From the NCBI GenBank assembly GCA_947630765.1, contig CANRIX010000004.1:15929-79928 (forward strand): a DNA stretch of 64,000 bases. The letters are read 5' to 3'. This document shows, piece by piece, positions 1 to 64,000 of the stretch. The notes under the pieces were generated by a model. It made no database searches. It was not told where the DNA came from and was given only the letters and a program-made list of their open reading frames with translations. The DNA comes from an uncultured Clostridia bacterium. Its GTDB lineage: Bacteria; Bacillota; Clostridia; Oscillospirales; CAG-382. Each line of letters begins with the position of its first letter. Positions within the stretch are counted from its first letter, which is position 1. A program made the position numbers and the translations under genes.

Positions 1-7
1 AAAAAGT

Positions 8-1288
8 TTGAAGAAGAATCATCCAAAATGCATGATTATTTTTACGAATGTTTTTGAAACGAATGACGAAATCTCTTGCGAAATCACTGAAAGGACCAGG
101 GGAATCGGGGCAATCTGTTTCAAGAAGGACATTCAAAATATTAATTTCAAGGTTCACAGCAGGAAGGCATCTCTTACCTTTTTCTCGATCGGAGAAGATG
201 AAATCGAAAATGTTCATTATGCGTTGAAATTGATTGACGCTTACAGAGAGCGTCCCAATTCCAATTTGTATGGTTTTGCCAATCAAACGGAGAGCGACTT
301 GCTTTTGACATCGTCAGATAAAGGGGTCATAAAAGTTCGGTGCGTCAATAATATCCGATCTTTGGTAAACAGAATTTTATACGAGGAGGGCGGACGAATT
401 TTTGAATCCGCGTCGAATATCGAGCAAAGCGAAAATCGGCGCATATCGGCGGTCATCATTGGGCTTGGAAAATACGGGACAATGATGATGAAATCGCTTC
501 CGTGGTTCTGCCAAATGGACGGTTACGAGGTTGTGATTCATGCGTTCGACCATGATGAAAACGCGGAGGACAGATTCTCCGTGCAGTGCCCCGAACTGAT
601 GGACAGCTGTTTTAATGGGACGCGCATAGACGGGGAAGCTTGGTATGATATCAAAATTCATTCTGGGGTCAATATTGATTCTACGGCGTTTTTGCGGGAG
701 GTTGGCAGGATTCCGCAACCTACATATGTTTTTGTTGCACTCGGTAATGATGAACAGAATATCAAATCCGCCGTTTATATTAGGAGCTTGTTTGAACGCA
801 TGAACTGGCACCCTATGGTTCAGACGGTTGTGTATAGCACGGCCGAAAAAGAAGCTTTGCGAGATGCCGATAATTTTAAAGGTCAGAAGTACGATATTGA
901 ATTTATCGGGGATTTGGATACCTTCTATTCGGAAGAAGTTATCATCAATTCGGAATTGGAGACAGAGGCATTGAAGCGGCATTTGCGTTGGGGAAACGAG
1001 GAAGAATTTTGGAAGTATGAGTACAACTACCGTTCTTCTGTCGCGTCCGCAATTCATAAGAAGATGAAACTCTTTTGCAAAATGCCGGGGATAGAAAAAG
1101 AGCCCGGTGAGCGAACGGACGAGGAACTGTGGGCGCTTCGGCGCTTGGAGCACCGCCGCTGGAACGCGTATATGCGGTCGGAAGGGTATTGCTACGGAAT
1201 GAAACGGGATTACCTTGCGAAGACGCATCCTTGTTTAGTGCCGTTTGGGGCGCTTTCCCAAACGGAGCAGGAAAAAGATGATGATTGA
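8..1288 (+). CDS. RCK/TrkA_N-like NAD-binding domain protein with C-terminal RyR (ryanodine receptor repeat) domain; probably 5'-truncated by the window edge
   Basis: Rossmann motif VIIGLGKYG; C-terminal EHRRWNAYMRSEGY...RDYLAKTHPCLVPFGAL typical of the RyR domain; frame is open at the window start. Confidence 0.75.
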   Translation: MKKNHPKCMIIFTNVFETNDEISCEITERTRGIGAICFKKDIQNINFKVHSRKASLTFFSIGEDEIENVHYALKLIDAYRERPNSNLYGFANQTESDLLLTSSDKGVIKVRCVNNIRSLVNRILYEEGGRIFESASNIEQSENRRISAVIIGLGKYGTMMMKSLPWFCQMDGYEVVIHAFDHDENAEDRFSVQCPELMDSCFNGTRIDGEAWYDIKIHSGVNIDSTAFLREVGRIPQPTYVFVALGNDEQNIKSAVYIRSLFERMNWHPMVQTVVYSTAEKEALRDADNFKGQKYDIEFIGDLDTFYSEEVIINSELETEALKRHLRWGNEEEFWKYEYNYRSSVASAIHKKMKLFCKMPGIEKEPGERTDEELWALRRLEHRRWNAYMRSEGYCYGMKRDYLAKTHPCLVPFGALSQTEQEKDDD

Positions 1289-1322
1289 ACGATGCGAATT
1301 GGTTCAGTAGGAGGGCTATTGC

Positions 1323-3419
1323 ATGAAAAGACTGAAAGAGTGGGCGAGCATACAACTTGCGAAAAATCCGGGTAAGGTCGTGCTTGCGGCAATTGTTCTG
1401 TTCAATGTTGTATTTTTCTTTGTTGCAGCGGTCGTTATCAGCAATCTGTCCCTTTCCGGGACGGAGAATATGTCGTTCCTCGAGGCGGCATTCTGCACGG
1501 TGACGATGATTTTGGATGCCGGATGCATCCAATTCGTTGTATCGGACATCGGACAGACGGGCGTGGCTGTTGTTATAGTGTGTTTAGCGATTATATTTAT
1601 CGGGATGATCTCGTTTACTGGTGCTGTGATCGGTTACATCACCAACTATATTTCGCATTTCATAGAGGATTCCAATACCGACAGTAGGAAGCTGCATATT
1701 TCCGACCACATTGTGATTCTAAATTGGAATACACGCGCTTCTGAGATCATAAATGACCTCTTGTACTGCGAAAAAAAACAAAAGGTCGTCGTTCTTGTGG
1801 GCAGCAGGAAAGAGGAGATTGAAAAGGAGATCGAGGAGCGCCTTGCCGATACTGTTTCCAGAGAGAATGCGGAATTCCGTAAGAAAGGATTTTTGCGCAG
1901 GATTTTTGTGGGAAGAAACGCAAAGTTCCGCAACCGCTTGACGATTGTAGTTCGAGAAGGCGACGTGTTCTCTTCCAAGCAGTTGCGAGATATTTCGCTG
2001 GAATATGCGCGATCTATCATCATTTTGGGCAACGATATCAACAACACGGTCTGTAAATTCGAGACCAAGGAGCAATTAGGGGAACAGGAGCGTGGCAATT
2101 CACAGACTGTAAAAACGCTCATGCAGGTGGCGGACATCACCTCCGCAGCGGAGTCGAACGACAATCAGAAGATTATCGTCGAGATCATGGACGACTGGAC
2201 GCACGAACTTATCAAAAAGATTATCAAATGCAAAGAAGTCAAGGAAAAGTGCAATATTATTCCCGTACAGATTAATAAGATCTTAGGACAGATCCTTTCC
2301 CAATTCTCGCTGATGCCGGAACTAAATATGGTCTATAAGGAGCTTTTTTCCAATAAGGGTGCCGCGTTTTTTACGGAGCCGTACGAGATTGATCAGGAAT
2401 GTGACTTCGTGCCGACCTATTTGGAAAACCACAACCGTGCGATTCCCTTGACACATATGATCAGCGACGGCAAGGCGTATCACTATTTTTCGGCGGCTGA
2501 CGAAAAGGATGTCCGGGAAATTTGCAAGTGCCGGGAGTCGGCGTATGACGTCGCTCTGAACAGGGAGTATTGGATTGAGAATAAAAACGTGATCATATTG
2601 GGGCATAACAGCAAATGCCAGGACATCATGCGGGGCTTTGCTGCGTTCAAGAGCGAATGGGAGCGCAAGGATGGGCAGGAAATTCTCCAGATCATCGTCA
2701 TAGACGATCAAAAGAATCTGGAAAAAATGAACTACTACAAGGAGTACCCGTTTGTCGTCGATACGCTCGCGGCCAGCATCTATGATCGAGAGCTGATCTG
2801 TTCGACGATCGAGCGGTTCGTTGCTTCAAACGAGGAGGACACCAGTATTCTAATCCTTTCGGACGACGCCGCCCGGAATGAGGATATCGACGCGAATGCC
2901 TTGGCGAATCTGGTGTATGTGCAGGACATTATCAACGCCAAAAAGATGGCGGACCCCGCGTTCGACCCGGAAAGCATTGACGTCATCGTGGAAATCATTG
3001 ATCCCAAGCACCACGATATAGTCAACAGCTACAGCGTGAACAATGTCGTGATCAGTAACCGCTACATAAGCAAGATGATTACGCAGATTGGCGAAAAGGA
3101 AGCGTTGTTCGATTTTTGTACTGATATTCTTACCTACGACGCGGAAGGTGTCGATATCTACGAGAGCAAGGAAATCTACACAAAAAAGGTAAGTCGACTT
3201 TTCGAGAAACTCCCGGAGAAATGCACCGCGGAGGAATTTATTCGGGCGGTGTATCGCGCGTCGACTGACCCGAGCTTGCCGGAGAAACAGCGGAACCCGA
3301 CCGTGGTGCTGGGGTATGTGAAGCCCGGCGGCAGAATGGTCCTGTTCGAGGGCAATCAATCCGAAATTGTCGTTGAATTGGAAAAGGCGGATAAGCTGGT
3401 TGTGTTCAGCAACCACTGA
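1323..3419 (+). CDS. CASTOR/POLLUX-like putative cation channel (TM-pore-TM + two RCK domains)
   Basis: Two hydrophobic helices flank MILDAGC (filter-like); RCK starts DHIVILNWN and NVIILGHN; GGAGGG RBS. Confidence 0.75.
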   Translation: MKRLKEWASIQLAKNPGKVVLAAIVLFNVVFFFVAAVVISNLSLSGTENMSFLEAAFCTVTMILDAGCIQFVVSDIGQTGVAVVIVCLAIIFIGMISFTGAVIGYITNYISHFIEDSNTDSRKLHISDHIVILNWNTRASEIINDLLYCEKKQKVVVLVGSRKEEIEKEIEERLADTVSRENAEFRKKGFLRRIFVGRNAKFRNRLTIVVREGDVFSSKQLRDISLEYARSIIILGNDINNTVCKFETKEQLGEQERGNSQTVKTLMQVADITSAAESNDNQKIIVEIMDDWTHELIKKIIKCKEVKEKCNIIPVQINKILGQILSQFSLMPELNMVYKELFSNKGAAFFTEPYEIDQECDFVPTYLENHNRAIPLTHMISDGKAYHYFSAADEKDVREICKCRESAYDVALNREYWIENKNVIILGHNSKCQDIMRGFAAFKSEWERKDGQEILQIIVIDDQKNLEKMNYYKEYPFVVDTLAASIYDRELICSTIERFVASNEEDTSILILSDDAARNEDIDANALANLVYVQDIINAKKMADPAFDPESIDVIVEIIDPKHHDIVNSYSVNNVVISNRYISKMITQIGEKEALFDFCTDILTYDAEGVDIYESKEIYTKKVSRLFEKLPEKCTAEEFIRAVYRASTDPSLPEKQRNPTVVLGYVKPGGRMVLFEGNQSEIVVELEKADKLVVFSNH

Positions 3420-3703
3420 CTTCAATCATTTTATGAAGACACAGCGGGATAGCGGCGGAAAAAGACAAGTATATTGAGTGCCGGAACTTTTTCATAGAGG
3501 ATACGGTCAGTCTCAACGAAGAAACGACCTGAAAGTACTCTATTTTTAGCGAGATACTGCTTTTTGTGATAGCTTATGCACAGATAGCGCCGCTTTTGTA
3601 CCATTTTCTGATGGGTGAATATGCTAACCTCGGTACATGGCAAGTCATTGTGGTTGCACCTATAGCGTTCATCGGAACAATTTTGATCATTCGGAAAGAA
3701 TAA

Positions 3704-4000
3704 GATACTGGGGAGGATACGAAGATTGCGGACTTTATTCAGCGCCTTTGTCAAATGAATAACGGTGCATATCCCGAGAAAATTTTTATTACCGGCGCGG
3801 ATACGGATTGCTGTGTGCTGACAATTGCGACGGCATTGTTTGAACATAATATCAAGCCTGTTGTTCTTACGCGGTACCGCGATTCAAACGGTGGCTCCGT
3901 GTCTCATGAAGCGGGGACCGCTTGTATGACCAGATTAATCGGTGAAGAGCAGCTTGTTGATAAAGAGATAATCGGTCCAAAAGAGTTTGAGACGCTATAA
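3704..4000 (+). pseudogene. C-terminal fragment of an isochorismatase/cysteine hydrolase family protein
   Basis: ITGADTDCCVLTIATALFEHNIKPVVL...HEAG; in-frame TAA at 3701-3703 and no N-terminal half visible. Confidence 0.65.
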
Positions 4001-4053
4001 GCGGAAAAAACAAACCGTTTACGGATAGGCTGTTTTTGCTAAAAAGTAGGTAA

Positions 4054-5412
4054 TTGACGAGGACGGTAGGCATGAGGTTTTTCACTTGGCTGAGAAGACA
4101 CCGAGCGACAATAAACGGGATTTTAATAACTGTTTTTACGTCGTTGATTTTTAACGCGATATTCGATAATCACGGCAATTTATTTTCCGAGTTTGGCGAT
4201 ATTGTTGCTCAGATAATAGATGTTAGTTCGTTAGGCGGGATATTGATAATCGCATCGCTTCTGCTCCTTTTCGTTTTCAATATTGTGCTCACCATTGCAT
4301 CGTGGCAACTTAACAGAAAATCACTTTCAAAAGACTTTCCTGATTTGATGAAACGCTTTACTAGTCCAAATGTTTCTGATTCCATAGGAAAAGGATGTAT
4401 AGGATGGGGAGAAGGAAAAACCGTCGAAATCTGTAATGACATAATTTTCGGGTGGAATCCCAATAATATCATCGTCGAGGATTATGAAAACGAACTGTAC
4501 AGTTTCTATGTTGAGGATGATAGAATAAAGAAATTTGGAAATAAGAGTTATTACTTCAATGAAGAGGATTGGCTCCTTTTCAAGAATTCGCCGAAATTCC
4601 GAAATGTCATCAAAAAAGGAAACAACTTGCCAAGGTTTATGCTTAGGGAATGTTCGAAAAATTATGATAAAAAAGATAGAAAGCTGCTTGTATCTTTGGG
4701 AAGAACCGAGTGGAGTCAAACAAGTTATGTGTGGGATAGATTCGGGAAATCAAAAGGATATGAAGTAGATTCAAACGAACTCATGCATGAGTATTCAAAA
4801 GGCGTTACAAGCGGAAATGAATCCGAACCGTATATTCCGAACAGTTTTTGCATGCATTTGTTGATTGAAACCTTAGATAACAAAGTAATCCTATCACGTA
4901 TAAGTCAGGCGAAAATCAATGATAACCCCGGAACATGGGCAGCAACATTAGGTGAACAGCTCGAGCTTGAAGACTTTACGGACGGGAACAATTTCTTTGA
5001 TAATTTTGTTATGCGGTGGATGCGGCGAGCGTTTCTTGAGGAATACAAGTTTGACGAGAATGTATTTCATGATGCCGTAGACGAAGAAACGCTGAAAATA
5101 ATCAGTGTAAATTTTGAGTCGGATAGATATAATTTTTCGTTGTTTTGTACTGTACAATTAAGGTATACATTTGATACATTTAATAGGAAAATCGCTCCCA
5201 CGTTGGCAACTGAAGAAGCCATTGAAGTGAAGGGAATAAGCATAAAAGAGATTCCGAATATTTTAATGACCTATGAAGATGAAGCGGAAAGGAAGAATTA
5301 CCATCCTTCTACATACTTAAGGCTATTGCTTTTCTTTATGCACAAAAATGGTTACGCAAGATCCGAAAGAATCCTTTTGAAGAGGGCAAAAGAATTGCCA
5401 AAGAAAGAATAA
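4054..5412 (+). CDS. Hypothetical protein: 2 N-terminal TM helices + degenerate NUDIX-like C-terminal domain (start may be ATG 4072)
   Basis: 452-aa AT-rich ORF; HLLIETLDNKVILSR..PGTW...GEQ...RRAFLEEYKF resembles a NUDIX fold with an interrupted Nudix box. Confidence 0.55.
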   Translation: MTRTVGMRFFTWLRRHRATINGILITVFTSLIFNAIFDNHGNLFSEFGDIVAQIIDVSSLGGILIIASLLLLFVFNIVLTIASWQLNRKSLSKDFPDLMKRFTSPNVSDSIGKGCIGWGEGKTVEICNDIIFGWNPNNIIVEDYENELYSFYVEDDRIKKFGNKSYYFNEEDWLLFKNSPKFRNVIKKGNNLPRFMLRECSKNYDKKDRKLLVSLGRTEWSQTSYVWDRFGKSKGYEVDSNELMHEYSKGVTSGNESEPYIPNSFCMHLLIETLDNKVILSRISQAKINDNPGTWAATLGEQLELEDFTDGNNFFDNFVMRWMRRAFLEEYKFDENVFHDAVDEETLKIISVNFESDRYNFSLFCTVQLRYTFDTFNRKIAPTLATEEAIEVKGISIKEIPNILMTYEDEAERKNYHPSTYLRLLLFFMHKNGYARSERILLKRAKELPKKE

Positions 5413-5651
5413 GGACATTTGTCAATCTAGCGTTATGGACGGGTATCTTTTGTATCATCTAAGAATCAATGGGAAGCGCACATCTGAGCTGAGGGCCATA
5501 TGGCAAATATGATTTGAAGAGGATTCAAATCGCAAAAACCCAGCGGATTTCGTGGAAACACGACGGCAACTGCTTGCAATTTGTCGGAACTTGTGCTATA
5601 CTTTTACTTGGACAGAGGGAAATACAGTTAATTACGGAGCAGTGATTCGCG

Positions 5652-6167
5652 GTGAAACGTAAAACATTGATGATCCTGATTCTGGTATTGACGATAGCAG
5701 GAGCATGCGCTGCGGCCGTTATCCTTAACAGAGAGCAAATAGCAAAGTATTTTTTTGACTACGAATCAGAGATCCAGCACGGATTTTCCGATGCGTTATT
5801 AGAAGGCTTACATATGCAGTACGGCGTAGAAATCCCCGAAGAAGCCGTATTCAAAAAAGGAATTAATACGTACACGTTCCGGGATCAATTTGTAGTCATT
5901 CTATTTACTTGCGACATTGACGAAAACGCGTATATGACGGATTCGGACGCTTATGTCTGTGATTTGCTGAACCTGGATCGGGAGAGGTATTCGATGGCAG
6001 GCAGTGACGATTTCATAGCGACCGATTGGTATGAGGATTACGGCGGGCAGCTGGACAGACAGCTCTCGGCGCCTGACGATATATTTACATCCATCAGCTA
6101 TCGGGCGGATAACAAGCAGCTGCTCATCCGCTTTGTCGGATATCGTCCGCAAGCCGTTTTTCCTTAA
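5652..6167 (+). CDS. Hypothetical secreted/membrane-anchored protein
   Basis: Basic + hydrophobic N-terminus, GGAG RBS, upstream TGcTATACT. Confidence 0.7.
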   Translation: MKRKTLMILILVLTIAGACAAAVILNREQIAKYFFDYESEIQHGFSDALLEGLHMQYGVEIPEEAVFKKGINTYTFRDQFVVILFTCDIDENAYMTDSDAYVCDLLNLDRERYSMAGSDDFIATDWYEDYGGQLDRQLSAPDDIFTSISYRADNKQLLIRFVGYRPQAVFP

Positions 6168-6293
6168 TTCGCTCCTCACATTTTTTCTCTTTTCACGCAT
6201 GCGGATTCGGTCCTGCGTGACGCCCATGAACGGCTTCGGAGGAAGAGCGAGGTCTCTATATGTAAATAAAATGTGAATTTTTGGGAAAAGATG

Positions 6294-6322
6294 TTGCAAA
6301 ATGGGTGGGAGGAACCTATAAT
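6294..6322 (+). promoter_or_regulatory. Sigma-A promoter
   Basis: TTGCAA-17-TATAAT upstream of 6399. Confidence 0.6.
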
Positions 6323-6398
6323 AAAAGAAGAATATGGACACGCCATGAACGGATGAAAAACAAAAAAATAAATAGAAATCGCAAAAGGAGATTTACGT

Positions 6399-7010
6399 AT
6401 GTATTGCAAAAAATGTGGCAGCGAAATCGCTCCTGACGAGAAATTTTGCAGCAAGTGCGGGACGCCTATCGAACCCGCTGCGCAGCCCACGGCGCATGCG
6501 CAGGGGAAACAAACCGTGACGCTGACCATTCCGAAGCAGTTCCGTTCGCCGTTCGGGATCATGTATGCCGTCGCAGCTTTTCTGCACCTTTTGCAGCTGA
6601 TTTTTTGGAATATCAGCACGATTAGCGTCGCCGGCGAGACCATGTTTTCGACCGCGTTTGTCCTGAAATTAGGGACTATTATGCGATTGACCGGCCTTTC
6701 TGAGTCGCACTCGTATTCGTTTGCTACGGTCTTCTTTATCATCCTGACCACTGTTTCCATTCTGCTCTGCGTCGCTCCGCTATTCCAGAACACGTTCAAT
6801 AAGCCCAGAAAGATGATCGTCCCGCTGATTTCTTGCGTCTGGACGCTGATTTGGACGATCGTTGCGCTGAATGTCGGTGGTTCCGGGACCCTCTCCGCCT
6901 CCTTCTTCGGCTGGCTGTTCATTATCTTTACGGTCCTGACGATCCTTCTGGAAGTTGCAATTTTACTTTTGAGCAATAAGATCGTGGCTTTTTCCATAAG
7001 CAAGAACTGA
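6399..7010 (+). CDS. Zinc-ribbon domain membrane protein
   Basis: MYCKKCG...KFCSKCGTP followed by ~4 TM helices; AAGGAG RBS. Confidence 0.85.
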   Translation: MYCKKCGSEIAPDEKFCSKCGTPIEPAAQPTAHAQGKQTVTLTIPKQFRSPFGIMYAVAAFLHLLQLIFWNISTISVAGETMFSTAFVLKLGTIMRLTGLSESHSYSFATVFFIILTTVSILLCVAPLFQNTFNKPRKMIVPLISCVWTLIWTIVALNVGGSGTLSASFFGWLFIIFTVLTILLEVAILLLSNKIVAFSISKN

Positions 7011-7081
7011 AACGAATCCATAAAACGATCGGGGGGCGGTTGACCGTCCCCCGTTTTTTCCGAAAACGCGGAGGGGGATCG

Positions 7082-7654
7082 ATGGAACGGTTCAAAACAC
7101 TCGGAAACCTGTTTGGGACTTTTCTCAAACTCGGCTGTTTCACCTTCGGGGGCGGCTGGAGCATCGTCGCGCAGATGCAGCGCATCTACGTCGAGCGCAA
7201 GCGCGTCCTGTCGGAGGAGGAACTGGTCGATATGACCGGCGTGGCGCGGAGCCTGCCGGGGACGATGATCGGCAACGCTGCGGTGCTGTTCGGGTACCGT
7301 ATGGCGGGCGTGGCGGGGAGCGTGGTCTGCCTGCTCGGGATCGTCCTGCCGCCGATGGCGCTGCTGTGTGCGCTGGCGTTCTTCTATACGGCGTTCCGCG
7401 ACAACGCGTGGGTGTCCGCGGCGATGAACGGGGTCCGCGCGTCCATCGTGCCGATCATTCTCAGCGCCGGGATCGGGATGCTGAAAAGCTCGTTTCCGTT
7501 CCCGCCCTGCGTCGCCGTTTTCGCCGTGACGCTGGCGCTATATCTGTTTTTGAACCTCAACTGCGTCTACCTGATCCTGATCGGGGCGGCTTGCGGGCTG
7601 CTGTTGAGCGAGTACTACGAACGCCGACAGAAGGGGAGGGGTGCGAGGAAATGA
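7082..7654 (+). CDS. chrA: Short-chain chromate transporter, subunit 1
   Basis: FLKLGCFTFGGG and SLPG motifs. Confidence 0.9.
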   Translation: MERFKTLGNLFGTFLKLGCFTFGGGWSIVAQMQRIYVERKRVLSEEELVDMTGVARSLPGTMIGNAAVLFGYRMAGVAGSVVCLLGIVLPPMALLCALAFFYTAFRDNAWVSAAMNGVRASIVPIILSAGIGMLKSSFPFPPCVAVFAVTLALYLFLNLNCVYLILIGAACGLLLSEYYERRQKGRGARK

Positions 7655-8202
7655 TCTACCTGCAGCTCTTCTGGAGCTTCCTGAAGATCGGATTCACCAG
7701 CTTCGGCGGGCTTTCGATGATCCCGCTGATCAGCAGCGAGATGCTCGCGCACGGCTGGATGAACGCCGAGGAAGTCTCCGACATCGTCGCGATCGCCGAA
7801 ATGACCCCCGGACCGCTCGGGCTGAACTGCGCCACCTTTGCCGGCATGCGCTCGGCGGGGCTGCTCGGCGCGGTGGCGGCGAATCTCGGCGTGCTGATGC
7901 CGTCGTTGACGCTTTGCCTGCTTGCAGCGGTGTTCTACAACCGGTTCCGCAAGGCGAAGGTGATGCAGAATATCATGGTCGGCGTGCGCCCGACCTGCCT
8001 TGCGATGGTCGCGGGGGTATGCCTGACGCTGTCGGCGACCAACTACGCGACCGTCGCCGGGGTGTCCCTGCCGTCGGTCGCGATCGGCGTGCTGGACCTT
8101 GTGCTGTTGCTGGTCCGCAAGTGGAGCGTCCCGGCGGTGATCGGGATCAGCGCCGCTTTGGGACTGCTGACGTTCGGCGTCGCGCCGATGCTGTTCGCGT
8201 AG
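7651..8202 (+). CDS. chrA: Short-chain chromate transporter, subunit 2
   Basis: FLKIGFTSFGG and AEMTPGP motifs; ATGA overlap with the previous gene. Confidence 0.9.
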   Translation: MIYLQLFWSFLKIGFTSFGGLSMIPLISSEMLAHGWMNAEEVSDIVAIAEMTPGPLGLNCATFAGMRSAGLLGAVAANLGVLMPSLTLCLLAAVFYNRFRKAKVMQNIMVGVRPTCLAMVAGVCLTLSATNYATVAGVSLPSVAIGVLDLVLLLVRKWSVPAVIGISAALGLLTFGVAPMLFA

Positions 8203-8207
8203 GCACT

Positions 8208-8455
8208 TTTTCGGGGGGCAAACGCAATCGCGGCGACTCCGCTACGCGTCGCCTTGCTCTGCTTTTTCTCATTCAAAGCGGCAATCCGCTTTGAATAGAA
8301 AGTCCCCCCTTTCATCGAAACCCGGCTCGGCTTGCGCCACTTCTGACGCCGCCATCGCCGGTTTTCTCTTAAGGTTGCCCCTATGCTCCAAACACAATTG
8401 TGTTTGGAGCCAGCGGCGCATGTCCGCCTACGGGGCGATTTTTTATTTTATTTTT
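8208..8455 (+). repeat. Dispersed structured element, copy A (carries two extra inserted hairpins)
   Basis: Shares GGGGCAAACGCAATCGCGGCGACT, CTCGGCTTGCGCCA..CTGACGCCGCC.TCGCCG.TTTTCTCTTAAGGT and CATGTCCGCCTACGGG with the copy at 14180. Confidence 0.9.
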
Positions 8456-8592
8456 GTTTATTTTGAGGCTTTTCACGTTTTGCGGAAAAAAATCTCGCGA
8501 AACGTGCGCTTGACAGGCGGACTTCCGTCTGGTATCCTATAGACGTGCACAGGAAACGGGGCCCCTGCAAAACAAGAAAAGGAGAACACCGT

Positions 8593-9759
8593 ATGAAACT
8601 GAAAATCGGAGAGAATATTCGTCGCTGTCGCCGGGACGCGGATCTGACGCAACAGCAGTTTGCCGAGCAGATGGGCGTGACTTACCAGTCGGTCAGCCGC
8701 TGGGAAAACGGCGAAACCTACCCGGATACCGAACTTTTGCCCGCCATCGCGGACTATTTCCACATTTCCGTCGATCGGTTGATGGGCGTGCCGGACGCCG
8801 AAAAGGAAAAGCAGGCGCACGAAGCGTTCGACGCCCTGCGCCGTGCGTGTATGCGGCAAGAGATCGACACGGACGAAGTCGTGTCGATCCTGCGGGAGAT
8901 TCGGCGAAACTATCTGGAGACCCCGGAGGCGTGGCGTATCTGGCTCGGAAACGACCGCTGTTTCCGTATGCCGGAGGTCCTGCCGGAGGTGCGGCTGACG
9001 GCGGAAGCGTACCTCGCCCTGCACCCGATGGACGAGGGGACCCTGCAAACGATGGCGTGGGTCGAGGACGAGGAACATCTGGAGGCGTTTCTGCACAAGC
9101 ATAGCACCGGGTACGACACGTCCTATCGCGCATTGCTCTTTATGCGGTATTGGCGGCGGGAAAACGAGGAAAAACTGGAGCCGGAACGGAAATATCGGTT
9201 TGCCCAAACGATGGATTGGCTGTTCGATACGCGTACCCTTTACGGAATTCGTGCGTCGCGGGAGGTTGAGGACGCCGCGACGCGGTTTCAAAGCGAACTG
9301 CTTGATTCTATACGCGAGAACAGGAAGGACGACGAGCCGGATATTTGGGTGGAAATACGACTGGATTTGGCGATTCGCCGCGCGTCGATCGCGGCGCGAA
9401 GCGGGGACGTGAAAGGTGCGCTTTGCGAATTGGAATTTGTCGCGTCGCTGTTGGAAACGACAATGCGTATCCGCGAACCGCAATCCCTCGGTACGTCCTG
9501 CCGTTGGCTGGACGGAATGGTGTGGACCGCGGAGGAATACTGGAACAGCCCTTCCAATAACCCGGACCAACCGATTGAACGTGCAATTTATCTTTACACC
9601 GAACTGCTCGGCGTAACGACCTGCTATATGATTTATCCGAGCCTGTATTACGACCGCATTGCGAACCTGAACGGGAAGGAATGCCTGCAGGACCACCCGG
9701 AATACCAAGCGGTCCTTTCCCGCGTCGAGGCGCTTATACAGCGCAAACCGAAGGCGTGA
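8593..9759 (+). CDS. XRE-family HTH transcriptional regulator with large helical C-terminal domain
   Basis: KIGENIRR..LTQQQFAEQMGVTYQSVSRWENG; AAGGAG RBS; TTGACA-17-TATCCT at 8510-8538. Confidence 0.85.
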   Translation: MKLKIGENIRRCRRDADLTQQQFAEQMGVTYQSVSRWENGETYPDTELLPAIADYFHISVDRLMGVPDAEKEKQAHEAFDALRRACMRQEIDTDEVVSILREIRRNYLETPEAWRIWLGNDRCFRMPEVLPEVRLTAEAYLALHPMDEGTLQTMAWVEDEEHLEAFLHKHSTGYDTSYRALLFMRYWRRENEEKLEPERKYRFAQTMDWLFDTRTLYGIRASREVEDAATRFQSELLDSIRENRKDDEPDIWVEIRLDLAIRRASIAARSGDVKGALCELEFVASLLETTMRIREPQSLGTSCRWLDGMVWTAEEYWNSPSNNPDQPIERAIYLYTELLGVTTCYMIYPSLYYDRIANLNGKECLQDHPEYQAVLSRVEALIQRKPKA

Positions 9760-9780
9760 CGAGAACTTTGCAAAAAGCAT

Positions 9781-9925
9781 AAAAAAATCGCGGCAAGCCA
9801 CGAGGGCTTGCCAGAATACAGGGACCCCGCAAAGTCGTAAGACTTTGTGGGGAAAAGGAGCGGCAGCCCGAAAGGCGGACGCCGTGATTTGTGAAAAAAA
9901 TCGCGGCAAGCCACGAGAGCTTGCC
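9781..9925. repeat. 32-bp direct repeat (duplicated tRNA terminator hairpin) flanking an 81-bp hairpin cassette
   Basis: AAAAAAATCGCGGCAAGCCACGAG(G/A)GCTTGCC at 9781-9812 and 9894-9925. Confidence 0.85.
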
Positions 9926-9932
9926 GCGACGT

Positions 9933-10008
9933 TGGAGCGGATTACGGGGGTCGAACCCGCTACCTCAACCTTGGCAAGGTTGCGCTCTACCAAATGAGCT
10001 AAATCCGC
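9933..10008 (-). tRNA. tRNA-Gly(GCC)
   Basis: Reverse complement GCGGATTTAGCTCA...CTTGCCAAGG...GGTTCGA...CCGCTCCA, 76 nt with CCA. Confidence 0.97.
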
Positions 10009-10016
10009 AAAAGAAG

Positions 10017-10093
10017 TGGCGACTCGAAGGGGACTCGAACCCCTGACCTCCGCCGTGACAGGGCGGCGTTCTAACCAACTGAACTACCGAGCC
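10017..10093 (-). tRNA. tRNA-Asp(GTC)
   Basis: Reverse complement GGCTCGGTAGTTCAG...CCTGTCACGG...GGTTCGAGTC...CGCCA. Confidence 0.97.
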
Positions 10094-10289
10094 AAATCGA
10101 ACGTCCCGAACCGAAGAACGCGGGTGTTTCCCGCCGCCTTCCGTTCCGGCGACAAGGAGAGTATACCATAAATCGCTCCCGTTGTCAAGCCCTTTCGCGG
10201 CGTTTTTTCGCGCAGACGGAAAATTTTTTCGTCTGCGCGTTTGCCGTCATAAAGCGGCGCAGCATCTTGCCGCACCTAATCCTAGCAAA

Positions 10290-10487
10290 AATACAATAAA
10301 ATAACGTTTCGGAGACGGACATGAGCCGGCTCCGAAACTCCTCAAGAGAAAACCGGCGAAGGCGGCGTCAGCATTGGCGCAAGCCGAGCCGGTTTTCGAC
10401 GAGGGGGGCCTTCGGGGGAGGGAACACGGAGCAAGGCGGAGCGCATGAAATGCGCGGAGTCGCCGCGATTGTGGTTCCCCCCCGAAA
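10290..10487 (-). repeat. Dispersed structured element, copy B
   Basis: Reverse-complement match to copies A/C; very similar to copy D. Confidence 0.9.
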
Positions 10488-10494
10488 TTATTCT

Positions 10495-11220
10495 CTACGC
10501 GTGTGACAGCACGTCCCGAAGCCGTTCAATGGTCTTTTTTTCCAACCGCGAGATGTAACTCTGCGAGATGCCGAGCAGATCGGCGACCTCCTTCTGGGTC
10601 TTTTCCTGTCCGCGGCTTTCCGGCGCGAAGCCGAACCGCAGTTCGATGATGCGCTTTTCCCGCTCGGACAGGCTGTCGATGGCGCGACGGATCATTCGCT
10701 TTTCCTCCCGCTCTTCGATGGCGCGACCCACGTCGTCCCCTTCCGACCCCAGCAGGTCGCTCAACAGCAGCTCGTTGCCGTCGTAGTCCACGTTGAGCGG
10801 CTCGTCGAGCGAAAGTTCCGAGCGCACGCCCGCGTTCTTGCGCAGGTGCATGAGGATCTCGTTTTCGATACAGCGGGACGCGTAGGTCGCCAGCTTGATC
10901 TGCTTATCCGGGCGGAACGTGTTGACCGCTTTCATCAATCCGATCGTGCCGATGGAGATCAGGTCCTCGATCCCCACGGCGGAGCTTTCAAATTTCTTCG
11001 CGATGTAAACGACCAACCGCAGGTTCCGCTCGACGAGCGTGTTGCGGACGGTCGGGTCCGTGTCCAGCCTTTCCAGCAGTGCCGCTTCCTCCTCGCGGGA
11101 GAGGGGCGGGGGGAGCGTCTGCGGCCCGTTGATATAGTAGATCTCCCCCGACCGCAGCAGCCGCACCAGCCACCTCCGCAGGGCGCTGCCCGTCCGTTTG
11201 CGCTTCTTTCCGATCGTCAT
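10495..11220 (-). CDS. sigE: Sporulation sigma factor SigE (pro-sigma E)
   Basis: [49 protein letters not shown]; lies downstream of spoIIGA. Confidence 0.93.
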
Positions 11221-11251
11221 TCTCCGTCAATCCTTTCGTTTTTTGTTTTTT

Positions 11252-12061
11252 TCAAAGCAGGGCGCCCGGCAAAAGCCCGTCGCAGCCTGCAAAATCCGTG
11301 TTGTCGGTGTCGATACCGATGACCGCGTCCACGCGCCGGTGCTTCTCAAACGGCGGGCAGAGCGTGATGCTGTCCGGGATGAACCCGTAAAGCAGACCCA
11401 AACCTGTCTGCGTCCGAATCGGGATGGCGCGAAGCGGGACCGGGCTGCTCTCCAGATCCGGCTTGTCAAGCGGGGACGGCAGGACCGACGCGGACAGAAT
11501 GACGACCGGCAGAGCGGAAAACGGCTCCGTGACGAGGTTTCCGCTGTCCACGAGCACGTCCGCTTTCACGCACGTCCCGCCGAAGGTGACTTCGATTTTC
11601 ATATTCCTTGCGTAAACCTTCCTTCTGCAATACAGCCCGTAAAGGATCAACGCCCCGCCGAACGCCAGCGCCAGCGCCAGAATGCCGAGTGCGCTCGCCC
11701 TCCACTGACCTATGTAATACGCCGCCGTGATCCCGCCGCCCATCGCGGCTTCCGTCAGCACGAATACGAACACCGTTTTCGCGAACCGTTTCCAGGTCGT
11801 CCCCTTCGCCGGGAATGCGACCGCACACATCCCGACGGCCGCCGCCAGATGCGCCGGAAGCTGCACCCACAGCGGGAACTGCATCAGCCGCACCGCCAGA
11901 AGCGCGTACACCGCGCCGCACAGCGCCCCGAGCACGACCCGCCAGCCGACGAACCGCCGCATCGCCACCTTCGCGCAGACGACGAGGCAAAGAAAATCCA
12001 ACGCGAAGTTCAGAAACGCCAGTACGTCCGCATATACTACAACGACCTCCTGCCCCGCCAC
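11252..12061 (-). CDS. spoIIGA: Sigma-E processing aspartic peptidase
   Basis: VYADVLAFLNFALDF, 5 TM helices, catalytic DSGN. Confidence 0.9.
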   Translation of the reverse strand: MAGQEVVVVYADVLAFLNFALDFLCLVVCAKVAMRRFVGWRVVLGALCGAVYALLAVRLMQFPLWVQLPAHLAAAVGMCAVAFPAKGTTWKRFAKTVFVFVLTEAAMGGGITAAYYIGQWRASALGILALALAFGGALILYGLYCRRKVYARNMKIEVTFGGTCVKADVLVDSGNLVTEPFSALPVVILSASVLPSPLDKPDLESSPVPLRAIPIRTQTGLGLLYGFIPDSITLCPPFEKHRRVDAVIGIDTDNTDFAGCDGLLPGALL

Positions 12062-12217
12062 GGTCCGACCCCCTGCCTGTCATGCTTGTTTTCCCGTCTG
12101 TTCCTATTGTAAGGACAAACGGGTGAAAAATATGTCGCTTCCGGGAAAGAATTTACAAGAATTTTTCCGCCCGTTCACCCGCTTTGCCGGGAATCCCGTT
12201 TAGGAAGGAATTTTGCG

Positions 12218-12427
12218 ATGAAGAAGCCGCTTTTTTGCTTGCGCACCGGTCGACGCCGGTTCTGCCTGCTCCTTGCCCTGCTTTTGCTCGCCGTCTGCTT
12301 CGCCGGGGTCGTCCGCCGCCCGGTCGACCGTTCCGACGACGCGCCGGTTTTTGCCGACGGCGTGTCCGTCCCGTCCGCCGTCCCGCAAAGCCTGTACGGT
12401 CTGCTCGGGCAGGCGCTCGACGCGTGA
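12218..12427 (+). CDS. Small single-TM hypothetical protein
   Basis: AGGAAGGA RBS; TGATG coupling to the next gene. Confidence 0.6.
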   Translation: MKKPLFCLRTGRRRFCLLLALLLLAVCFAGVVRRPVDRSDDAPVFADGVSVPSAVPQSLYGLLGQALDA

Positions 12428-13032
12428 TGTACGCCGTGTTTCCGCGTTTGCGATTGCGGGTCAACCTGTTCGCCCTGCCCGCGTTCGCTTTGCTGTTCCT
12501 GCTCGAAGGGGTGGTGCCGGCGTCGCTGCTTTTGCTCGCGTCGCTGCTGCACGAATGCGGGCACCTCGCCGCCCTGCGCATCTTTCATGTTCCGCTGCGA
12601 CGCGTCGACGTCGAGCCGCTCGGCGCGAACCTCGTCTATGACGACGCGCTCTGTCCATTGCGAGCGTCCGCGTGGATCGCCTTTTCCGGCGCGTTCGCCA
12701 ATCTGTTGGCGATCCTGCTCTGCCTGCCGTTCCTTTGGTTCGCCCCGCAAAACCTCCCGCTCGCCTTCTTCGCCCTCGCCAACGCGTTCCTCGCTTTTCT
12801 CAACCTTCTCCCGTGGTCCTGTTTGGACGGCGGGCGGCTCCTGTTCGACCTGCTGCTGCTCCGCACGCCGCCCGACCGTGCGCCGGACGTCGAACGCGCC
12901 TGCCGCACCGTTTCCCGCGTCAGCGCGTTTTTGCTGTTCGCCGTCCTGCTGTACCTGTCCGTCCTGTCCGCGTTCCCGCTGTGGGCGCTGCTGCTGTCCG
13001 CGCTCTTGCTCGGGCAGGTCGGACGCGGATAA
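12427..13032 (+). CDS. M50 site-2 peptidase, SpoIVFB-like
   Basis: HECGH and NLLPWSCLDGG motifs, multi-TM. Confidence 0.85.
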   Translation: MYAVFPRLRLRVNLFALPAFALLFLLEGVVPASLLLLASLLHECGHLAALRIFHVPLRRVDVEPLGANLVYDDALCPLRASAWIAFSGAFANLLAILLCLPFLWFAPQNLPLAFFALANAFLAFLNLLPWSCLDGGRLLFDLLLLRTPPDRAPDVERACRTVSRVSAFLLFAVLLYLSVLSAFPLWALLLSALLLGQVGRG

Positions 13033-13082
13033 AAAAGTTCCGGCGGACAGCTCCGCCGGAACAAATGACTTGTTTTGCACGC

Positions 13083-14012
<930 letters not shown>

Positions 14013-14076
14013 GGTTACAGCCTTCTTTCTCGAAATTGCAGGTATGACAAAACCTATATGTTTACTGTGTATTGGA

Positions 14077-14105
14077 GTATAGCACATCAAACTGCGTTTG
14101 TCAAG
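14077..14105 (-). promoter_or_regulatory. Sigma-A promoter of cysK
   Basis: Reverse complement TTGACA-17-TATACT with extended TG. Confidence 0.75.
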
Positions 14106-14137
14106 GGGAAAAAGCAAATTTTTCAAAAAAATCCGGC

Positions 14138-14166
14138 TTGACAAACCGGGAAAGATGCGCTATACT
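14138..14166 (+). promoter_or_regulatory. Near-consensus sigma-A promoter pointing into repeat copy C, with no downstream ORF
   Basis: TTGACA (14138-43), 17 bp, TATACT (14161-66). Confidence 0.75.
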
Positions 14167-14179
14167 GGGTCGAAAAATG

Positions 14180-14378
14180 TTTTGGGGCAAACGCAATCGC
14201 GGCGACTTCGCACACTTCGTGCGCTCCGCCTTGCTCTGCCTTTTCCCCCCAATACCCCCCTTTGATCGAAAAACGACTCGGCTTGCGCCAATGCTGACGC
14301 CGCCTTCGCCGTTTTTCTCTTAAGGTGTCCCCTCCGGCGGCTCATGTCCGCCTACGGGACGATAATTTTATTGTATTT
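14180..14378 (+). repeat. Dispersed structured element, copy C (candidate stand-alone ncRNA)
   Basis: Block-wise match to copies A, B, D, E; directly downstream of a promoter. Confidence 0.9.
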
Positions 14379-14437
14379 CCGTTTCGTTGTTTTTTCGGCA
14401 GATTGTGCGGGACGGTTCCGTCCCGCATTTCGGACGC

Positions 14438-15112
14438 CTATTCGGTCTTCTGCTCCTCGATCTCCAGCAAAAAGCGGTACAGCGGTTCGACCAGACGGAA
14501 GTCCCGCTCCAAGGTTTCCGCGAAATCCGCCGCGAACAGCGTTTCAAACTCCCGCGACGAGCACCCGAACGTCCATTCCTTTCGATTCAGCCAGCCCTTG
14601 TATGGCTCCGGCTGGTCCGGGAAATGGTCCCGCTTGGGAAGCGACCCCTGCGGGGCAAAGACCGTCTGCTTCTCCAGCGTCCGGCGGAGCTTTTCAAACT
14701 TTGGCGAGCGGACAAGCACCTTCTCGCGTGCGACGCGAAGCGCCTCCGGCGACATTTCGTAGTATCCGCAGCCGTACCCGAATTCCAGCGGGGACAGATA
14801 GAAATAGAACTCCGGGTAGAGCGGGAAGAAGCGCTTATCCCGCTTGCAGGAGATCCACATTTCGCTTCGATAGAGCGCACCGCTCCGCGAGAAGCGCAGG
14901 TCGCGGTAGATGCGCGAGATGGTGCGGTCCACCTTCGGCGCACAGACGATCAGCGGATCCACCGACTGCAGGAACGGCGTGAGCGCTTCGACCAGCTCCG
15001 CGAGCGGGGCAAGCACGTGGGTCTGATACGATTCCCTGTGTTCGCGGAACCATTCCCGGCTGTTCTGCTGGTAGTTTTCGTCCAGAAAATCCAGCGTTTC
15101 CTGCGTAAACAT
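14438..15112 (-). CDS. DUF2461 family protein
   Basis: NSREWFREHRESY and RIYRDLRFS motifs. Confidence 0.85.
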   Translation of the reverse strand: MFTQETLDFLDENYQQNSREWFREHRESYQTHVLAPLAELVEALTPFLQSVDPLIVCAPKVDRTISRIYRDLRFSRSGALYRSEMWISCKRDKRFFPLYPEFYFYLSPLEFGYGCGYYEMSPEALRVAREKVLVRSPKFEKLRRTLEKQTVFAPQGSLPKRDHFPDQPEPYKGWLNRKEWTFGCSSREFETLFAADFAETLERDFRLVEPLYRFLLEIEEQKTE

Positions 15113-15159
15113 CCCGTTTGCGCCCCCTTTTCATCAATGAACGTCCGAAAGGAACTCCC

Positions 15160-16302
15160 ATGAACGCCCTTCTTGCCTTCGTCAAACGCGAGCCGGTGCT
15201 GCTGGCCGCCGCGCTTGCCGCCGTCGTCAGTTGTTTCTTCGTCCCGCCGGACGCCGCCTACCTCGGCTACCTCGATTTCCGCACGCTCGCCCTGCTGTAC
15301 GCCCTGATGACCGTCGTCGCAGGGCTCCGCAAGGCGGGGGTGTTCTCGTCGCTCGCGCGGGCGTTGCTCCGACGGGCAAAGACCGTGCGCTCGGTCGGTG
15401 CGCTCCTGGTCGGGCTTTGCTTTTTCTGCTCCCTCTGCATCACGAACGACGTCGCGCTGCTGACGTTCGTGCCGTTCGCGGTCGAGGTCCTGCGGCACGC
15501 CGGCGGACCGAAAACCGTGACGCTTCGCGTCGTCCTGCTCCAGACCGTCGCCGCCAACCTCGGCAGTATGCTCACGCCGGTCGGCAACCCCCAGAACCTC
15601 CACCTGTATTCCTTCTACCAGTACAGCCTGCCGGGTTTCCTGCGGACGGTGCTCCCGGTCTGGCTGCTTTCGCTCGCCTTGCTTTCCGTCTGCTGCCTAT
15701 TTCTGCCGCGTGCGGCGGTCGGGGACGGCGGGGAAGCGCCGGACGGGGAAGGGGTGCGGACCTCGGCGGTCTGGGTATACGGTCTGCTGTTCGTCGTCTG
15801 CCTTGCGACGGTGCTGCGGGTGCTGCCGTGGACGGTCATGCTGGCCGTCCTGTTCGCCGTGCTGCTGGGATTCGACCGCAGGACCCTGCTCGACGCGGAC
15901 TTCTTCCTGCTGCTGACCTTCTGCGCCTTCTTCGTCTTTGCCGGCAATCTCGCCCGCATCCCCGCGGTCGACGGGCTGCTGCAAACCCTGCTCGCCGGGC
16001 GGACCTACCTGACCGCCGTGCTGGCGAGCCAAGTCATCAGCAACGTCCCGGCGGCGATCCTGCTCTCCGGCTTCACGACCGACGCGAACGGTCTGCTGCT
16101 CGGCGTGAACGTCGGCGGGCTCGGTACGCCGATCGCGAGTCTCGCGAGTCTGATCGGCTTTAAGCTCTATTCCGCGTCGGAAAACGCCCGCAAGGGGCGC
16201 TTCCTGCTGGAATTTCTGGCGCTCAACCTGCTGCTGCTCGGACTGCTTTCGGCGTTTGTCCTGCTCTTTCCTATTCCCGGTGGGCTTTCTTCCACGCCTT
16301 GA
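15160..16302 (+). CDS. SLC13/ArsB-NhaD (citrate transporter-like) permease
   Basis: ITNDVALLTFVP, AANLGSMLTPVGNPQNL, SQVISNVPAA. Confidence 0.88.
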   Translation: MNALLAFVKREPVLLAAALAAVVSCFFVPPDAAYLGYLDFRTLALLYALMTVVAGLRKAGVFSSLARALLRRAKTVRSVGALLVGLCFFCSLCITNDVALLTFVPFAVEVLRHAGGPKTVTLRVVLLQTVAANLGSMLTPVGNPQNLHLYSFYQYSLPGFLRTVLPVWLLSLALLSVCCLFLPRAAVGDGGEAPDGEGVRTSAVWVYGLLFVVCLATVLRVLPWTVMLAVLFAVLLGFDRRTLLDADFFLLLTFCAFFVFAGNLARIPAVDGLLQTLLAGRTYLTAVLASQVISNVPAAILLSGFTTDANGLLLGVNVGGLGTPIASLASLIGFKLYSASENARKGRFLLEFLALNLLLLGLLSAFVLLFPIPGGLSSTP

Positions 16303-17590
16303 TCTGTTCAAGGCGGGTCTTGAACTTCGATTCCGCCCCCTGTTCGGTCGGGCGGTAATACGACTTGCCCGCCAGCGAGTCCGGCAGGCATTGCATCGCG
16401 GTCAGCTTTTCCTCCGTGTCGTGGGCGTACTGATAGCCTGCGCCGTACCCGAGTTCCTTCATCAGTGCCGTCGGCGCGTTGCGGATGACGGCGGGGACCG
16501 GCTCGGCAAGCTGGGTCAGCGCGTCCTTTTTCGCGCTCTCGTAAGCCATATACAAAGCGTTCGACTTCGGCACCATCGAAAGATACACGACCGCCTCGGT
16601 CAAATGCACCGAGCATTCCGGCATCCCGATGAGCCGGCACGCCTCAAAGCACGCCACGGCGAGCTCCACCGCCTTCGGGTCGGCAAGCCCGACGTCCTCG
16701 GCGGCGAACCGCGTGACCCGCCGGGCGATGTAGATCGGGTCCTCGCCCGCTTCGAGCATCCGGGCGAGCCAGTAGACGGCGGCGTCCGGGTCGGAATTGC
16801 GCATGGACTTGTGCAGGGCGGAGATCAGGTTGTAATGCTCCTCGCCCTGCTTGTCGTAGAGCAGCGAGCGGCGGGAGGTGCACTGTTCGAGCATTTCCGT
16901 CGTGACTTTGACGTGCTTTCCGTTCGTTTCCCCGTTGAGCACGACCATTTCCAGCGTCGAGAGGGCGTTTCGTGCGTCCCCGTTCGCGAATCGGGCGATC
17001 AGTTCCGGCAGCTCCGGCGGCATTTCGATCTCCAGCTCCCCGAATCCACGCGGGTCGCGGATCGCCCGTTCGACCAGCCCGGTCAGCTGCTCCGGACCGA
17101 GCGCCTGCAGCACGAACACCTTGCAGCGGGACAGCAGCGCCCCGTTGACCTCGAAGGACGGGTTCTCCGTCGTCGCCCCGATGAGGATGATGCTCCCTTT
17201 CTCGACGAACGGCAGGAACGCGTCCTGCTGCGCCTTGTTGAAGCGGTGGATCTCGTCGACGAAAACGATGGTCTTTTCACCGTAGCGGGTGTTCTCGTCC
17301 GCCCGCTGCATGACCGTGCGGATCTCCTTGATCCCGCTCGTGACGGCGGAAAAGTCGATGAACGTCGCCGACGTGCGGTTGGCGATGATGCGGGCGAGCG
17401 TGGTCTTGCCGACGCCCGGCGGACCCCAGAAGATCATGGAGCTGACGCGGTCGTTTTCGATCAGCCGCCGCAGCACCTTCCCTTCGCCGAGCAGGTGCTC
17501 CTGCCCGACATATTCTTCGAGCGTCCGCGGGCGCATCCTCGCCGCGAGCGGCTGCGGATCGTATTGTGTGAAGGTACCCTGCCCGTCCAT
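16271..17590 (-). CDS. rarA: Replication-associated recombination protein A (MgsA)
   Basis: PLAARMRP, GPPGVGKTT, DEIHRFNKAQQD, ISALHKSMR. Confidence 0.95.
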   Translation of the reverse strand: MDGQGTFTQYDPQPLAARMRPRTLEEYVGQEHLLGEGKVLRRLIENDRVSSMIFWGPPGVGKTTLARIIANRTSATFIDFSAVTSGIKEIRTVMQRADENTRYGEKTIVFVDEIHRFNKAQQDAFLPFVEKGSIILIGATTENPSFEVNGALLSRCKVFVLQALGPEQLTGLVERAIRDPRGFGELEIEMPPELPELIARFANGDARNALSTLEMVVLNGETNGKHVKVTTEMLEQCTSRRSLLYDKQGEEHYNLISALHKSMRNSDPDAAVYWLARMLEAGEDPIYIARRVTRFAAEDVGLADPKAVELAVACFEACRLIGMPECSVHLTEAVVYLSMVPKSNALYMAYESAKKDALTQLAEPVPAVIRNAPTALMKELGYGAGYQYAHDTEEKLTAMQCLPDSLAGKSYYRPTEQGAESKFKTRLEQIKAWKKAHRE

Positions 17591-17611
17591 TTCGTGCTCC
17601 TTTCCGTGTCT

Positions 17612-18478
17612 TTATGTCTCCGCCGGCGTGAATCGGAAGTACGAGCACGCCCCGACCATACCGCTGGACGCGCAGAACTGCATCCTTCCCGGGCGGTAGG
17701 ACGAAACGTGCTTCCCGTGGACGTGCCCGCAAAGCACCGCCCCGAACGGCGAATCGTCCGCTTGCAACGCGTCGAGGAAAGCGGTCGTTTCCGGGTCCGG
17801 CTCCCCGGTCCCGAGCAGGAAGTACGGCCCGAACACCTTCGCCGCTTCCGGGTTGTACGCGGTCAACGCCGGGATGTGCATCGCCAGCACCGGCACGCAG
17901 TTTTCCGCTTCCTGCCACGCTGCGGCGGTCTGCTCCGCCGTCACCCGCTTGTCCGCGTCGTCGATGCCGATGAGCTTGAACTCCCCGACGGACAGCGTCT
18001 GCGCAGGTTTTCCGCCCTGCGTGAAGGGGGCGTAGGCGTCGTCGTGTCCGCGCTCGTGGTTGCCGCGCACCCACATCCACGGGCAGTCCACCTGCCCGAG
18101 GAAATCCGAAAAGCAGCGCAGATTCTCCTCGCTGAAGTCCTCGAGCAGATCCCCGCTGAACAGCGCGACGTCCGGGCGGACGGTCTGCAGCAGGCGCAGG
18201 TAATGCGAAAGCCCCTCCTCCGGCTGGAGCAGGTGCGGCGGATCATATGCGTCGCCGTACAGGCGGGCGAAATCCTTGCGGACCGGCTCCCACGCCTGTT
18301 TCTGCTTCGCGACGTGCGCCTTCTGCGATTCCGTGCTGGATTCCTCCGCCACGGCGAGGTGCAGGTCCGAAAGCTGCAGCAAAGTCACCTCCCGCCGGAG
18401 CCCCGCGAGGGGCAGCGTGTAGGAAGTGACTTGCAGATATGCGTCGTCGGTGGGGAAGACCCCCTGCGTATAGGACAT
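17612..18478 (-). CDS. Calcineurin-like metallophosphoesterase
   Basis: DLH, GDL, GNHE, HIP, GHVH motifs. Confidence 0.9.
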   Translation of the reverse strand: MSYTQGVFPTDDAYLQVTSYTLPLAGLRREVTLLQLSDLHLAVAEESSTESQKAHVAKQKQAWEPVRKDFARLYGDAYDPPHLLQPEEGLSHYLRLLQTVRPDVALFSGDLLEDFSEENLRCFSDFLGQVDCPWMWVRGNHERGHDDAYAPFTQGGKPAQTLSVGEFKLIGIDDADKRVTAEQTAAAWQEAENCVPVLAMHIPALTAYNPEAAKVFGPYFLLGTGEPDPETTAFLDALQADDSPFGAVLCGHVHGKHVSSYRPGRMQFCASSGMVGACSYFRFTPAET

Positions 18479-18574
18479 CTGAGCGTCCCCCTTTCAAAAA
18501 CGGTCAAACCCCGTTGCGGGGGCTTTTTCGGAAAAGCCCCCGTAAACCTTTCAAAATGCAATTGCGAACCGAAA

Positions 18575-19099
18575 TCATTCGTCCCAAAGGACGGGGGACC
18601 CCGCCGCGAGCGTCGCGGGCAGGTCGAGCAGCCGCTGGTTCTCCGAACCCCGGAACCGCAGCCGGATATTCTTCTTCGCCTCGATGAATTCCCCGTCCAC
18701 CAGCACGTCGATATGCGAAAGCAGCTCATCCGTCACGTCCGTTCGCGCCTTGCCGTCCGGCGCAAGCAGGTCGCTTTCGAGCGTGTACCCGGTATAGCAC
18801 CACACGTCCTTGTCCGGCAGCCGTTCCCGGACCTTCCGCAGCAGCGGCAGCAGCGCCTTCTGGTTCGCCGGTTCCATCGGCTCCCCGCCGAGCAGCGTCA
18901 ACCCGTTGATGAAGGGTTTGTCCAGCAGCTGCAGCAGGGTTTCCTCAGTTTCCGCCGTGTACGGCTCGCCGTATCGGAAATCCCAGGTTTCCGGGTTGAA
19001 GCACCCCTTGCAGTGGTGCGTGCAGCCGGACACGAACAGGGTGACGCGCACCCCGTTCCCGTCCGCGATATCGCACGGCTTGATCTTTCCGTAGTACAT
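18575..19099 (-). CDS. nrdG: Anaerobic ribonucleotide reductase activating protein (radical SAM)
   Basis: GCTHHCKGCFN, GGEP, FRGSENQR. Confidence 0.96.
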   Translation of the reverse strand: MYYGKIKPCDIADGNGVRVTLFVSGCTHHCKGCFNPETWDFRYGEPYTAETEETLLQLLDKPFINGLTLLGGEPMEPANQKALLPLLRKVRERLPDKDVWCYTGYTLESDLLAPDGKARTDVTDELLSHIDVLVDGEFIEAKKNIRLRFRGSENQRLLDLPATLAAGSPVLWDE

Positions 19100-21285
19100 C
19101 AGAGGTGCAGCACCCGTTCGCGGATCTCCTGCGTCCGCCCCTGGTTCCAGAACTGTGAGCCGATGTAGCCGCAGGTCCGACGGGCGACGTTCATCTTCGA
19201 CTGGTCGCGGTTATGGCAGTTCGGGCATTCCCAGACCAGCTTGCCGTCGTCCTCGACGATCTGGATCTCCCCGTCGTAGCCGCAGACCTGGCAGTAGTCG
19301 CTCTTGGTGTTGAGTTCGGCGTACATGATGTGGTCATAGATGAACTGAATGACCTGCAGCACCGCGTCGAGGTTGTCCTGCATGTTCGGCACCTCGACGT
19401 AGCTGATCGCACCGCCGGGGGAGAGCTTCTGGAAGCGGGCTTCGCGCTCGAGCTTCTCAAACGCGTCGATCTCCTGCGTGACGTGGATATGGTAGGAGTT
19501 GGTGATATAGTTCCGATCGGTCACGCCGGGGATCTTGCCGAACCGCTTTTGCAGGCATTTCGCGAACTTATACGTCGTGGATTCCAGCGGCGTGCCGTAG
19601 AGCGAATAGTGGATATTCTCCGCCTTGCGCCATTCCATGCACGCGTCGTTGAGCTTCTGCATGATCTGCAGACCGAGTTCTTCGCCCTCCGGGTCGGTCA
19701 GCTTCTTGCCGGTCAGCTCGTACACGCATTCCCAAAGCCCCGCGTAGCCGAGCGAGATGGTCGAATACCCGCCGTGCAGCAGCTTCGTGATCGGTTCACC
19801 CTTCTTCAGACGCGCCAGCGCCCCGTACTGCCACAGGATCGGCGCCGCGTCGGACAGCGTGCCTTCCAGCCGCTCGTGACGGCATTGCAGCGCCCGGTGG
19901 CAGAGGTCCAGCCGCTCGTCGAGGATCTGCCAGAACTTTTCGAGGTCCTTCCCGTCCCGGCAGGCGGAGCAGGCGACGTCCACCAGGTTCAGCGTCACGA
20001 CGCCCTGATTGAACCGCCCGTAGTACTTCGGTTTCTTGGTTTCGGGGTCGACATAGGGCGTCAGGAAGCTGCGGCAGCCCATGCAGGTGTAGCAGTTGCC
20101 GTCGCCGTTGTCGTCAATCTTCAGCTGCAGCATGATCTTTTCGGAGATGTAGTCCGGCACCATGCGCTTGGCCGTGCATTTCGCGGCGAGCTTGGTCAGG
20201 TACCAGTACGGCGTGCCTTCGCGGATGTTATCCTCCTCCAGCACGTAGATCAGCTTCGGGAACGCGGGCGTGATGTACACCCCAGATTCGTTCTTGACGC
20301 CTTGGATGCGCTGCGTGAGGACCTCTTCGATGATCAGGGAAAGGTCGTGCTTGAGCTGCGGTTCCTTCGCTTCGTTGAGGTACATAAACACGGTCACGAA
20401 CGGAGCCTGTCCGTTGGTGGTCAGCAGGGTCACGACCTGATACTGGATGGTCTGCACGCCGCGGCGGATCTCCTCAAGCAGGCGGTTTTCGACGATCGTG
20501 TGCAGCTTCTCTTCGGTCGGCTCGATGCCGAGCACCTCCATCTCCGAAAGCACTTCCTTGCGGATCTTCCCGCGGGAAATGTCCACGAATGGGGCGAGGT
20601 GGGTCAGACTGATGCTCTGCCCGCCGTACTGGTTGGACGCGACCTGCGCGATGATCTGCGTGGCGATGTTGCAGGCGGTCGAGAAGCTGTGCGGTTTTTC
20701 GATCATCGTCCCGGAGATGACCGTCCCGTTTTGGAGCATGTCCTCGAGGTTGACGAGGTCGCAGTTGTGCATATGCTGTGCGTAGTAGTCCGCGTCGTGG
20801 AAATGGATGATGCCCGCGTCGTGCGCTTCCACGACGTCCTGCGGCAGCAGGATCCGCCGGGTCAGGTCCTTGCTGACCTCGCCCGCCATGTAGTCGCGTT
20901 GTACGCTGTTGACCGTCGGGTTCTTGTTGGAGTTCTCCTCGTAGACCTCCTCGTTATTGCATTCGATGAGGGAGAGGATCTGGTCGTCCGTCGTGTTCGC
21001 GACGCGGGCGAGTCCACGGGTGAAGCGGTAGCGGATGTACCGTTTCGCGGTCTCCGGCGCACCCTGCAGAATGATGTGCGTTTCGACCAGTTCCTGAATT
21101 TCTTCGACGGAGAGGGCACGCCCCGCGTCGCGGCAGCTGTCCTCGATGACAAGGGAAATGTAGTCGATCTGCCGTTCGGTCAGTTCCTTCGGACCTTCGG
21201 TCGCATTGTTCGCCTTGCGGATGGCGTTCTTGATCTTGGTCCGGTCGAAGCGCTCCTCCGACCCGTTTCGCTTGATGATACGCAT
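19099..21285 (-). CDS. nrdD: Anaerobic ribonucleoside-triphosphate reductase (class III) with ATP-cone
   Basis: N-terminal IIKRNG ATP cone, MGCRSFL, RRTCGYIG glycyl radical motif. Confidence 0.97.
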   Translation of the reverse strand: MRIIKRNGSEERFDRTKIKNAIRKANNATEGPKELTERQIDYISLVIEDSCRDAGRALSVEEIQELVETHIILQGAPETAKRYIRYRFTRGLARVANTTDDQILSLIECNNEEVYEENSNKNPTVNSVQRDYMAGEVSKDLTRRILLPQDVVEAHDAGIIHFHDADYYAQHMHNCDLVNLEDMLQNGTVISGTMIEKPHSFSTACNIATQIIAQVASNQYGGQSISLTHLAPFVDISRGKIRKEVLSEMEVLGIEPTEEKLHTIVENRLLEEIRRGVQTIQYQVVTLLTTNGQAPFVTVFMYLNEAKEPQLKHDLSLIIEEVLTQRIQGVKNESGVYITPAFPKLIYVLEEDNIREGTPYWYLTKLAAKCTAKRMVPDYISEKIMLQLKIDDNGDGNCYTCMGCRSFLTPYVDPETKKPKYYGRFNQGVVTLNLVDVACSACRDGKDLEKFWQILDERLDLCHRALQCRHERLEGTLSDAAPILWQYGALARLKKGEPITKLLHGGYSTISLGYAGLWECVYELTGKKLTDPEGEELGLQIMQKLNDACMEWRKAENIHYSLYGTPLESTTYKFAKCLQKRFGKIPGVTDRNYITNSYHIHVTQEIDAFEKLEREARFQKLSPGGAISYVEVPNMQDNLDAVLQVIQFIYDHIMYAELNTKSDYCQVCGYDGEIQIVEDDGKLVWECPNCHNRDQSKMNVARRTCGYIGSQFWNQGRTQEIRERVLHL

Positions 21286-21379
21286 GATTTTTGCCCCTCT
21301 CTGCTTAAGAAAGCGTCGTTTATTTTGTATTTTCCCCGGCGACCCGCGGAATATGTGCTTCCGCTGAAGAAGGAAGATG

Positions 21380-21427
21380 TATCTATATTTGGGGTCGCTC
21401 GGAAAGCTCGAACACTAAATATTGTGC
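21380..21427. promoter_or_regulatory. Tandem NrdR boxes
   Basis: TATCTATATTTGGGGT (21380) and ACACTAAATATTGTGC (21412), 32 bp apart; match acaCwAtATaTwGtgt upstream of nrdD. Confidence 0.8.
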
Positions 21428-21550
21428 TTTGCGGATATACTATACCACGATTGCGTCCCGCTGTCAAGGAGCGATTTACACAAATAATCACAAGAAAACT
21501 TATGCACATTGCCAGCAGACAAAAAAATCAAAAAATTTGGGAAAACCCAC

Positions 21551-21579
21551 TTGACAAACGCGTGAAAATATGGTATAGT
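21551..21579 (+). promoter_or_regulatory. Sigma-A promoter of tRNA-Leu
   Basis: TTGACA-17-TATAGT with extended TG. Confidence 0.75.
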
Positions 21580-21630
21580 ATCAAACGTGCTGCGGGACGT
21601 TGCAAATGTGACGCTTCGCGGGCGGAATAT

Positions 21631-21717
21631 GCGGGTGTGGCGGAATTGGCAGACGCGCTAGATTCAGGTTCTAGTGGGGGCGACTTCGTGAAGGTTCAAG
21701 TCCTTTCACCCGCACCA
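21631..21717 (+). tRNA. tRNA-Leu(CAG)
   Basis: GCGGGTGTGGCGGAATTGGCAGACGC...TTCAGGT...long variable arm...GGTTCAAGTCC...CGCACCA. Confidence 0.97.
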
Positions 21718-21718
21718 T

Positions 21719-21768
21719 ATCGAGTGTTCATAAGGGATTTTACTTTATGAACGCTCGATTTCTTTTTA
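21719..21768 (+). terminator. Long inverted repeat/terminator after tRNA-Leu
   Basis: ATCGAGTGTTCATAA...TTATGAACGCTCGAT then a T tract. Confidence 0.7.
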
Positions 21769-21970
21769 CCTATGTATGAGCTGTATGAGCAGGCAGGTGC
21801 CTGCTCTTTGTTTATGCCGTCTGCCGGTCGGTCAAATACTAAAGTTTTATCTCGGTGGTTATTTCTTCTATTTGCGACTTCATTTTTTCAATGCGCGAGC
21901 TTTGATTATTTCCAAAAAAAGGGGAGACGTCCCGCAAAAGGGCGTCTCCCGCTTGAAACAGAAATCGTGA

Positions 21971-23479
21971 CTATTCCATCGACTCGAAGTTGACGATGCA
22001 TTCTTCCATCGCCGTTTCCGCCGGGGAAAGCAGGCTTTCAAACCGGGAAGCGTAATCGGGGTCGATCGTGTAGTACGCCGACATCAGATTGCCCCAGTTG
22101 TAAGCAGGACCGAGGTCGAAGGAACGGGTGGAGAAGATCAGGTCGAGCATCTCGGCGGATTCGTCGTCGCGCACGTCGCGGTATTTCAATTGCTTGTCGT
22201 AGAACGCCGGGGTGACGAGCTGTTGCGACTTCATCGCGAGCGCCTCGATGACCGTGCCGACTTCCTCGATATCCGGCAGGTTGAGCGGAATGGCAAGATA
22301 GGAGGAGTTGTTGACGGAAACCGTATGGTAGTAGGAATCCTGGTCGGCAAAGGTCTTCGGGATCGGCAGGACGCCGATCTTATCTTCCATGTCACGGAAG
22401 GCGGCGAGATGGATCATGCCGCACATATAGAATAGCTCGCGTCCTTCCATGAAGGCCTTATAGACGGTTTCGTCCCACGGGTTGGAGTACTGCGAATACT
22501 TTCCGCCGTCCGCGACCATGACCTCATCCGAGGTGTAGAAGTCGATGATCTTATCGAGCGCCGCATACAGCTGCGTCGGATGTTCTTTAACCGAGATGAT
22601 CGGCAGGTCCTCGTCGTCCTTTTCGATGACGTGCAGTCCGCCGCCGAGCACTTCCACGAACACGTTATACGTTTCCGTGCCAAACGCCCACTGGTCGTGC
22701 TCGTCGATGGTCCCGTCCCCGTTGAGGTCGCGGGTGACGCCTTGGCAGAGCTCGATCAGGTGGTCAAGCGTCCAATCGCCGTCGCGGGCGGTCTGGAAGA
22801 AATCCTCGGTGATGCCGAGGCGGTCCTTGAGCGAGCTGTTGAACAGGACGCACCAGGTTCCGAGGTCATCGTAGGTATTGATGTCGCCGTTGACGTAGAA
22901 CAGCTTGTTGCCGATGGAAAGCTGCTTGACTGCGTTCTGATCCCACCAAGAGTTTTCAAGATGAATGCTTTCAATGGTGTTGAGGTCGGTCAAAAGCCCG
23001 TTCTTTGCCATGTTCGAGAGGAAGCCGGAGCCTTGGAACACGACGTCGTAATCGTACGTTCCGGTCGTGACCATTTCCCGCACTTTATTCGCGATGACAT
23101 CGTTGGACGGGTCGCCGCCGTCGATGACCCCGGTGATCTCGCAGTTGTAGCGGTCGGACACGTCGTCGATGACCGCTTTCTTCTGCACGTCGATCTCGGA
23201 AGCATTCTCTTCCGTGCTGTAGATGATCTCGCCGGTGTAGCCGACGATGGAATTGCCGCCGTATCCCCAGTGCCAGCAAAGGACGTTGATGGTGCGTCCG
23301 CCGAGGTCGATGACTTCCGGCTGGATGTCGTTCGTACTCTCGGTCTGGGAAACGGACGGTGCTTGGGAAGCGCCGGAATTGCTCTCGGTGGGTTCCGCTT
23401 CCTCACAGGCGCACAGCGGCAGAAGCGCGAGCGCGAACGCGAGCAGCAGCGAGAGCAGACGGGGTAGCGATTGTTTCAT
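21971..23479 (-). CDS. Extracellular solute-binding lipoprotein (paralog 2)
   Basis: Lipobox LCAC; SBP family-1-like motifs (WWDQ, GVLPIPK, RDDESAEMLD). Confidence 0.85.
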   Translation of the reverse strand: MKQSLPRLLSLLLAFALALLPLCACEEAEPTESNSGASQAPSVSQTESTNDIQPEVIDLGGRTINVLCWHWGYGGNSIVGYTGEIIYSTEENASEIDVQKKAVIDDVSDRYNCEITGVIDGGDPSNDVIANKVREMVTTGTYDYDVVFQGSGFLSNMAKNGLLTDLNTIESIHLENSWWDQNAVKQLSIGNKLFYVNGDINTYDDLGTWCVLFNSSLKDRLGITEDFFQTARDGDWTLDHLIELCQGVTRDLNGDGTIDEHDQWAFGTETYNVFVEVLGGGLHVIEKDDEDLPIISVKEHPTQLYAALDKIIDFYTSDEVMVADGGKYSQYSNPWDETVYKAFMEGRELFYMCGMIHLAAFRDMEDKIGVLPIPKTFADQDSYYHTVSVNNSSYLAIPLNLPDIEEVGTVIEALAMKSQQLVTPAFYDKQLKYRDVRDDESAEMLDLIFSTRSFDLGPAYNWGNLMSAYYTIDPDYASRFESLLSPAETAMEECIVNFESME

Positions 23480-23532
23480 GAATGGTTCTCCTTACTTTAT
23501 GAACAATTTCATTATTGATCTTCCAAAATGGT

Positions 23533-25044
23533 TTATTGAATGGCCTGAATGCTTTCGACGCAATCCTCCATCGCCGATTCCGCCGCAGGGATCAGGCTTT
23601 CAAATCGGGAAGCGTAGTCGGTGTCGAGCGTATAGTACGCCGACATCAGGTTGCCCCAGTTGTAGGCGGGTCCGAGGTCGAAGGAACGGGTGGCAAACAT
23701 CAGGTCGAGCATCTCGGCGGATTCGTCGTCGCGCACATCGCGGTATTTCAATTGCTTATCATAGAACGCAGGCGTGACGAGCTGCTGCGATTTCATCGCG
23801 AGCGCTTCGATGACCGCGCCGAGCTCCTCGACGTTTGGCAGGTTGCGCGGAATGGCGAGATAGGAGGAGTTATCCATGGAAACCGTGTGGTAATAGGTAT
23901 CCTGGTCGGCGAAGGTCTTCGGGATCGGCAGGACGCCGATGTCGTCCTCCATGTCGCGGAAGGCGGCGAGGTTGATCAGTCCACACATATAGAACAGCTC
24001 GCGTCCTTCCTTGAACGCCTTGTTGACCGTCGCTTCCCACGGATTGGGGTATTGCGAATACTTTCCGCCGTTGGCGACCATCACTTCGTCCGAATTGTAG
24101 AAACCGATGATCTTGTCGAGCGCCGCATACAGCTGATCCGGGTGTTCCTTGACCGAAATGTACGGCAGGTCGTCGGCGTCCTTGTCGATGACGTGCAGTC
24201 CGCCGCCGAGCACCTCAACGAACACGTTATACGTTTCCGTGCCGAACGCCCACTGGTCGAATTCGTCGACGGTTCCGTCGCCGTTGGCGTCGCCGGTGAC
24301 GCCTTTGCACAGTTCGATCAGGTGGTCGAGCGTCCAGTCGCCGTCGCGGGCGGTCTGATAGAAATCCTCGTCAATGCCGAGGCGTTCCTTGAGCGATTTG
24401 TTGAACAGGACGCACCAGGTCCCGAGGTCGTCGTAGGTGTTGATGTCGCCGTTGACGTAGAACAGCTTTCCGCCGATCGAAAGCTGCTCGACCGCGTTCT
24501 GGTCCCACCAGGAATTGCTCAGGCAAAGGCTTTCGACGGTATTGAGATCGGTCAGATAGCTGTTTTGCGCCATCTTCGAGAGGGTGCTGGATTTGTCGAA
24601 GATGATGTCGTAGTCAAACGTGCCGGAGGTGACCATGTTCTGGACCTTCTGCGAGAGGGTATCGTTCGCCGGGTCGCCGCCGTCGAGGATCCCGTTGATC
24701 TCGCAGTGATAGCGGGCGGATATGTCGTCGACGACCGCTTTCTTCTGCACGTCGATCTCGGTGGCATTCTCCTCCGTGCTGTAGATGACTTCACCGGTGA
24801 AGCCGACGATGGAGTCGCCGCCGTATCCCCAGTGCCGGCAGAGGATATTGATGGTCCGACCGCCGAGGTCGATGACCTCCGGCTGGACGTCGTTGGGGTT
24901 CCCCGTTTGGGAAACGGACGCGGAAACGTCAGATTCGGCAGCCGAGGAATCGGATGCGGAGCCGTCGCCGTCTTCGCAGGCGCAGCACAGCGGAAGCGTG
25001 AGCGCGAGCAGCAGCAGGAGCAGGCGGGAAAGCGGATGTTTCAT
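23533..25044 (-). CDS. Extracellular solute-binding lipoprotein (paralog 1)
   Basis: Lipobox CCAC; long identical stretches with 21971-23479. Confidence 0.85.
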   Translation of the reverse strand: MKHPLSRLLLLLLALTLPLCCACEDGDGSASDSSAAESDVSASVSQTGNPNDVQPEVIDLGGRTINILCRHWGYGGDSIVGFTGEVIYSTEENATEIDVQKKAVVDDISARYHCEINGILDGGDPANDTLSQKVQNMVTSGTFDYDIIFDKSSTLSKMAQNSYLTDLNTVESLCLSNSWWDQNAVEQLSIGGKLFYVNGDINTYDDLGTWCVLFNKSLKERLGIDEDFYQTARDGDWTLDHLIELCKGVTGDANGDGTVDEFDQWAFGTETYNVFVEVLGGGLHVIDKDADDLPYISVKEHPDQLYAALDKIIGFYNSDEVMVANGGKYSQYPNPWEATVNKAFKEGRELFYMCGLINLAAFRDMEDDIGVLPIPKTFADQDTYYHTVSMDNSSYLAIPRNLPNVEELGAVIEALAMKSQQLVTPAFYDKQLKYRDVRDDESAEMLDLMFATRSFDLGPAYNWGNLMSAYYTLDTDYASRFESLIPAAESAMEDCVESIQAIQ

Positions 25045-25190
25045 GGATCGGTTCTCCTTAATATAGCGTGCATAGGGACAATACCACAGCTTATTGCTGA
25101 AATTATAACACACTTTTTCGGATTTGTCAAGCAATTCCTGCAAAACTGTAAAACCGTCCCGAACCGGCGGGAGAAACCCGGAAAAAGGGA

Positions 25191-25219
25191 TTGACAAACC
25201 TGAAAAAAGGGTGTATAAT
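25191..25219 (+). promoter_or_regulatory. Sigma-A promoter
   Basis: Perfect TTGACA-17-TATAAT. Confidence 0.8.
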
Positions 25220-25279
25220 GCAGACTGTAGTTTTTTAGCTTACGGGACACGTCTCAACGAAAGGAACAGGTGAAACCGT

Positions 25280-26266
25280 TTGGCTGCATCATTTCGGAAT
25301 TTTCTGATCACATTTTTGCTTGCGTCCCTGCTGTTCGGCGGGCTGGCGTACGCGTACTACGACGATCTGGAGGGAATGCTCCCGGATACGAACAGCGAAG
25401 GAACGTCGGAGCCGATCGTTTCGGATACGTCGGACTTCAGCGTTTCGACGGACAGCGATTCGACGAACAGCGGCGGGATTTTTCTCCCGTCCGGCCCGGA
25501 CGAGGACCTCGGGGCTATCAATGGGTTGGTCGTGAAGAAGGGGCGGGACGGAAAAGTACTTTCCGCCAAGTTCCTACGCATCAATTCCGCCACCAAGAAG
25601 GTCGTGACCTGCGATCTGTCCCTCTCGGCGGTTCTGTATAACCGGGTCGGCTCGCTCGTCCCGCTCGGGGATTATCTGCGGATCTATTCGATCGAGCAGG
25701 CGGCGCAGGCGGTCTGTTCGCTGACGGGCTTCCCGGCGGACTTCTATCTGGTCATCACGCCGAATTCCGTCGAGTCGCTCGCGTCGGGTCTCGGGAGCGT
25801 CTCCCTCCCGCTTCGGCAGGCAATCCGCTACGTCAACCCGATCTATAACGGCAGGGTCTTTTCGGACGGCGAGCTGCTTCCGTTGGATTACTATATCGAG
25901 ATCCCTTCCGGCACCAATCTGTTCTCCGAGGGCACGCTTTCGCAGATTTTCGGCGACTACGCCAAAGCGTATGCGTCCGCCGGCGGCACCGATTCCGTGC
26001 AGGGACCGTCCCCGGACGACGTGCTGCAGGAGGTGTACACCTATCTGCTCGGCCTGCTGAGCGGGGACCGCAAGGCGGAACTGCGGGCGGACCACGAAAA
26101 ATTGGCGTCCGCGCTTTCCGGGTCGGAAACCAACATCGACACGACCTTCCTCGCCGAACATGGCGAATTGCTGTTCCATTATGGTGACGAGGGGTATGTG
26201 GAGGTCGTCGTCCCGTACACCACCCGCGACAAGACCCTCCATTCCATTAAGCAGGAGACTGCCTGA
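25280..26266 (+). CDS. Membrane-anchored protein, possibly divergent LCP (LytR-CpsA-Psr)-like
   Basis: N-terminal TM; LTGFPADFYLVI resembles the LCP core; TTG start. Confidence 0.55.
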   Translation: MAASFRNFLITFLLASLLFGGLAYAYYDDLEGMLPDTNSEGTSEPIVSDTSDFSVSTDSDSTNSGGIFLPSGPDEDLGAINGLVVKKGRDGKVLSAKFLRINSATKKVVTCDLSLSAVLYNRVGSLVPLGDYLRIYSIEQAAQAVCSLTGFPADFYLVITPNSVESLASGLGSVSLPLRQAIRYVNPIYNGRVFSDGELLPLDYYIEIPSGTNLFSEGTLSQIFGDYAKAYASAGGTDSVQGPSPDDVLQEVYTYLLGLLSGDRKAELRADHEKLASALSGSETNIDTTFLAEHGELLFHYGDEGYVEVVVPYTTRDKTLHSIKQETA

Positions 26267-26369
26267 CGCGGGAAAGTGCGAAAAAAAGACGAAAAAATCT
26301 AAAATTCCTATTGAAAAATCCGTTCGATTGTGTTATGATAAAGGAAACTATACATGGAGGTACGGAAAA

Positions 26370-26543
26370 ATGGCATATTCGATCGACAAGGATTCCTGCA
26401 TCGGCTGCGGCGCCTGCGCTGCGGAATGCCCGGTGGACGCGATTTCCTGCGGTGAGGACGGCAAGTACGAGATCGACCCGGACACCTGTCTGGAATGCGG
26501 CGCTTGCGCCGGGACCTGCCCTGTCGGCGCACCGAAGGAATAA
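26370..26543 (+). CDS. Clostridial-type 2[4Fe-4S] ferredoxin
   Basis: Two CxxCxxCxxxCP motifs, 57 aa, GGAGG RBS, own TTGAAA-17-TATGAT promoter. Confidence 0.96.
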   Translation: MAYSIDKDSCIGCGACAAECPVDAISCGEDGKYEIDPDTCLECGACAGTCPVGAPKE

Positions 26544-26660
26544 GGCGCCGGTCGTTAGGCTTTCTGTGAACGGAGATGCGCTCCATGGTCGTCTTCCACG
26601 GAGCGCATTTTCTGTCAGAATTGTCTTTCAAGATATTTTTCAGAGAGGACGTCCGTCGGT

Positions 26661-27398
26661 TTGGAAGGCGAAAGGCTGGAAACGGGGATCAACGGCGGTC
26701 TGGTGCTGTCGGAATATCGGTCGGGGATCCGCTTCGGGACGGACGCGCTATTGCTCGCGTCGTTTGCGCAGGAGCGCGTGAAGCGCGGGGTCTGCGCGGA
26801 CTTTGGGACCGGCAGCGGAGTGCTGCCGCTCCTGCTGCTCGCGGGCGGGAGCCGGGCGAGGTTCCTTGCGGTAGAGCTGCAGGAGCGTTATGCCTCGCTT
26901 GCGCGGGAGAACGTCGAACGCAACGGGTTTGCCGATTCCGTCGAGGTGCTGTGCGGGGACCTGCGGGCGTATCGGACGCTGCTTCCCGCCGGGGGCGCGG
27001 ACAGCGTCGTCTGCAATCCGCCGTATCTGCCGGCGGACTGCGGGCGGAAGAACCAGGCGGCGGAAAAGCGCATCGCGTGGCACGAGGACTGCCTGCCGGT
27101 GGAAGCGCTTGCGGGCGCCGCTTCGTGGGTCCTGCGCCCGGGCGGTATCTTCCTTTGCGTCTATCTGCCGTCCCGCTTGACGTCGCTGCTCTGTGCGCTG
27201 CGGGAAAATCGGCTGGAGCCGAAACGACTGCGCTGGGTGGTCCCGTCGCCGGGGGAGGCGCCGTCTTTGCTGCTTTTGGAAGCGAAAAAGGACGCCCGTG
27301 AGGGGATGCGGGTGCTTCCGTCGCTTTATCTGTACCGGGACGGGACGCACGCGGAAAAGAGCGCGGAATTGGAAAGGATCTCCGCGTTGAAAGGTTGA
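26661..27398 (+). CDS. SAM-dependent methyltransferase, tRNA1(Val) m6A37 (YabB/TrmN6)-like
   Basis: FGTDALLLASF, DFGTGSG, NPPY. Confidence 0.88.
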   Translation: MEGERLETGINGGLVLSEYRSGIRFGTDALLLASFAQERVKRGVCADFGTGSGVLPLLLLAGGSRARFLAVELQERYASLARENVERNGFADSVEVLCGDLRAYRTLLPAGGADSVVCNPPYLPADCGRKNQAAEKRIAWHEDCLPVEALAGAASWVLRPGGIFLCVYLPSRLTSLLCALRENRLEPKRLRWVVPSPGEAPSLLLLEAKKDAREGMRVLPSLYLYRDGTHAEKSAELERISALKG

Positions 27399-30300
27399 AG
27401 GAGAGGGGGAAAACGGATTTGAGCGGGCACGCGGGGGCGAAAGCCGGCGTACGTTCGGTTTTGCTGCTTTTGGTCCTTGCATTGCTGCTTCCGGCTGCGT
27501 ATTTCGTCCTGCCGGAGGGGGATCTCGCACGCCCCGGCGCGTTTGCCGAGGAGGATTCCCGGCGCGAACGGGCGCTCTCCGCCGCGATGGAGCAGTCGAC
27601 GGGGGAGGAGCCGTCGCGCCTTTCTTCGTCCGGGACCGCTTCCCCCGAAGGCGGAGAGGGCGTGCGCTGCATCGTCCGCTTTTCCGAAACGCTCTCCGAA
27701 GAGGAGCTGTCGGCGCTGCTGGACGGGGTAAACGCCCGCCCGCTCGCGCAGTCCTCCGAGCGGCTCTTTCAGGTATTCCTGCCCGACCCGGACGCATTTG
27801 AGGCGCAGTACGGGGACGCCCTGCTCTACCTTTCGGAGGATCGCCTGCTCGCGTCGTCCGAGCTCCCGACCGACCCGAAGCTGGCGGAGCGGACGGAGTA
27901 CGCCCAACTCAATCTGTTTTCCGCGTGGGAAAGGGTCACGCCTTCCTCGGACGTCCTCGTCGCCGTGCTGGACACCGGCGTCGACCGCGCCCACGAGGAG
28001 CTTTCCGGCGCACAGATCCTGAGCGGGTACGACGTCCTGCAGGGCTCCGCCGGGGTATCCGCCGACCGGGACGGACACGGTACTTCTGTGATCGGGCTGA
28101 TTGCGGCGAGCGCGAACAACGGCGTCGGGTCCGCCGGCGTCGCGTACGGCGTGCGGATCCTGCCGATCCGCATCGCGGACAAGTCCAAGGCGATCTATTC
28201 GTCCGACCTCATCAGCGGGATCCGTTTCGCCGCGGACGCGGGTGCGCGGATCATCAATCTGTCGCTCGGCGGGTACGAGTATTCCGAGGCGGAATACGAT
28301 GCGGTGCGCTATGCGCTCGAACGCGGGTGCATCCTGATCGCGGCCGCCGGAAACGACGGCGAAAAGGAGCGTGCGGAGGACCCGGTCTACCCGGCGTCCT
28401 ATCCGGGCGTGATCGCGGTCGGCTCCTGCGGCGCGGACGGGGCGCTGTCCTCCTTCTCGCAGCGCAGCGACACGGTGGACCTGCTCGCGCCGGGCGAGAA
28501 CCTGTTGCTGCTCGCGGCGGACGGGGAGGGCGAAAACGCATACCGCTACGCGAACGGGACCAGCTATTCGGCCGCCCTCCTGTCCGGCGTGGCGGCGCTC
28601 GCGCTTTCGGCGCTGGACGACGGCGTCCGTATGAACGCGGAGGAGCTGGAAGTCCTGCTCGCGGACGGGCGGACGCGCCGCGTCGGCGTCGGGTACGGCC
28701 CGGTAGACGCTTTGCAGGCGGTCGAGGACGCGAATCTACCCATCGTCACCGGCGTGCAGGACGGCGCGACCTATACCGACCGCGTCACGGTTCATTTCAA
28801 TCGGGGAGAAGCGTTCCTGGACGGCGAGGAATTCTTCGACGGTGACATGGTATTCCGCAGCGGCGGGCATACGCTGGTCGTCGATTCCGGGGAATTCCGC
28901 CGGACGGTCTCGTTCCGCATCCTTTATACCCCCGCGTCCTACGAAATGAATGAAGGGGAGCATTCCGTTTCCTTCACCTACGCCGGCGGAGACGCGACGC
29001 TCGACGGATTCCCGTATGTTTCCGGCGAAACGATCACCGCTCCGGGTTGGCATCTGTTCCGCCTGACGGATCCGCTCGGCGGGACGACCGAGCACCCGTT
29101 CTACTGCGATTTCCGCGTCCCGACGGTGTCCGGCGTGACCAACGGCGGGGTGTACCGGCAGCCGGTGCGCATCCGCGTCGCCGGCTCGGGGAGCGCACTG
29201 CTCGACGGCGAGGAACTGCGGGGAGAAACCGTCGTTTCCGCCGACGGGGAGCATATTCTGACCCTGTCGAACGCCGGGACGACCCGCGTGATCCGCTTCA
29301 CGCTGGATACCGACGTGCGCCGCTTTGAAAACACGGTCGCCCGTTCCGGCGTGCTTTGCGACGCGGAGAACGGCTGGTACGCGGTCTACAGCGAAATGCT
29401 CATCGGATTGCGGGTATTCGACCTGGAAACCGGGGAATTCCTGCGTTTTTTGGACACGGAAACGGTTCGCGGAACGGCGCGGATCGGCGGACGGCTGCTT
29501 ATTTTCGGCGAATGGCAGTTGACGGTGCTGGACCCGACCCAAATGCGCACCGGCGGCGCGGTGCTCGCTTCCTACGAGATCCGCTGCGACGGATTCGCGA
29601 GCGTCGGCGGGGAAGTATACTGCCTTTCGGACGGGATCCTGTATCGCGTGCGCCCGGAAACCGGCGATTGGGCGTCCCCGGCGGGGAATTTCGTCCTTTC
29701 GCCGCTGCTTGAAGCGAATGCCGAGGAGCTGTACGCGGACGGCGACACGCTCTGGTTCTACAGCATCGGCGAGAATCGGTTCGACCGTTACGCGGACGGG
29801 GAGGTCACGTCGTTTGATCTGCCCTTCGAGGCCGCCGGAGAGCGCAAGCTGTTTGCGGACGGGCTGCTGTTCTGCGGCGGCTACGCGGCGCGGACGGAGG
29901 ACTTTATGCCGGTATTCACCTTTGAAGGGAATCCCCTTGCCGTTTTTGACGGACTGCTGTTCACGACGAAGGCGGTCTACCGCCTTGCGGACGGCGTGCT
30001 TGTGGGCGGCTACGCGGGGGATATTTCCTGCGTGACGCGGGAAGGCGAGGAAGTGTTCGTCTGCGGCGACGCGGGCGGGATCTCCCGCTACCCGACGGAA
30101 AATGGGTTCGGGTTCGCCCCGGCGGGCGGCACGCTGCTCGCAGAAACGGCGGAGAGCGATCGGTATACGCGGTTCTTCACCCTCTATGAGCAGGCGAACG
30201 CTGCGGATTCCGGGGCGGTCGGGAATCGTTTTGGGGCGGTCTTCTCGAAGGAGCGAAAGCTGCTGCTGTTCCGCAGTGGGGCGCTCGAGCGGGAGGTGGA

Positions 30301-32893
30301 ACTGCCGTTCTCGCCGGCGGGCATTTGTCTGTCCGAAAACGGCTGCGCCGTCTGGTCGGCGGACGGAAACCTCTTATGGATGGACGGGACGGTTTATTCG
30401 TTCTCGGAACCGATCCGAGACGTATTTTACCGCTCCGGCAGTTTGTGGTTGATTGCAGGCGGGCGGCTCTATCGGTCGGACGGTAATGTATGGGCGGATA
30501 CCGGCATCGCTGCGGAAGCGGCGGCAGGAACGGCGAATCTGCTGGTCTGGCTGTCCGACGGGGCGCTTTCCGCACAGACCGCCAGAGGGGTCCGCAGCGT
30601 ACCGTGCGACGCTTCGACGCTGTATACGGACGGCACGTACATTCTCGCGGACCGCGACGTGTACCGTGCTTCCGACCTTACGCTGCTCCGGCATTTGAGC
30701 GCGGAAGTGCTGGATCTGTCCGGCCGGACGGTCCTGCTGTCGAACGGACTGTACTCGCTTGATGACGATACGGTGGTTTTCCCGCTGGAACTCGGCGTGC
30801 TTTCGTCCTACGACGCGTGCCTCGGCGAGGCGTGCGGACTGGTGCTGCTGCATACGGGATCGCTTTCGGTTTCCGGGTATGATCACCCGATCTGGGAACT
30901 GCCGTCGATTTCCGGCGCCGACGACGGCGGGCGGTACGACGCGCAGACGGTCATTCGCTACGACCGCGGATATGGGTACCTCGACGGGCAGACCTTCCGT
31001 TCTGGAACGCAAGTCACGGAACCGGGCATGCACACGTTTTTGCTCGTGCTTCCCAGCGGGATCCAATGCGTCCGCACGTTCACGGTGGTTCCGGCGGCGG
31101 AGCGGATCGCGTTCTTCAACGACCTATACCGCTGCTCCGTCGGGGACAGCGGACAGCTTCGCGTGCGGGTCTATCCGACGAATGCGAACCCGGTTTCGGT
31201 GGTGTTTTCGTCGGACAGCGACTGTATCCGTTTGGAATCGGACGGTCGTTTCGTCGCGCAGTCGGTCGGTACGGCGACTGTGACGGCTCGTAGTGCGGAC
31301 GGGCGTTTGCGGGCGTCCTGCGTCGTCAGCGTGCAGTCGTCTCTCCTGCGCTTTGACGAAGAAAGCGGGTATCGGATCGACCGCGAAAACGGTTTCCTCT
31401 ACGGGGTACCGGCGGGGACGGAAGCGGAGGAACTGCTCTCCCACCTGCAATCGGACGGGACGCCCGAGCTTCCGTCAGGCGTCGTCGGGACCGGCGCGGT
31501 TCTGGCGCTGTTTGCGGAGGACGGGGCGGAGCTCGACCGCCTGACCGTCGTCGTGCAGGGGGACCTGGACGGCGACGGATACGTCACGTTGCTGGATCTG
31601 CGGTTGTTGGAGCAGGCGCTTTCCGGCGGAACGGAGATGGACGCCCTGTTTACCGCTTCGGCGGACATCAACGAAAGCGGGGTCGTGTCGGACAAGGACG
31701 CGAACCTGCTGGAGCGGATGCTGCTGCGCGGCGAAGGGAATGCGGGACGCGGGATCCCGCCGTCCGGCAGGACCGGGACGGTCGGAATGTTCCTCCCGTC
31801 GGTCGTGCAGACCGGCTCGACGCTGCATGTTACGCTCTACCTCAAGGACAGCACGCGCGCCTCCTGCGCGGGCTGCGAAGGGGTGAGCGGTCGGCTGGAA
31901 TACCCGTCCGCGCTGACCTACCTCGGTGCGGAGACGTATGGCTGGGAGGTCTCGCTGTACGAATCCGGCGGCGCGGTTTCTTACCTCGCCTTTGGGGAGC
32001 GCTCGGAAGGGACGATTCCGCTCGTGACGCTGCGTTTTTCCGTCGACGCGGAAGCGGCCGGCGAAGCGTTTTCGCTGCGGCTGGACGGCGGCGTGGTGCT
32101 GCAAAAGGGCAAAGCGTGCGGGATTTCCGCGGAAACGGCGGAATTTGTCCCGACGGAACGGGTCTACGGCGACGTGCAGCTGCATGTCGTCGGCATGACC
32201 GAGCCGTTTTCGCCGGAAAAAAAGACCTACGAGGTCTATCTGCCGGTCGGGACCCCGGCGCTGGATTATACGGTCGTCTATCCTGCCGGCGGGTCGGTGA
32301 CGGTTCGGAATACGGTATTCGACCGAACGAACGAGCTTGACGCCGTCTTTACCTTCCGCCTGCCCAACGGGGAAAAGCTGACCTACACCATACACGCCGT
32401 TCGGGACGGCGCACCGCCGCCCGGGTCGGATGCGCGGCTCGCTTCGCTGACGGCGGAGGGGATCGCATTCCCGTTCTCCCCGTCGGTCACGCTGTACGAA
32501 CTGACGGTGCCTTACGGGATCGAGCGGTTGGCCCTGCATTGGGAAACGATGGACGAGCAGGCGAGCGCCGTTTGCGATTCCCCGGCGCTTCTGCCCGGGA
32601 AGACGGCGAACGTGACGGTCACGGTCACGGCGGTGGACGGGACGCAGATCGTCTATACGCTGCGGGTCTACCGGCTTTTGGAGGGCGAATCGGAGATGCC
32701 GCCCGAAACGTCCGGCGCGTCCGTTTCGCCGCAGGGAGGAGCGTCCGTCTGGACGTGGGTGCTTCTCATTGCCGTCCTCGCGCCGTTGGTCGGCGGTTCG
32801 GTCGCTTTCCTGGTCCGCGCGGGGCGAAAGGAACGGAAGAAATCCGGCAAAAACGGAAAGGATGATCCAAATGGAACAGAAGGAATGGCTTGA
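27395..32893 (+). CDS. Giant multidomain S8 subtilase (propeller-like region, Big_2-like, dockerin-like, cohesin-like, cadherin-like domains, C-terminal TM)
   Basis: Triad VAVLDTG / GHGT / NGTSYS; GDLDGDGYVTLLD...ADINESGVVSDKD dockerin-like pair; DARLASL..FSP...Y cadherin-like. Confidence 0.85.
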   Translation: MKERGKTDLSGHAGAKAGVRSVLLLLVLALLLPAAYFVLPEGDLARPGAFAEEDSRRERALSAAMEQSTGEEPSRLSSSGTASPEGGEGVRCIVRFSETLSEEELSALLDGVNARPLAQSSERLFQVFLPDPDAFEAQYGDALLYLSEDRLLASSELPTDPKLAERTEYAQLNLFSAWERVTPSSDVLVAVLDTGVDRAHEELSGAQILSGYDVLQGSAGVSADRDGHGTSVIGLIAASANNGVGSAGVAYGVRILPIRIADKSKAIYSSDLISGIRFAADAGARIINLSLGGYEYSEAEYDAVRYALERGCILIAAAGNDGEKERAEDPVYPASYPGVIAVGSCGADGALSSFSQRSDTVDLLAPGENLLLLAADGEGENAYRYANGTSYSAALLSGVAALALSALDDGVRMNAEELEVLLADGRTRRVGVGYGPVDALQAVEDANLPIVTGVQDGATYTDRVTVHFNRGEAFLDGEEFFDGDMVFRSGGHTLVVDSGEFRRTVSFRILYTPASYEMNEGEHSVSFTYAGGDATLDGFPYVSGETITAPGWHLFRLTDPLGGTTEHPFYCDFRVPTVSGVTNGGVYRQPVRIRVAGSGSALLDGEELRGETVVSADGEHILTLSNAGTTRVIRFTLDTDVRRFENTVARSGVLCDAENGWYAVYSEMLIGLRVFDLETGEFLRFLDTETVRGTARIGGRLLIFGEWQLTVLDPTQMRTGGAVLASYEIRCDGFASVGGEVYCLSDGILYRVRPETGDWASPAGNFVLSPLLEANAEELYADGDTLWFYSIGENRFDRYADGEVTSFDLPFEAAGERKLFADGLLFCGGYAARTEDFMPVFTFEGNPLAVFDGLLFTTKAVYRLADGVLVGGYAGDISCVTREGEEVFVCGDAGGISRYPTENGFGFAPAGGTLLAETAESDRYTRFFTLYEQANAADSGAVGNRFGAVFSKERKLLLFRSGALEREVELPFSPAGICLSENGCAVWSADGNLLWMDGTVYSFSEPIRDVFYRSGSLWLIAGGRLYRSDGNVWADTGIAAEAAAGTANLLVWLSDGALSAQTARGVRSVPCDASTLYTDGTYILADRDVYRASDLTLLRHLSAEVLDLSGRTVLLSNGLYSLDDDTVVFPLELGVLSSYDACLGEACGLVLLHTGSLSVSGYDHPIWELPSISGADDGGRYDAQTVIRYDRGYGYLDGQTFRSGTQVTEPGMHTFLLVLPSGIQCVRTFTVVPAAERIAFFNDLYRCSVGDSGQLRVRVYPTNANPVSVVFSSDSDCIRLESDGRFVAQSVGTATVTARSADGRLRASCVVSVQSSLLRFDEESGYRIDRENGFLYGVPAGTEAEELLSHLQSDGTPELPSGVVGTGAVLALFAEDGAELDRLTVVVQGDLDGDGYVTLLDLRLLEQALSGGTEMDALFTASADINESGVVSDKDANLLERMLLRGEGNAGRGIPPSGRTGTVGMFLPSVVQTGSTLHVTLYLKDSTRASCAGCEGVSGRLEYPSALTYLGAETYGWEVSLYESGGAVSYLAFGERSEGTIPLVTLRFSVDAEAAGEAFSLRLDGGVVLQKGKACGISAETAEFVPTERVYGDVQLHVVGMTEPFSPEKKTYEVYLPVGTPALDYTVVYPAGGSVTVRNTVFDRTNELDAVFTFRLPNGEKLTYTIHAVRDGAPPPGSDARLASLTAEGIAFPFSPSVTLYELTVPYGIERLALHWETMDEQASAVCDSPALLPGKTANVTVTVTAVDGTQIVYTLRVYRLLEGESEMPPETSGASVSPQGGASVWTWVLLIAVLAPLVGGSVAFLVRAGRKERKKSGKNGKDDPNGTEGMA

Positions 32894-33476
32894 ACAGCTT
32901 GCCGGCAGTGCGCCGACGCCGGGCGGCGGCGGTGCGGCGGCGCTGGTCGGTGCAGTCGCGGCGGCGCTCGGGTCGATGGTCGCAAACCTGACGGTCGGCA
33001 AAAAGAAATATGCGCAGTACGAAGCGGACCTGCAACGGCTGCTCGCGGAAGCGGATTCCCTGCGCGAAAAGCTGTACGGGCTGATCCGCGCCGACGCGGA
33101 AGCGTTCGCGCCGCTGGCGGCCGCCTACGGGATCCCGAAGGACGACCCGTCCCGCGCCGAAACGCTCGAACAGGCGCTGCGCATCGCCGCAGAGCCGCCG
33201 ATGGAGATGCTGCGCACCCTTTCCGGCCTGCCGGTGCTGCTGGAGGAACTCTATGAGAAGGGGAGCCGGCTCGCGTTGAGCGACGTGGGCTGCGCTGCGG
33301 CGTTTGGGGCGTCGGCGCTTTCCGGGGCGCTGCTGAACCTGCTTGTCAACACCCGCCTGATGCGGGAAAGCGCGTATGCCGCCGCGCTGGAGAGCGAAGC
33401 GCTCTCGCTTGAACGGGAAAACCGGGAAAAACTGCTCGTGCTGTATGCGCGTGTGGAGGAGGGACTGCGGAGATGA
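32871..33476 (+). CDS. Formiminotetrahydrofolate cyclodeaminase / methenyl-THF cyclohydrolase family protein
   Basis: APTPGGGGAAAL, MVANLTVGKKKY, SDVG. Confidence 0.9.
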   Translation: MEQKEWLEQLAGSAPTPGGGGAAALVGAVAAALGSMVANLTVGKKKYAQYEADLQRLLAEADSLREKLYGLIRADAEAFAPLAAAYGIPKDDPSRAETLEQALRIAAEPPMEMLRTLSGLPVLLEELYEKGSRLALSDVGCAAAFGASALSGALLNLLVNTRLMRESAYAAALESEALSLERENREKLLVLYARVEEGLRR

Positions 33477-34339
33477 CGGTCGGATGGAAGGGAGCGCCGG
33501 TCGCGAAGGCGCTGACGGAGTCGCTCGTCCCCCGCGTCGAAGCGCTGAAAAAGGGCGGCGTCCTGCCGACGCTCGCGGTCGTGCGGGTCGGGGAGCGGGA
33601 GGACGACCTCTCCTACGAACGGGGGCTCTGCAAGCGGTTCGCTTCGGCTGGCGCTGCGGTCCGCGTCGTCGCTTTGCCGGACGACGCGCCGCAGGAGGAA
33701 CTGGAGAACACCGTCCGAACGCTGAACGGGGATGGCGGGGTGCATGGGATCCTGCTCTTTTCTCCGCTGCCGAAGCAATACGACGCGGAACGGGTGCGGG
33801 CGCTGCTTTCCCCCCGCAAGGACGTCGACTGCCTGACCGACGCGAACGCGTTCTGCGTCTACGCCAGTAAATGCGGGCCGGGGCTTCCCGGATTTGCGCC
33901 CTGCACGCCGCAGGCCGTCGTCGAGCTTTTGGATTTTTACGGCTACGACCTGACCGGGAAGAACGTGACGGTCGTCGGGCGGAGCGCCGTGGTCGGCAAG
34001 CCGCTCGCGATGCTGCTGCTGCAGCGGAACGCGACCGTGACCGTCTGTCACACCCGCACGCGGGAACTGCCCGCCGTCTGCCGGAAGGCGGATCTGCTGG
34101 TCGTTTGCGCTGGAAAGGCGGGACTGATCGGCGAGGACTGCCTGCGTGAAGGCATGTGCGTCGTGGACGTCGGGATCCATGTCGTCGACGGAAAGCTCTG
34201 CGGCGACGTGGACGCGGTCGGCGCGTCCCGCATCCCGCTTGGCGCCTGCACGCCGGTGCCGGGCGGCGTCGGCGCGGTCACGACGGCGGTGCTGCTCAAG
34301 CATACGGTCGAAGCGGCGGAGTGCCGCGTAGGAAAATAA
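33473..34339 (+). CDS. folD: Methylenetetrahydrofolate dehydrogenase/cyclohydrolase
   Basis: KDVDC, PCTP, GRSAVVGKP, TPVPGGVG. Confidence 0.93.
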   Translation: MTVGWKGAPVAKALTESLVPRVEALKKGGVLPTLAVVRVGEREDDLSYERGLCKRFASAGAAVRVVALPDDAPQEELENTVRTLNGDGGVHGILLFSPLPKQYDAERVRALLSPRKDVDCLTDANAFCVYASKCGPGLPGFAPCTPQAVVELLDFYGYDLTGKNVTVVGRSAVVGKPLAMLLLQRNATVTVCHTRTRELPAVCRKADLLVVCAGKAGLIGEDCLREGMCVVDVGIHVVDGKLCGDVDAVGASRIPLGACTPVPGGVGAVTTAVLLKHTVEAAECRVGK

Positions 34340-34357
34340 TGACGGAGGGACCCATTC

Positions 34358-35350
34358 ATGGAATACACGCAGCCTACTGATTTGAAGGAGTACGAAAGGA
34401 ACGTCGCCCTTGCGCAGGAGGTCGTTCGGCAGGTCAACCGTGTGATCCTCGGCAAGCCGGAGGAAGTGCGGGAGGTCATGCTGACCTTCCTTGCGGGCGG
34501 ACACGTCCTGCTCGAGGACATCCCCGGCGTCGGGAAAACAACGCTCGCGACGGCGTTCTCCAAAGCGATGCGGCTGGAATGCAGGCGTGTGCAGTTCACG
34601 CCGGACGTCATGCCGTCCGACCTGACCGGGTTTTCGGTCTACCGACGCGAGGAGGAAAAATTCGTCTACCGGCAGGGGAGCGTTTTCTGCAACCTGCTGC
34701 TGGCGGACGAGATCAACCGTGCGTCGCCAAAGACCCAATCCGCCCTGCTGGAAGTGATGGAGGAGCGGAAGGTCTCGGTCGAGGGCGTGACCCGTGAAGT
34801 GCCGGACCCGTTCCTCGTCATCGCGACGCAGAACCCGTTCGGCAGCGCCGGCACGCAGCTTTTGCCGGAATCGCAGGTGGATCGGTTCATGACGGCGCTT
34901 TCGCTCGGCTATCCGGGCGCGGACGAGGAGCTGACCATGGCGCAGACCGTCGGCGAAGGCAGCCGGACGGACGCGGTCGAGCCGGTGTTCGGCTGCGAGG
35001 AGCTTTGCTCGATGCGGAGCCAGATCCATTCGGTCTATATGAAGGAGGACGTCGCCCGGTACCTCGTCGATCTGGTGCGGGAAACGCGGAACCACCCGCA
35101 CCTCGAACGCGGCGCAAGCCCCCGCGCGACCATCGCGCTCGTGAAGATGGCGAAGAGTGCGGCGTGGTACGACGGGCGGTTCTACGTCACGCCGCGGGAC
35201 GTCGCCGGGCAGTTCGTCTACACGACCGCGCACCGCGTATCGCTGAACGAGAGCGCCCGCATGGCGAACCTCACGCCGTCGCAGGTGCTCTTCGGGATCC
35301 TCGAAAAGGTCAAGCGTCCCGCCCCGCATGACAAGACGAAAGCCCAATGA
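34358..35350 (+). CDS. MoxR family AAA+ ATPase
   Basis: DIPGVGKTT, QFTPD, DEINRASPKTQSALLE, ATQNP. Confidence 0.95.
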   Translation: MEYTQPTDLKEYERNVALAQEVVRQVNRVILGKPEEVREVMLTFLAGGHVLLEDIPGVGKTTLATAFSKAMRLECRRVQFTPDVMPSDLTGFSVYRREEEKFVYRQGSVFCNLLLADEINRASPKTQSALLEVMEERKVSVEGVTREVPDPFLVIATQNPFGSAGTQLLPESQVDRFMTALSLGYPGADEELTMAQTVGEGSRTDAVEPVFGCEELCSMRSQIHSVYMKEDVARYLVDLVRETRNHPHLERGASPRATIALVKMAKSAAWYDGRFYVTPRDVAGQFVYTTAHRVSLNESARMANLTPSQVLFGILEKVKRPAPHDKTKAQ

Positions 35351-36411
35351 AGAAGTTCCTCTTTTTCGCGTTCGCCTGCTTCACGTTCTATTGGGCGAGC
35401 CGCTACCGCTCGCTCGCGCTTCTGTTTCTCTGCCTTGCGGAATTGCTGCTCCTGGTGCTTCTGTCGGTCCTGCCGCGATTGCTGAAGCGGAGGCTGTCGG
35501 TCCGCTTTCCGGCGAAGGAGGACGTCGCCGTGGCGGGGTCGGCGAAGCCGCTTCGCGTCACGGTGCGATCCGATGGTCGTTTGCCGGTCAGCCGGGTCCG
35601 GGTGCGGCTGCGGATCTGGTACGAACGGAGCGACAAGGGGCTGGAAAGGAAGGTGTACGGCGGGGCGTCCGCCGGGGAGAACGACCTGCCGTTCGAGCTT
35701 TTGCCGCAGTACTGCGGCATGCTTTGCGTCCGCGCCGATCGGATCAGGGTGTACGACTACCTTTCGATGTTTTCCTCGTCCAAACGCGTCGACGCGGAGA
35801 TGCGTATCGCGGTTTTTCCCCGCGAGCAGGCGCTGAAGATCAACTTTTCCGGCGTCGGGCAGGAGCGCATCGGGGAGCAGGACCGTCCGACGCGTGCACC
35901 TCGCGGTGAAACGTCCTCGGAGGTTCGCCGCATCCGCGAATACGTCCCGGGCGACCGCCTGCGGCACATCCATTGGAACCAGAGCGCCAGGACCGACCGG
36001 CTGTGGGTGAAGGAATTTGCCCCGGAACCCGACCGACAGGTGGACGTGCTGCTGGACCTGCGCAGGGAGAAACAGGCCGACGCGAAGGCGTGGAGCGACT
36101 TTTACCGCCTGCTTTCCGCGTTGATAGGCGGTCTTTTGCGGGAGGAAGCGTCCGTGTCGGTGCATTGGAAACCGGAGGGCGCTTCGGTACCCCTGCAAAG
36201 GCAGGTGTCCGACCCGGGGGCGTGCCGGGAGCTTCTGCTTGCGCTCTACGGGACGGCGTTTTCGCAGGAGGAATGGTGGGACCCGTCGGACGGGACCGCC
36301 CTGCGTTTGACGGCCGAACTCGCGCTGTACGCGGGCGAACGCCTGCTTTGCGGGTTCCACGCGGACAAACTGGACCAAGAATTGCGGGAACAGACGCTTT
36401 TGCTCGCCTGA
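35347..36411 (+). CDS. DUF58 domain protein
   Basis: IREYVPGDRLRHIHW. Confidence 0.92.
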   Translation: MKKFLFFAFACFTFYWASRYRSLALLFLCLAELLLLVLLSVLPRLLKRRLSVRFPAKEDVAVAGSAKPLRVTVRSDGRLPVSRVRVRLRIWYERSDKGLERKVYGGASAGENDLPFELLPQYCGMLCVRADRIRVYDYLSMFSSSKRVDAEMRIAVFPREQALKINFSGVGQERIGEQDRPTRAPRGETSSEVRRIREYVPGDRLRHIHWNQSARTDRLWVKEFAPEPDRQVDVLLDLRREKQADAKAWSDFYRLLSALIGGLLREEASVSVHWKPEGASVPLQRQVSDPGACRELLLALYGTAFSQEEWWDPSDGTALRLTAELALYAGERLLCGFHADKLDQELREQTLLLA

Positions 36412-36427
36412 CCGCGGAGAGGAGGGA

Positions 36428-38779
36428 ATGCCGATGAGCGGATTGAAATTCAGTGCCGGGAAGAAGCGGGAAAAGGAGAGCGGCCCGCTTTCGGTCGCGG
36501 TGCTGCCGCTGCTGCTTTGCGGGATCTGCGGGATCTTCCTGTTCCTGCGCGAACTGGAGACGTTCTCCTTTTCGCTGCTTTCGGCGTTCCTGACGGCTTT
36601 CGTGACCTGCGGGGCGCTCTGGGCGGCCTTTTCCTATCGCAGGAAGCTGTTCTATCTCCTGCTCGGCTGCGTCCCGCTGCTCTGCGGGTTGCTGCTCTTC
36701 TTCGGTTGGGAGGAGGTTCTGCTGGAAGGGACGATGCTCGTTCGCGGACTGAACGGCTCGTCGCTTCGGACGGACCTTCCGCTGTTCGCGTTCCTGTTTT
36801 CGCTGCTGCTGACGGTCCTGCTGTTCCTTTTGGAGTGCTGCCTGCGCTTCCATCTCCCGGCTGTGCTGCTGACGGCGGCGCTGCTTGTCGCGTCGCCGCT
36901 GCTGGGCGTTTCCGTCGGGGTCGGAACCGTGTTTCTGCTCGCGGTGTTCCAGCTCGGCTTTTGGGCGTATGGGGCGGCGGGACGGAAGGGAAGACGCGTC
37001 CCGTCGGCGGGCCGTCTGGCGGGAAGGTGCGCACTCGCGCTCACGGCGGTGCTGCTGCTTTCTTCGCTGATCACCCTGCCGCTCGCCTACCGTTACGAGC
37101 AGCCGCTCTACGGGTCTGTCGATGTGGCGGAAGGGTTCGTGCGGGACAACCTGCGCCATCTCCTGGGACGGGAAAGCAAGCCCGTCGTCGGCGGAAAGAT
37201 CAACGGCGGCAACATTTACCACTTCGGCACCCGCCATCTCGAGCTTACGCTCGACCGCCAACCGACAAAATCCCTCTATCTGCGCGGATTCTCCGGCGGG
37301 GAATACCTCGGCGGGGACTGGGCGGAAGCGGACGACCGGCCGCTCGCGGAGGAGGTGCTGGGGTCGTACCTGCAGCTTGTGTCCGATTTTTTGGATTTGT
37401 CATATCCCTCGTCGAACCTTTCGGATGAAACGGTCAACGAAGCGCTGACGGACATCCCGAACTCCCTGTTCTATCAGATGTACGATCCGTCGCGCAAAGC
37501 GGAGTATACGCTTAACGTGACGCACAGCGGCGGGGTTTACGAAACGGAATACCGGCCCTATCTGTCCATGCAGCATTCGACGTCCCATGACGCGTTCTAT
37601 TTTTCCGTCCTTCAATTTCCGCCGGACCTTCCCGACGGACAGCCGTACCTGTTCACCTATTACGAGATCGGCGAAGATCCCATCGACTGGGAGCTTGCCG
37701 CTTTCCTGCCGAACATTGATGCGCAGACCCTCCGATTCTGCCAGCAGTGCCGCAGGGCTTACGGCGAGAAGGCCAGCGAGGTCTATACACAGGTCCCGGA
37801 AGGGACGCTGCCCCGTCTGCGCGAGCTCGTGCAGGAAATGCCTCTGACCGATCTGAACGAGATCACGACGTTTATCCTCTACACCCTCCACAGCAACACC
37901 ACCTACACCGAAAAACCGGGCGGCTTTCCCTCCCGCTCGGACATCGCCGAATCCTTCCTGTTCGACCGGCAGACCGGCTATTGCCAGCAGTATGCGCTGA
38001 CGGCGACCCTGCTGTACCGGCTTTATGGCGTACCCGCCCGGTACGCGACCGGGTACCTCGTTTCGCCCGACAGCTTCACGACCGAGGGGGACGGGACATG
38101 GCATGCGGACGTTCTGGACTATTCCGCCCACGCGTGGACGGAGATCTATCTGGAGTCCGACGGCTGGGTGCCGGTCGAGGTGACCCCGGCGAGCGACGGG
38201 ACGACGGTCGCGTCCTATCCCGGTTTCAGTCAGGAGGATTTTCAACGGATCCTGCTTTCCCACGGGTGGGATCTGTCGGTCCCGAGCCTTGCGGCGAATC
38301 GGACGGGCGGATACGCGATCGGGAGCGGGGACGGATTCCTTGCGACGATCGGGCTGGACTGGATTTTGACGAGGGACGTCTGGCTGCTGCTGGGGATCGT
38401 CGTTTGCTTCGCGGCGGTCGTCCTGCCGCTGTGGATGCTTTCCCGGCGTTCGCGCCTGCTTTCGCTTGCGGAGAAAGGCGGCTGCTGCGCCATGTACGGG
38501 CGGCTCGTGGACCTGCTGCACTTCGGCGGACGGCTGAAGGACTTCGACGGGACGGAGGACGATTTCGCCGAACGGCTCGCCGGGGCGACCTGCCTTTCGC
38601 CGGCGGAGACGGAAAAACTGCTCGACATCGTCAACCGGGCGGGCTACGGTCCGTTCCCGCCGGACGCGCAGAGCGTTTCGTTCGTCCGTTCGGCGTACCG
38701 CCGCGTCGCGGACGAGATCTATGCCTCCTTGCCGCCGCATCGAAAATTCTCCTTCCGCTGGCGCAAAGCATTCGTATAG
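36428..38779 (+). CDS. Multi-TM transglutaminase-like domain protein
   Basis: GYCQQYA, HAWTEIY, EVTP; standard MoxR-DUF58-TGase context. Confidence 0.9.
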   Translation: MPMSGLKFSAGKKREKESGPLSVAVLPLLLCGICGIFLFLRELETFSFSLLSAFLTAFVTCGALWAAFSYRRKLFYLLLGCVPLLCGLLLFFGWEEVLLEGTMLVRGLNGSSLRTDLPLFAFLFSLLLTVLLFLLECCLRFHLPAVLLTAALLVASPLLGVSVGVGTVFLLAVFQLGFWAYGAAGRKGRRVPSAGRLAGRCALALTAVLLLSSLITLPLAYRYEQPLYGSVDVAEGFVRDNLRHLLGRESKPVVGGKINGGNIYHFGTRHLELTLDRQPTKSLYLRGFSGGEYLGGDWAEADDRPLAEEVLGSYLQLVSDFLDLSYPSSNLSDETVNEALTDIPNSLFYQMYDPSRKAEYTLNVTHSGGVYETEYRPYLSMQHSTSHDAFYFSVLQFPPDLPDGQPYLFTYYEIGEDPIDWELAAFLPNIDAQTLRFCQQCRRAYGEKASEVYTQVPEGTLPRLRELVQEMPLTDLNEITTFILYTLHSNTTYTEKPGGFPSRSDIAESFLFDRQTGYCQQYALTATLLYRLYGVPARYATGYLVSPDSFTTEGDGTWHADVLDYSAHAWTEIYLESDGWVPVEVTPASDGTTVASYPGFSQEDFQRILLSHGWDLSVPSLAANRTGGYAIGSGDGFLATIGLDWILTRDVWLLLGIVVCFAAVVLPLWMLSRRSRLLSLAEKGGCCAMYGRLVDLLHFGGRLKDFDGTEDDFAERLAGATCLSPAETEKLLDIVNRAGYGPFPPDAQSVSFVRSAYRRVADEIYASLPPHRKFSFRWRKAFV

Positions 38780-38956
38780 AGCGCAAAACCGACAAAAATG
38801 TTCCCGCCGAGATTGGTTCGGCGGGAACGCTTTTCTATTGTGGTAAAATCAGCGTCGTCAGGGCTTTTCTTTTTTACAAAATCCCCCCGGATTCCGCCGG
38901 GGGGGTGAAATTTTTGACGGCAAGACTGCATTCTCGCCGGTTTATATGGTATTCCG

Positions 38957-40066
38957 CTACGGAAGCGCGTGCTTCTTGCGGAGCAGGGACGCGAAGGTCT
39001 CGGCGAACAGGCGTCCCGCCTCTTTTGCCTCCTCGACGGTGTTTCCGCAGGAGCCGACCTCGACCAGAAGCGCCCCCGGCAGGAGCGCCTGGTTGAAGGC
39101 GGACGAACGCAGGTTGACCGGGCGAGCGAGGGTCGGATAGGTTTCGTTAAGCAGCTGCTGCAAATGGGTCGCGACGGTCAGGTTTTGCCGCCAGTTCGGG
39201 TGGACGGCGCCGTCCTGGTCGGTCCCGACGACCAGCATGAGCTGTGCGGTCTGCTTTCCGCCGATGGTCGTCAGGGTCTTTTCGCATCGGTCGTCCTGCG
39301 TGAAGATGGAGTCGCGGTGGATATCCAAAATGTAGCGAATGCTTGGGTGGGCGGCGAGCGCCTTGCGGGCGGCAGCGCGGGAATCCGCGTAGGCGTTGTT
39401 GAAATCCGGCAGATCGTGCATGACGCGGTCGTGCAGCACCGGGATGCCGAGCGATTCGAGCGTTTCCGCGATGACGTCCCCGACCGCGACGACCGTTTCC
39501 GATGCGTCCTCCGAGCGGAAATCCTCCTCCGGCAGGTAGTAATCCACCCCGGCAGGCAGGTAGCTTTCGCTCCCGTGGGTGTGGTAGATCAGCACGAGCG
39601 GCTCGTCCGCCTGTGCGCCGGACAGGGACACCGGGTAGCTCCGGCGCAGGTAGTCGGCGAGATCGACGGCGTAGTCGGTGCGGTTGATGACGTTCAGCGC
39701 GGCGTCCGCCGGGTCGGTGTACCAGCAGAAGTTTTCGGCGAGGACGGTCAGCGCTCCCGCGGGCGGGGGAAGCGTCGGCGCGGACGACGATTCGTCCGGC
39801 CCCGACGGCTCGGCGACGTCGCCGCTCGTGTCGGACGTGTCGACGCTCGATTCGTCCGGGTCTGCGGTCTGCGGTCTGCGGTTCTCCGTATGTAACGCGG
39901 CGAGCGGTGGGTTTCGCGGGGTTTCCGCGAGCCGGTCGGCGAGATCCGACGGAATGGCGGAAGCGATGTACGGAACGGCGAAAAAGCTGCCGCACAGCAT
40001 CGCCGTGCCGAGCAGCACCGCGCCTGCCTTATACAGCGCACGCCGCCTTTGCAGGGTCCATTGCAT
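38957..40066 (-). CDS. spoIIP: Stage II sporulation protein P
   Basis: VLIYHTHGSESY, LDIHRDS, FNQ, LLVEVG...NT. Confidence 0.92.
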   Translation of the reverse strand: MQWTLQRRRALYKAGAVLLGTAMLCGSFFAVPYIASAIPSDLADRLAETPRNPPLAALHTENRRPQTADPDESSVDTSDTSGDVAEPSGPDESSSAPTLPPPAGALTVLAENFCWYTDPADAALNVINRTDYAVDLADYLRRSYPVSLSGAQADEPLVLIYHTHGSESYLPAGVDYYLPEEDFRSEDASETVVAVGDVIAETLESLGIPVLHDRVMHDLPDFNNAYADSRAAARKALAAHPSIRYILDIHRDSIFTQDDRCEKTLTTIGGKQTAQLMLVVGTDQDGAVHPNWRQNLTVATHLQQLLNETYPTLARPVNLRSSAFNQALLPGALLVEVGSCGNTVEEAKEAGRLFAETFASLLRKKHALP

Positions 40067-40106
40067 GGGAAGACTTCCTTTCGTTTCGTTTTCCTATTTT
40101 AGTATC

Positions 40107-40137
40107 ATGTATATGCGTGTGCGGACGGAAATATACC
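40107..40137 (-). promoter_or_regulatory. Putative sigma-E promoter of spoIIP
   Basis: Reverse complement GGTATATT-14-CATATACAT resembles the sigE consensus. Confidence 0.5.
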
Positions 40138-40200
40138 GCTTTTTCACGGTTTTCCCGCAAAACGCGTATGCTGAAAGAAAAAACGAAAGGAAGACCCTTG

Positions 40201-40770
40201 ATGCACAACACGGCGCTGTTCAGCCTGAATACGCAAAAATACCTGACCCGGTTCGACGAGATCCTCGCGGAAATGGTGCGCGGAATGACGCAGGTCAAAC
40301 CGACGGACAGCATTTCCGAAACCTTCATCCTGCAAATGATCCCGCACCACCGCGCGGCGATCGAAATGTCCGAAAATCTTTTACAATATACGACGCTCAT
40401 TCCGTTGCAGACCATCGCGCAGGGCATCATTCGCGAACAGACCCAAAGTATTTCGGATATGCAGGCTGCCCTGCCGGTCTGCGCCGCCTGCAGGAACGCG
40501 CCGCCGGAGCGTTCGCAGTACAATCAGCGCTTCCGCGCGATCTTCCGCACGATGGTCGACGGAATGCGGAATGCACGCCGAACCAACGACATCGACGCAA
40601 ACTTCATGCGGGAAATGATCCCGCACCACGAAGGCGCGATACGGATGTGCGAGAACGTCCGCCGTTTCCGCATTTGCCCGGAATTGCAGCCGATCACGCA
40701 GGCGATCCTGGTTTCCCAGCGCGCGGGCATTCGGCAAATGGAGGCGCTTTTGCGGCAGATTCGCGGCTGA
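40201..40770 (+). CDS. DUF305 domain protein
   Basis: Two MIPHH..AI.M motifs. Confidence 0.9.
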   Translation: MHNTALFSLNTQKYLTRFDEILAEMVRGMTQVKPTDSISETFILQMIPHHRAAIEMSENLLQYTTLIPLQTIAQGIIREQTQSISDMQAALPVCAACRNAPPERSQYNQRFRAIFRTMVDGMRNARRTNDIDANFMREMIPHHEGAIRMCENVRRFRICPELQPITQAILVSQRAGIRQMEALLRQIRG

Positions 40771-40827
40771 ATGAAAGCAAAAAGGGGCGGCAGGACCTCG
40801 TCTTGCCGCCCTTCAAAGGCTTGTCGT

Positions 40828-42579
40828 TTACGCGTCCTCCCCGAAATCCGGGCGATCCGTGAAGCGAATCGTCGAACATTCGGTGGAATCGCTCTCGAAG
40901 AGCAGAATCTCGTTGTCCCCCTCGCGCAGGAACGGGGCGGGGACGTAGAGCGTGTACTGAGGGCCGGCGTCGGCGTAGTAGCGCCCGATGTTGACGCCGT
41001 TGACCGTCACGAATCCTTTGTGGAATCCCCGCATGGAGAGAAACGTGTCGTTCGGCTTCCCGTCGATGTGCAATACGGCGCGGTGGAACGCGGGGGAATC
41101 GGTCGTGCGGAACGGCTCGAAGGTCAGGCGGGAGAGGTCGTCCATCGGCAGCGCCGTCGTGCGCCAGCCGAACAAGTACTGCCAGTCCGCCCGCACCGAG
41201 CGAAGTCCCTTGCTGTCGAGCGTGTTCGGTCCGTAATTGACGCGCCCGGTGTTTTCGCAGAGGATCGCGAGCCTGCCCGCACGGTCCGCCGGGATCTCCG
41301 GGCAGGAGAGCGTTCGCCCGTGTTCGAGGATCCCGACCCGCTTCCCGTCGAGGTAGACGGAACATCGGTCAGCGACCGGCTCGGGGCAGATCTGCACGCC
41401 GTGCGGAGCTTCCAGTTCGGCTTCGTAGAGCAGGTAGCCGTAATAGCTTTCGGTCTGCTCCATGGTCAGCGGAAGCGGCCCGTCCCATACGCCCGAGCGC
41501 ACTTCGGCGAGGTGTTTCGGGTCGAACAGTTCGGCGGTGCCGAGGAGAGGGACCTCGCCGTAAGCGGTTTTCGGGCTGTCCGTCGCCGTCAGTTCCGGCA
41601 CGGGAACATACTTTTTGAGGACGTCCCGCACGAGGTAGTATTTTTCCGTTCGGTCGCCCGCTTCGTTCAGCAGGGAATCGTAATCGTAGCTGGTTGTGGT
41701 CGGGGCGTAGGCGCCGGGCAGGTCGTTCGCGCCGCTCCAGAACCCGAAGTTGGTCCCGCCGTGGAACATGTAGTAGTTCAGGTGCCCGCCGATCTGCAGG
41801 AAGGTTTCCAATTCGTCCGCGACGTTCTTCGCGCTCCGGCGGTGGTGGCGTTCCCACCAGTGGTCGAACCAGCCGCACCAGTATTCGCCGCAGAGGAACG
41901 GGTCGCCGTACCCGAGCGAATGCAGTTTTTCCCGGTGTCCGACCGGGTCCGAGCCGAAGTTGTCGGCGAGGTACAGGCCCGTCTCCGCCGCGCGAAGCAT
42001 CGCGGGGTCGTCCCCGTCCGATCGGTAGAGTAGGCAGTTCGCGCCGAGCGAGCGGTAGAGCCGTTCGAGTTTGCGCAGGTATGCGCGGTCGTCGCCGTAG
42101 CTGCCGTATTCGTTTTCCACCTGCAGCAGCAGGATATTCCCGCCGTTCGTGCAGAGCCGGGGGACCAGAATGGGGAAGAGATGCTCGAAGAACGCCGTGA
42201 CCTTTTCGAGGTAGGGCTCGTTGTCGCAACGGATCCGCATGCCCGGAACGTTCAACAGCCATGCGGGCAGTCCGCCGCCCTCCCATTCGGCGCAGATGAA
42301 CGGTCCGGGGCGCACGATGGCGTACAGCCCCAGTTCTGCCGCCGTGTCGAGGAACGCGGCGAGGTCTAAAATCCCGTCGAAGCAGAATTGCCCCTCCCGG
42401 GGTTCGTGCGCGTTCCACGCGACGTAGGTCTCCACCGTGTTGAGTCCGCACTCCTTCAGCTTCAGCAGCCGGTCGCGCCAGTATGCGCGCGGGACGCGGA
42501 AGTAATGGATCGCCCCGCTGAGCAGCCGGAACGGCTTTCTGTCGAGTAAAAATTGCCCGTCTTGTATCGTGAACGTCAT
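40828..42579 (-). CDS. Beta-galactosidase, GH35
   Basis: SGAIHYFRVP, RPGPFICAEW, QVENEYG, YYMFHGGTNFG. Confidence 0.95.
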   Translation of the reverse strand: MTFTIQDGQFLLDRKPFRLLSGAIHYFRVPRAYWRDRLLKLKECGLNTVETYVAWNAHEPREGQFCFDGILDLAAFLDTAAELGLYAIVRPGPFICAEWEGGGLPAWLLNVPGMRIRCDNEPYLEKVTAFFEHLFPILVPRLCTNGGNILLLQVENEYGSYGDDRAYLRKLERLYRSLGANCLLYRSDGDDPAMLRAAETGLYLADNFGSDPVGHREKLHSLGYGDPFLCGEYWCGWFDHWWERHHRRSAKNVADELETFLQIGGHLNYYMFHGGTNFGFWSGANDLPGAYAPTTTSYDYDSLLNEAGDRTEKYYLVRDVLKKYVPVPELTATDSPKTAYGEVPLLGTAELFDPKHLAEVRSGVWDGPLPLTMEQTESYYGYLLYEAELEAPHGVQICPEPVADRCSVYLDGKRVGILEHGRTLSCPEIPADRAGRLAILCENTGRVNYGPNTLDSKGLRSVRADWQYLFGWRTTALPMDDLSRLTFEPFRTTDSPAFHRAVLHIDGKPNDTFLSMRGFHKGFVTVNGVNIGRYYADAGPQYTLYVPAPFLREGDNEILLFESDSTECSTIRFTDRPDFGEDA

Positions 42580-42724
42580 CGCGTCAAAGGCTCCTTTTCG
42601 GGTTTTCCGTTTCTGTTTCGGTCAGTATACCAGATTTGCATGAATTTGTCAAGGAAAAGGCGATTATCTGCAAAAATTCAAAAATATGTATCTTAATATA
42701 CACGAAAAACGAGCGTTTTCAGCG

Positions 42725-42833
42725 ACTCTACTGGCAGTAGAGTTCAAAATTGGCCACTCTACCGTCAGTTCCCGGGGGAGTTTCCCCCAGGAACCGGCGG
42801 TAGGTTGCATTTGCGGGAGGGGTCGTGTATACT
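42725..42833 (+). promoter_or_regulatory. Phased palindromic operator-like sites plus sigma-A promoter of degV-hlyIII
   Basis: ACTCTACTG-G-CAGTAGAGT with related sites centred 31 and 63 bp downstream; TTGCAT-17-TATACT at 42805-42833. Confidence 0.55.
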
Positions 42834-42902
42834 GATTTTCGAGGACAGGGTGCGTGCGCCCCGGTCCCGCTCCGTTTCGATTGCCCGCCAAAGGAGGCCC
42901 GT

Positions 42903-43802
42903 ATGACACAGGAGATGCAAAACCTGCCGTTCGCGATTTTTACCGATACCTCTGCCAACCTGCCGACGCCGCTTTTGCGGAAATATCGGATCGGCGTGAT
43001 CCCGTTTTCCTATTCGGTCAACGGAAAAAAACACGTCTGCGTGAATACGGAGACCTTCAAAAGCGCAGCCTACTACGGGGCGATTCGCGCAGGCGCGGAC
43101 GTGATGACGGCGCAGATCAACCCGCAAGCCTACATCGACGCGCTGTCTCCCGCGCTGAGCGCGGGGCTGGACGTGCTGTTCGTCGGAATGTCCTCCGGCA
43201 TCAGCGGGTCCTTCCGCAGTGCGGAGCTTGCGGCGCAGGAATTGCGGGCGATGTTTCCGAGCCGGACGGTCCGGCTGGTGGATACGCTCGGCGCGTCCCT
43301 CGGCGAGGGCATTCCGGCGCTGCGCGCCGCCGGGTACCGCGGGAAAGGGCGTTCCCTCGCGGAAACGGCCGACCTCGTCGAAGCGGACTGCAAACGCATG
43401 TGCCAAATCTTCACGGTCGACGACCTGATGCACCTGCGCCGGGGCGGACGGCTTTCCGGGGTGTCCGCCGTCGTCGGGACCGTCCTCCACATCAAGCCGC
43501 TGCTGAAAGGGAACGAGCAAGGGCAGATCGTGACCTGCGGAAAGGTCCGCGGACGGAAGAACGCCATCGAAGCGCTCGCGCAGCGCTACGATTCGCTGGT
43601 CACGCACCCGGAAATCCAGACGGTCGGCGTCGCCCACGCGGACTGCCCGGAGGACGCCGAAATGCTTTGCGACCTTTTGCGGAAGAACCGCCCGCCGAAG
43701 GAGATCCTGCTGGTGGACTACGAGCCGGTCACCGGGTCCCACGTCGGTCCGGGGGCGCTTGCGCTGTTCTTCCTTGGAAAGCCAGACGTGCGGAGCAAAT
43801 AA
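42903..43802 (+). CDS. DegV family fatty-acid-binding protein
   Basis: IFTDTSANL, SSGISGS, VDTLGASLGEG, GSHVGPG. Confidence 0.93.
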   Translation: MTQEMQNLPFAIFTDTSANLPTPLLRKYRIGVIPFSYSVNGKKHVCVNTETFKSAAYYGAIRAGADVMTAQINPQAYIDALSPALSAGLDVLFVGMSSGISGSFRSAELAAQELRAMFPSRTVRLVDTLGASLGEGIPALRAAGYRGKGRSLAETADLVEADCKRMCQIFTVDDLMHLRRGGRLSGVSAVVGTVLHIKPLLKGNEQGQIVTCGKVRGRKNAIEALAQRYDSLVTHPEIQTVGVAHADCPEDAEMLCDLLRKNRPPKEILLVDYEPVTGSHVGPGALALFFLGKPDVRSK

Positions 43803-43823
43803 TTGATTGGAACAGGAGTTTTT

Positions 43824-44495
43824 ATGACAAGGACACGTCTTTCCGAACGGAAGCTGCCGTTCTATACGCACGGCGAAGAAGTTTTCAATACCGTTTCCCA
43901 CATTGTCGGCGGCGCTTTTGGGGTGCTCGCACTGGTGCTGTGCGTAGTGTTTTCCGCGTTGCGGCGGGACGCGTGGTCAGTCGTCAGCGGCGCGGTCTAC
44001 GGCGGGTCGATGGTCCTGCTGTACACGATGTCGAGCGTCTACCACGGGCTTCGCTCTTCCACGGCGAAGAAGGTCCTGCAGGTGCTTGATCACTGCACGA
44101 TCTACGGGCTGATCGCCGGGACGTACACGCCGGTCGTGCTGTGCGCGATCCGCCCGGTTTCTCCCGGCTGGGGCTGGGGGCTGTTCGGTGTGGTTTGGGG
44201 GCTTGCGGTCGTCGCGACGGTCTTTACGGCGATCGACCTGAAAAAGTACGCGGTTTTCTCGATGATCTGCTACCTCGGAATGGGCTGGTGCATCATTTTC
44301 GCCGCGAAGCCGACGTTCGCGTCGGTGCCCTTGCCGGGGCTCGTTCTTTTGCTCGCGGGCGGGATCGCATACACGATCGGGGCGATCCTGTTCGGTCTTG
44401 GGCGGAAACATCGGTATATGCACTCGGTTTTTCACCTGTTCGTGGTCGCCGGCAGTATCCTGCATTTCCTTGCCATTCTGTTCTATGTGCTTTGA
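43824..44495 (+). CDS. Hemolysin III / PAQR family membrane protein
   Basis: EEVFNTVSH, SSVYH, LDHCTIY..IAGTYTP, HSVFHLFV. Confidence 0.93.
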   Translation: MTRTRLSERKLPFYTHGEEVFNTVSHIVGGAFGVLALVLCVVFSALRRDAWSVVSGAVYGGSMVLLYTMSSVYHGLRSSTAKKVLQVLDHCTIYGLIAGTYTPVVLCAIRPVSPGWGWGLFGVVWGLAVVATVFTAIDLKKYAVFSMICYLGMGWCIIFAAKPTFASVPLPGLVLLLAGGIAYTIGAILFGLGRKHRYMHSVFHLFVVAGSILHFLAILFYVL

Positions 44496-44660
44496 GTAAA
44501 AGACGCTTTCCGTTCATTCTCAAGGTGGTTTCGGGGCGTTTGTCGCGCTGTGACCGCTTTTGAAAGTATATTGATCCGTAGGTTTTGCGGATAAAACAGA
44601 CCGTTGACGATTTCACCGGGGAACCGGCGGGTCAACGGTCTTTCTTTCGGCGTCAGGAAG

Positions 44661-44861
44661 CTATTCTTTCGGATTCTTCAGAAACGCAAACAGGATCTGT
44701 ACGATGCCTACGGCGATCAGAACAATTGCAAGAATAAACACAAACAGAAACGACGGGTCATAATAGGAATCTTTCAAACCATAAATGAATACATCGAAAC
44801 AGATCAGTAAAATTCCAATCGTTGCTTCCATACTACCCACGAGATAAAGTGCTTTTCTCAT
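44661..44861 (-). CDS. Small 2-TM hypothetical protein
   Basis: 66 aa hydrophobic; overlaps the stop of the upstream gene. Confidence 0.6.
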   Translation of the reverse strand: MRKALYLVGSMEATIGILLICFDVFIYGLKDSYYDPSFLFVFILAIVLIAVGIVQILFAFLKNPKE

Positions 44862-45781
44862 TTTAGATTGATATACACCTCCAAAGCCTCGACTTCCTCG
44901 GCATTCGTGCGAGAGAGTTGCGCGGAGATATAATAATCACCTTCTGCATCGATAATAAGCGTTGTGTTATTGATTATCCATGTTTTTGAGAATGTTGCTT
45001 CAAGTTTGGAAATAGCGTCAGCTATTGCTTCTTTTTCAATTTGATTTTCCGCAAGAGAATACATTCCAAGATACTTTGCATTTACGCCGACAACTTCGCC
45101 ATTCCTATTTACGCTGATTTGAATTGCGTCATTCGTCGGGGTCCCCCAAACATATTTTCGATATACCACCGTGTATTGTACGGCTGGTTCCGTATCCGTG
45201 TATATCGTTTGTTCGTATGTGTACGCTTGTTGCACTGTTTCCCCGTATAAATACCGAATTGTCGCCTCTGCAATGCTTTTGGCTTCGGATTCAGTCAAAT
45301 CTCCGGGTGCTTGTAAATCGTTTTCATCAAGATCGGCGAAAAACAAAAGCTCATTTGTGGATACTCTTGTATCTGCTTGAATCGTGTCATTTTTATAGGC
45401 GTTAAATTGGCTATAGTCTTTAAGTGCATTTGAAGAGGACAATGCTGTTTCATAGGTCCCGCTGTATTGCAACGAATACGTTTTACCGTTTAATTCGAGC
45501 GTTTTTTGCTTATCCACGTTGCTTGGTTTGCCGATTTCGGTCTTGCCCGAAAAGGAGAACACTTTTGTTTCCGCATCTTTGAATGTAATGTCAGTTGAAT
45601 CCTGTTCAACTTTAATCATTTCTCCAGTAGCAGGATAACAATAAATGACATAATCTTTAGGTTCAACCGGCAGATCGTTCTTCGTATCGACTCCCAAATC
45701 AGATGTGTTCGTACAAGATGTCATAACGGTTGCAAACAGTATACAACCAATGATCGTAAATATTTTCTTCAATTTAATCAC
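44858..45781 (-). CDS. Hypothetical lipoprotein
   Basis: Lipobox MTSC; AT-rich. Confidence 0.75.
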   Translation of the reverse strand: MIKLKKIFTIIGCILFATVMTSCTNTSDLGVDTKNDLPVEPKDYVIYCYPATGEMIKVEQDSTDITFKDAETKVFSFSGKTEIGKPSNVDKQKTLELNGKTYSLQYSGTYETALSSSNALKDYSQFNAYKNDTIQADTRVSTNELLFFADLDENDLQAPGDLTESEAKSIAEATIRYLYGETVQQAYTYEQTIYTDTEPAVQYTVVYRKYVWGTPTNDAIQISVNRNGEVVGVNAKYLGMYSLAENQIEKEAIADAISKLEATFSKTWIINNTTLIIDAEGDYYISAQLSRTNAEEVEALEVYINLK

Positions 45782-45886
45782 TCCGCTTTCGTTCCTATCA
45801 AGATATTGAATTCTATCGCTGCAATTTTTGAGCCCTTGAAGTATAAGTACGGGTGTATTACCGAAGAGAATCCATAAAATGTGTTT

Positions 45887-47065
45887 TTATCCTTCGACAG
45901 GGAAAAGAACGTATCCATCGAGAGCGAATCGTTTCACGTCCTCGAACGCATATTCGGGGATCGGATTCGATTCCCCTTTTGCATACCGAAAACGCGGAAA
46001 GCGGGTCGCGCTCGACAATTCTACGCCTTCGTCGTAGTAAAAGACATACCTGAAATCAGCGTCAAAGTACAACGCATACATATCACCTTCCCGGAACATA
46101 TCACCTTCCCGGACATAGGTTCCTTCCGCCACGGCATTGCCGGAATCCATTAACGAACACGTTCCATTTGTCGTATCCAGTTTGAAATAAGGGGAAATTT
46201 GATAAATGTCCTCAATGTCCCCCGTCGGGAACACGGTCGTTGTAGACTGGGTTTTATTGGACGAAAATTCAATTGCAATGTCGCCGCGCGTATCTGCAAC
46301 CCTGAACAGATCCGTAAATCTTTCCCGATCCGTGAAATCCGCGCCGCCGCCCATAATGAAGAGGAAATAGTCTCTATCCGTATCGGAAGAATACCCGGGG
46401 ATATAGAAAACGTACTCGGGATACATACTGTTGTACGAAACGGGGTCTCTGCCGACAGAGAGGATCGCTTCTGCAGCGGTGAAGAAAGCCTTTGGTGAGG
46501 ACAACGCCTTCAAACGGTACAGAATAATCGTATGAATATCCTTTTCGATCCGATTCCGGTCAAGAGAGGTCCGCCCCGCAAGAGCCGACACCTCGGAACC
46601 TTCCAAAACCGGGAAGCGTTCCGCCGCTTGCGGCGCAGACGAGCCGGGGTCGAACGCGCCGAGGATCACCGTATCGTATGCCTGATAGAGGCGGATGGAA
46701 TCCTGAATGACAAAGAATACCTCTTCGGTCGTCAAGGAACGGATGACCTCTTTTTCATAATTGCTCTGCCAATACTGGTCGAGATATTCTTCAGAGATCA
46801 CCGTAACGGTTTTTCCGTCCTCGCTGACGTCATACATGGCGCCGAATTTTTCCTGCAATTCCGATTGCGGCGTAGGCGAGCCGTCGTCTACAAGAATACT
46901 GCTGTCCGTGCTGAACAGACTTCCCATGCTGATCTGACTTCCCATGTCATATGCTTTCGCATCCCCGTTTTCGGTTGCAATGACGTGCATACAGCCGACA
47001 AGAATGATCGAGGATGCAAGAAGAAGCGCCGAGACAATGCCGAAAAACTTAAAATTACTTTTCAT
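45887..47065 (-). CDS. Hypothetical lipoprotein
   Basis: Lipobox LVGC; GAGG RBS. Confidence 0.75.
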   Translation of the reverse strand: MKSNFKFFGIVSALLLASSIILVGCMHVIATENGDAKAYDMGSQISMGSLFSTDSSILVDDGSPTPQSELQEKFGAMYDVSEDGKTVTVISEEYLDQYWQSNYEKEVIRSLTTEEVFFVIQDSIRLYQAYDTVILGAFDPGSSAPQAAERFPVLEGSEVSALAGRTSLDRNRIEKDIHTIILYRLKALSSPKAFFTAAEAILSVGRDPVSYNSMYPEYVFYIPGYSSDTDRDYFLFIMGGGADFTDRERFTDLFRVADTRGDIAIEFSSNKTQSTTTVFPTGDIEDIYQISPYFKLDTTNGTCSLMDSGNAVAEGTYVREGDMFREGDMYALYFDADFRYVFYYDEGVELSSATRFPRFRYAKGESNPIPEYAFEDVKRFALDGYVLFPVEG

Positions 47066-47130
47066 ACCTCATACCTTCCTTCAATAATTTACTTGGGGGA
47101 TATCTCAACCCGCGTATTTATTATATCGAA

Positions 47131-47174
47131 AGTATATCACCGACTTATCGCCAAGTTATTGCCGACTTGTAAAA
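47131..47174 (-). promoter_or_regulatory. Response-regulator-type 11-bp direct repeats + extended -10 (site 1)
   Basis: Reverse complement TTTTACAAGTC GGCAATAACTT GGCGATAAGTC GGTGA TATACT. Confidence 0.65.
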
Positions 47175-48538
47175 GTCACGATTATTTTTGTCCCCTGACC
47201 GATTTTCGATTCGAACTTCATTTCGGCCTTGTGCGTAAGAACAATTTGTTTACACAACGCAAGCCCTAAGCCTGCGCCGCCCTCTGCACGGGAACGGGAC
47301 TTATCTGTACGGTAAAATGGCTCGGTTATGTGCAAGAGCTGTTCTTCGGTCATCCCTTTCCCGGTATCCTCGATGATTGCCTGACCGCCTGAACAGGACA
47401 TTTTCACCTTGCCGCCCGCAGAGCACGCCTTGATTGCGTTTTCCGTCAGATTATAGAACAGCATGGACAGCAGGGTATCATTGCCTTTGACGGTCATAGG
47501 GGTGACGTTGACGGTAATCGTAACCCCCGCATTATCGGCCCGCATTTGTAGCTTTTCCGCAACGTCAGAAAGGACGACGCCGATGTCGAGATCGGTCATC
47601 GCGATTTTGTTTTCGCGGATAAACGCACCGTCGAGCAGAATTTCGGATATCTTTTGCAGACGTTCGGATTCGGACAGAATATACTTTGCCGATATCAATC
47701 TTCGTTCCTCGGTCGTATTGGCTTTTTCCAGATATTCCGCGTATCCGTGAATACTCGTCAGCGGCGTGCGCAGTTCATGCGCCATGTTGTCCACGAGCAT
47801 CTGCTTCCGCTCGGCTTCGAGCATCTTCGCTTCCGCTTCCCGTTCCAGCGCTTCCATCTGCTCGTTGATCTTATCCAGCATCAAATTGAAGCTTTTCGCG
47901 ACGCGTGTGAATTCGTCGTTTCCCTGTTCCTTGACCCGTGCGGAAAAATCGCCGGTCTCTATTTTTTCGGTGGTTTTACGAAGCGTTTCCAGCGGGCCGG
48001 AAAGTTTTTTCAATACGAAATACAGCACGACGGCGAGAACCAAGGAAACCCCGCCGGCCGTGACCGAATAAACGGTCATAAGGGACCGAAATTCCGTGTC
48101 AAGAGATTCGACATTTTTTGCAAGGATCAGTTCATACGCCCCATCGCAGATCATAGCCGAAATCAGAATGTGCCTTTTCCCGTCGAAATCCGTGTGGACC
48201 ATGGTTCCGCTTTCAACGGAATACGGATTTTTGAAATTCGAATACAATTCTTCGCCGTCTTCCCGAAAGGCGATGAATAATCCCTTGTCGCCGTAATAAG
48301 CGCCATATGACTGCATCAGGAAAGAAGGACTCGCCTTTGCACTTGCTTCCAGTAATGCGTCATAGTCGCGCTCAAACGACATTGCGACGTAGTACTGTTC
48401 CGCGGCAACGGCCGTTTCGGTGGCTTCAACGTTTTCCCGATAGGTGTAAACCGTGAGGGAAAGAATGCCGACATTCAAGCAGACCAGAAACAACGCAAGG
48501 GTAAATAGGTATGTTTTTTGCCAAAATCTCATTTTCAT
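47156..48538 (-). CDS. HAMP-domain sensor histidine kinase
   Basis: AHELRTPL, NLTENAIK, DTGKGM, GAGLGL. Confidence 0.95.
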   Translation of the reverse strand: MKMRFWQKTYLFTLALFLVCLNVGILSLTVYTYRENVEATETAVAAEQYYVAMSFERDYDALLEASAKASPSFLMQSYGAYYGDKGLFIAFREDGEELYSNFKNPYSVESGTMVHTDFDGKRHILISAMICDGAYELILAKNVESLDTEFRSLMTVYSVTAGGVSLVLAVVLYFVLKKLSGPLETLRKTTEKIETGDFSARVKEQGNDEFTRVAKSFNLMLDKINEQMEALEREAEAKMLEAERKQMLVDNMAHELRTPLTSIHGYAEYLEKANTTEERRLISAKYILSESERLQKISEILLDGAFIRENKIAMTDLDIGVVLSDVAEKLQMRADNAGVTITVNVTPMTVKGNDTLLSMLFYNLTENAIKACSAGGKVKMSCSGGQAIIEDTGKGMTEEQLLHITEPFYRTDKSRSRAEGGAGLGLALCKQIVLTHKAEMKFESKIGQGTKIIVTFTSRQ

Positions 48539-49191
48539 ATCTCAAACCGATATCCCGTTTTATACACCGTTTGGATTCGATCCGATATGCCCAATTTCTG
48601 GCGGATCCTTTGGATATGAACGTCAACGGTGCGGGAATCCCCTTCGTAGTCAAAGTCCCAAACAAGTTTCAACAGCTTCTCGCGGGAGAGCGCAAGGTTG
48701 CGATTGTTGATCAGCGCTTCGAGCAGATCGAATTCCTTTGGTTTCAATTCCACCTCAACGCCGGACTTGAATACCCTCCGATTGTCAAACTCGATTCGGA
48801 TATCATCAAACGCGAAGGTTTTTGCATCCGCTTTCGTCCTGCGAAGCACGGCTTTCACCCGCTCAACGAGTTCGAGAATATCAAACGGCTTGGTAATATA
48901 GTCGTCGGCGCCCAAACGAAGCCCTTTGATTTTGTCCTCTGAAGCGGATTTTGCCGTAACGAAAATGACCGGCGTGTCCTCGATGGATTCCATGATCTCA
49001 AAGCCGGAATACTTGGGCAGCATCACGTCCAGTATGATCAGATCATATTTCGACTTTAACGCCTCTTCAAGGCCGGTTTCGCCGTCAAATACTTGGTAAC
49101 AATCGTGTCCGACCAATTCAAGATTGAATTTTACAAGGTCGTTGATCGCTTTTTCGTCCTCGACGATCAGTATTTTTGCCACGTTTTTCAC
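48535..49191 (-). CDS. OmpR-family response regulator
   Basis: ILIVEDE, LDVMLP, GADDYITKPF, RTVDVHIQRIR. Confidence 0.96.
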   Translation of the reverse strand: MKNVAKILIVEDEKAINDLVKFNLELVGHDCYQVFDGETGLEEALKSKYDLIILDVMLPKYSGFEIMESIEDTPVIFVTAKSASEDKIKGLRLGADDYITKPFDILELVERVKAVLRRTKADAKTFAFDDIRIEFDNRRVFKSGVEVELKPKEFDLLEALINNRNLALSREKLLKLVWDFDYEGDSRTVDVHIQRIRQKLGISDRIQTVYKTGYRFEI

Positions 49192-49235
49192 CTCCGCGTT
49201 GCCGATTGAGGGTGTAATTTTTCTATTTTATGGAT

Positions 49236-49268
49236 AGTATAGCACGGACTTGTTTCCAACTTGTTGCC
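49236..49268 (-). promoter_or_regulatory. Response-regulator-type 11-bp direct repeats + extended -10 (site 2, autoregulatory position)
   Basis: Reverse complement GGCAACAAGTT GGAAACAAGTC CGTGC TATACT. Confidence 0.7.
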
Positions 49269-49319
49269 GGAATAGCAAAAATCCCACACTTTTTTCTGTG
49301 CGGGATTTTTGTCAACGAT

Positions 49320-49835
49320 TTACTTGGGGGCAAGGATGACATGATACCAATCGTCGTTGATCTTTTTAACCCGGATCTCTTCTTGTTCATCCGGCGAGTT
49401 TAGCCATGTCGGCTTCTCATTCGGCGAATAAACAAGTGCGTATCTGGCATTTTCTATATGGAACGAAACCCTATTTCCTTGTATTTGGATAATATACAAG
49501 CCGGAGTCTTTATCCGGAAAACCGTGATCACAGATAGCTTCAAGCGAAGAGCTCACATTGTCAGGAATATCCACATACGCATTCGCGTCGGGGTCGTATA
49601 ATGTCTGACCGTCCGTGTCGGTACGGGAAACAAAAAACCATTTTCCGCCTTCGGACGCAAAATTTTTTTCGACATATTCTCTGACAACACAAAAGTCAGA
49701 TTCGAAAGTTTCAAAATCCGCATTGAATTTCCACGTCTCGACATAGCTAAAATACAGCCACGAAAAAATTTGTAATGCGATGAAAAGAAGAATGAAAGAT
49801 AATACAAATAGGATTGTTGCAGTTCCCTTTTTCAT
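49320..49835 (-). CDS. Hypothetical membrane-anchored protein
   Basis: N-terminal TM; coupled to the upstream gene. Confidence 0.7.
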   Translation of the reverse strand: MKKGTATILFVLSFILLFIALQIFSWLYFSYVETWKFNADFETFESDFCVVREYVEKNFASEGGKWFFVSRTDTDGQTLYDPDANAYVDIPDNVSSSLEAICDHGFPDKDSGLYIIQIQGNRVSFHIENARYALVYSPNEKPTWLNSPDEQEEIRVKKINDDWYHVILAPK

Positions 49836-50320
49836 CCTTGCGCACTATCCTCTCGGCTTGTTTTCGTTATCTTAGAAAGCAATCTGTAGGAAATGCTCTG
49901 CCCGTTTTTTCTTGAGAAGGATAGGGACATGACAAGTCCGAACACAAACAGACCTACGAGAAACAGCCAACCCATGCCACCGTCATCGCCTAAGTCATTG
50001 TTAACCATGCGGAATGCAGATCTGAGACCATCGGAGCGTTTCATTTGATTAAAAATCATTCCAACGTACAGGAAAAGCGGAATTTCAGCGGCGGCAATGG
50101 GGTCCACATACCACCGAAACAAGCTAAACCGCATAAGGACAGCGACAAGCACGGGCGTCATAACGAAAAGCACGCCATACGTCACCGCTATCACGGCGCC
50201 AAGGTTATCGGCTTCCCCTGTCAAATCCAGTATCAAAGATGCCGCATAGAAGAATGCCATATAAACAACTATGGTCAGTATGTAATATAGAAAGTGAAAA
50301 ATGACGTGCTTCTTTTTCAT
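49832..50320 (-). CDS. Hypothetical 4-TM membrane protein
   Basis: Hydrophobic ORF with GGAAAGG RBS. Confidence 0.75.
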   Translation of the reverse strand: MKKKHVIFHFLYYILTIVVYMAFFYAASLILDLTGEADNLGAVIAVTYGVLFVMTPVLVAVLMRFSLFRWYVDPIAAAEIPLFLYVGMIFNQMKRSDGLRSAFRMVNNDLGDDGGMGWLFLVGLFVFGLVMSLSFSRKNGQSISYRLLSKITKTSREDSAQG

Positions 50321-50405
50321 GGAATTGCACCTTTCCTATCAATCATTTTCTCATAAATTGCTCGTTTCCTCAATGGACTGACATATTCTTCATCCTTCGT
50401 GCACG

Positions 50406-50438
50406 ATTGTATCACGCATTTGTTGCCAACTTGTATCC
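50406..50438 (-). promoter_or_regulatory. Response-regulator-type 11-bp direct repeats + extended -10 (site 3)
   Basis: Reverse complement GGATACAAGTT GGCAACAAATG CGTGA TACAAT. Confidence 0.7.
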
Positions 50439-50526
50439 GTGCATACGCAATTTTTGAAATTTTCGGCAGAAAAAACTATTTTTTTTCGAAGGAAGCTACG
50501 GACCGAAATTTTTTTGCGATTTCCCC

Positions 50527-50555
50527 TTGACAAATACCCCATGGGGGTATATAAT
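50527..50555 (+). promoter_or_regulatory. Sigma-A promoter with a CsoR operator in the spacer
   Basis: TTGACA-17-TATAAT enclosing ATACCCCATGGGGGTAT (C/G-tract palindrome typical of CsoR). Confidence 0.88.
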
Positions 50556-50597
50556 GTGCTTGTGAAACGGGAATTTTACAGGGAAAGGGTGGTCAAA

Positions 50598-50909
50598 ATG
50601 GAAAGCAAGACCCCTTGCGAATGCTGCGGCGGGAAGAAAACCGAACGGAGCGAAGCTGAACGCAAAAAACTTATGAACCGCCTCAACCGCATCGAAGGGC
50701 AGGTCCGCGGGATCTGCGGCATGGTTGAACGGGACGCGTACTGTGCGGATATCCTCACGCAATGTGCCGCCGTCAGCGCTGCGCTCAGCGCGTTCAACCG
50801 CGAACTGATCGCGAACCACCTGCGCCACTGCGTTGCGCGGGACCTGCGGGCGGGGAAGGACGAGGTCATCGACGAGCTGGTCGATACGCTGCAAAAGCTG
50901 ATGAAATAA
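50598..50909 (+). CDS. csoR: Copper-sensing repressor CsoR
   Basis: RLNRIEGQVRGI..M...YCADILTQ...HLRHCV. Confidence 0.92.
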   Translation: MESKTPCECCGGKKTERSEAERKKLMNRLNRIEGQVRGICGMVERDAYCADILTQCAAVSAALSAFNRELIANHLRHCVARDLRAGKDEVIDELVDTLQKLMK

Positions 50910-50953
50910 TCCTGCATCCTGCATACAATAATATGTTAGAAAGGGTGAGATAA

Positions 50954-53479
50954 ATGGAGCAATACACCGTAACGGGTATGAGCTGTGCGGCGTGCAGTGC
51001 GCGTGTGGAAAAGGCGGTCCGCGCCGTGCCGGGGGTGAAAAGCTGTGCGGTCAGCCTGCTCACCAATTCGATGGGCGTGGAGGGAAGCGCGTCCCCGCAG
51101 GCGGTCATCGAGGCGGTGCGGAACGCCGGCTACGGCGCGTCCCTCAAGCGGCAGGGCGAACGGCAGGCGGCGAGCGCGCCGGAGGATGCGCTGCGCGACA
51201 CGGAATCCCCGAAGCTGCGTCGCAGATTTCTCGTATCGCTCTTTTTCCTCGCGATCCTGCTGTACGGTTCGATGGGGAATATGCTGTGGGATTGGCCGCT
51301 TCCGCCGTTTTTCGAGGGCAATCACGTCGCGATGGGGCTCGCGCAGCTTCTGCTGACCGTCATCATCATGGAGATCAACCGCAATTTCTTCATCAGCGGG
51401 ACAAAGAGCCTGCTCCACCGTGCGCCGAACATGGACGCACTCGTATCGCTCGGTGCGGCCGCCGCGTTCGGCTACAGCACGTTTTCGCTGTTCGTCATGA
51501 CCGGCGCACAGGCGCGTGGGGACATGGAAACCGTCATGGCGTGCATGGACGGCTTCTATTTCGAGTCCGCCGCCATGATTTTGACGCTCATTACGCTCGG
51601 GAAATGGCTGGAGGCGCGAAGCAAGGGCAAGACCACCGACGCGCTCAAGGGACTTATGAAGCTCGCGCCAAAGACCGCCGTTCTTTTGCGGGACGGCGAA
51701 GAGATCACAGTCCCCGTCGAGCAGGTGCGGAAGGGCGATCGGTTCGTCGTCCGTCCGGGGGAGCAGATCCCGGTCGACGGCGTGGTGACGGAAGGCGGGA
51801 GCGCGGTCAACGAATCCTCCCTGACCGGGGAGAGCATCCCGGTCGATAAAGCGCCGGGGGACGCGGTGTTCGCCGGGACCCTCAACCAGTCCGGCGTGCT
51901 GCGGTGCGAAGCGACCCGTGTCGGCGAGGATACGACGCTTTCGCAGATCATTCGCATGGTCGGCGACGCGGCGGCGACCAAAGCGCCGATCGCAAAGCTC
52001 GCCGACAAGGTGTCCGGGGTGTTCGTCCCGTCGGTCATCGGCGTGGCGTTGGTGACGTTCGCCGTGTGGCTGTTGGTCGGGCGGACGGTCGGGTTCGCGC
52101 TGGCGCGCGGTATCTCGGTGCTGGTCATCAGTTGTCCGTGCGCGTTGGGGCTTGCGACGCCGGTCGCGATCATGGTCGGGAGCGGCGTCGGCGCGAAGAA
52201 CGGCGTGCTGTTCAAGACGGCGGCGTCGCTCGAGGAGACCGGGCGTGCGGAAACCGTCGTGCTGGATAAGACCGGCACGATCACGAAGGGCGAACCGCGC
52301 GTGACCGACGTCCTGCCCGCGCCGAGCGTCACGCGGACGGAGCTGCTCTCCCTCGCCTGCACGCTCGAACGGAACAGCGAACACCCGCTCGCGAAGGCGA
52401 TCCTGCACTTCGCCGGGGAGGACGGCGTGACCGTCGGGGACTGCACCGACTTCCGTGCGCTGCCGGGCAACGGGCTGACCGCCGTCGAGAACGGGGAAAC
52501 GCTCTGCGGCGGGAACTACGCGATGATGCGGGAGCGGGTGAACGTCCCGGACGACCTGCGACGCGCCGCTGAAGCGTTTGCGCAGGACGGAAAGACGCCG
52601 CTGTACTTCGCGCGTGGGGAGGCGCTTGCCGGGGTCGTCGCGGTTTCGGACGTGCTCAAGGAGGAAAGCCCGCAGGCCATTCGGGAACTGCACGGCATGG
52701 GGTTGCGGGTCGTGATGCTGACCGGCGACAACGAGCGCACCGCGAAAGCGATTGGTGCGCAGGCGGGCGTCGACGAGGTGGTCGCCGGGGTTCTGCCGGA
52801 CGGGAAGGCGGCGGTCGTGCGGAAGCTGAAGGCGCAGGGCAAGGTCGTGATGGTCGGCGACGGCATCAACGACGCGCCGGCGCTGACCGAGGCGGACATC
52901 GGCGCCGCCATCGGCGCGGGGACCGACGTCGCCATCGACGCGGCGGACGTGGTGCTGATGAAGAGCCGGCTGACGGACGTGCCGGCGGCGATCCGGCTGG
53001 GTCGTGCGACGCTGCGGAATATCCGCGAAAACCTGTTCTGGGCGTTCTTGTACAACGTCATCGGCATTCCGCTCGCGGCGGGGGTGTTCATCGCCCCGTT
53101 CGGCTGGCAGCTCAATCCGATGTACGGTGCGGCGGCGATGAGCCTTTCAAGCTTCTGTGTCGTGACGAACGCCCTGCGGCTGAACCTGCTTCGTATGTAC
53201 GACGCGAAACACGACAGAAAACGGAAACAAAGACCGAAACGGATACAGATACAAAAGGAGGAAAAACTGGTGGAGAAAACTCTGCAAATTGAAGGCATGA
53301 TGTGCGGACACTGCGAAGCGCGTGTCAAGAAGGCGCTCGAAGCGCTCGACGGCGTAACGCTCGCGACGGTCAGCCATCTTGACGGGACGGCGGTCGTGAC
53401 GCTTTCGCACGACGTGCCCGACGACGACCTGAAACGGGCGGTCGAGGCGCAGGACTACAAAGTCACCGCCGTGCGGTAA
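50954..53479 (+). CDS. copA: Copper-translocating P1B-type ATPase with N- and C-terminal HMA domains
   Basis: GMSCAAC, TGES, CPC, DKTGT, SEHP, GDGINDAP, YN, C-terminal GMMCGHC. Confidence 0.95.
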   Translation: MEQYTVTGMSCAACSARVEKAVRAVPGVKSCAVSLLTNSMGVEGSASPQAVIEAVRNAGYGASLKRQGERQAASAPEDALRDTESPKLRRRFLVSLFFLAILLYGSMGNMLWDWPLPPFFEGNHVAMGLAQLLLTVIIMEINRNFFISGTKSLLHRAPNMDALVSLGAAAAFGYSTFSLFVMTGAQARGDMETVMACMDGFYFESAAMILTLITLGKWLEARSKGKTTDALKGLMKLAPKTAVLLRDGEEITVPVEQVRKGDRFVVRPGEQIPVDGVVTEGGSAVNESSLTGESIPVDKAPGDAVFAGTLNQSGVLRCEATRVGEDTTLSQIIRMVGDAAATKAPIAKLADKVSGVFVPSVIGVALVTFAVWLLVGRTVGFALARGISVLVISCPCALGLATPVAIMVGSGVGAKNGVLFKTAASLEETGRAETVVLDKTGTITKGEPRVTDVLPAPSVTRTELLSLACTLERNSEHPLAKAILHFAGEDGVTVGDCTDFRALPGNGLTAVENGETLCGGNYAMMRERVNVPDDLRRAAEAFAQDGKTPLYFARGEALAGVVAVSDVLKEESPQAIRELHGMGLRVVMLTGDNERTAKAIGAQAGVDEVVAGVLPDGKAAVVRKLKAQGKVVMVGDGINDAPALTEADIGAAIGAGTDVAIDAADVVLMKSRLTDVPAAIRLGRATLRNIRENLFWAFLYNVIGIPLAAGVFIAPFGWQLNPMYGAAAMSLSSFCVVTNALRLNLLRMYDAKHDRKRKQRPKRIQIQKEEKLVEKTLQIEGMMCGHCEARVKKALEALDGVTLATVSHLDGTAVVTLSHDVPDDDLKRAVEAQDYKVTAVR

Positions 53480-53638
53480 AAAAGGGACGGGGCGCCGGAG
53501 CGAAAACGCTTCGGTCCGCCCCGAACCCTTCGCGATTCGGACGACTTAACGAGGTTGGTAAGATTCGTATCGTTTTGCGTGCTGTTTTTTGCAAGCGGGT
53601 CGTGGTATTCTATAAGCACAAAGCGCAGGAGGTCATTC

Positions 53639-54046
53639 ATGAATATCGGAAGAACGATTAAGGAGTTACGGCAGAAACGGGGACTCACACAGGAGGAATT
53701 CTCGGAAGCGCTACGGGTATCCGTCCAAACCGTTTCCCGCTGGGAAAACGGCGTGAACGCCCCAGACCTGTCCATGCTTCCGCAGCTCGCCCTCTATTTC
53801 GGAGTGACCGCAGACTATTTACTGGGCTTGGAAAGGAATGATACCATGGCAAAACTGCTGAAAACCACCGAAGTCTTTGAATTGGCGTCCAAACAGGAGG
53901 CCGAGGAAATGGTCCTGAAATTCAAGGGGGAAAAATTCCCTGTGTTGAAGGACTACAGGATTACTTCCCACGGGGATACGGTGATTCTTGAGGTCGTCAA
54001 GGAATTCAACAGCGAATTGGACCGTATGCGGTTTGAAGGGCCGTGA
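53639..54046 (+). CDS. XRE-family HTH protein with small C-terminal domain
   Basis: LTQEEFSEALRVSVQTVSRWENG; AGGAGG RBS. Confidence 0.85.
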   Translation: MNIGRTIKELRQKRGLTQEEFSEALRVSVQTVSRWENGVNAPDLSMLPQLALYFGVTADYLLGLERNDTMAKLLKTTEVFELASKQEAEEMVLKFKGEKFPVLKDYRITSHGDTVILEVVKEFNSELDRMRFEGP

Positions 54047-54242
54047 CCGACGGCGGACACGATTGAACCGCCGTGCAAAGAAAACGCTCTGTGCGATGGG
54101 AAATTCGCCGGAGCGTTTTCCGTTGGATATAAATATTTTACAAATGCGCAAAAATTCATTCACGAATTCGACATAAGACTTCAGTATAATTGCAGAATAC
54201 CCGATGCATGGTGATTTGAATCCCCTCGAAAGGCAGGAACCT

Positions 54243-55526
54243 ATGAATAATCCATATAGCGACTACATATCAAACATGGAATTTTCATCCAATGTCAAGG
54301 ATACCGTGAAAGTTTATGACGCAAACATTTATGCCACGCAAATGGAAGAGGATCTCTCTGCTTTGGAATATATCTTATGCAATATATACAGCGGAAAAGA
54401 TTTTTTGAAAAAAAGAGGCATTGATATTTCTGGCAGACTGAATGATTTAAGATCAAAAATCATTCGTGTGGACCGTATGAACAAGGTTGAATTTTTTGAA
54501 GTATTGTGTGCGGCACTTCGTGAAATTGAGGATAATCACCTTGTTTTTACGCTTCCGTACTTTGAAAAAACGCATCGGTTCTGCATACATCATACAGTTT
54601 ATTTTGCCGATTTTGTATTGCAAAAAAGGGAAGATGAATACATTGTATCTGCGTCCGATGATCCGTCAATAAAGTGCAGAGATATTATTACAGCCGAGGA
54701 AGCCCATCTGTATCCAACCGCGGACGGTCAACTGCTATACGGTGTTTTCAGTAAACAGCGTATACAAACGGTCGCATGTGTCTGCAATGGCAGAGAAGTC
54801 AGGATAAATGTTTCCCCTGTTCCTACCAAAAAATCAGATGCAAAGATCTGGTCGTATGAGAAATATCAGAATATTGATCTTGTAACGATCCATCGATTTG
54901 CCGCATTCAATGAAGCGGAAAAGCAGGATATGAACGAGTTGCTCTCATTGGGAAGCAAACTCAAGAAATCAAAGCAGATCATTATTGATTTGCGTGGTAA
55001 TTACGGCGGAGATTCGGAATATGTACGGCAATTCGTTGAAAATCTTAACGGTCGTGCGGTTTTCAATTTGGGATACGCAAAACTGAATACGCAAGGCAGC
55101 AGACTGGCGGAAATCAGTCTTTATACGCCGAATTTGCACGACTATGAGAAAACGAAAAAGGAGATTTTAGCGGATCCTGCTGCTCAATGGCAATGTACCG
55201 CTGAACAACCCATTTATGCAGGACAATATCAAAATGACCTTCTTTTATTGACCGACAGGGAAACCGCTTCTTCCGCGGAAATTATGGTAAAGTGTGTAAA
55301 AGATAACATTCCGCAATGCGTTGTGATCGGTGAGAATACGAGCGGAACATTGAGCACCGGGGATATTCGGTATTTTTACTTGCCGAATTCGCTTATTTTT
55401 CTAAACATTCCCACAGCGATATTTGCCGGCGTCTTTGAGGAAGGAACCGGCTTCCTTCCTGATTTTTGGAGTAAAGACGCTATGCAATGCGCCATAAACG
55501 TATGCTTGACAAAGAATTTGAATTGA
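54243..55526 (+). CDS. S41 family peptidase
   Basis: IIDLRGNYGG, TASSAE, IGENTSG, GFLPD; AT-rich. Confidence 0.85.
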   Translation: MNNPYSDYISNMEFSSNVKDTVKVYDANIYATQMEEDLSALEYILCNIYSGKDFLKKRGIDISGRLNDLRSKIIRVDRMNKVEFFEVLCAALREIEDNHLVFTLPYFEKTHRFCIHHTVYFADFVLQKREDEYIVSASDDPSIKCRDIITAEEAHLYPTADGQLLYGVFSKQRIQTVACVCNGREVRINVSPVPTKKSDAKIWSYEKYQNIDLVTIHRFAAFNEAEKQDMNELLSLGSKLKKSKQIIIDLRGNYGGDSEYVRQFVENLNGRAVFNLGYAKLNTQGSRLAEISLYTPNLHDYEKTKKEILADPAAQWQCTAEQPIYAGQYQNDLLLLTDRETASSAEIMVKCVKDNIPQCVVIGENTSGTLSTGDIRYFYLPNSLIFLNIPTAIFAGVFEEGTGFLPDFWSKDAMQCAINVCLTKNLN

Positions 55527-55656
55527 AAATTCTGCGTTTTGCGATTGCTTCCTGTGGAGGAGGTATTTATGGATTTATCTATCAGAAAACTTCATGTTTA
55601 CACAACAAAACCCCCGGAACGGCAGTCAAGACCACCGATTTATCGGTGGTCCTGAC

Positions 55657-55848
55657 TAAAATCTCGTTTCGGAGACGGACATGCGCCGGCTCCGAAACAC
55701 ATCCAGAGAAAACCGGCGAAGGTGGCGTCAGCATTGGCGCAAGCCGAGCCATTTTTCGATGAAAGGGGAGTATTCGGGGGGAAAACACGGAACAAGGCGG
55801 AGCGCACGAAGTGTGCGGAGTCGCCGCGATCGTGTTTGCCCCCCGAAA
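55657..55848 (-). repeat. Dispersed structured element, copy D
   Basis: Very similar to copy B over ~180 bp. Confidence 0.9.
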
Positions 55849-55854
55849 GATGTT

Positions 55855-55992
55855 TTAATTCCCCCCCGGCCCGTCGCGGCGCGGGCGGTCGTCCGGGACT
55901 TCCAGCTTGCCCTTGATCTTGCTCGGGTCGGTGCGCGGTTTTTTGGGTTTCGGCTCCGCGTTTTCGGCGGTGCGCTTTTTGGGTTCCTGCAT
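55855..55992 (-). CDS. 45-aa small basic hydrophilic protein
   Basis: AAGGAGGG RBS; MQEPKK...EVPDDRPRRDGPGGN; sigF-like promoter upstream. Confidence 0.7.
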   Translation of the reverse strand: MQEPKKRTAENAEPKPKKPRTDPSKIKGKLEVPDDRPRRDGPGGN

Positions 55993-56015
55993 GGCGTATT
56001 CCCTCCTTTTGCGGG

Positions 56016-56045
56016 TAGTTTTCCCGATTTCGCGGGAACGCATAC
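56016..56045 (-). promoter_or_regulatory. Putative sigma-F (forespore) promoter
   Basis: Reverse complement GTATG-15-GGGAAAACTA vs consensus GYATA-15-GGnnAnAnTw. Confidence 0.6.
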
Positions 56046-56047
56046 CC

Positions 56048-56084
56048 CAAAAATTGAGAACCCACGGTCCCGTGGGTTCTCAAT
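56048..56084 (-). terminator. Intrinsic terminator of the rubrerythrin transcript (beyond repeat copy E)
   Basis: Perfect 14-bp stem ATTGAGAACCCACG/CGTGGGTTCTCAAT followed by Ts on the - strand. Confidence 0.7.
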
Positions 56085-56273
56085 ACAATCAAAATATCGT
56101 CCCGTAGGCGGGCGTGTACCGCCGGAGGGACACAATAAGAGAAAACCGGCGATGGCGGCGTCAGAATTGGCGCAAGCCAAGCCGGTTTTCGACGAAGGGG
56201 GAGTATTTGAGGGGGGAACGCAGAGCGAGACAGTTCGTAGAACTGTCGACGCGATTGTGGTCCCGCCTCAAAA
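56082..56273 (-). repeat. Dispersed structured element, copy E
   Basis: Same blocks as A-D with compensatory stem changes. Confidence 0.88.
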
Positions 56274-56275
56274 AA

Positions 56276-56827
56276 TTAATAGTTCTCGGCATGTACCTCA
56301 AAGAAGCTCTGCGGGTGTGCGCAGACCGGGCAGACCTGCGGCGCTTTCGTGCCGACGACGATATGCCCGCAGTTGCGGCATTCCCAAACCTTCACTTCGC
56401 TCTTCTCAAAGACCTGTGCCGTTTCGAGGTTCTTCAGCAGGGCGCGGTAGCGCTCCTCGTGGGTCTTTTCGATGGCGGCGACCATGCGGAACCGGGCGGC
56501 GAGCGCCGTAAAGCCTTCCGCTTCGGCGGTTTTCGCGAAGCCTTCGTACATATCCGTCCATTCGTAGTTTTCGCCGTCCGCCGCATCGGCGAGGTTTTCG
56601 GCGGTACTGCCGATGCCGCCAAGCTCCTTGAGCCAGAGTTTGGCGTGCTCTTTTTCGTTGTCCGCGGTCTTGAGGAACAAAGCGGACATCTGCTCGTAGC
56701 CTTCCTTCTTGGCGACGGAAGCAAAGTAGGTGTACTTGTTTCTCGCTTGGGACTCCCCGGCAAACGCGGCCTGCAGATTCTTTTCGGTCTGCGTACCGGC
56801 ATACGGATTCTTCTTTTCGCTCATCAT
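56276..56827 (-). CDS. rbr: Rubrerythrin
   Basis: [31 protein letters not shown]...CPVCAHP. Confidence 0.96.
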
Positions 56828-56966
56828 AAACCCTTCCTTTCACTTTTTATGGTTGTATAGAAAGTATACCATAAAAAAATGCCCCTGTCAAGAGAGCATT
56901 TGCAAATTGTGATTCCCCCCAAACATACGGGGGGTGTGGGGGACGCGACGTCCCCCACCGTACCTC

Positions 56967-57608
56967 TCACGAAAGCAGCAGCGCTTCCAACGCCTCCACG
57001 CGGCTGACGAGGAAGTCCGCGCCCTTCAACGCCGACGCGGACCGAAACCCCCAAAGGACGGCGCAAACGTCCACGGACGCGGCGCGTGCGACCGCGATAT
57101 CCACCTCGCTGTCGCCGACGTAGAGGACGGACCGCGCGTCCGCGCCGAGCGCACGCATGACGCGCAACAGGCACGCCGGGTCCGGCTTGCGGGGCATCCC
57201 CGGCCCGGTGCCGCAGATCTCGCCGACGTCCTCGCCGAAGAACCGGCGCAGAAGCTGCACGGTGAACGGGTGCGCCTTGTTGCTGACCACCCCGACCGGC
57301 AGACCCCGTTCCCGCAGACGACGCAGCAGTGCGGGGATCCCGTCGTAGGGGCGCGTGAAGTCCGCGACGTGTGCGCCGTAATAGATGCCGAACCGTTCGA
57401 GCGCTTCCGCCTGCACGTCCTCGCCGCACCCGTCGGGCAGCATCCGACGAATCAGCGTCGGGATACCGTTGCCGATGAAGGTCTTGTAGCGCTCGACCGG
57501 GTGTGTCGGATAGCCGAACGAGCGCAGGACGTGGTTGCCCGCCCCCGCGAGGTCCGCGAGCGTGTCCAGCAGCGTCCCGTCCAGGTCAAAAATGACGCAG
57601 GAATACAT
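56967..57608 (-). CDS. HAD-family hydrolase (phosphoglycolate phosphatase-like)
   Basis: FDLDGTL, SNK, KPDP, VGDSEVD. Confidence 0.92.
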   Translation of the reverse strand: MYSCVIFDLDGTLLDTLADLAGAGNHVLRSFGYPTHPVERYKTFIGNGIPTLIRRMLPDGCGEDVQAEALERFGIYYGAHVADFTRPYDGIPALLRRLRERGLPVGVVSNKAHPFTVQLLRRFFGEDVGEICGTGPGMPRKPDPACLLRVMRALGADARSVLYVGDSEVDIAVARAASVDVCAVLWGFRSASALKGADFLVSRVEALEALLLS

Positions 57609-57613
57609 AGGGG

Positions 57614-58066
57614 TCAGTTGCCGGTGTAGGCCCTCGACGTGATGACCGTGCCGTCCTTGGCGAGGTATTCCACGACGAGGGAAACGATGTCCGGCACGGC
57701 GGCGCGCATCTGGGAGAGCGAGAGAAGGAAAGTGCTTTCATTATTCGCAAGTCCGTCGTCAAGCGCGGTCTTCATGGCGGCCAGGGCGTCCTTGTCGTAT
57801 TCGGTCGTGTACCGATAGCTGTATACCAACGACCCTTCGCGGGCAAAGATGTCCAGATCCATGCCCATTGAAGCGACGGACTGCTTGATGGGATCCAACT
57901 GCTCCGCGGAATCCGCGATGGCCTGCTCGATCTGTTCGTTGAGGTCTTTCACATCGGACAGCGGACCGTCGTTGCCGCCGATTTTGGAAACGCACCCCGT
58001 AAGCGCGGCGCAAAGCAGAGCGCACGCCAAAAGCAGGGAGAGCATGGAGAAAATTTGATGTTTCAT
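57614..58066 (-). CDS. Hypothetical lipoprotein (DUF4854-like)
   Basis: Lipobox LTGC; C-terminal VVEYLAKDGTVITSRAY. Confidence 0.7.
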   Translation of the reverse strand: MKHQIFSMLSLLLACALLCAALTGCVSKIGGNDGPLSDVKDLNEQIEQAIADSAEQLDPIKQSVASMGMDLDIFAREGSLVYSYRYTTEYDKDALAAMKTALDDGLANNESTFLLSLSQMRAAVPDIVSLVVEYLAKDGTVITSRAYTGN

Positions 58067-58329
58067 CGGGAAAAACTCCTTTTTTCGCATGATAGGGTTC
58101 TTTTAAGGAGAGCATAACACAATATGCTGAATTTCGCCTGAAATTTATGGCATTTCCGAAAAAAATCCCACGTCCGACAGCAAAAAAACGAGCCGAGAAC
58201 CGTGCGAGGACGAGAGATTCGTTTTTTCGGAGCATTTTCCCCATCGTTCGCAGGGAAAAAGGCTGCCCCACAAGCGCTTTTGCTCGTGGGGCAGCCCTTT
58301 TATCGCTTGGATGCCCGAATCGTCAATCG

Positions 58330-61300
58330 TCAGTCAGTGGGACGACGCTTTTTCAGGCGGGCCAGCAGCACCAGTGCGCCGCCGGAAGACAGGATCAGCA
58401 GCGGCCAAACGTACCGAATGCCTTCGTCGCCTGTTTGCGGGCTTTGGGATTCGTTGTCGCTCGGAGCGCTCCCCGAATCGGAATCCGTACTGGTGCTCGG
58501 TTCGGGCTGAGGATCCGGGTCAGGCTGGGGATCCGGGTCAGGCTGGGGATCCGGGTCAGGCTGGGGATCCGGGTCAGGTTGGGGATCCGGGTCAGGTTGG
58601 GGATCCGGGTCGGGCTGAGGATCCGGGTCGGGCTGAGGATCCGGGTCAGGCTGAGGATCCGAGCCGGTTGCGGGGATCACAGTCTGCTCCTTCGTGATCT
58701 CCTCCGTCAGGGCCTCGTCCGCAAAGTACTTTTCACACGTCTCGCAATACCAGTAATCAATATTGCCGTCCTCGGTGGCAGTCGCCTCTTTTGCCTCGAC
58801 CTTTTTGGCGCTGTGTCCCAGCGCGTCGGTCAGAACGATTCTTGTGTCGCTGTGCTCCTGCCCTTCAAAGACCAGCGTCGCCGTGTAGACGGTTTCGCCG
58901 CCTTCGGTGCAGGAAGGTTCCTTGGAGATTTCGCTCGTGACGGTTACGTCGGGCGAAACCGTTTCACCGCACTGCGCGCAGGGGATCGTCGCCGTACAGG
59001 AGCTGCAGTCCTCCGACCAAGCCCAAAGAACGGCGCTGCCCGCGTAGTTGTGTCCTGTGGCGGGAACCGTCTGTGAGGTTTCCATATGGCAAACTGCGCA
59101 GACGCTGACGCTTATGCCCTCTGTCGTACAGCCGGCGGGCAAGGATTTTTGGGAATCGAAAACCATTTCGTGCGGCGGAAGCTCGCCTTCCTCAACCACG
59201 GTGTTCTGCAGACCGCACAGCGTGCATTCGTAAACCTTCTCCGCGTGACGCGTGCAGGTTGCAGGGACTGTTTTCACAGGTTCGCTGCCGAATTGGTGTC
59301 CGATCATGGGCAGGGTGACGCTCTTCTCATCGGATATGGTTTCGTCGCCGATTTGATAGGTCGCCGTGTAGGTCGCCGTTCCTTCTTCGGTGCAGCTGGG
59401 CGCTTTGGTGGTGAAAGGCTCGCCGACTACGCCGGCAAAGGTCTCTTGATGGGTTTCATCGTTTTTGCAGGTCAACGTAACCGAAGCGGTGAATCCGTTC
59501 TCGCCGGACCAAGTCCATTTGGCGGATGCGCCGTCCCAATCGTGACCTGTCGCGGGAAGCACCGTCGGCGGTTCGATGATATCGCCGCAGAGCTTGCACT
59601 TTTGACCGCCGGTCCTTCCTTCTTCCGTGCAGGTCGCGGGGATCTCCTCCATCGCTTCGGGCGTATGGTTATCGCTGGTCATTTCAAAGCCGCAGATTTT
59701 GCATTTGGAGCCCTTCGTGTGACCGTCAAAGTCGTGACCCGTCGCGAGAATACGTTTCTCCTCCACCTGCCAGTAGCCGCAGACGGAGCACTGCTCGCCG
59801 GCGGTGTGACCGTCTTCGGTGCAGGTGGCGTCCTTTGCGGGCGTGGTTACGATGGTGTGACCGTCCGTGCAGAGGAAATAGTCGCATTTCGTGCAATGGC
59901 CGGTTTCATCGGGGGTGTGTCCCGTCGCGGTCCCTTCCAGGGTCTGCAGCTTCGTCTCGTCGCACCACACGCATTGCAGGATCTTAACCGCGTCTTCCGT
60001 GCAGGTGGCGGGCTTTGTTTCCACTTCGTTTTCAAACTTGTGGTCGACCTTGGACCCTTCCGAGGTGTCGAGGAGGGTTTCCGTAACGCCGCAGCCCTTG
60101 CGCGTGCAGGTCGCCGTATAGCTTCTGCCTTGGCAGGTCACGCCGATCGACGTATCCTCGTCGGACTTGGCGAAGATATGGCCGAGCGCGGGGAGCTCCT
60201 CGCCCTTGGAAAGTTCGGTTCCGCACACGGTGCATTTGATATAGTCACGCTTGCCGCTTTCGGTGCAGGTGGGATTTTTGCCCGCCGTGTAGCAGTCCGC
60301 GTCGTTCTTGTCGATGGTGTGACCGGTAGCGGGGATCTCGCGGCCTTCCGTGATGGTCTGTCCGCAGTCCGCGCACACGGTGCCGACTTCGTAGCCGCTT
60401 TCGGTGCAGGTGGCTTTTTTCGCTTCGCGCGTGGAATCGGGATTCGGAACGATATTCGTATGCGTGCAGACGGCGGGGACGACCGGCGTTCCGTAATTCT
60501 CCGCCTCTACTTCCTTGACGGTTTCGGGAATAAACGTGACGTTGAGGACGGCGTCCTTCGCGGGGGATTCGACGGTGAAGCTGTTGCCGTCGAGTTCTAC
60601 TTCGGTCCCGTCGAGCGAGACTGTATTGACGACGTAGCCCGGCTTCGGATTGACCGTGAAGGTCATTTCCGTGCCGGAAGCAATCTGCACGTTGCCGTTT
60701 TCCCCGATCGCTTCGACGGTTTCCCCGTCCTTTTCGTATTCCACAGTGCCGTTGGAATCGGAAACGACGATCAGCGTCTTTTCCGTCTGGGCGGCGGCCG
60801 CGGAACCGTCCGGCTTTTGGACGGCGACGATTTCAAACGGGGAGAACGCGCTGCACATGATGACCATGCCGTAAGGCGTGGGGATCACGGTGATCTCGTC
60901 TACACCGACGATGTGCTCGCCCCATTTGTGGTTGTTCGGGTCCGCTTTCAGGGCGGAGCAGGGGTGATCCGCCTCGTTTTCGGGAGCGCAGCGGGTGAAG
61001 TGGTAGGCCTTCAGCTCCACTTCTCCGCTTCCGAGGCTCTCGTACGTCACGCCTGCGGGGTAGCCCACCTGCACGCGCAGGGACTCTCCCTGATTGGGCT
61101 TGAGTTTGACCATCGGGCAGATGCGGTTGAAGTTGATCTCAAAGACGGAGGAGGTGAGGATGCTGCCGTCCACTTCTCCGTTTTCCTCGAGGTAGGAGTC
61201 GATCTTCTGGTACTCCTCCCGGTCGCCCGCGCCCTTGCTCTTATTTTCGACGACGAGCATCAGCCGCCCGTTCAGGTCGCTGGTGTTCATCTCCTTGCTG

Positions 61301-63618
61301 AGGGCTTCCAGCGTTTCCGGATCCGTTCCGCCGGACTTCGCCATGCCGTAAAGGTCGAGATTTTCGGGCGCGTCCAGAAGCGTCGGCTGCCCCCAAAGGT
61401 TCCAGTCGATCCCTTGGCTTCTGTAGCAGGCGGGACACAGACCCGGCACGCAGGCGATGGTGGAGAAATTGTTCGCGAATTTCCTCGAACGGGAGCCAAC
61501 GACCCCTTCGATCGAGAAATTGTATTCGGTAATGTCGTCGATCCATTGGTCGGACGCGCGGAAATTGAATTCCACGCCGACGATGGGGCAGCCGTGCTCC
61601 ACCGAGCAGGGGATGCCGCTCGTCGTATGATAGGACTTGTTGGGGCAGGTCACGCCCTGACCGCCGTCCGCTTCCGGATCCGATTTGTAGATCCAGCGGA
61701 AATCGGTGTAATCGCCGTCCATGTCGACGACGCCGTCACGGTTCCTGTCGAAGGGCAGCTCTCCGCTGACCTGCGTCGTGATGACCCTGCCGTCGTTGCT
61801 GTGGAGGTCCTGCTGGTTCGTCGTGTAGCGAACCTGGACCGTCTGCCGCTTCGCCTCTTCGTAGTTGTCGTAGAAGTTCACGTCCGCGATCGCGGAGATC
61901 CCGTTCTGCGCGTTTTCGTCGCCGGGCAGGATGTGGTACAGGTCGTCGTCATAGGTGACCTTGAATCTGTACTGGACCCCGGCGGTGGAATTGCCGTTCG
62001 GCGCGGGGCTCTGGGTCACGACGTAGGGGGGCGCTTCGTAGGAAGCGTTGACGTTGTAAAGCATCCCCGACTGCGCGACGATGTCGCTCTCGTCGCCGTG
62101 GTAGTAGCCCGCCTCGAAGTGCTTGGAAAGATAGCTGGTGGAGGCGTCGTCGGTCCATTCGTCGAAATGGTCCGGCGGGAGCGTGGTGACCGCGACCTCG
62201 ACGTACTCGCAGGTCGGGCTCATGAAGCGGAACCCGTCCGGGAAATCGCCGATGTAGTGATTATCTGCGGAAAGCAGAAGGGTGGCGTTTGCGTAGTACC
62301 ATTCATCCATCACGTCGGCCGTGCCGTCGGGATGGTAATCGTACATTTTGACCAGGAAGAAGTAGCCGTTTTCGGCGGCCGTCTTTACGTTCATGCCACG
62401 GTACGTCGCGGTATAGACGCCGGCCGGAACGCCGTCCTCCTCCGAGCCGCCCGCCGAGTATTTCACCTTGAGCCCGTTGTCGTCGCCGTAGACCACGGCG
62501 CCCGAGTACGCCTCGGTCTCGATGGTGGGATACTGGAATTCAAAGTTGCCGGTCGAAACGTATCCCGAAGGATTCCAGTACTCGCCGACAAGCGACTGAC
62601 CCACCAGCAGATAGGTGTTCGTCTCTTTTCCGTCCAAGCCGTACTTGAAGCTCAGGTCGCGCGTGCCGTCCCAGTTTGCGGTGAGCGGGTCGTCCCAGGT
62701 AGCGTCGACGACGTACCATTTGTCCTCGCCGCTTTCGGGAATGTTGACGGCGTTCCACATGTGGTCCTCCGGCGTGCCCTTGCTTTGAACGCCGTGGATC
62801 AGCACGCATTGGACGCCGAGCTTGCTCAGGCAGACCTGGAGCGTGCGGGCATATGCTTCGCACACGCCCTCATGCGTCACGATCCCGTACAGGGTGCGGA
62901 TGTATCTTGCATTGGCGTGCTCCGTACCGTTTACGGTCCTGCACTCGGTTTCGTAGCGGTAATGGAGCTTTGCGACGATCTGGTCGTGGACCGACGTGAT
63001 CAGCGCAGCCTTCCTGTCCTGCTCGGAGTATTCCTGTCCGGCGCGTTTTTCGGCCTCGTCTAAGGTGCGAAGCGCTTCGTCGGTGATCGCCTGGATCGCC
63101 TCTTCGGTTTCGGCAATTTTGGTTTCCAGATCCTCGATCGTTTTCCCGCCCAGCAGATAGGTTTCGCCTCTGCCGGGACCGATGAGAACGTGATAACCGC
63201 CGGAATCCCTCGTCACCTGGAAGGTGAGGTATCCCGAATCAATATACCAAAGCTCGGAATGGTCGAGGTCGAGGGCGTCCTTGGCGGCGCAGAAATCGTT
63301 GAAGATGTCCTTGTTGCCGTCGTTTACGTAGGCGTCGACGTCCTCCTGGCCGATGACGACTTGACCGTCTTTTTTCAGGTTCATCAGGTCAATGATCTCT
63401 GTTCCTTTATAATAGGTTGCTGCATGGTTTGCAAATTCGTCCAACAGCTTGTCATAAATCGCTTTTGCACGGTCGTTTAACTGCTGATAGAAATAATTGG
63501 AGTTGATTTTCTCCGGCTGATAGGAAGCTTGGGAAGTAGCGATTCCGATCGGCAGCAAAGAAAGCAACATTGCGAAAGAGAGAACGAGGGAAAGAAGCGT
63601 TTTCTTTTTTTGTTTCAT
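58330..63618 (-). CDS. 1762-aa cell-surface protein: transglutaminase-like domain, Cys-rich repeats, Pro/Asp stalk, sortase signal
   Basis: Signal peptide; GVCEAYA / HMWNAV / VDATWD triad; ~11 [PA]TCTE.G repeats; SPQTG + TM + KKRR. Confidence 0.9.
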   Translation of the reverse strand: MKQKKKTLLSLVLSFAMLLSLLPIGIATSQASYQPEKINSNYFYQQLNDRAKAIYDKLLDEFANHAATYYKGTEIIDLMNLKKDGQVVIGQEDVDAYVNDGNKDIFNDFCAAKDALDLDHSELWYIDSGYLTFQVTRDSGGYHVLIGPGRGETYLLGGKTIEDLETKIAETEEAIQAITDEALRTLDEAEKRAGQEYSEQDRKAALITSVHDQIVAKLHYRYETECRTVNGTEHANARYIRTLYGIVTHEGVCEAYARTLQVCLSKLGVQCVLIHGVQSKGTPEDHMWNAVNIPESGEDKWYVVDATWDDPLTANWDGTRDLSFKYGLDGKETNTYLLVGQSLVGEYWNPSGYVSTGNFEFQYPTIETEAYSGAVVYGDDNGLKVKYSAGGSEEDGVPAGVYTATYRGMNVKTAAENGYFFLVKMYDYHPDGTADVMDEWYYANATLLLSADNHYIGDFPDGFRFMSPTCEYVEVAVTTLPPDHFDEWTDDASTSYLSKHFEAGYYHGDESDIVAQSGMLYNVNASYEAPPYVVTQSPAPNGNSTAGVQYRFKVTYDDDLYHILPGDENAQNGISAIADVNFYDNYEEAKRQTVQVRYTTNQQDLHSNDGRVITTQVSGELPFDRNRDGVVDMDGDYTDFRWIYKSDPEADGGQGVTCPNKSYHTTSGIPCSVEHGCPIVGVEFNFRASDQWIDDITEYNFSIEGVVGSRSRKFANNFSTIACVPGLCPACYRSQGIDWNLWGQPTLLDAPENLDLYGMAKSGGTDPETLEALSKEMNTSDLNGRLMLVVENKSKGAGDREEYQKIDSYLEENGEVDGSILTSSVFEINFNRICPMVKLKPNQGESLRVQVGYPAGVTYESLGSGEVELKAYHFTRCAPENEADHPCSALKADPNNHKWGEHIVGVDEITVIPTPYGMVIMCSAFSPFEIVAVQKPDGSAAAAQTEKTLIVVSDSNGTVEYEKDGETVEAIGENGNVQIASGTEMTFTVNPKPGYVVNTVSLDGTEVELDGNSFTVESPAKDAVLNVTFIPETVKEVEAENYGTPVVPAVCTHTNIVPNPDSTREAKKATCTESGYEVGTVCADCGQTITEGREIPATGHTIDKNDADCYTAGKNPTCTESGKRDYIKCTVCGTELSKGEELPALGHIFAKSDEDTSIGVTCQGRSYTATCTRKGCGVTETLLDTSEGSKVDHKFENEVETKPATCTEDAVKILQCVWCDETKLQTLEGTATGHTPDETGHCTKCDYFLCTDGHTIVTTPAKDATCTEDGHTAGEQCSVCGYWQVEEKRILATGHDFDGHTKGSKCKICGFEMTSDNHTPEAMEEIPATCTEEGRTGGQKCKLCGDIIEPPTVLPATGHDWDGASAKWTWSGENGFTASVTLTCKNDETHQETFAGVVGEPFTTKAPSCTEEGTATYTATYQIGDETISDEKSVTLPMIGHQFGSEPVKTVPATCTRHAEKVYECTLCGLQNTVVEEGELPPHEMVFDSQKSLPAGCTTEGISVSVCAVCHMETSQTVPATGHNYAGSAVLWAWSEDCSSCTATIPCAQCGETVSPDVTVTSEISKEPSCTEGGETVYTATLVFEGQEHSDTRIVLTDALGHSAKKVEAKEATATEDGNIDYWYCETCEKYFADEALTEEITKEQTVIPATGSDPQPDPDPQPDPDPQPDPDPQPDPDPQPDPDPQPDPDPQPDPDPQPDPDPQPEPSTSTDSDSGSAPSDNESQSPQTGDEGIRYVWPLLILSSGGALVLLARLKKRRPTD
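58505..58661. repeat. 18-bp coding tandem repeat, ~9 units (DPQPDP)
   Basis: GG(C/T)TG(G/A)GGATCCGGGTC(A/G) repeated every 18 bp. Confidence 0.95.
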
Positions 63619-63718
63619 GCGTTACACCTATCCTTTCAATTTGTTTTTGGCTCGCGTTTTTTGGTCCGACGACACGCGCGACGTGTCGCCGGATCCATGG
63701 CCGCAATAAACTAATTGT

Positions 63719-63748
63719 ATTATAGCACGCCCGAACGGTTTTGTCAAG
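63719..63748 (-). promoter_or_regulatory. Sigma-A promoter of the large surface protein
   Basis: Reverse complement TTGACA-17-TATAAT with extended TG. Confidence 0.75.
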
Positions 63749-64000
63749 ATTTCCCCGCAATTTTTAGGGTATGCCGTCACATGCGGGATCGTTCCGCTTT
63801 GGCTGTGAAATTTCATCGGACTTTTCGGAAAAATACTCCTCGCAAAGTCACGAAAACGGCAACCCGAAACACATTTTCGCACGGGCACGCGGAAGAACAC
63901 AAAATATGGGCGCAAAGCTGTCCGGCGAAAGGAGAACCCCTTGACTTTTCCGGTATTTTGTTTTATACTGTATTTGAAAGAAAAGACTTGCCTTCCCGGC

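Follow-up and report, generated by a model that had tools for sequence, protein, structure and literature searches.

REP and BIME elements, found in Enterobacteria and Pseudomonas, are single imperfect palindromes of ~35 nt, often arranged as inverted pairs and tied to a Y1 (RAYT) gene. True MITEs carry terminal inverted repeats and a target duplication, and some structured MITEs, a group that includes Correia/NEMIS (Neisseria), ERIC/IRU, RUP and BOX (pneumococcus), and Bcr1 (Bacillus cereus), have promoter or terminator activity. attC sites occur within uninterrupted arrays of cassettes, adjacent to an integron integrase, and single-strand origins and G4-type priming signals occur once per replicon. 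We describe here a structured repeat from a 64-kb stretch of DNA of an uncultured Clostridia bacterium (hereafter, the window) and compare it with these systems.

Like REP/BIME elements, the repeat is multicopy, intergenic, hairpin-forming, located just past stop codons, oriented to the upstream gene, and free of a transposase inside the unit, with a candidate role as terminator or mRNA stabiliser. However, it measures 130 to 250 nt instead of ~35 nt, has three to four hairpins that differ from one another along with conserved single-stranded linkers, and shows no inverted doublets in the copy lists, and the presence of Y1 genes does not follow its copy number in 61 genomes; REP/REPIN-RAYT elements were rejected on these grounds. 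Structured MITEs are likewise 100- to 200-bp non-autonomous repeats with tens to hundreds of copies, an RNA fold, and gene-end placement, but here the fold is strand-specific, and the lack of both terminal inverted repeats and target duplication rules out a MITE such as Correia, RUP, or ERIC. IS200/IS605-derived elements and the omega/reRNAs of TnpB/IscB share with the repeat the lack of inverted ends and of target duplication, the subterminal hairpins, the single active strand, and a structured non-coding part of ~150 to 200 nt at the element end. This candidate was discarded because TnpB was not found in the window's genome (G000), Y1 genes are sporadic, no fixed 4- to 5-nt target precedes the left end, and Rfam returned no IS605/HEARO-type match. 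attC sites also lie directly after a stop codon in a fixed orientation, conserve structure more than sequence, and fold on one strand, but the present units are scattered over 27 of the 39 contigs of G000, beside unrelated genes that include housekeeping genes, and not in cassette arrays. Rolling-circle single-strand origins and G4-type priming signals are similarly 150- to 250-nt, orientation-dependent multi-hairpin DNA, and a TAGCGA/AAGCGA-like motif in the small terminal hairpin of the repeat presumably resembles the CS-6 motif; unlike such origins, the repeat occurs in many copies, and nothing resembling the unit was found in plasmid and phage records. Our best reading is a previously undescribed superfamily of short, non-autonomous, strand-specific structured gene-end repeats of gut Clostridia.

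Copies in the window and layout of the unit

The initial annotation had reported five copies of a non-coding element in the window, all of which were present at the places given, with refined limits, and are the only matches to covariance model R1 in the window. Copy B (10285-10488, + strand) served as the reference. Its 5′ motif, AATACAATAAAAT (10290-10302, +), includes a -10-like TACAAT and is followed by hairpin 1 (P1; 10306-10338, +), in which GTTTCGGAGACGG and CCGGCTCCGAAAC enclose the loop ACATGAG. Domain 2 (P2; 10346-10399, +) is a GAAAACCGGC/GCCGGTTTTC stem around GGC-G-GCGTCAG..TGGCGC-AA-GCC, has the highest sequence conservation, and contains an invariant U.G pair. Domain 3 (an enlarged P3; 10411-10487, +) has the outer stem TTCGGGGG.../...CCCCCCGAA, a variable inner hairpin, and one invariant G.U pair. 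The domain 2 stem around GGC..GCC had been described beforehand, as had the alternative arms of hairpin 1 (GTCCC/GGGAC versus GTTTC/GAAAC) and domain 3 (TTCGGGG/CCCCGAA versus TTTGAGG/CCTCAAA), and each was recovered as quoted. Copy B has two tRNA genes, with their promoter-like site, on its 5′ side, and its 3′ end stands ~6 nt away from the stop codon of the convergent open reading frame (ORF) 10495-11220 (-).

The other copies vary around this plan. In copy A (8208-8455, -), the 5′ motif is degenerate, hairpin 1 carries an added 24-nt hairpin, CTCCAAACACAATTGTGTTTGGAG, within its 3′ half, and the 3′ end of the copy is ~5 nt past the TAG stop of ORF 7366-8202 (+). Copy D (55648-55849, +), whose 5′ motif is truncated to GGTCCTGACTAAAAT, as had been noticed, ends 5 nt from the stop of a 62-aa ORF (55855-56043, -), and copy E (56078-56274, +) ends 1 to 2 nt from the stop of ORF 56276-56827 (-). 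Copy C (14177-14381, -) runs in the same direction as both adjoining - strand genes. A terminator-like hairpin (14149-14133) follows it on its own strand, and a promoter-like TTGACA-17-TATACT (14138-14166) on the opposite strand is directed into it.

In outline, the unit comprises, in order, an A/T-rich 5′ motif (ATACAATAAAAT), P1 (loop ACATGYG), P2, an A-rich linker, P3, and GAGAGCG-NNA-GCGA. The basic unit of 130 to 185 nt starts with (T)ATACAATAAAA, then 3 to 7 nt, P1 (13 bp), ACCUWWGR, and P2, and continues with ACAAAAAC, P3 (11 bp), and GAGAGCG-NNA-GCGAY. The G000 family is a lineage-specific enlarged version of this unit; the enlarged form of 200 to 250 nt was found in G000 and its sister species (G001). 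The best-conserved stretch of the 5′ motif is the AAAAT adjoining P1, which is also the portion retained in distant orders. Some subfamilies contain nested hairpins, and mini copies consisting of the ends alone were found in the G000 repeat search. No conserved ORF was seen in alignments inspected by eye.

The repeat had been expected to be abundant genome-wide, and model R1 gave 74 matches in G000 (2.1 Mb) at E<=1e-3, a load of about 74 × 210 nt or roughly 0.7% of the DNA; nhmmer gave 82 hits, 65 of them full length. The sister species held at least 46 covariance-model matches among 59 candidates scored. The small form was found in 50 of 61 genomes of the genus, the best of which had at least 44 matches among 47 candidates scored, in 9 of 121 genomes of the order, and in 7 of 150 genomes of the class at E<=1e-5. 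An exact motif scan yielded 95 stretches, and 79 of the 80 sources among the matches listed were metagenome-assembled genomes (MAGs) labelled Oscillospiraceae, Eubacteriales, Clostridia, Ruminococcus, or Lachnospiraceae. A single motif hit on a viral contig does not match the covariance model.

The fold is under selection and belongs to one strand

Covariation had been proposed from the five copies, and it was strong in each of three larger alignments, none of whose values was equalled in 500 shuffles. Among 28 small units, 96.8% of cells paired and 25 of 38 pairs showed compensatory changes; the corresponding alignment of 24 G000 copies had 95.4% of cells pairing and 20 of 52 pairs altered on both sides, including 8 of the 13 pairs of hairpin 1. 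In a model-fitted alignment of 99 distinct sequences, 96.5% of cells paired and compensatory changes reached 37 of 38 pairs. Folding z-scores of 12 copies ranged from -3.9 to -9.6. These results show that the fold is under selection.

Wobble pairs and folding energies show that the folding strand is the one on which copies B, D, and E read forward. On this strand, 62 G000 copies had 218 G.U against 73 A.C pairs, with two near-invariant G.U pairs, and the same bias was seen in P1 of the small units (11 versus 0) and across the 99 sequences (103 versus 14). In 61 of the 62 G000 copies this strand also had the lower folding energy (-104 versus -90 kcal/mol), as it did for 24 of 35 small units.

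Gene-end placement and transcription signals

The folded strand is antisense to the neighbouring gene, and its 3′ end often touches the stop codon of that gene. The 3′ neighbour was convergent in 49 of 64 G000 copies, 34 of these 49 lying within 13 nt, and in 56 of 71 copies from other MAGs; copy C is one of the 15 non-convergent cases in G000. The neighbour's stop codon was no more than 3 nt from the unit end in 11 of 35 small units, an adjacency that could reflect deletion bias in small genomes and not targeting. Identical gene ends were occupied in several MAGs.

This placement would also suit a cis-acting gene-end element of the REP/BIME type, in which the gene-sense strand matters. Its unit, making no RNA of its own, would be a structured 3′ UTR that contains one or two intrinsic terminators and either stabilises the upstream mRNA or brings it to an end. 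Such an element would fit the convergent neighbours, the close stop codons, and the conservation of AAAAT next to P1. It would equally fit the A-runs that precede P1 and P3 on the folded strand, which correspond to U-runs after a hairpin on the gene strand, the reverse of P1 plus its T-run, which scores terminator-like at copies A and C, and the ordinary terminator hairpin that empty alleles often carry at the same place. However, wobbles favour the other strand in all three helices of the 99 sequences (39 versus 3 in P1, 44 versus 6 in P2, and 20 versus 4 in P3), the gene-sense strand of the enlarged form folds 13.6 kcal/mol worse on average, P2 has no role in termination although 7 of its 8 closing pairs covary in small units, and 15 of 64 copies have the opposite orientation. 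We consider this explanation unlikely.

Signals for an RNA made from the folded strand were mixed. The -10-like TACAAT lies 6 to 9 nt before P1, and 34 of 62 aligned copies retain it, the commonest variant being TATAAT (n = 5); ATACAATAAA occurs at five sites outside the repeats, some of them in promoter-like settings. No conserved -35 was found: a promoter-like pair was present in 9 of 65 copies, 6 of them with TACAAT, which is about the chance level, and good promoters in G000 read TTGACA-17-TATACT. TACAAT is lacking in one subfamily of at least eight copies, and in distant orders only 1 to 3 nt separate the A/T motif from P1, which leaves too little room for transcription to start outside the hairpin. 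No hairpin-plus-U terminator was found on the folded strand. One RNA run gave contigs of relatives only, 133 of 183 at 90 to 95% likeness, from strandless data that may contain DNA.

On the reverse strand, the pattern of a hairpin followed by a U-run is also seen in P3 of the small units. These terminator-side signals speak equally for the reading that we favour below. Because of the G.U bias, the predicted reverse-strand terminator hairpins would carry C.A mismatches. Terminators of this kind, formed from P1 and, in the small form, P3, would account for the retention of insertions that point this way.

Turnover between sister species and possible routes of spread

Filled and empty sites were compared between G000 and G001, as the initial annotation had suggested. 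Copy A is absent from G001, which has a 38-nt terminator-like hairpin at that place; copy C is deleted except for ~15 nt of its 3′ part; and the equivalent of copy B has its first ~60 nt (motif and hairpin 1) missing or replaced. Conversely, 6 of 25 G001 copies checked were missing from G000. Copies were gained, lost, internally deleted, tandemly duplicated, or replaced between the two species. Twelve pairs of same-site copies were 80% alike and their flanks 92% alike, and same-site copies had been swapped for other members of the subfamilies. One insertion (L050) was clean, with limits that coincide with the unit ends, and as to a target duplication it has an ambiguity of 3 nt at most. Most polymorphic sites were untidy, being replacements or deletion remnants, and recombination could therefore explain them instead of transposition.

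The usual marks of a transposon, reported as not visible in the five copies, were also lacking in larger samples. Set against the reverse-complemented last 25 nt, the first 25 nt were identical at 5.2 of 25 positions in 40 G000 copies and at 4.0 of 25 in 35 small units. Flanking direct repeats were no commoner than in controls, whether of at least 4 nt (5 of 40 anchored G000 copies versus 6.6; 6 of 34 small units versus 5.5) or of at least 5 nt in G000 (0 versus 1.9). No fixed target motif was found at the unit ends, and the bases preceding ATACAAT vary. No copy adjoins a transposase. At the gathering threshold, Rfam 15 found only three tRNAs in the whole window; at E<=10 it gave two chance-level hits for copy B (15.3 and 13.2 bits, with cut-offs of 40 and 70) and none for one small unit. 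The family thus appears undescribed, and its proposed nature, a non-autonomous structured RNA or single-stranded DNA repeat, is supported by the covariation and by the lack of an Rfam match, a transposase of its own, and inverted ends.

Candidate enzymes were sought in the genomes, and none that would mobilise the unit was identified. Y1 transposase (PF01797) was found in 21 of the 61 genomes of the genus and was absent from copy-rich G043, G044 (27 matches, 97% complete), G013 (20, 96%), and G066 (25, 95%); the Y1 gene of G000 is of the IS200 type, has a low GC content, and is broken across the ends of two contigs. G000 had no match to TnpB (PF07282) and none to the IS110 DEDD recombinase (PF01548), which removes IS110/IS1111 bridge or seek RNAs from consideration. 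RNAs borne by retrons, group II introns, or diversity-generating retroelements (DGRs) were rejected since G000 has only two RVT_1 genes, neither adjoining a repeat copy. Both RVT_1 genes lie beside a small accessory ORF, and one locus, with a lectin-like variable tail nearby, has a DGR-like layout.

An element that acts as single-stranded DNA would account for several of these features without any RNA, its hairpins being sites for a trans-acting HUH-type or other hairpin-binding enzyme, on the model of IS200/IS605-derived elements, REP/RAYT, rolling-circle ends, or attC sites. In its favour, the unit has neither inverted ends nor target duplication, folds on one strand into subterminal hairpins that keep their loop sequence and covary in their stems, and forms head-to-tail arrays; G.T wobbles, moreover, are tolerated in DNA hairpins. 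Against it stand the patchy Y1 genes, missing even from the nearly complete G044, G013, and G066, the absence of TnpB and IS110 from G000, ends without a conserved target motif, and the lack of a lookalike in phage or plasmid records, the single viral-contig motif hit failing to match the model. Orientation, moreover, follows the adjacent gene and not GC skew (33 same versus 35 opposite). We regard such an element as rather improbable.

The arrays repeat the unit together with its flank, and some units are bordered by 25- to 45-nt imperfect repeats of flank, which tandem duplication explains equally well. A scaffold-plus-guide RNA, comparable to TnpB/IscB omega RNAs or a cis-antisense regulator, would fit such flanks: the hairpins would be a protein-binding scaffold, and through read-through into the neighbour's 3′ end every copy would acquire an individual tail, antisense or guide. 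The folded strand indeed aims into the neighbour's last codons across a gap of 0 to 3 nt without a terminator of its own, the same gene ends are occupied across several MAGs, and same-site copies are replaced by other subfamily members. However, the search for an RNA-guided nuclease found no TnpB in G000, no omega-RNA family in Rfam matched, and the flank repeats have the alternative origin given above, making this the least probable of the explanations considered. A further proposal, to which we give little weight, treats the unit as a small-RNA gene that propagates itself. It would carry a promoter and yield a scaffold RNA running into the last codons of the adjoining gene, so that the antisense or guide tail is private to every copy, and it would spread, or home to gene ends, without its own transposase, through an RNA-directed host factor or a copy-choice swap for resident terminators. 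If true, it would have no described counterpart among bacterial mobile elements.

The picture that we favour, with a little more belief than doubt for the whole, joins an undescribed superfamily to spread as DNA, antisense RNA, and reverse-strand terminators. The unit would spread as DNA through a factor encoded elsewhere, or through copy-choice or recombination at terminators, and the incoming unit would often displace the resident terminator. The folded strand may be made as RNA; this would be a 140- to 210-nt transcript antisense to the neighbour's 3′ end, possibly starting at the -10-like TACAAT 6 to 9 nt before P1, and only tentatively do we prefer RNA over single-stranded DNA as the product of this step. 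In the reverse reading, P1 and, in the small form, P3 are each followed by a U-rich run and would end the neighbour's transcript, and we hold with moderate confidence that the reverse strand supplies such terminators.

In practice, repeats like this one matter in that they fragment MAG assemblies and lead terminator and small-RNA predictions in these taxa astray. The two covariance models and clear ends make it a defined model for studying repeats of this kind. Should our reading be right, a single large genus of uncultured gut Clostridia, together with scattered relatives in the class, would carry tens of copies per 1.2- to 2.4-Mb genome of a repeat whose fold, strand, and gene-end placement are all selected, yet which fits no RNA family or transposon type tested. 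This raises the questions of how a small structured repeat can spread when it has no inverted ends, no target duplication, and no transposase linked to it, whether gene ends in compact genomes are supplied with terminators by mobile modules, and whether antisense RNAs may be seeded at many gene ends simultaneously.

Copies in the window and architecture of the family

The five repeat copies that the initial annotation had placed in the window proved real and homologous when their sequences were inspected and compared, with refined limits at 8208-8455 (copy A, - strand), 10285-10488 (copy B, +), 14177-14381 (copy C, -), 55648-55849 (copy D, +) and 56078-56274 (copy E, +). The pairing arms quoted there are all present: read in the orientation of B, D and E, three domains (hairpin 1 or P1, domain 2 or P2, and domain 3 or P3) follow an A/T-rich 5' motif, which is AATACAATAAAAT in copy B, truncated in D and degenerate in A. 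Copy A owes its greater length to a 24-nt hairpin inside its hairpin 1. Judged by eye, this insert, CTCCAAACACAATTGTGTTTGGAG in the 3' half of hairpin 1 (window ~8380-8410), is found in 16 of the 65 full-length copies of G000, the genome carrying the window (copy A and 15 others). It has covarying variants, e.g., CTCCGAACAC..GTGTTCGGAG, and represents a second repeat nested in the first or else a subfamily that propagates. GC-rich hairpins also lie directly 5' of copies D (55620-55647, GACCACCGATTTATCGGTGGTC) and E (56050-56077, GAGAACCCACGGTCCCGTGGGTTCTC); on the gene-sense strand, these would be extra terminator-like hairpins past the repeat.

The repeat is as abundant genome-wide as had been supposed. 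The G000 assembly (2.11 Mb, 39 contigs, 97% complete, with the window on contig C4) yielded 82 matches, 65 of them full length, using blastn and two nhmmer rounds, and 74 matches at E<=1e-3 using R1, a covariance model of this 200-250-nt form built from 24 copies. Two mini copies retain both ends only. At least eight copies (C6:13049, C5:81618, C5:28323, C14:10416, C26:22499, C19:20729, C6:51256, and C28:1540) form a subfamily with a different 5' leader, in which CCTTCCCCGCACAAAATGACG takes the place of ATACAATAAAAT, hairpin 1 is GTCAAATCTGCGG/CCGCAGATTTGAC, and another 60-100 nt are common upstream (GCCGTTTTCTGATGCGCACCC...).

When one genome per species was scanned for exact occurrences of the 5' motif together with the loop of hairpin 1, 95 stretches were returned; 79 of the 80 listed belong to MAGs labelled Oscillospiraceae, Eubacteriales, Clostridia, Ruminococcus or Lachnospiraceae, with record titles that point to the gut of rabbits, ruminants, and humans. 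Related MAGs carry a shorter unit of 130-185 nt. From 5' to 3', it consists of (T)ATACAATAAAA and 3-7 nt; P1, with 13 bp and a loop ACATGYG closed by GG/CC; ACCUWWGR; P2, with a 7-8-bp closing stem, a variable inner hairpin, and ..GGCGCGAGCGMACG on the 3' side; ACAAAAAC; P3, with 11 bp (C-NNNN-GAAAAY / RTTTTC-NNNN-G); and GAGAGCG-NNA-GCGAY, with a 2-bp mini hairpin, GCGAY being the 3' end. Alignment of R2, a covariance model built from 28 small units, with the copies in the window gave E values of 3e-8 to 5e-3, from which we infer that the G000 form is an enlarged version of P2 and P3 of the small unit. Within the genus, R2 matches occurred in 50 of 61 genomes, with up to 44 per genome although only 47 candidates were scored in each; of the eleven genomes without a match, four are at least 97% complete. 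The order yielded matches in 9 of 121 sampled genomes and the class in 7 of 150 (E<=1e-5), G000 being included in these counts. The enlarged form modelled by R1 is abundant in G000 and its sister species G001 only.

Units frequently stand head to tail, with GCGAY directly followed by TATACAAT, and stand-alone P3-plus-GAGAGCG modules also occur. Several small units have imperfect flank repeats of 25-45 nt at their borders or form arrays of unit plus flank, which we read as tandem duplications. Three tandem units with a 183-nt period occur at 4501-5019 (-) of the related locus L091, and also in L118; each unit brings along its own copy of the final ~27 nt of the adjacent gene. Related MAG loci commonly contain another short hairpin repeat, GGGGTCCCCGAAAAT-loop-ATTTTTGGGG, placed either beside units or within P1/P2 (L069, L100, L101, L104, L106, L124, L130, L134, L142, and others).

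Covariation and the folded strand

The covariation first seen among the window copies remained strong in larger alignments of 24 to 99 sequences. Paired cells amounted to 95.4% in 24 G000 copies (A3), with 20/52 pairs changed on both sides, to 96.8% in 28 small units (A7), with 25/38, and to 96.5% in 99 distinct sequences (A8), with 37/38 in this model-fitted alignment that leans to structure; each was equalled in 0 of 500 shuffles. When the partners in A7 were slid by 1-3 columns as a control, just 27-47% of cells paired. Over 12 sequences of each form, folding z-scores averaged -6.9 (enlarged) and -4.7 (small). A mutual-information scan of the 99 sequences detected no pseudoknot, tertiary or long-range covariation outside the helices, its sole signal being a UA/AU swap of adjacent bases in the P1-P2 linker.

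Every measure agrees that the B/D/E strand is the one that folds. On this strand, G.U pairs outnumbered A.C pairs 218 to 73 in 62 G000 copies, where two G.U pairs are near-invariant (60/62 and 59/62), and 11 to 0 in P1 of the small units; by helix, the counts over 99 sequences were 39 versus 3 in P1, 44 versus 6 in P2, and 20 versus 4 in P3. In the main G000 subfamily, hairpin 1 has an internal loop of G.A, U.G, and A.G on the B/D/E strand, which would be pyrimidine mismatches on the opposite strand. The B/D/E strand also folded at the lower energy in 61 of the 62 G000 copies (-104.0 against -90.4 kcal/mol) and 24 of the 35 small units.

Gene ends, transcription signals, and turnover

Crude ORF calls assigned a 3' neighbour to 64 G000 copies; this gene is convergent for 49 of them, with a stop codon at most 13 nt from the repeat in 34 of these 49 cases. 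A convergent neighbour was likewise found for 56 of 71 copies of other MAGs. Among 35 units with exact ends, 11 have the stop of a convergent ORF (60 codons or longer) at -1 to +2 nt of GCGAY; the remaining 12 stops in the vicinity are 7-59 nt off, often with another hairpin module in between. Copies A, B, D, and E of the window lie 1-6 nt from a convergent stop, and copy C is oriented the same way as its neighbours. GC skew revealed no replication-strand bias of the G000 copies (33 same versus 35 opposite), the skew signal being weak in this genome, where genes agree with it 535 to 313 only. The same gene ends, with flanks judged by eye, are occupied in several MAGs, one of them at the C-terminus of what we take to be an RNase Y-like protein. 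Targeting may account for the exact contact with stop codons, but so, equally, may a deletion bias that trims non-functional DNA of compact genomes up to a constrained element.

Putative transcription signals lie on both strands. On the folded strand, a -10-like TACAAT precedes P1 by 6-9 nt, a spacing that would allow transcription to start at the base of this hairpin. Of 62 aligned copies, 34 retain the hexamer, with TATAAT as its commonest variant (n=5), and five ATACAATAAA sites occur outside the repeats, some in promoter-like settings. Four points stand against a promoter: no conserved -35 box was enriched, good promoters of G000 read TTGACA-17-TATACT, the different-leader subfamily has no TACAAT, and in distant orders the A/T motif abuts P1. 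On the gene-sense strand, P1, as well as P3 in the small form, is directly followed by a U-rich run, the 5' motif is best conserved at the AAAAT adjoining P1, and empty alleles carry a plain terminator at the same place.

In the window, a near-consensus promoter-like site at 14138-14166 (+) (TTGACA-17-TATACT, 11/12) abuts the 3' end of copy C, is directed into its reverse strand, and is kept in G001 despite the mostly deleted copy. No + strand gene lies between this site and the next convergent gene, so it would yield only RNA of the C reverse strand, ending at the reversed hairpin 1. The Rfam scan of the window also located three tRNA genes, a pair at 9936-10093 (-) and one at 21631-21714 (+); the pair has a promoter-like TTGACA-17-TATACT at 10188-10160, just left of copy B. 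In a single RNA run, 8% of sampled words were present, and the contigs were mostly 90-95% alike and thus from relatives. One contig (no strand or end information; DNA possible) joins copy-A-like and copy-C-like sequence, placing family members in an RNA library. Within the stretch compared with this library (X1), contig depth was highest by far at window 13248-13815 (401 and 159 versus at most 55 elsewhere), probably because related organisms have a strongly conserved and strongly expressed gene there.

Comparison with G001, whose flanks are ~92% identical, pointed to turnover of copies at individual sites. Copy A is absent there and replaced by a 38-nt A-run/hairpin/T-run that looks like an ordinary terminator, only ~15 nt of the 3' part of copy C are left, and copy B is without its first ~60 nt. 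Conversely, 6 of the 25 G001 copies examined are missing at the matching G000 site. Locus L050 displays a clean unit-sized difference, with limits at the alignment-defined ends and located at the stop codon, and is the sole clean insertion among the polymorphic sites. At L051 and L060, the G000 site retains a remnant or look-alike of the 3' end, and three sites missing in G000 have a different sequence instead, a plain terminator hairpin in two of the three. Instead of clean empty sites, most polymorphic sites showed a terminator in place of the unit or, after deletion, a 15-25-nt remnant of its 3' end. At 12 sites filled in both species, copies are 80% alike (59-94%) versus 92% for the flanks and differ by 33 pairing-preserving double changes, a pattern that suggests an exchange for other members of the family, or sites being used repeatedly, rather than slow divergence in place.

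Mobility partners and proposed working

Consistent with the initial annotation, neither inverted ends nor short target duplications were found above control, and no Rfam family matched the element at the gathering threshold or at E<=10. Several candidate partners were rejected. TnpB (PF07282) and IS110 (PF01548) gave 0 matches in G000. Genes for Y1 transposase (PF01797) are present in 21 of 61 genomes of the genus but do not track copy number and are missing from copy-rich, nearly complete ones. G000 itself has one IS200-like, low-GC Y1 gene split over contig ends (C24:26-367 and C15:54753-54956), with fragments sharing the peptide ..SSLMIFDR.. where they overlap; the gene has probably arrived recently or is a repeat at which the assembly broke. 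Two reverse transcriptase genes (RVT_1) of G000, at C1:236334-239595 (L161, 366 aa) and C2:51723-55385 (L162, 387 aa), are not beside any copy. Both have a small helical ORF alongside and adjoining lysin-like genes, and the lectin-like tail of a protein ending ..GGGWHRGTGAGVFAAGLNDARSNVSPGVGFRSAFYE lies nearby in L162, a layout that we assume to be that of diversity-generating retroelement (DGR)-like systems in prophages. Phage and plasmid records had no similarity to the unit, and viral contigs gave one exact motif match, which failed the covariance model. For 8 copies in three genomes of other orders, the neighbours, compared by eye over the first 50 residues per ORF, were mutually unrelated, and no transposase-like gene was recognised by eye beside these copies.

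The features on the two strands point opposite ways, and we think that both sets are real. We therefore propose the unit as a putative two-faced gene-end module. Its reverse strand is predicted to end the transcript of the neighbour, which would explain both the orientation bias and the survival of insertions that displace a terminator. Its forward strand would be made as RNA antisense to the 3' end of the neighbour, or be recognised as single-stranded DNA; selection acts on the forward-strand fold, especially on P2, which has no terminator role. Spread could proceed via a trans-acting factor, or via copy-choice or recombination at terminators.

In its working, such a family would come closest to REP/BIME elements and structured MITEs (Correia, ERIC, RUP, BOX, and Bcr1), and it resembles IS200/IS605-derived elements in the absence of inverted ends and target duplications. 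However, it differs from REP in size and in the RAYT link, from MITEs in having neither their inverted ends nor their duplications, and from IS200/IS605 in having neither a TnpA/TnpB link nor a fixed target. No description of the element appeared in the searchable part of the full-text literature, and the 3161 candidate RNAs of PMC8040213 might include the motif. Judged without ISfinder, Dfam or the Weinberg motif lists, the family is in our view one of the bacterial non-autonomous structured intergenic repeats and is apparently undescribed. That the unit is a self-propagating antisense small-RNA module seems to us rather improbable; if true, it would be something without precedent.
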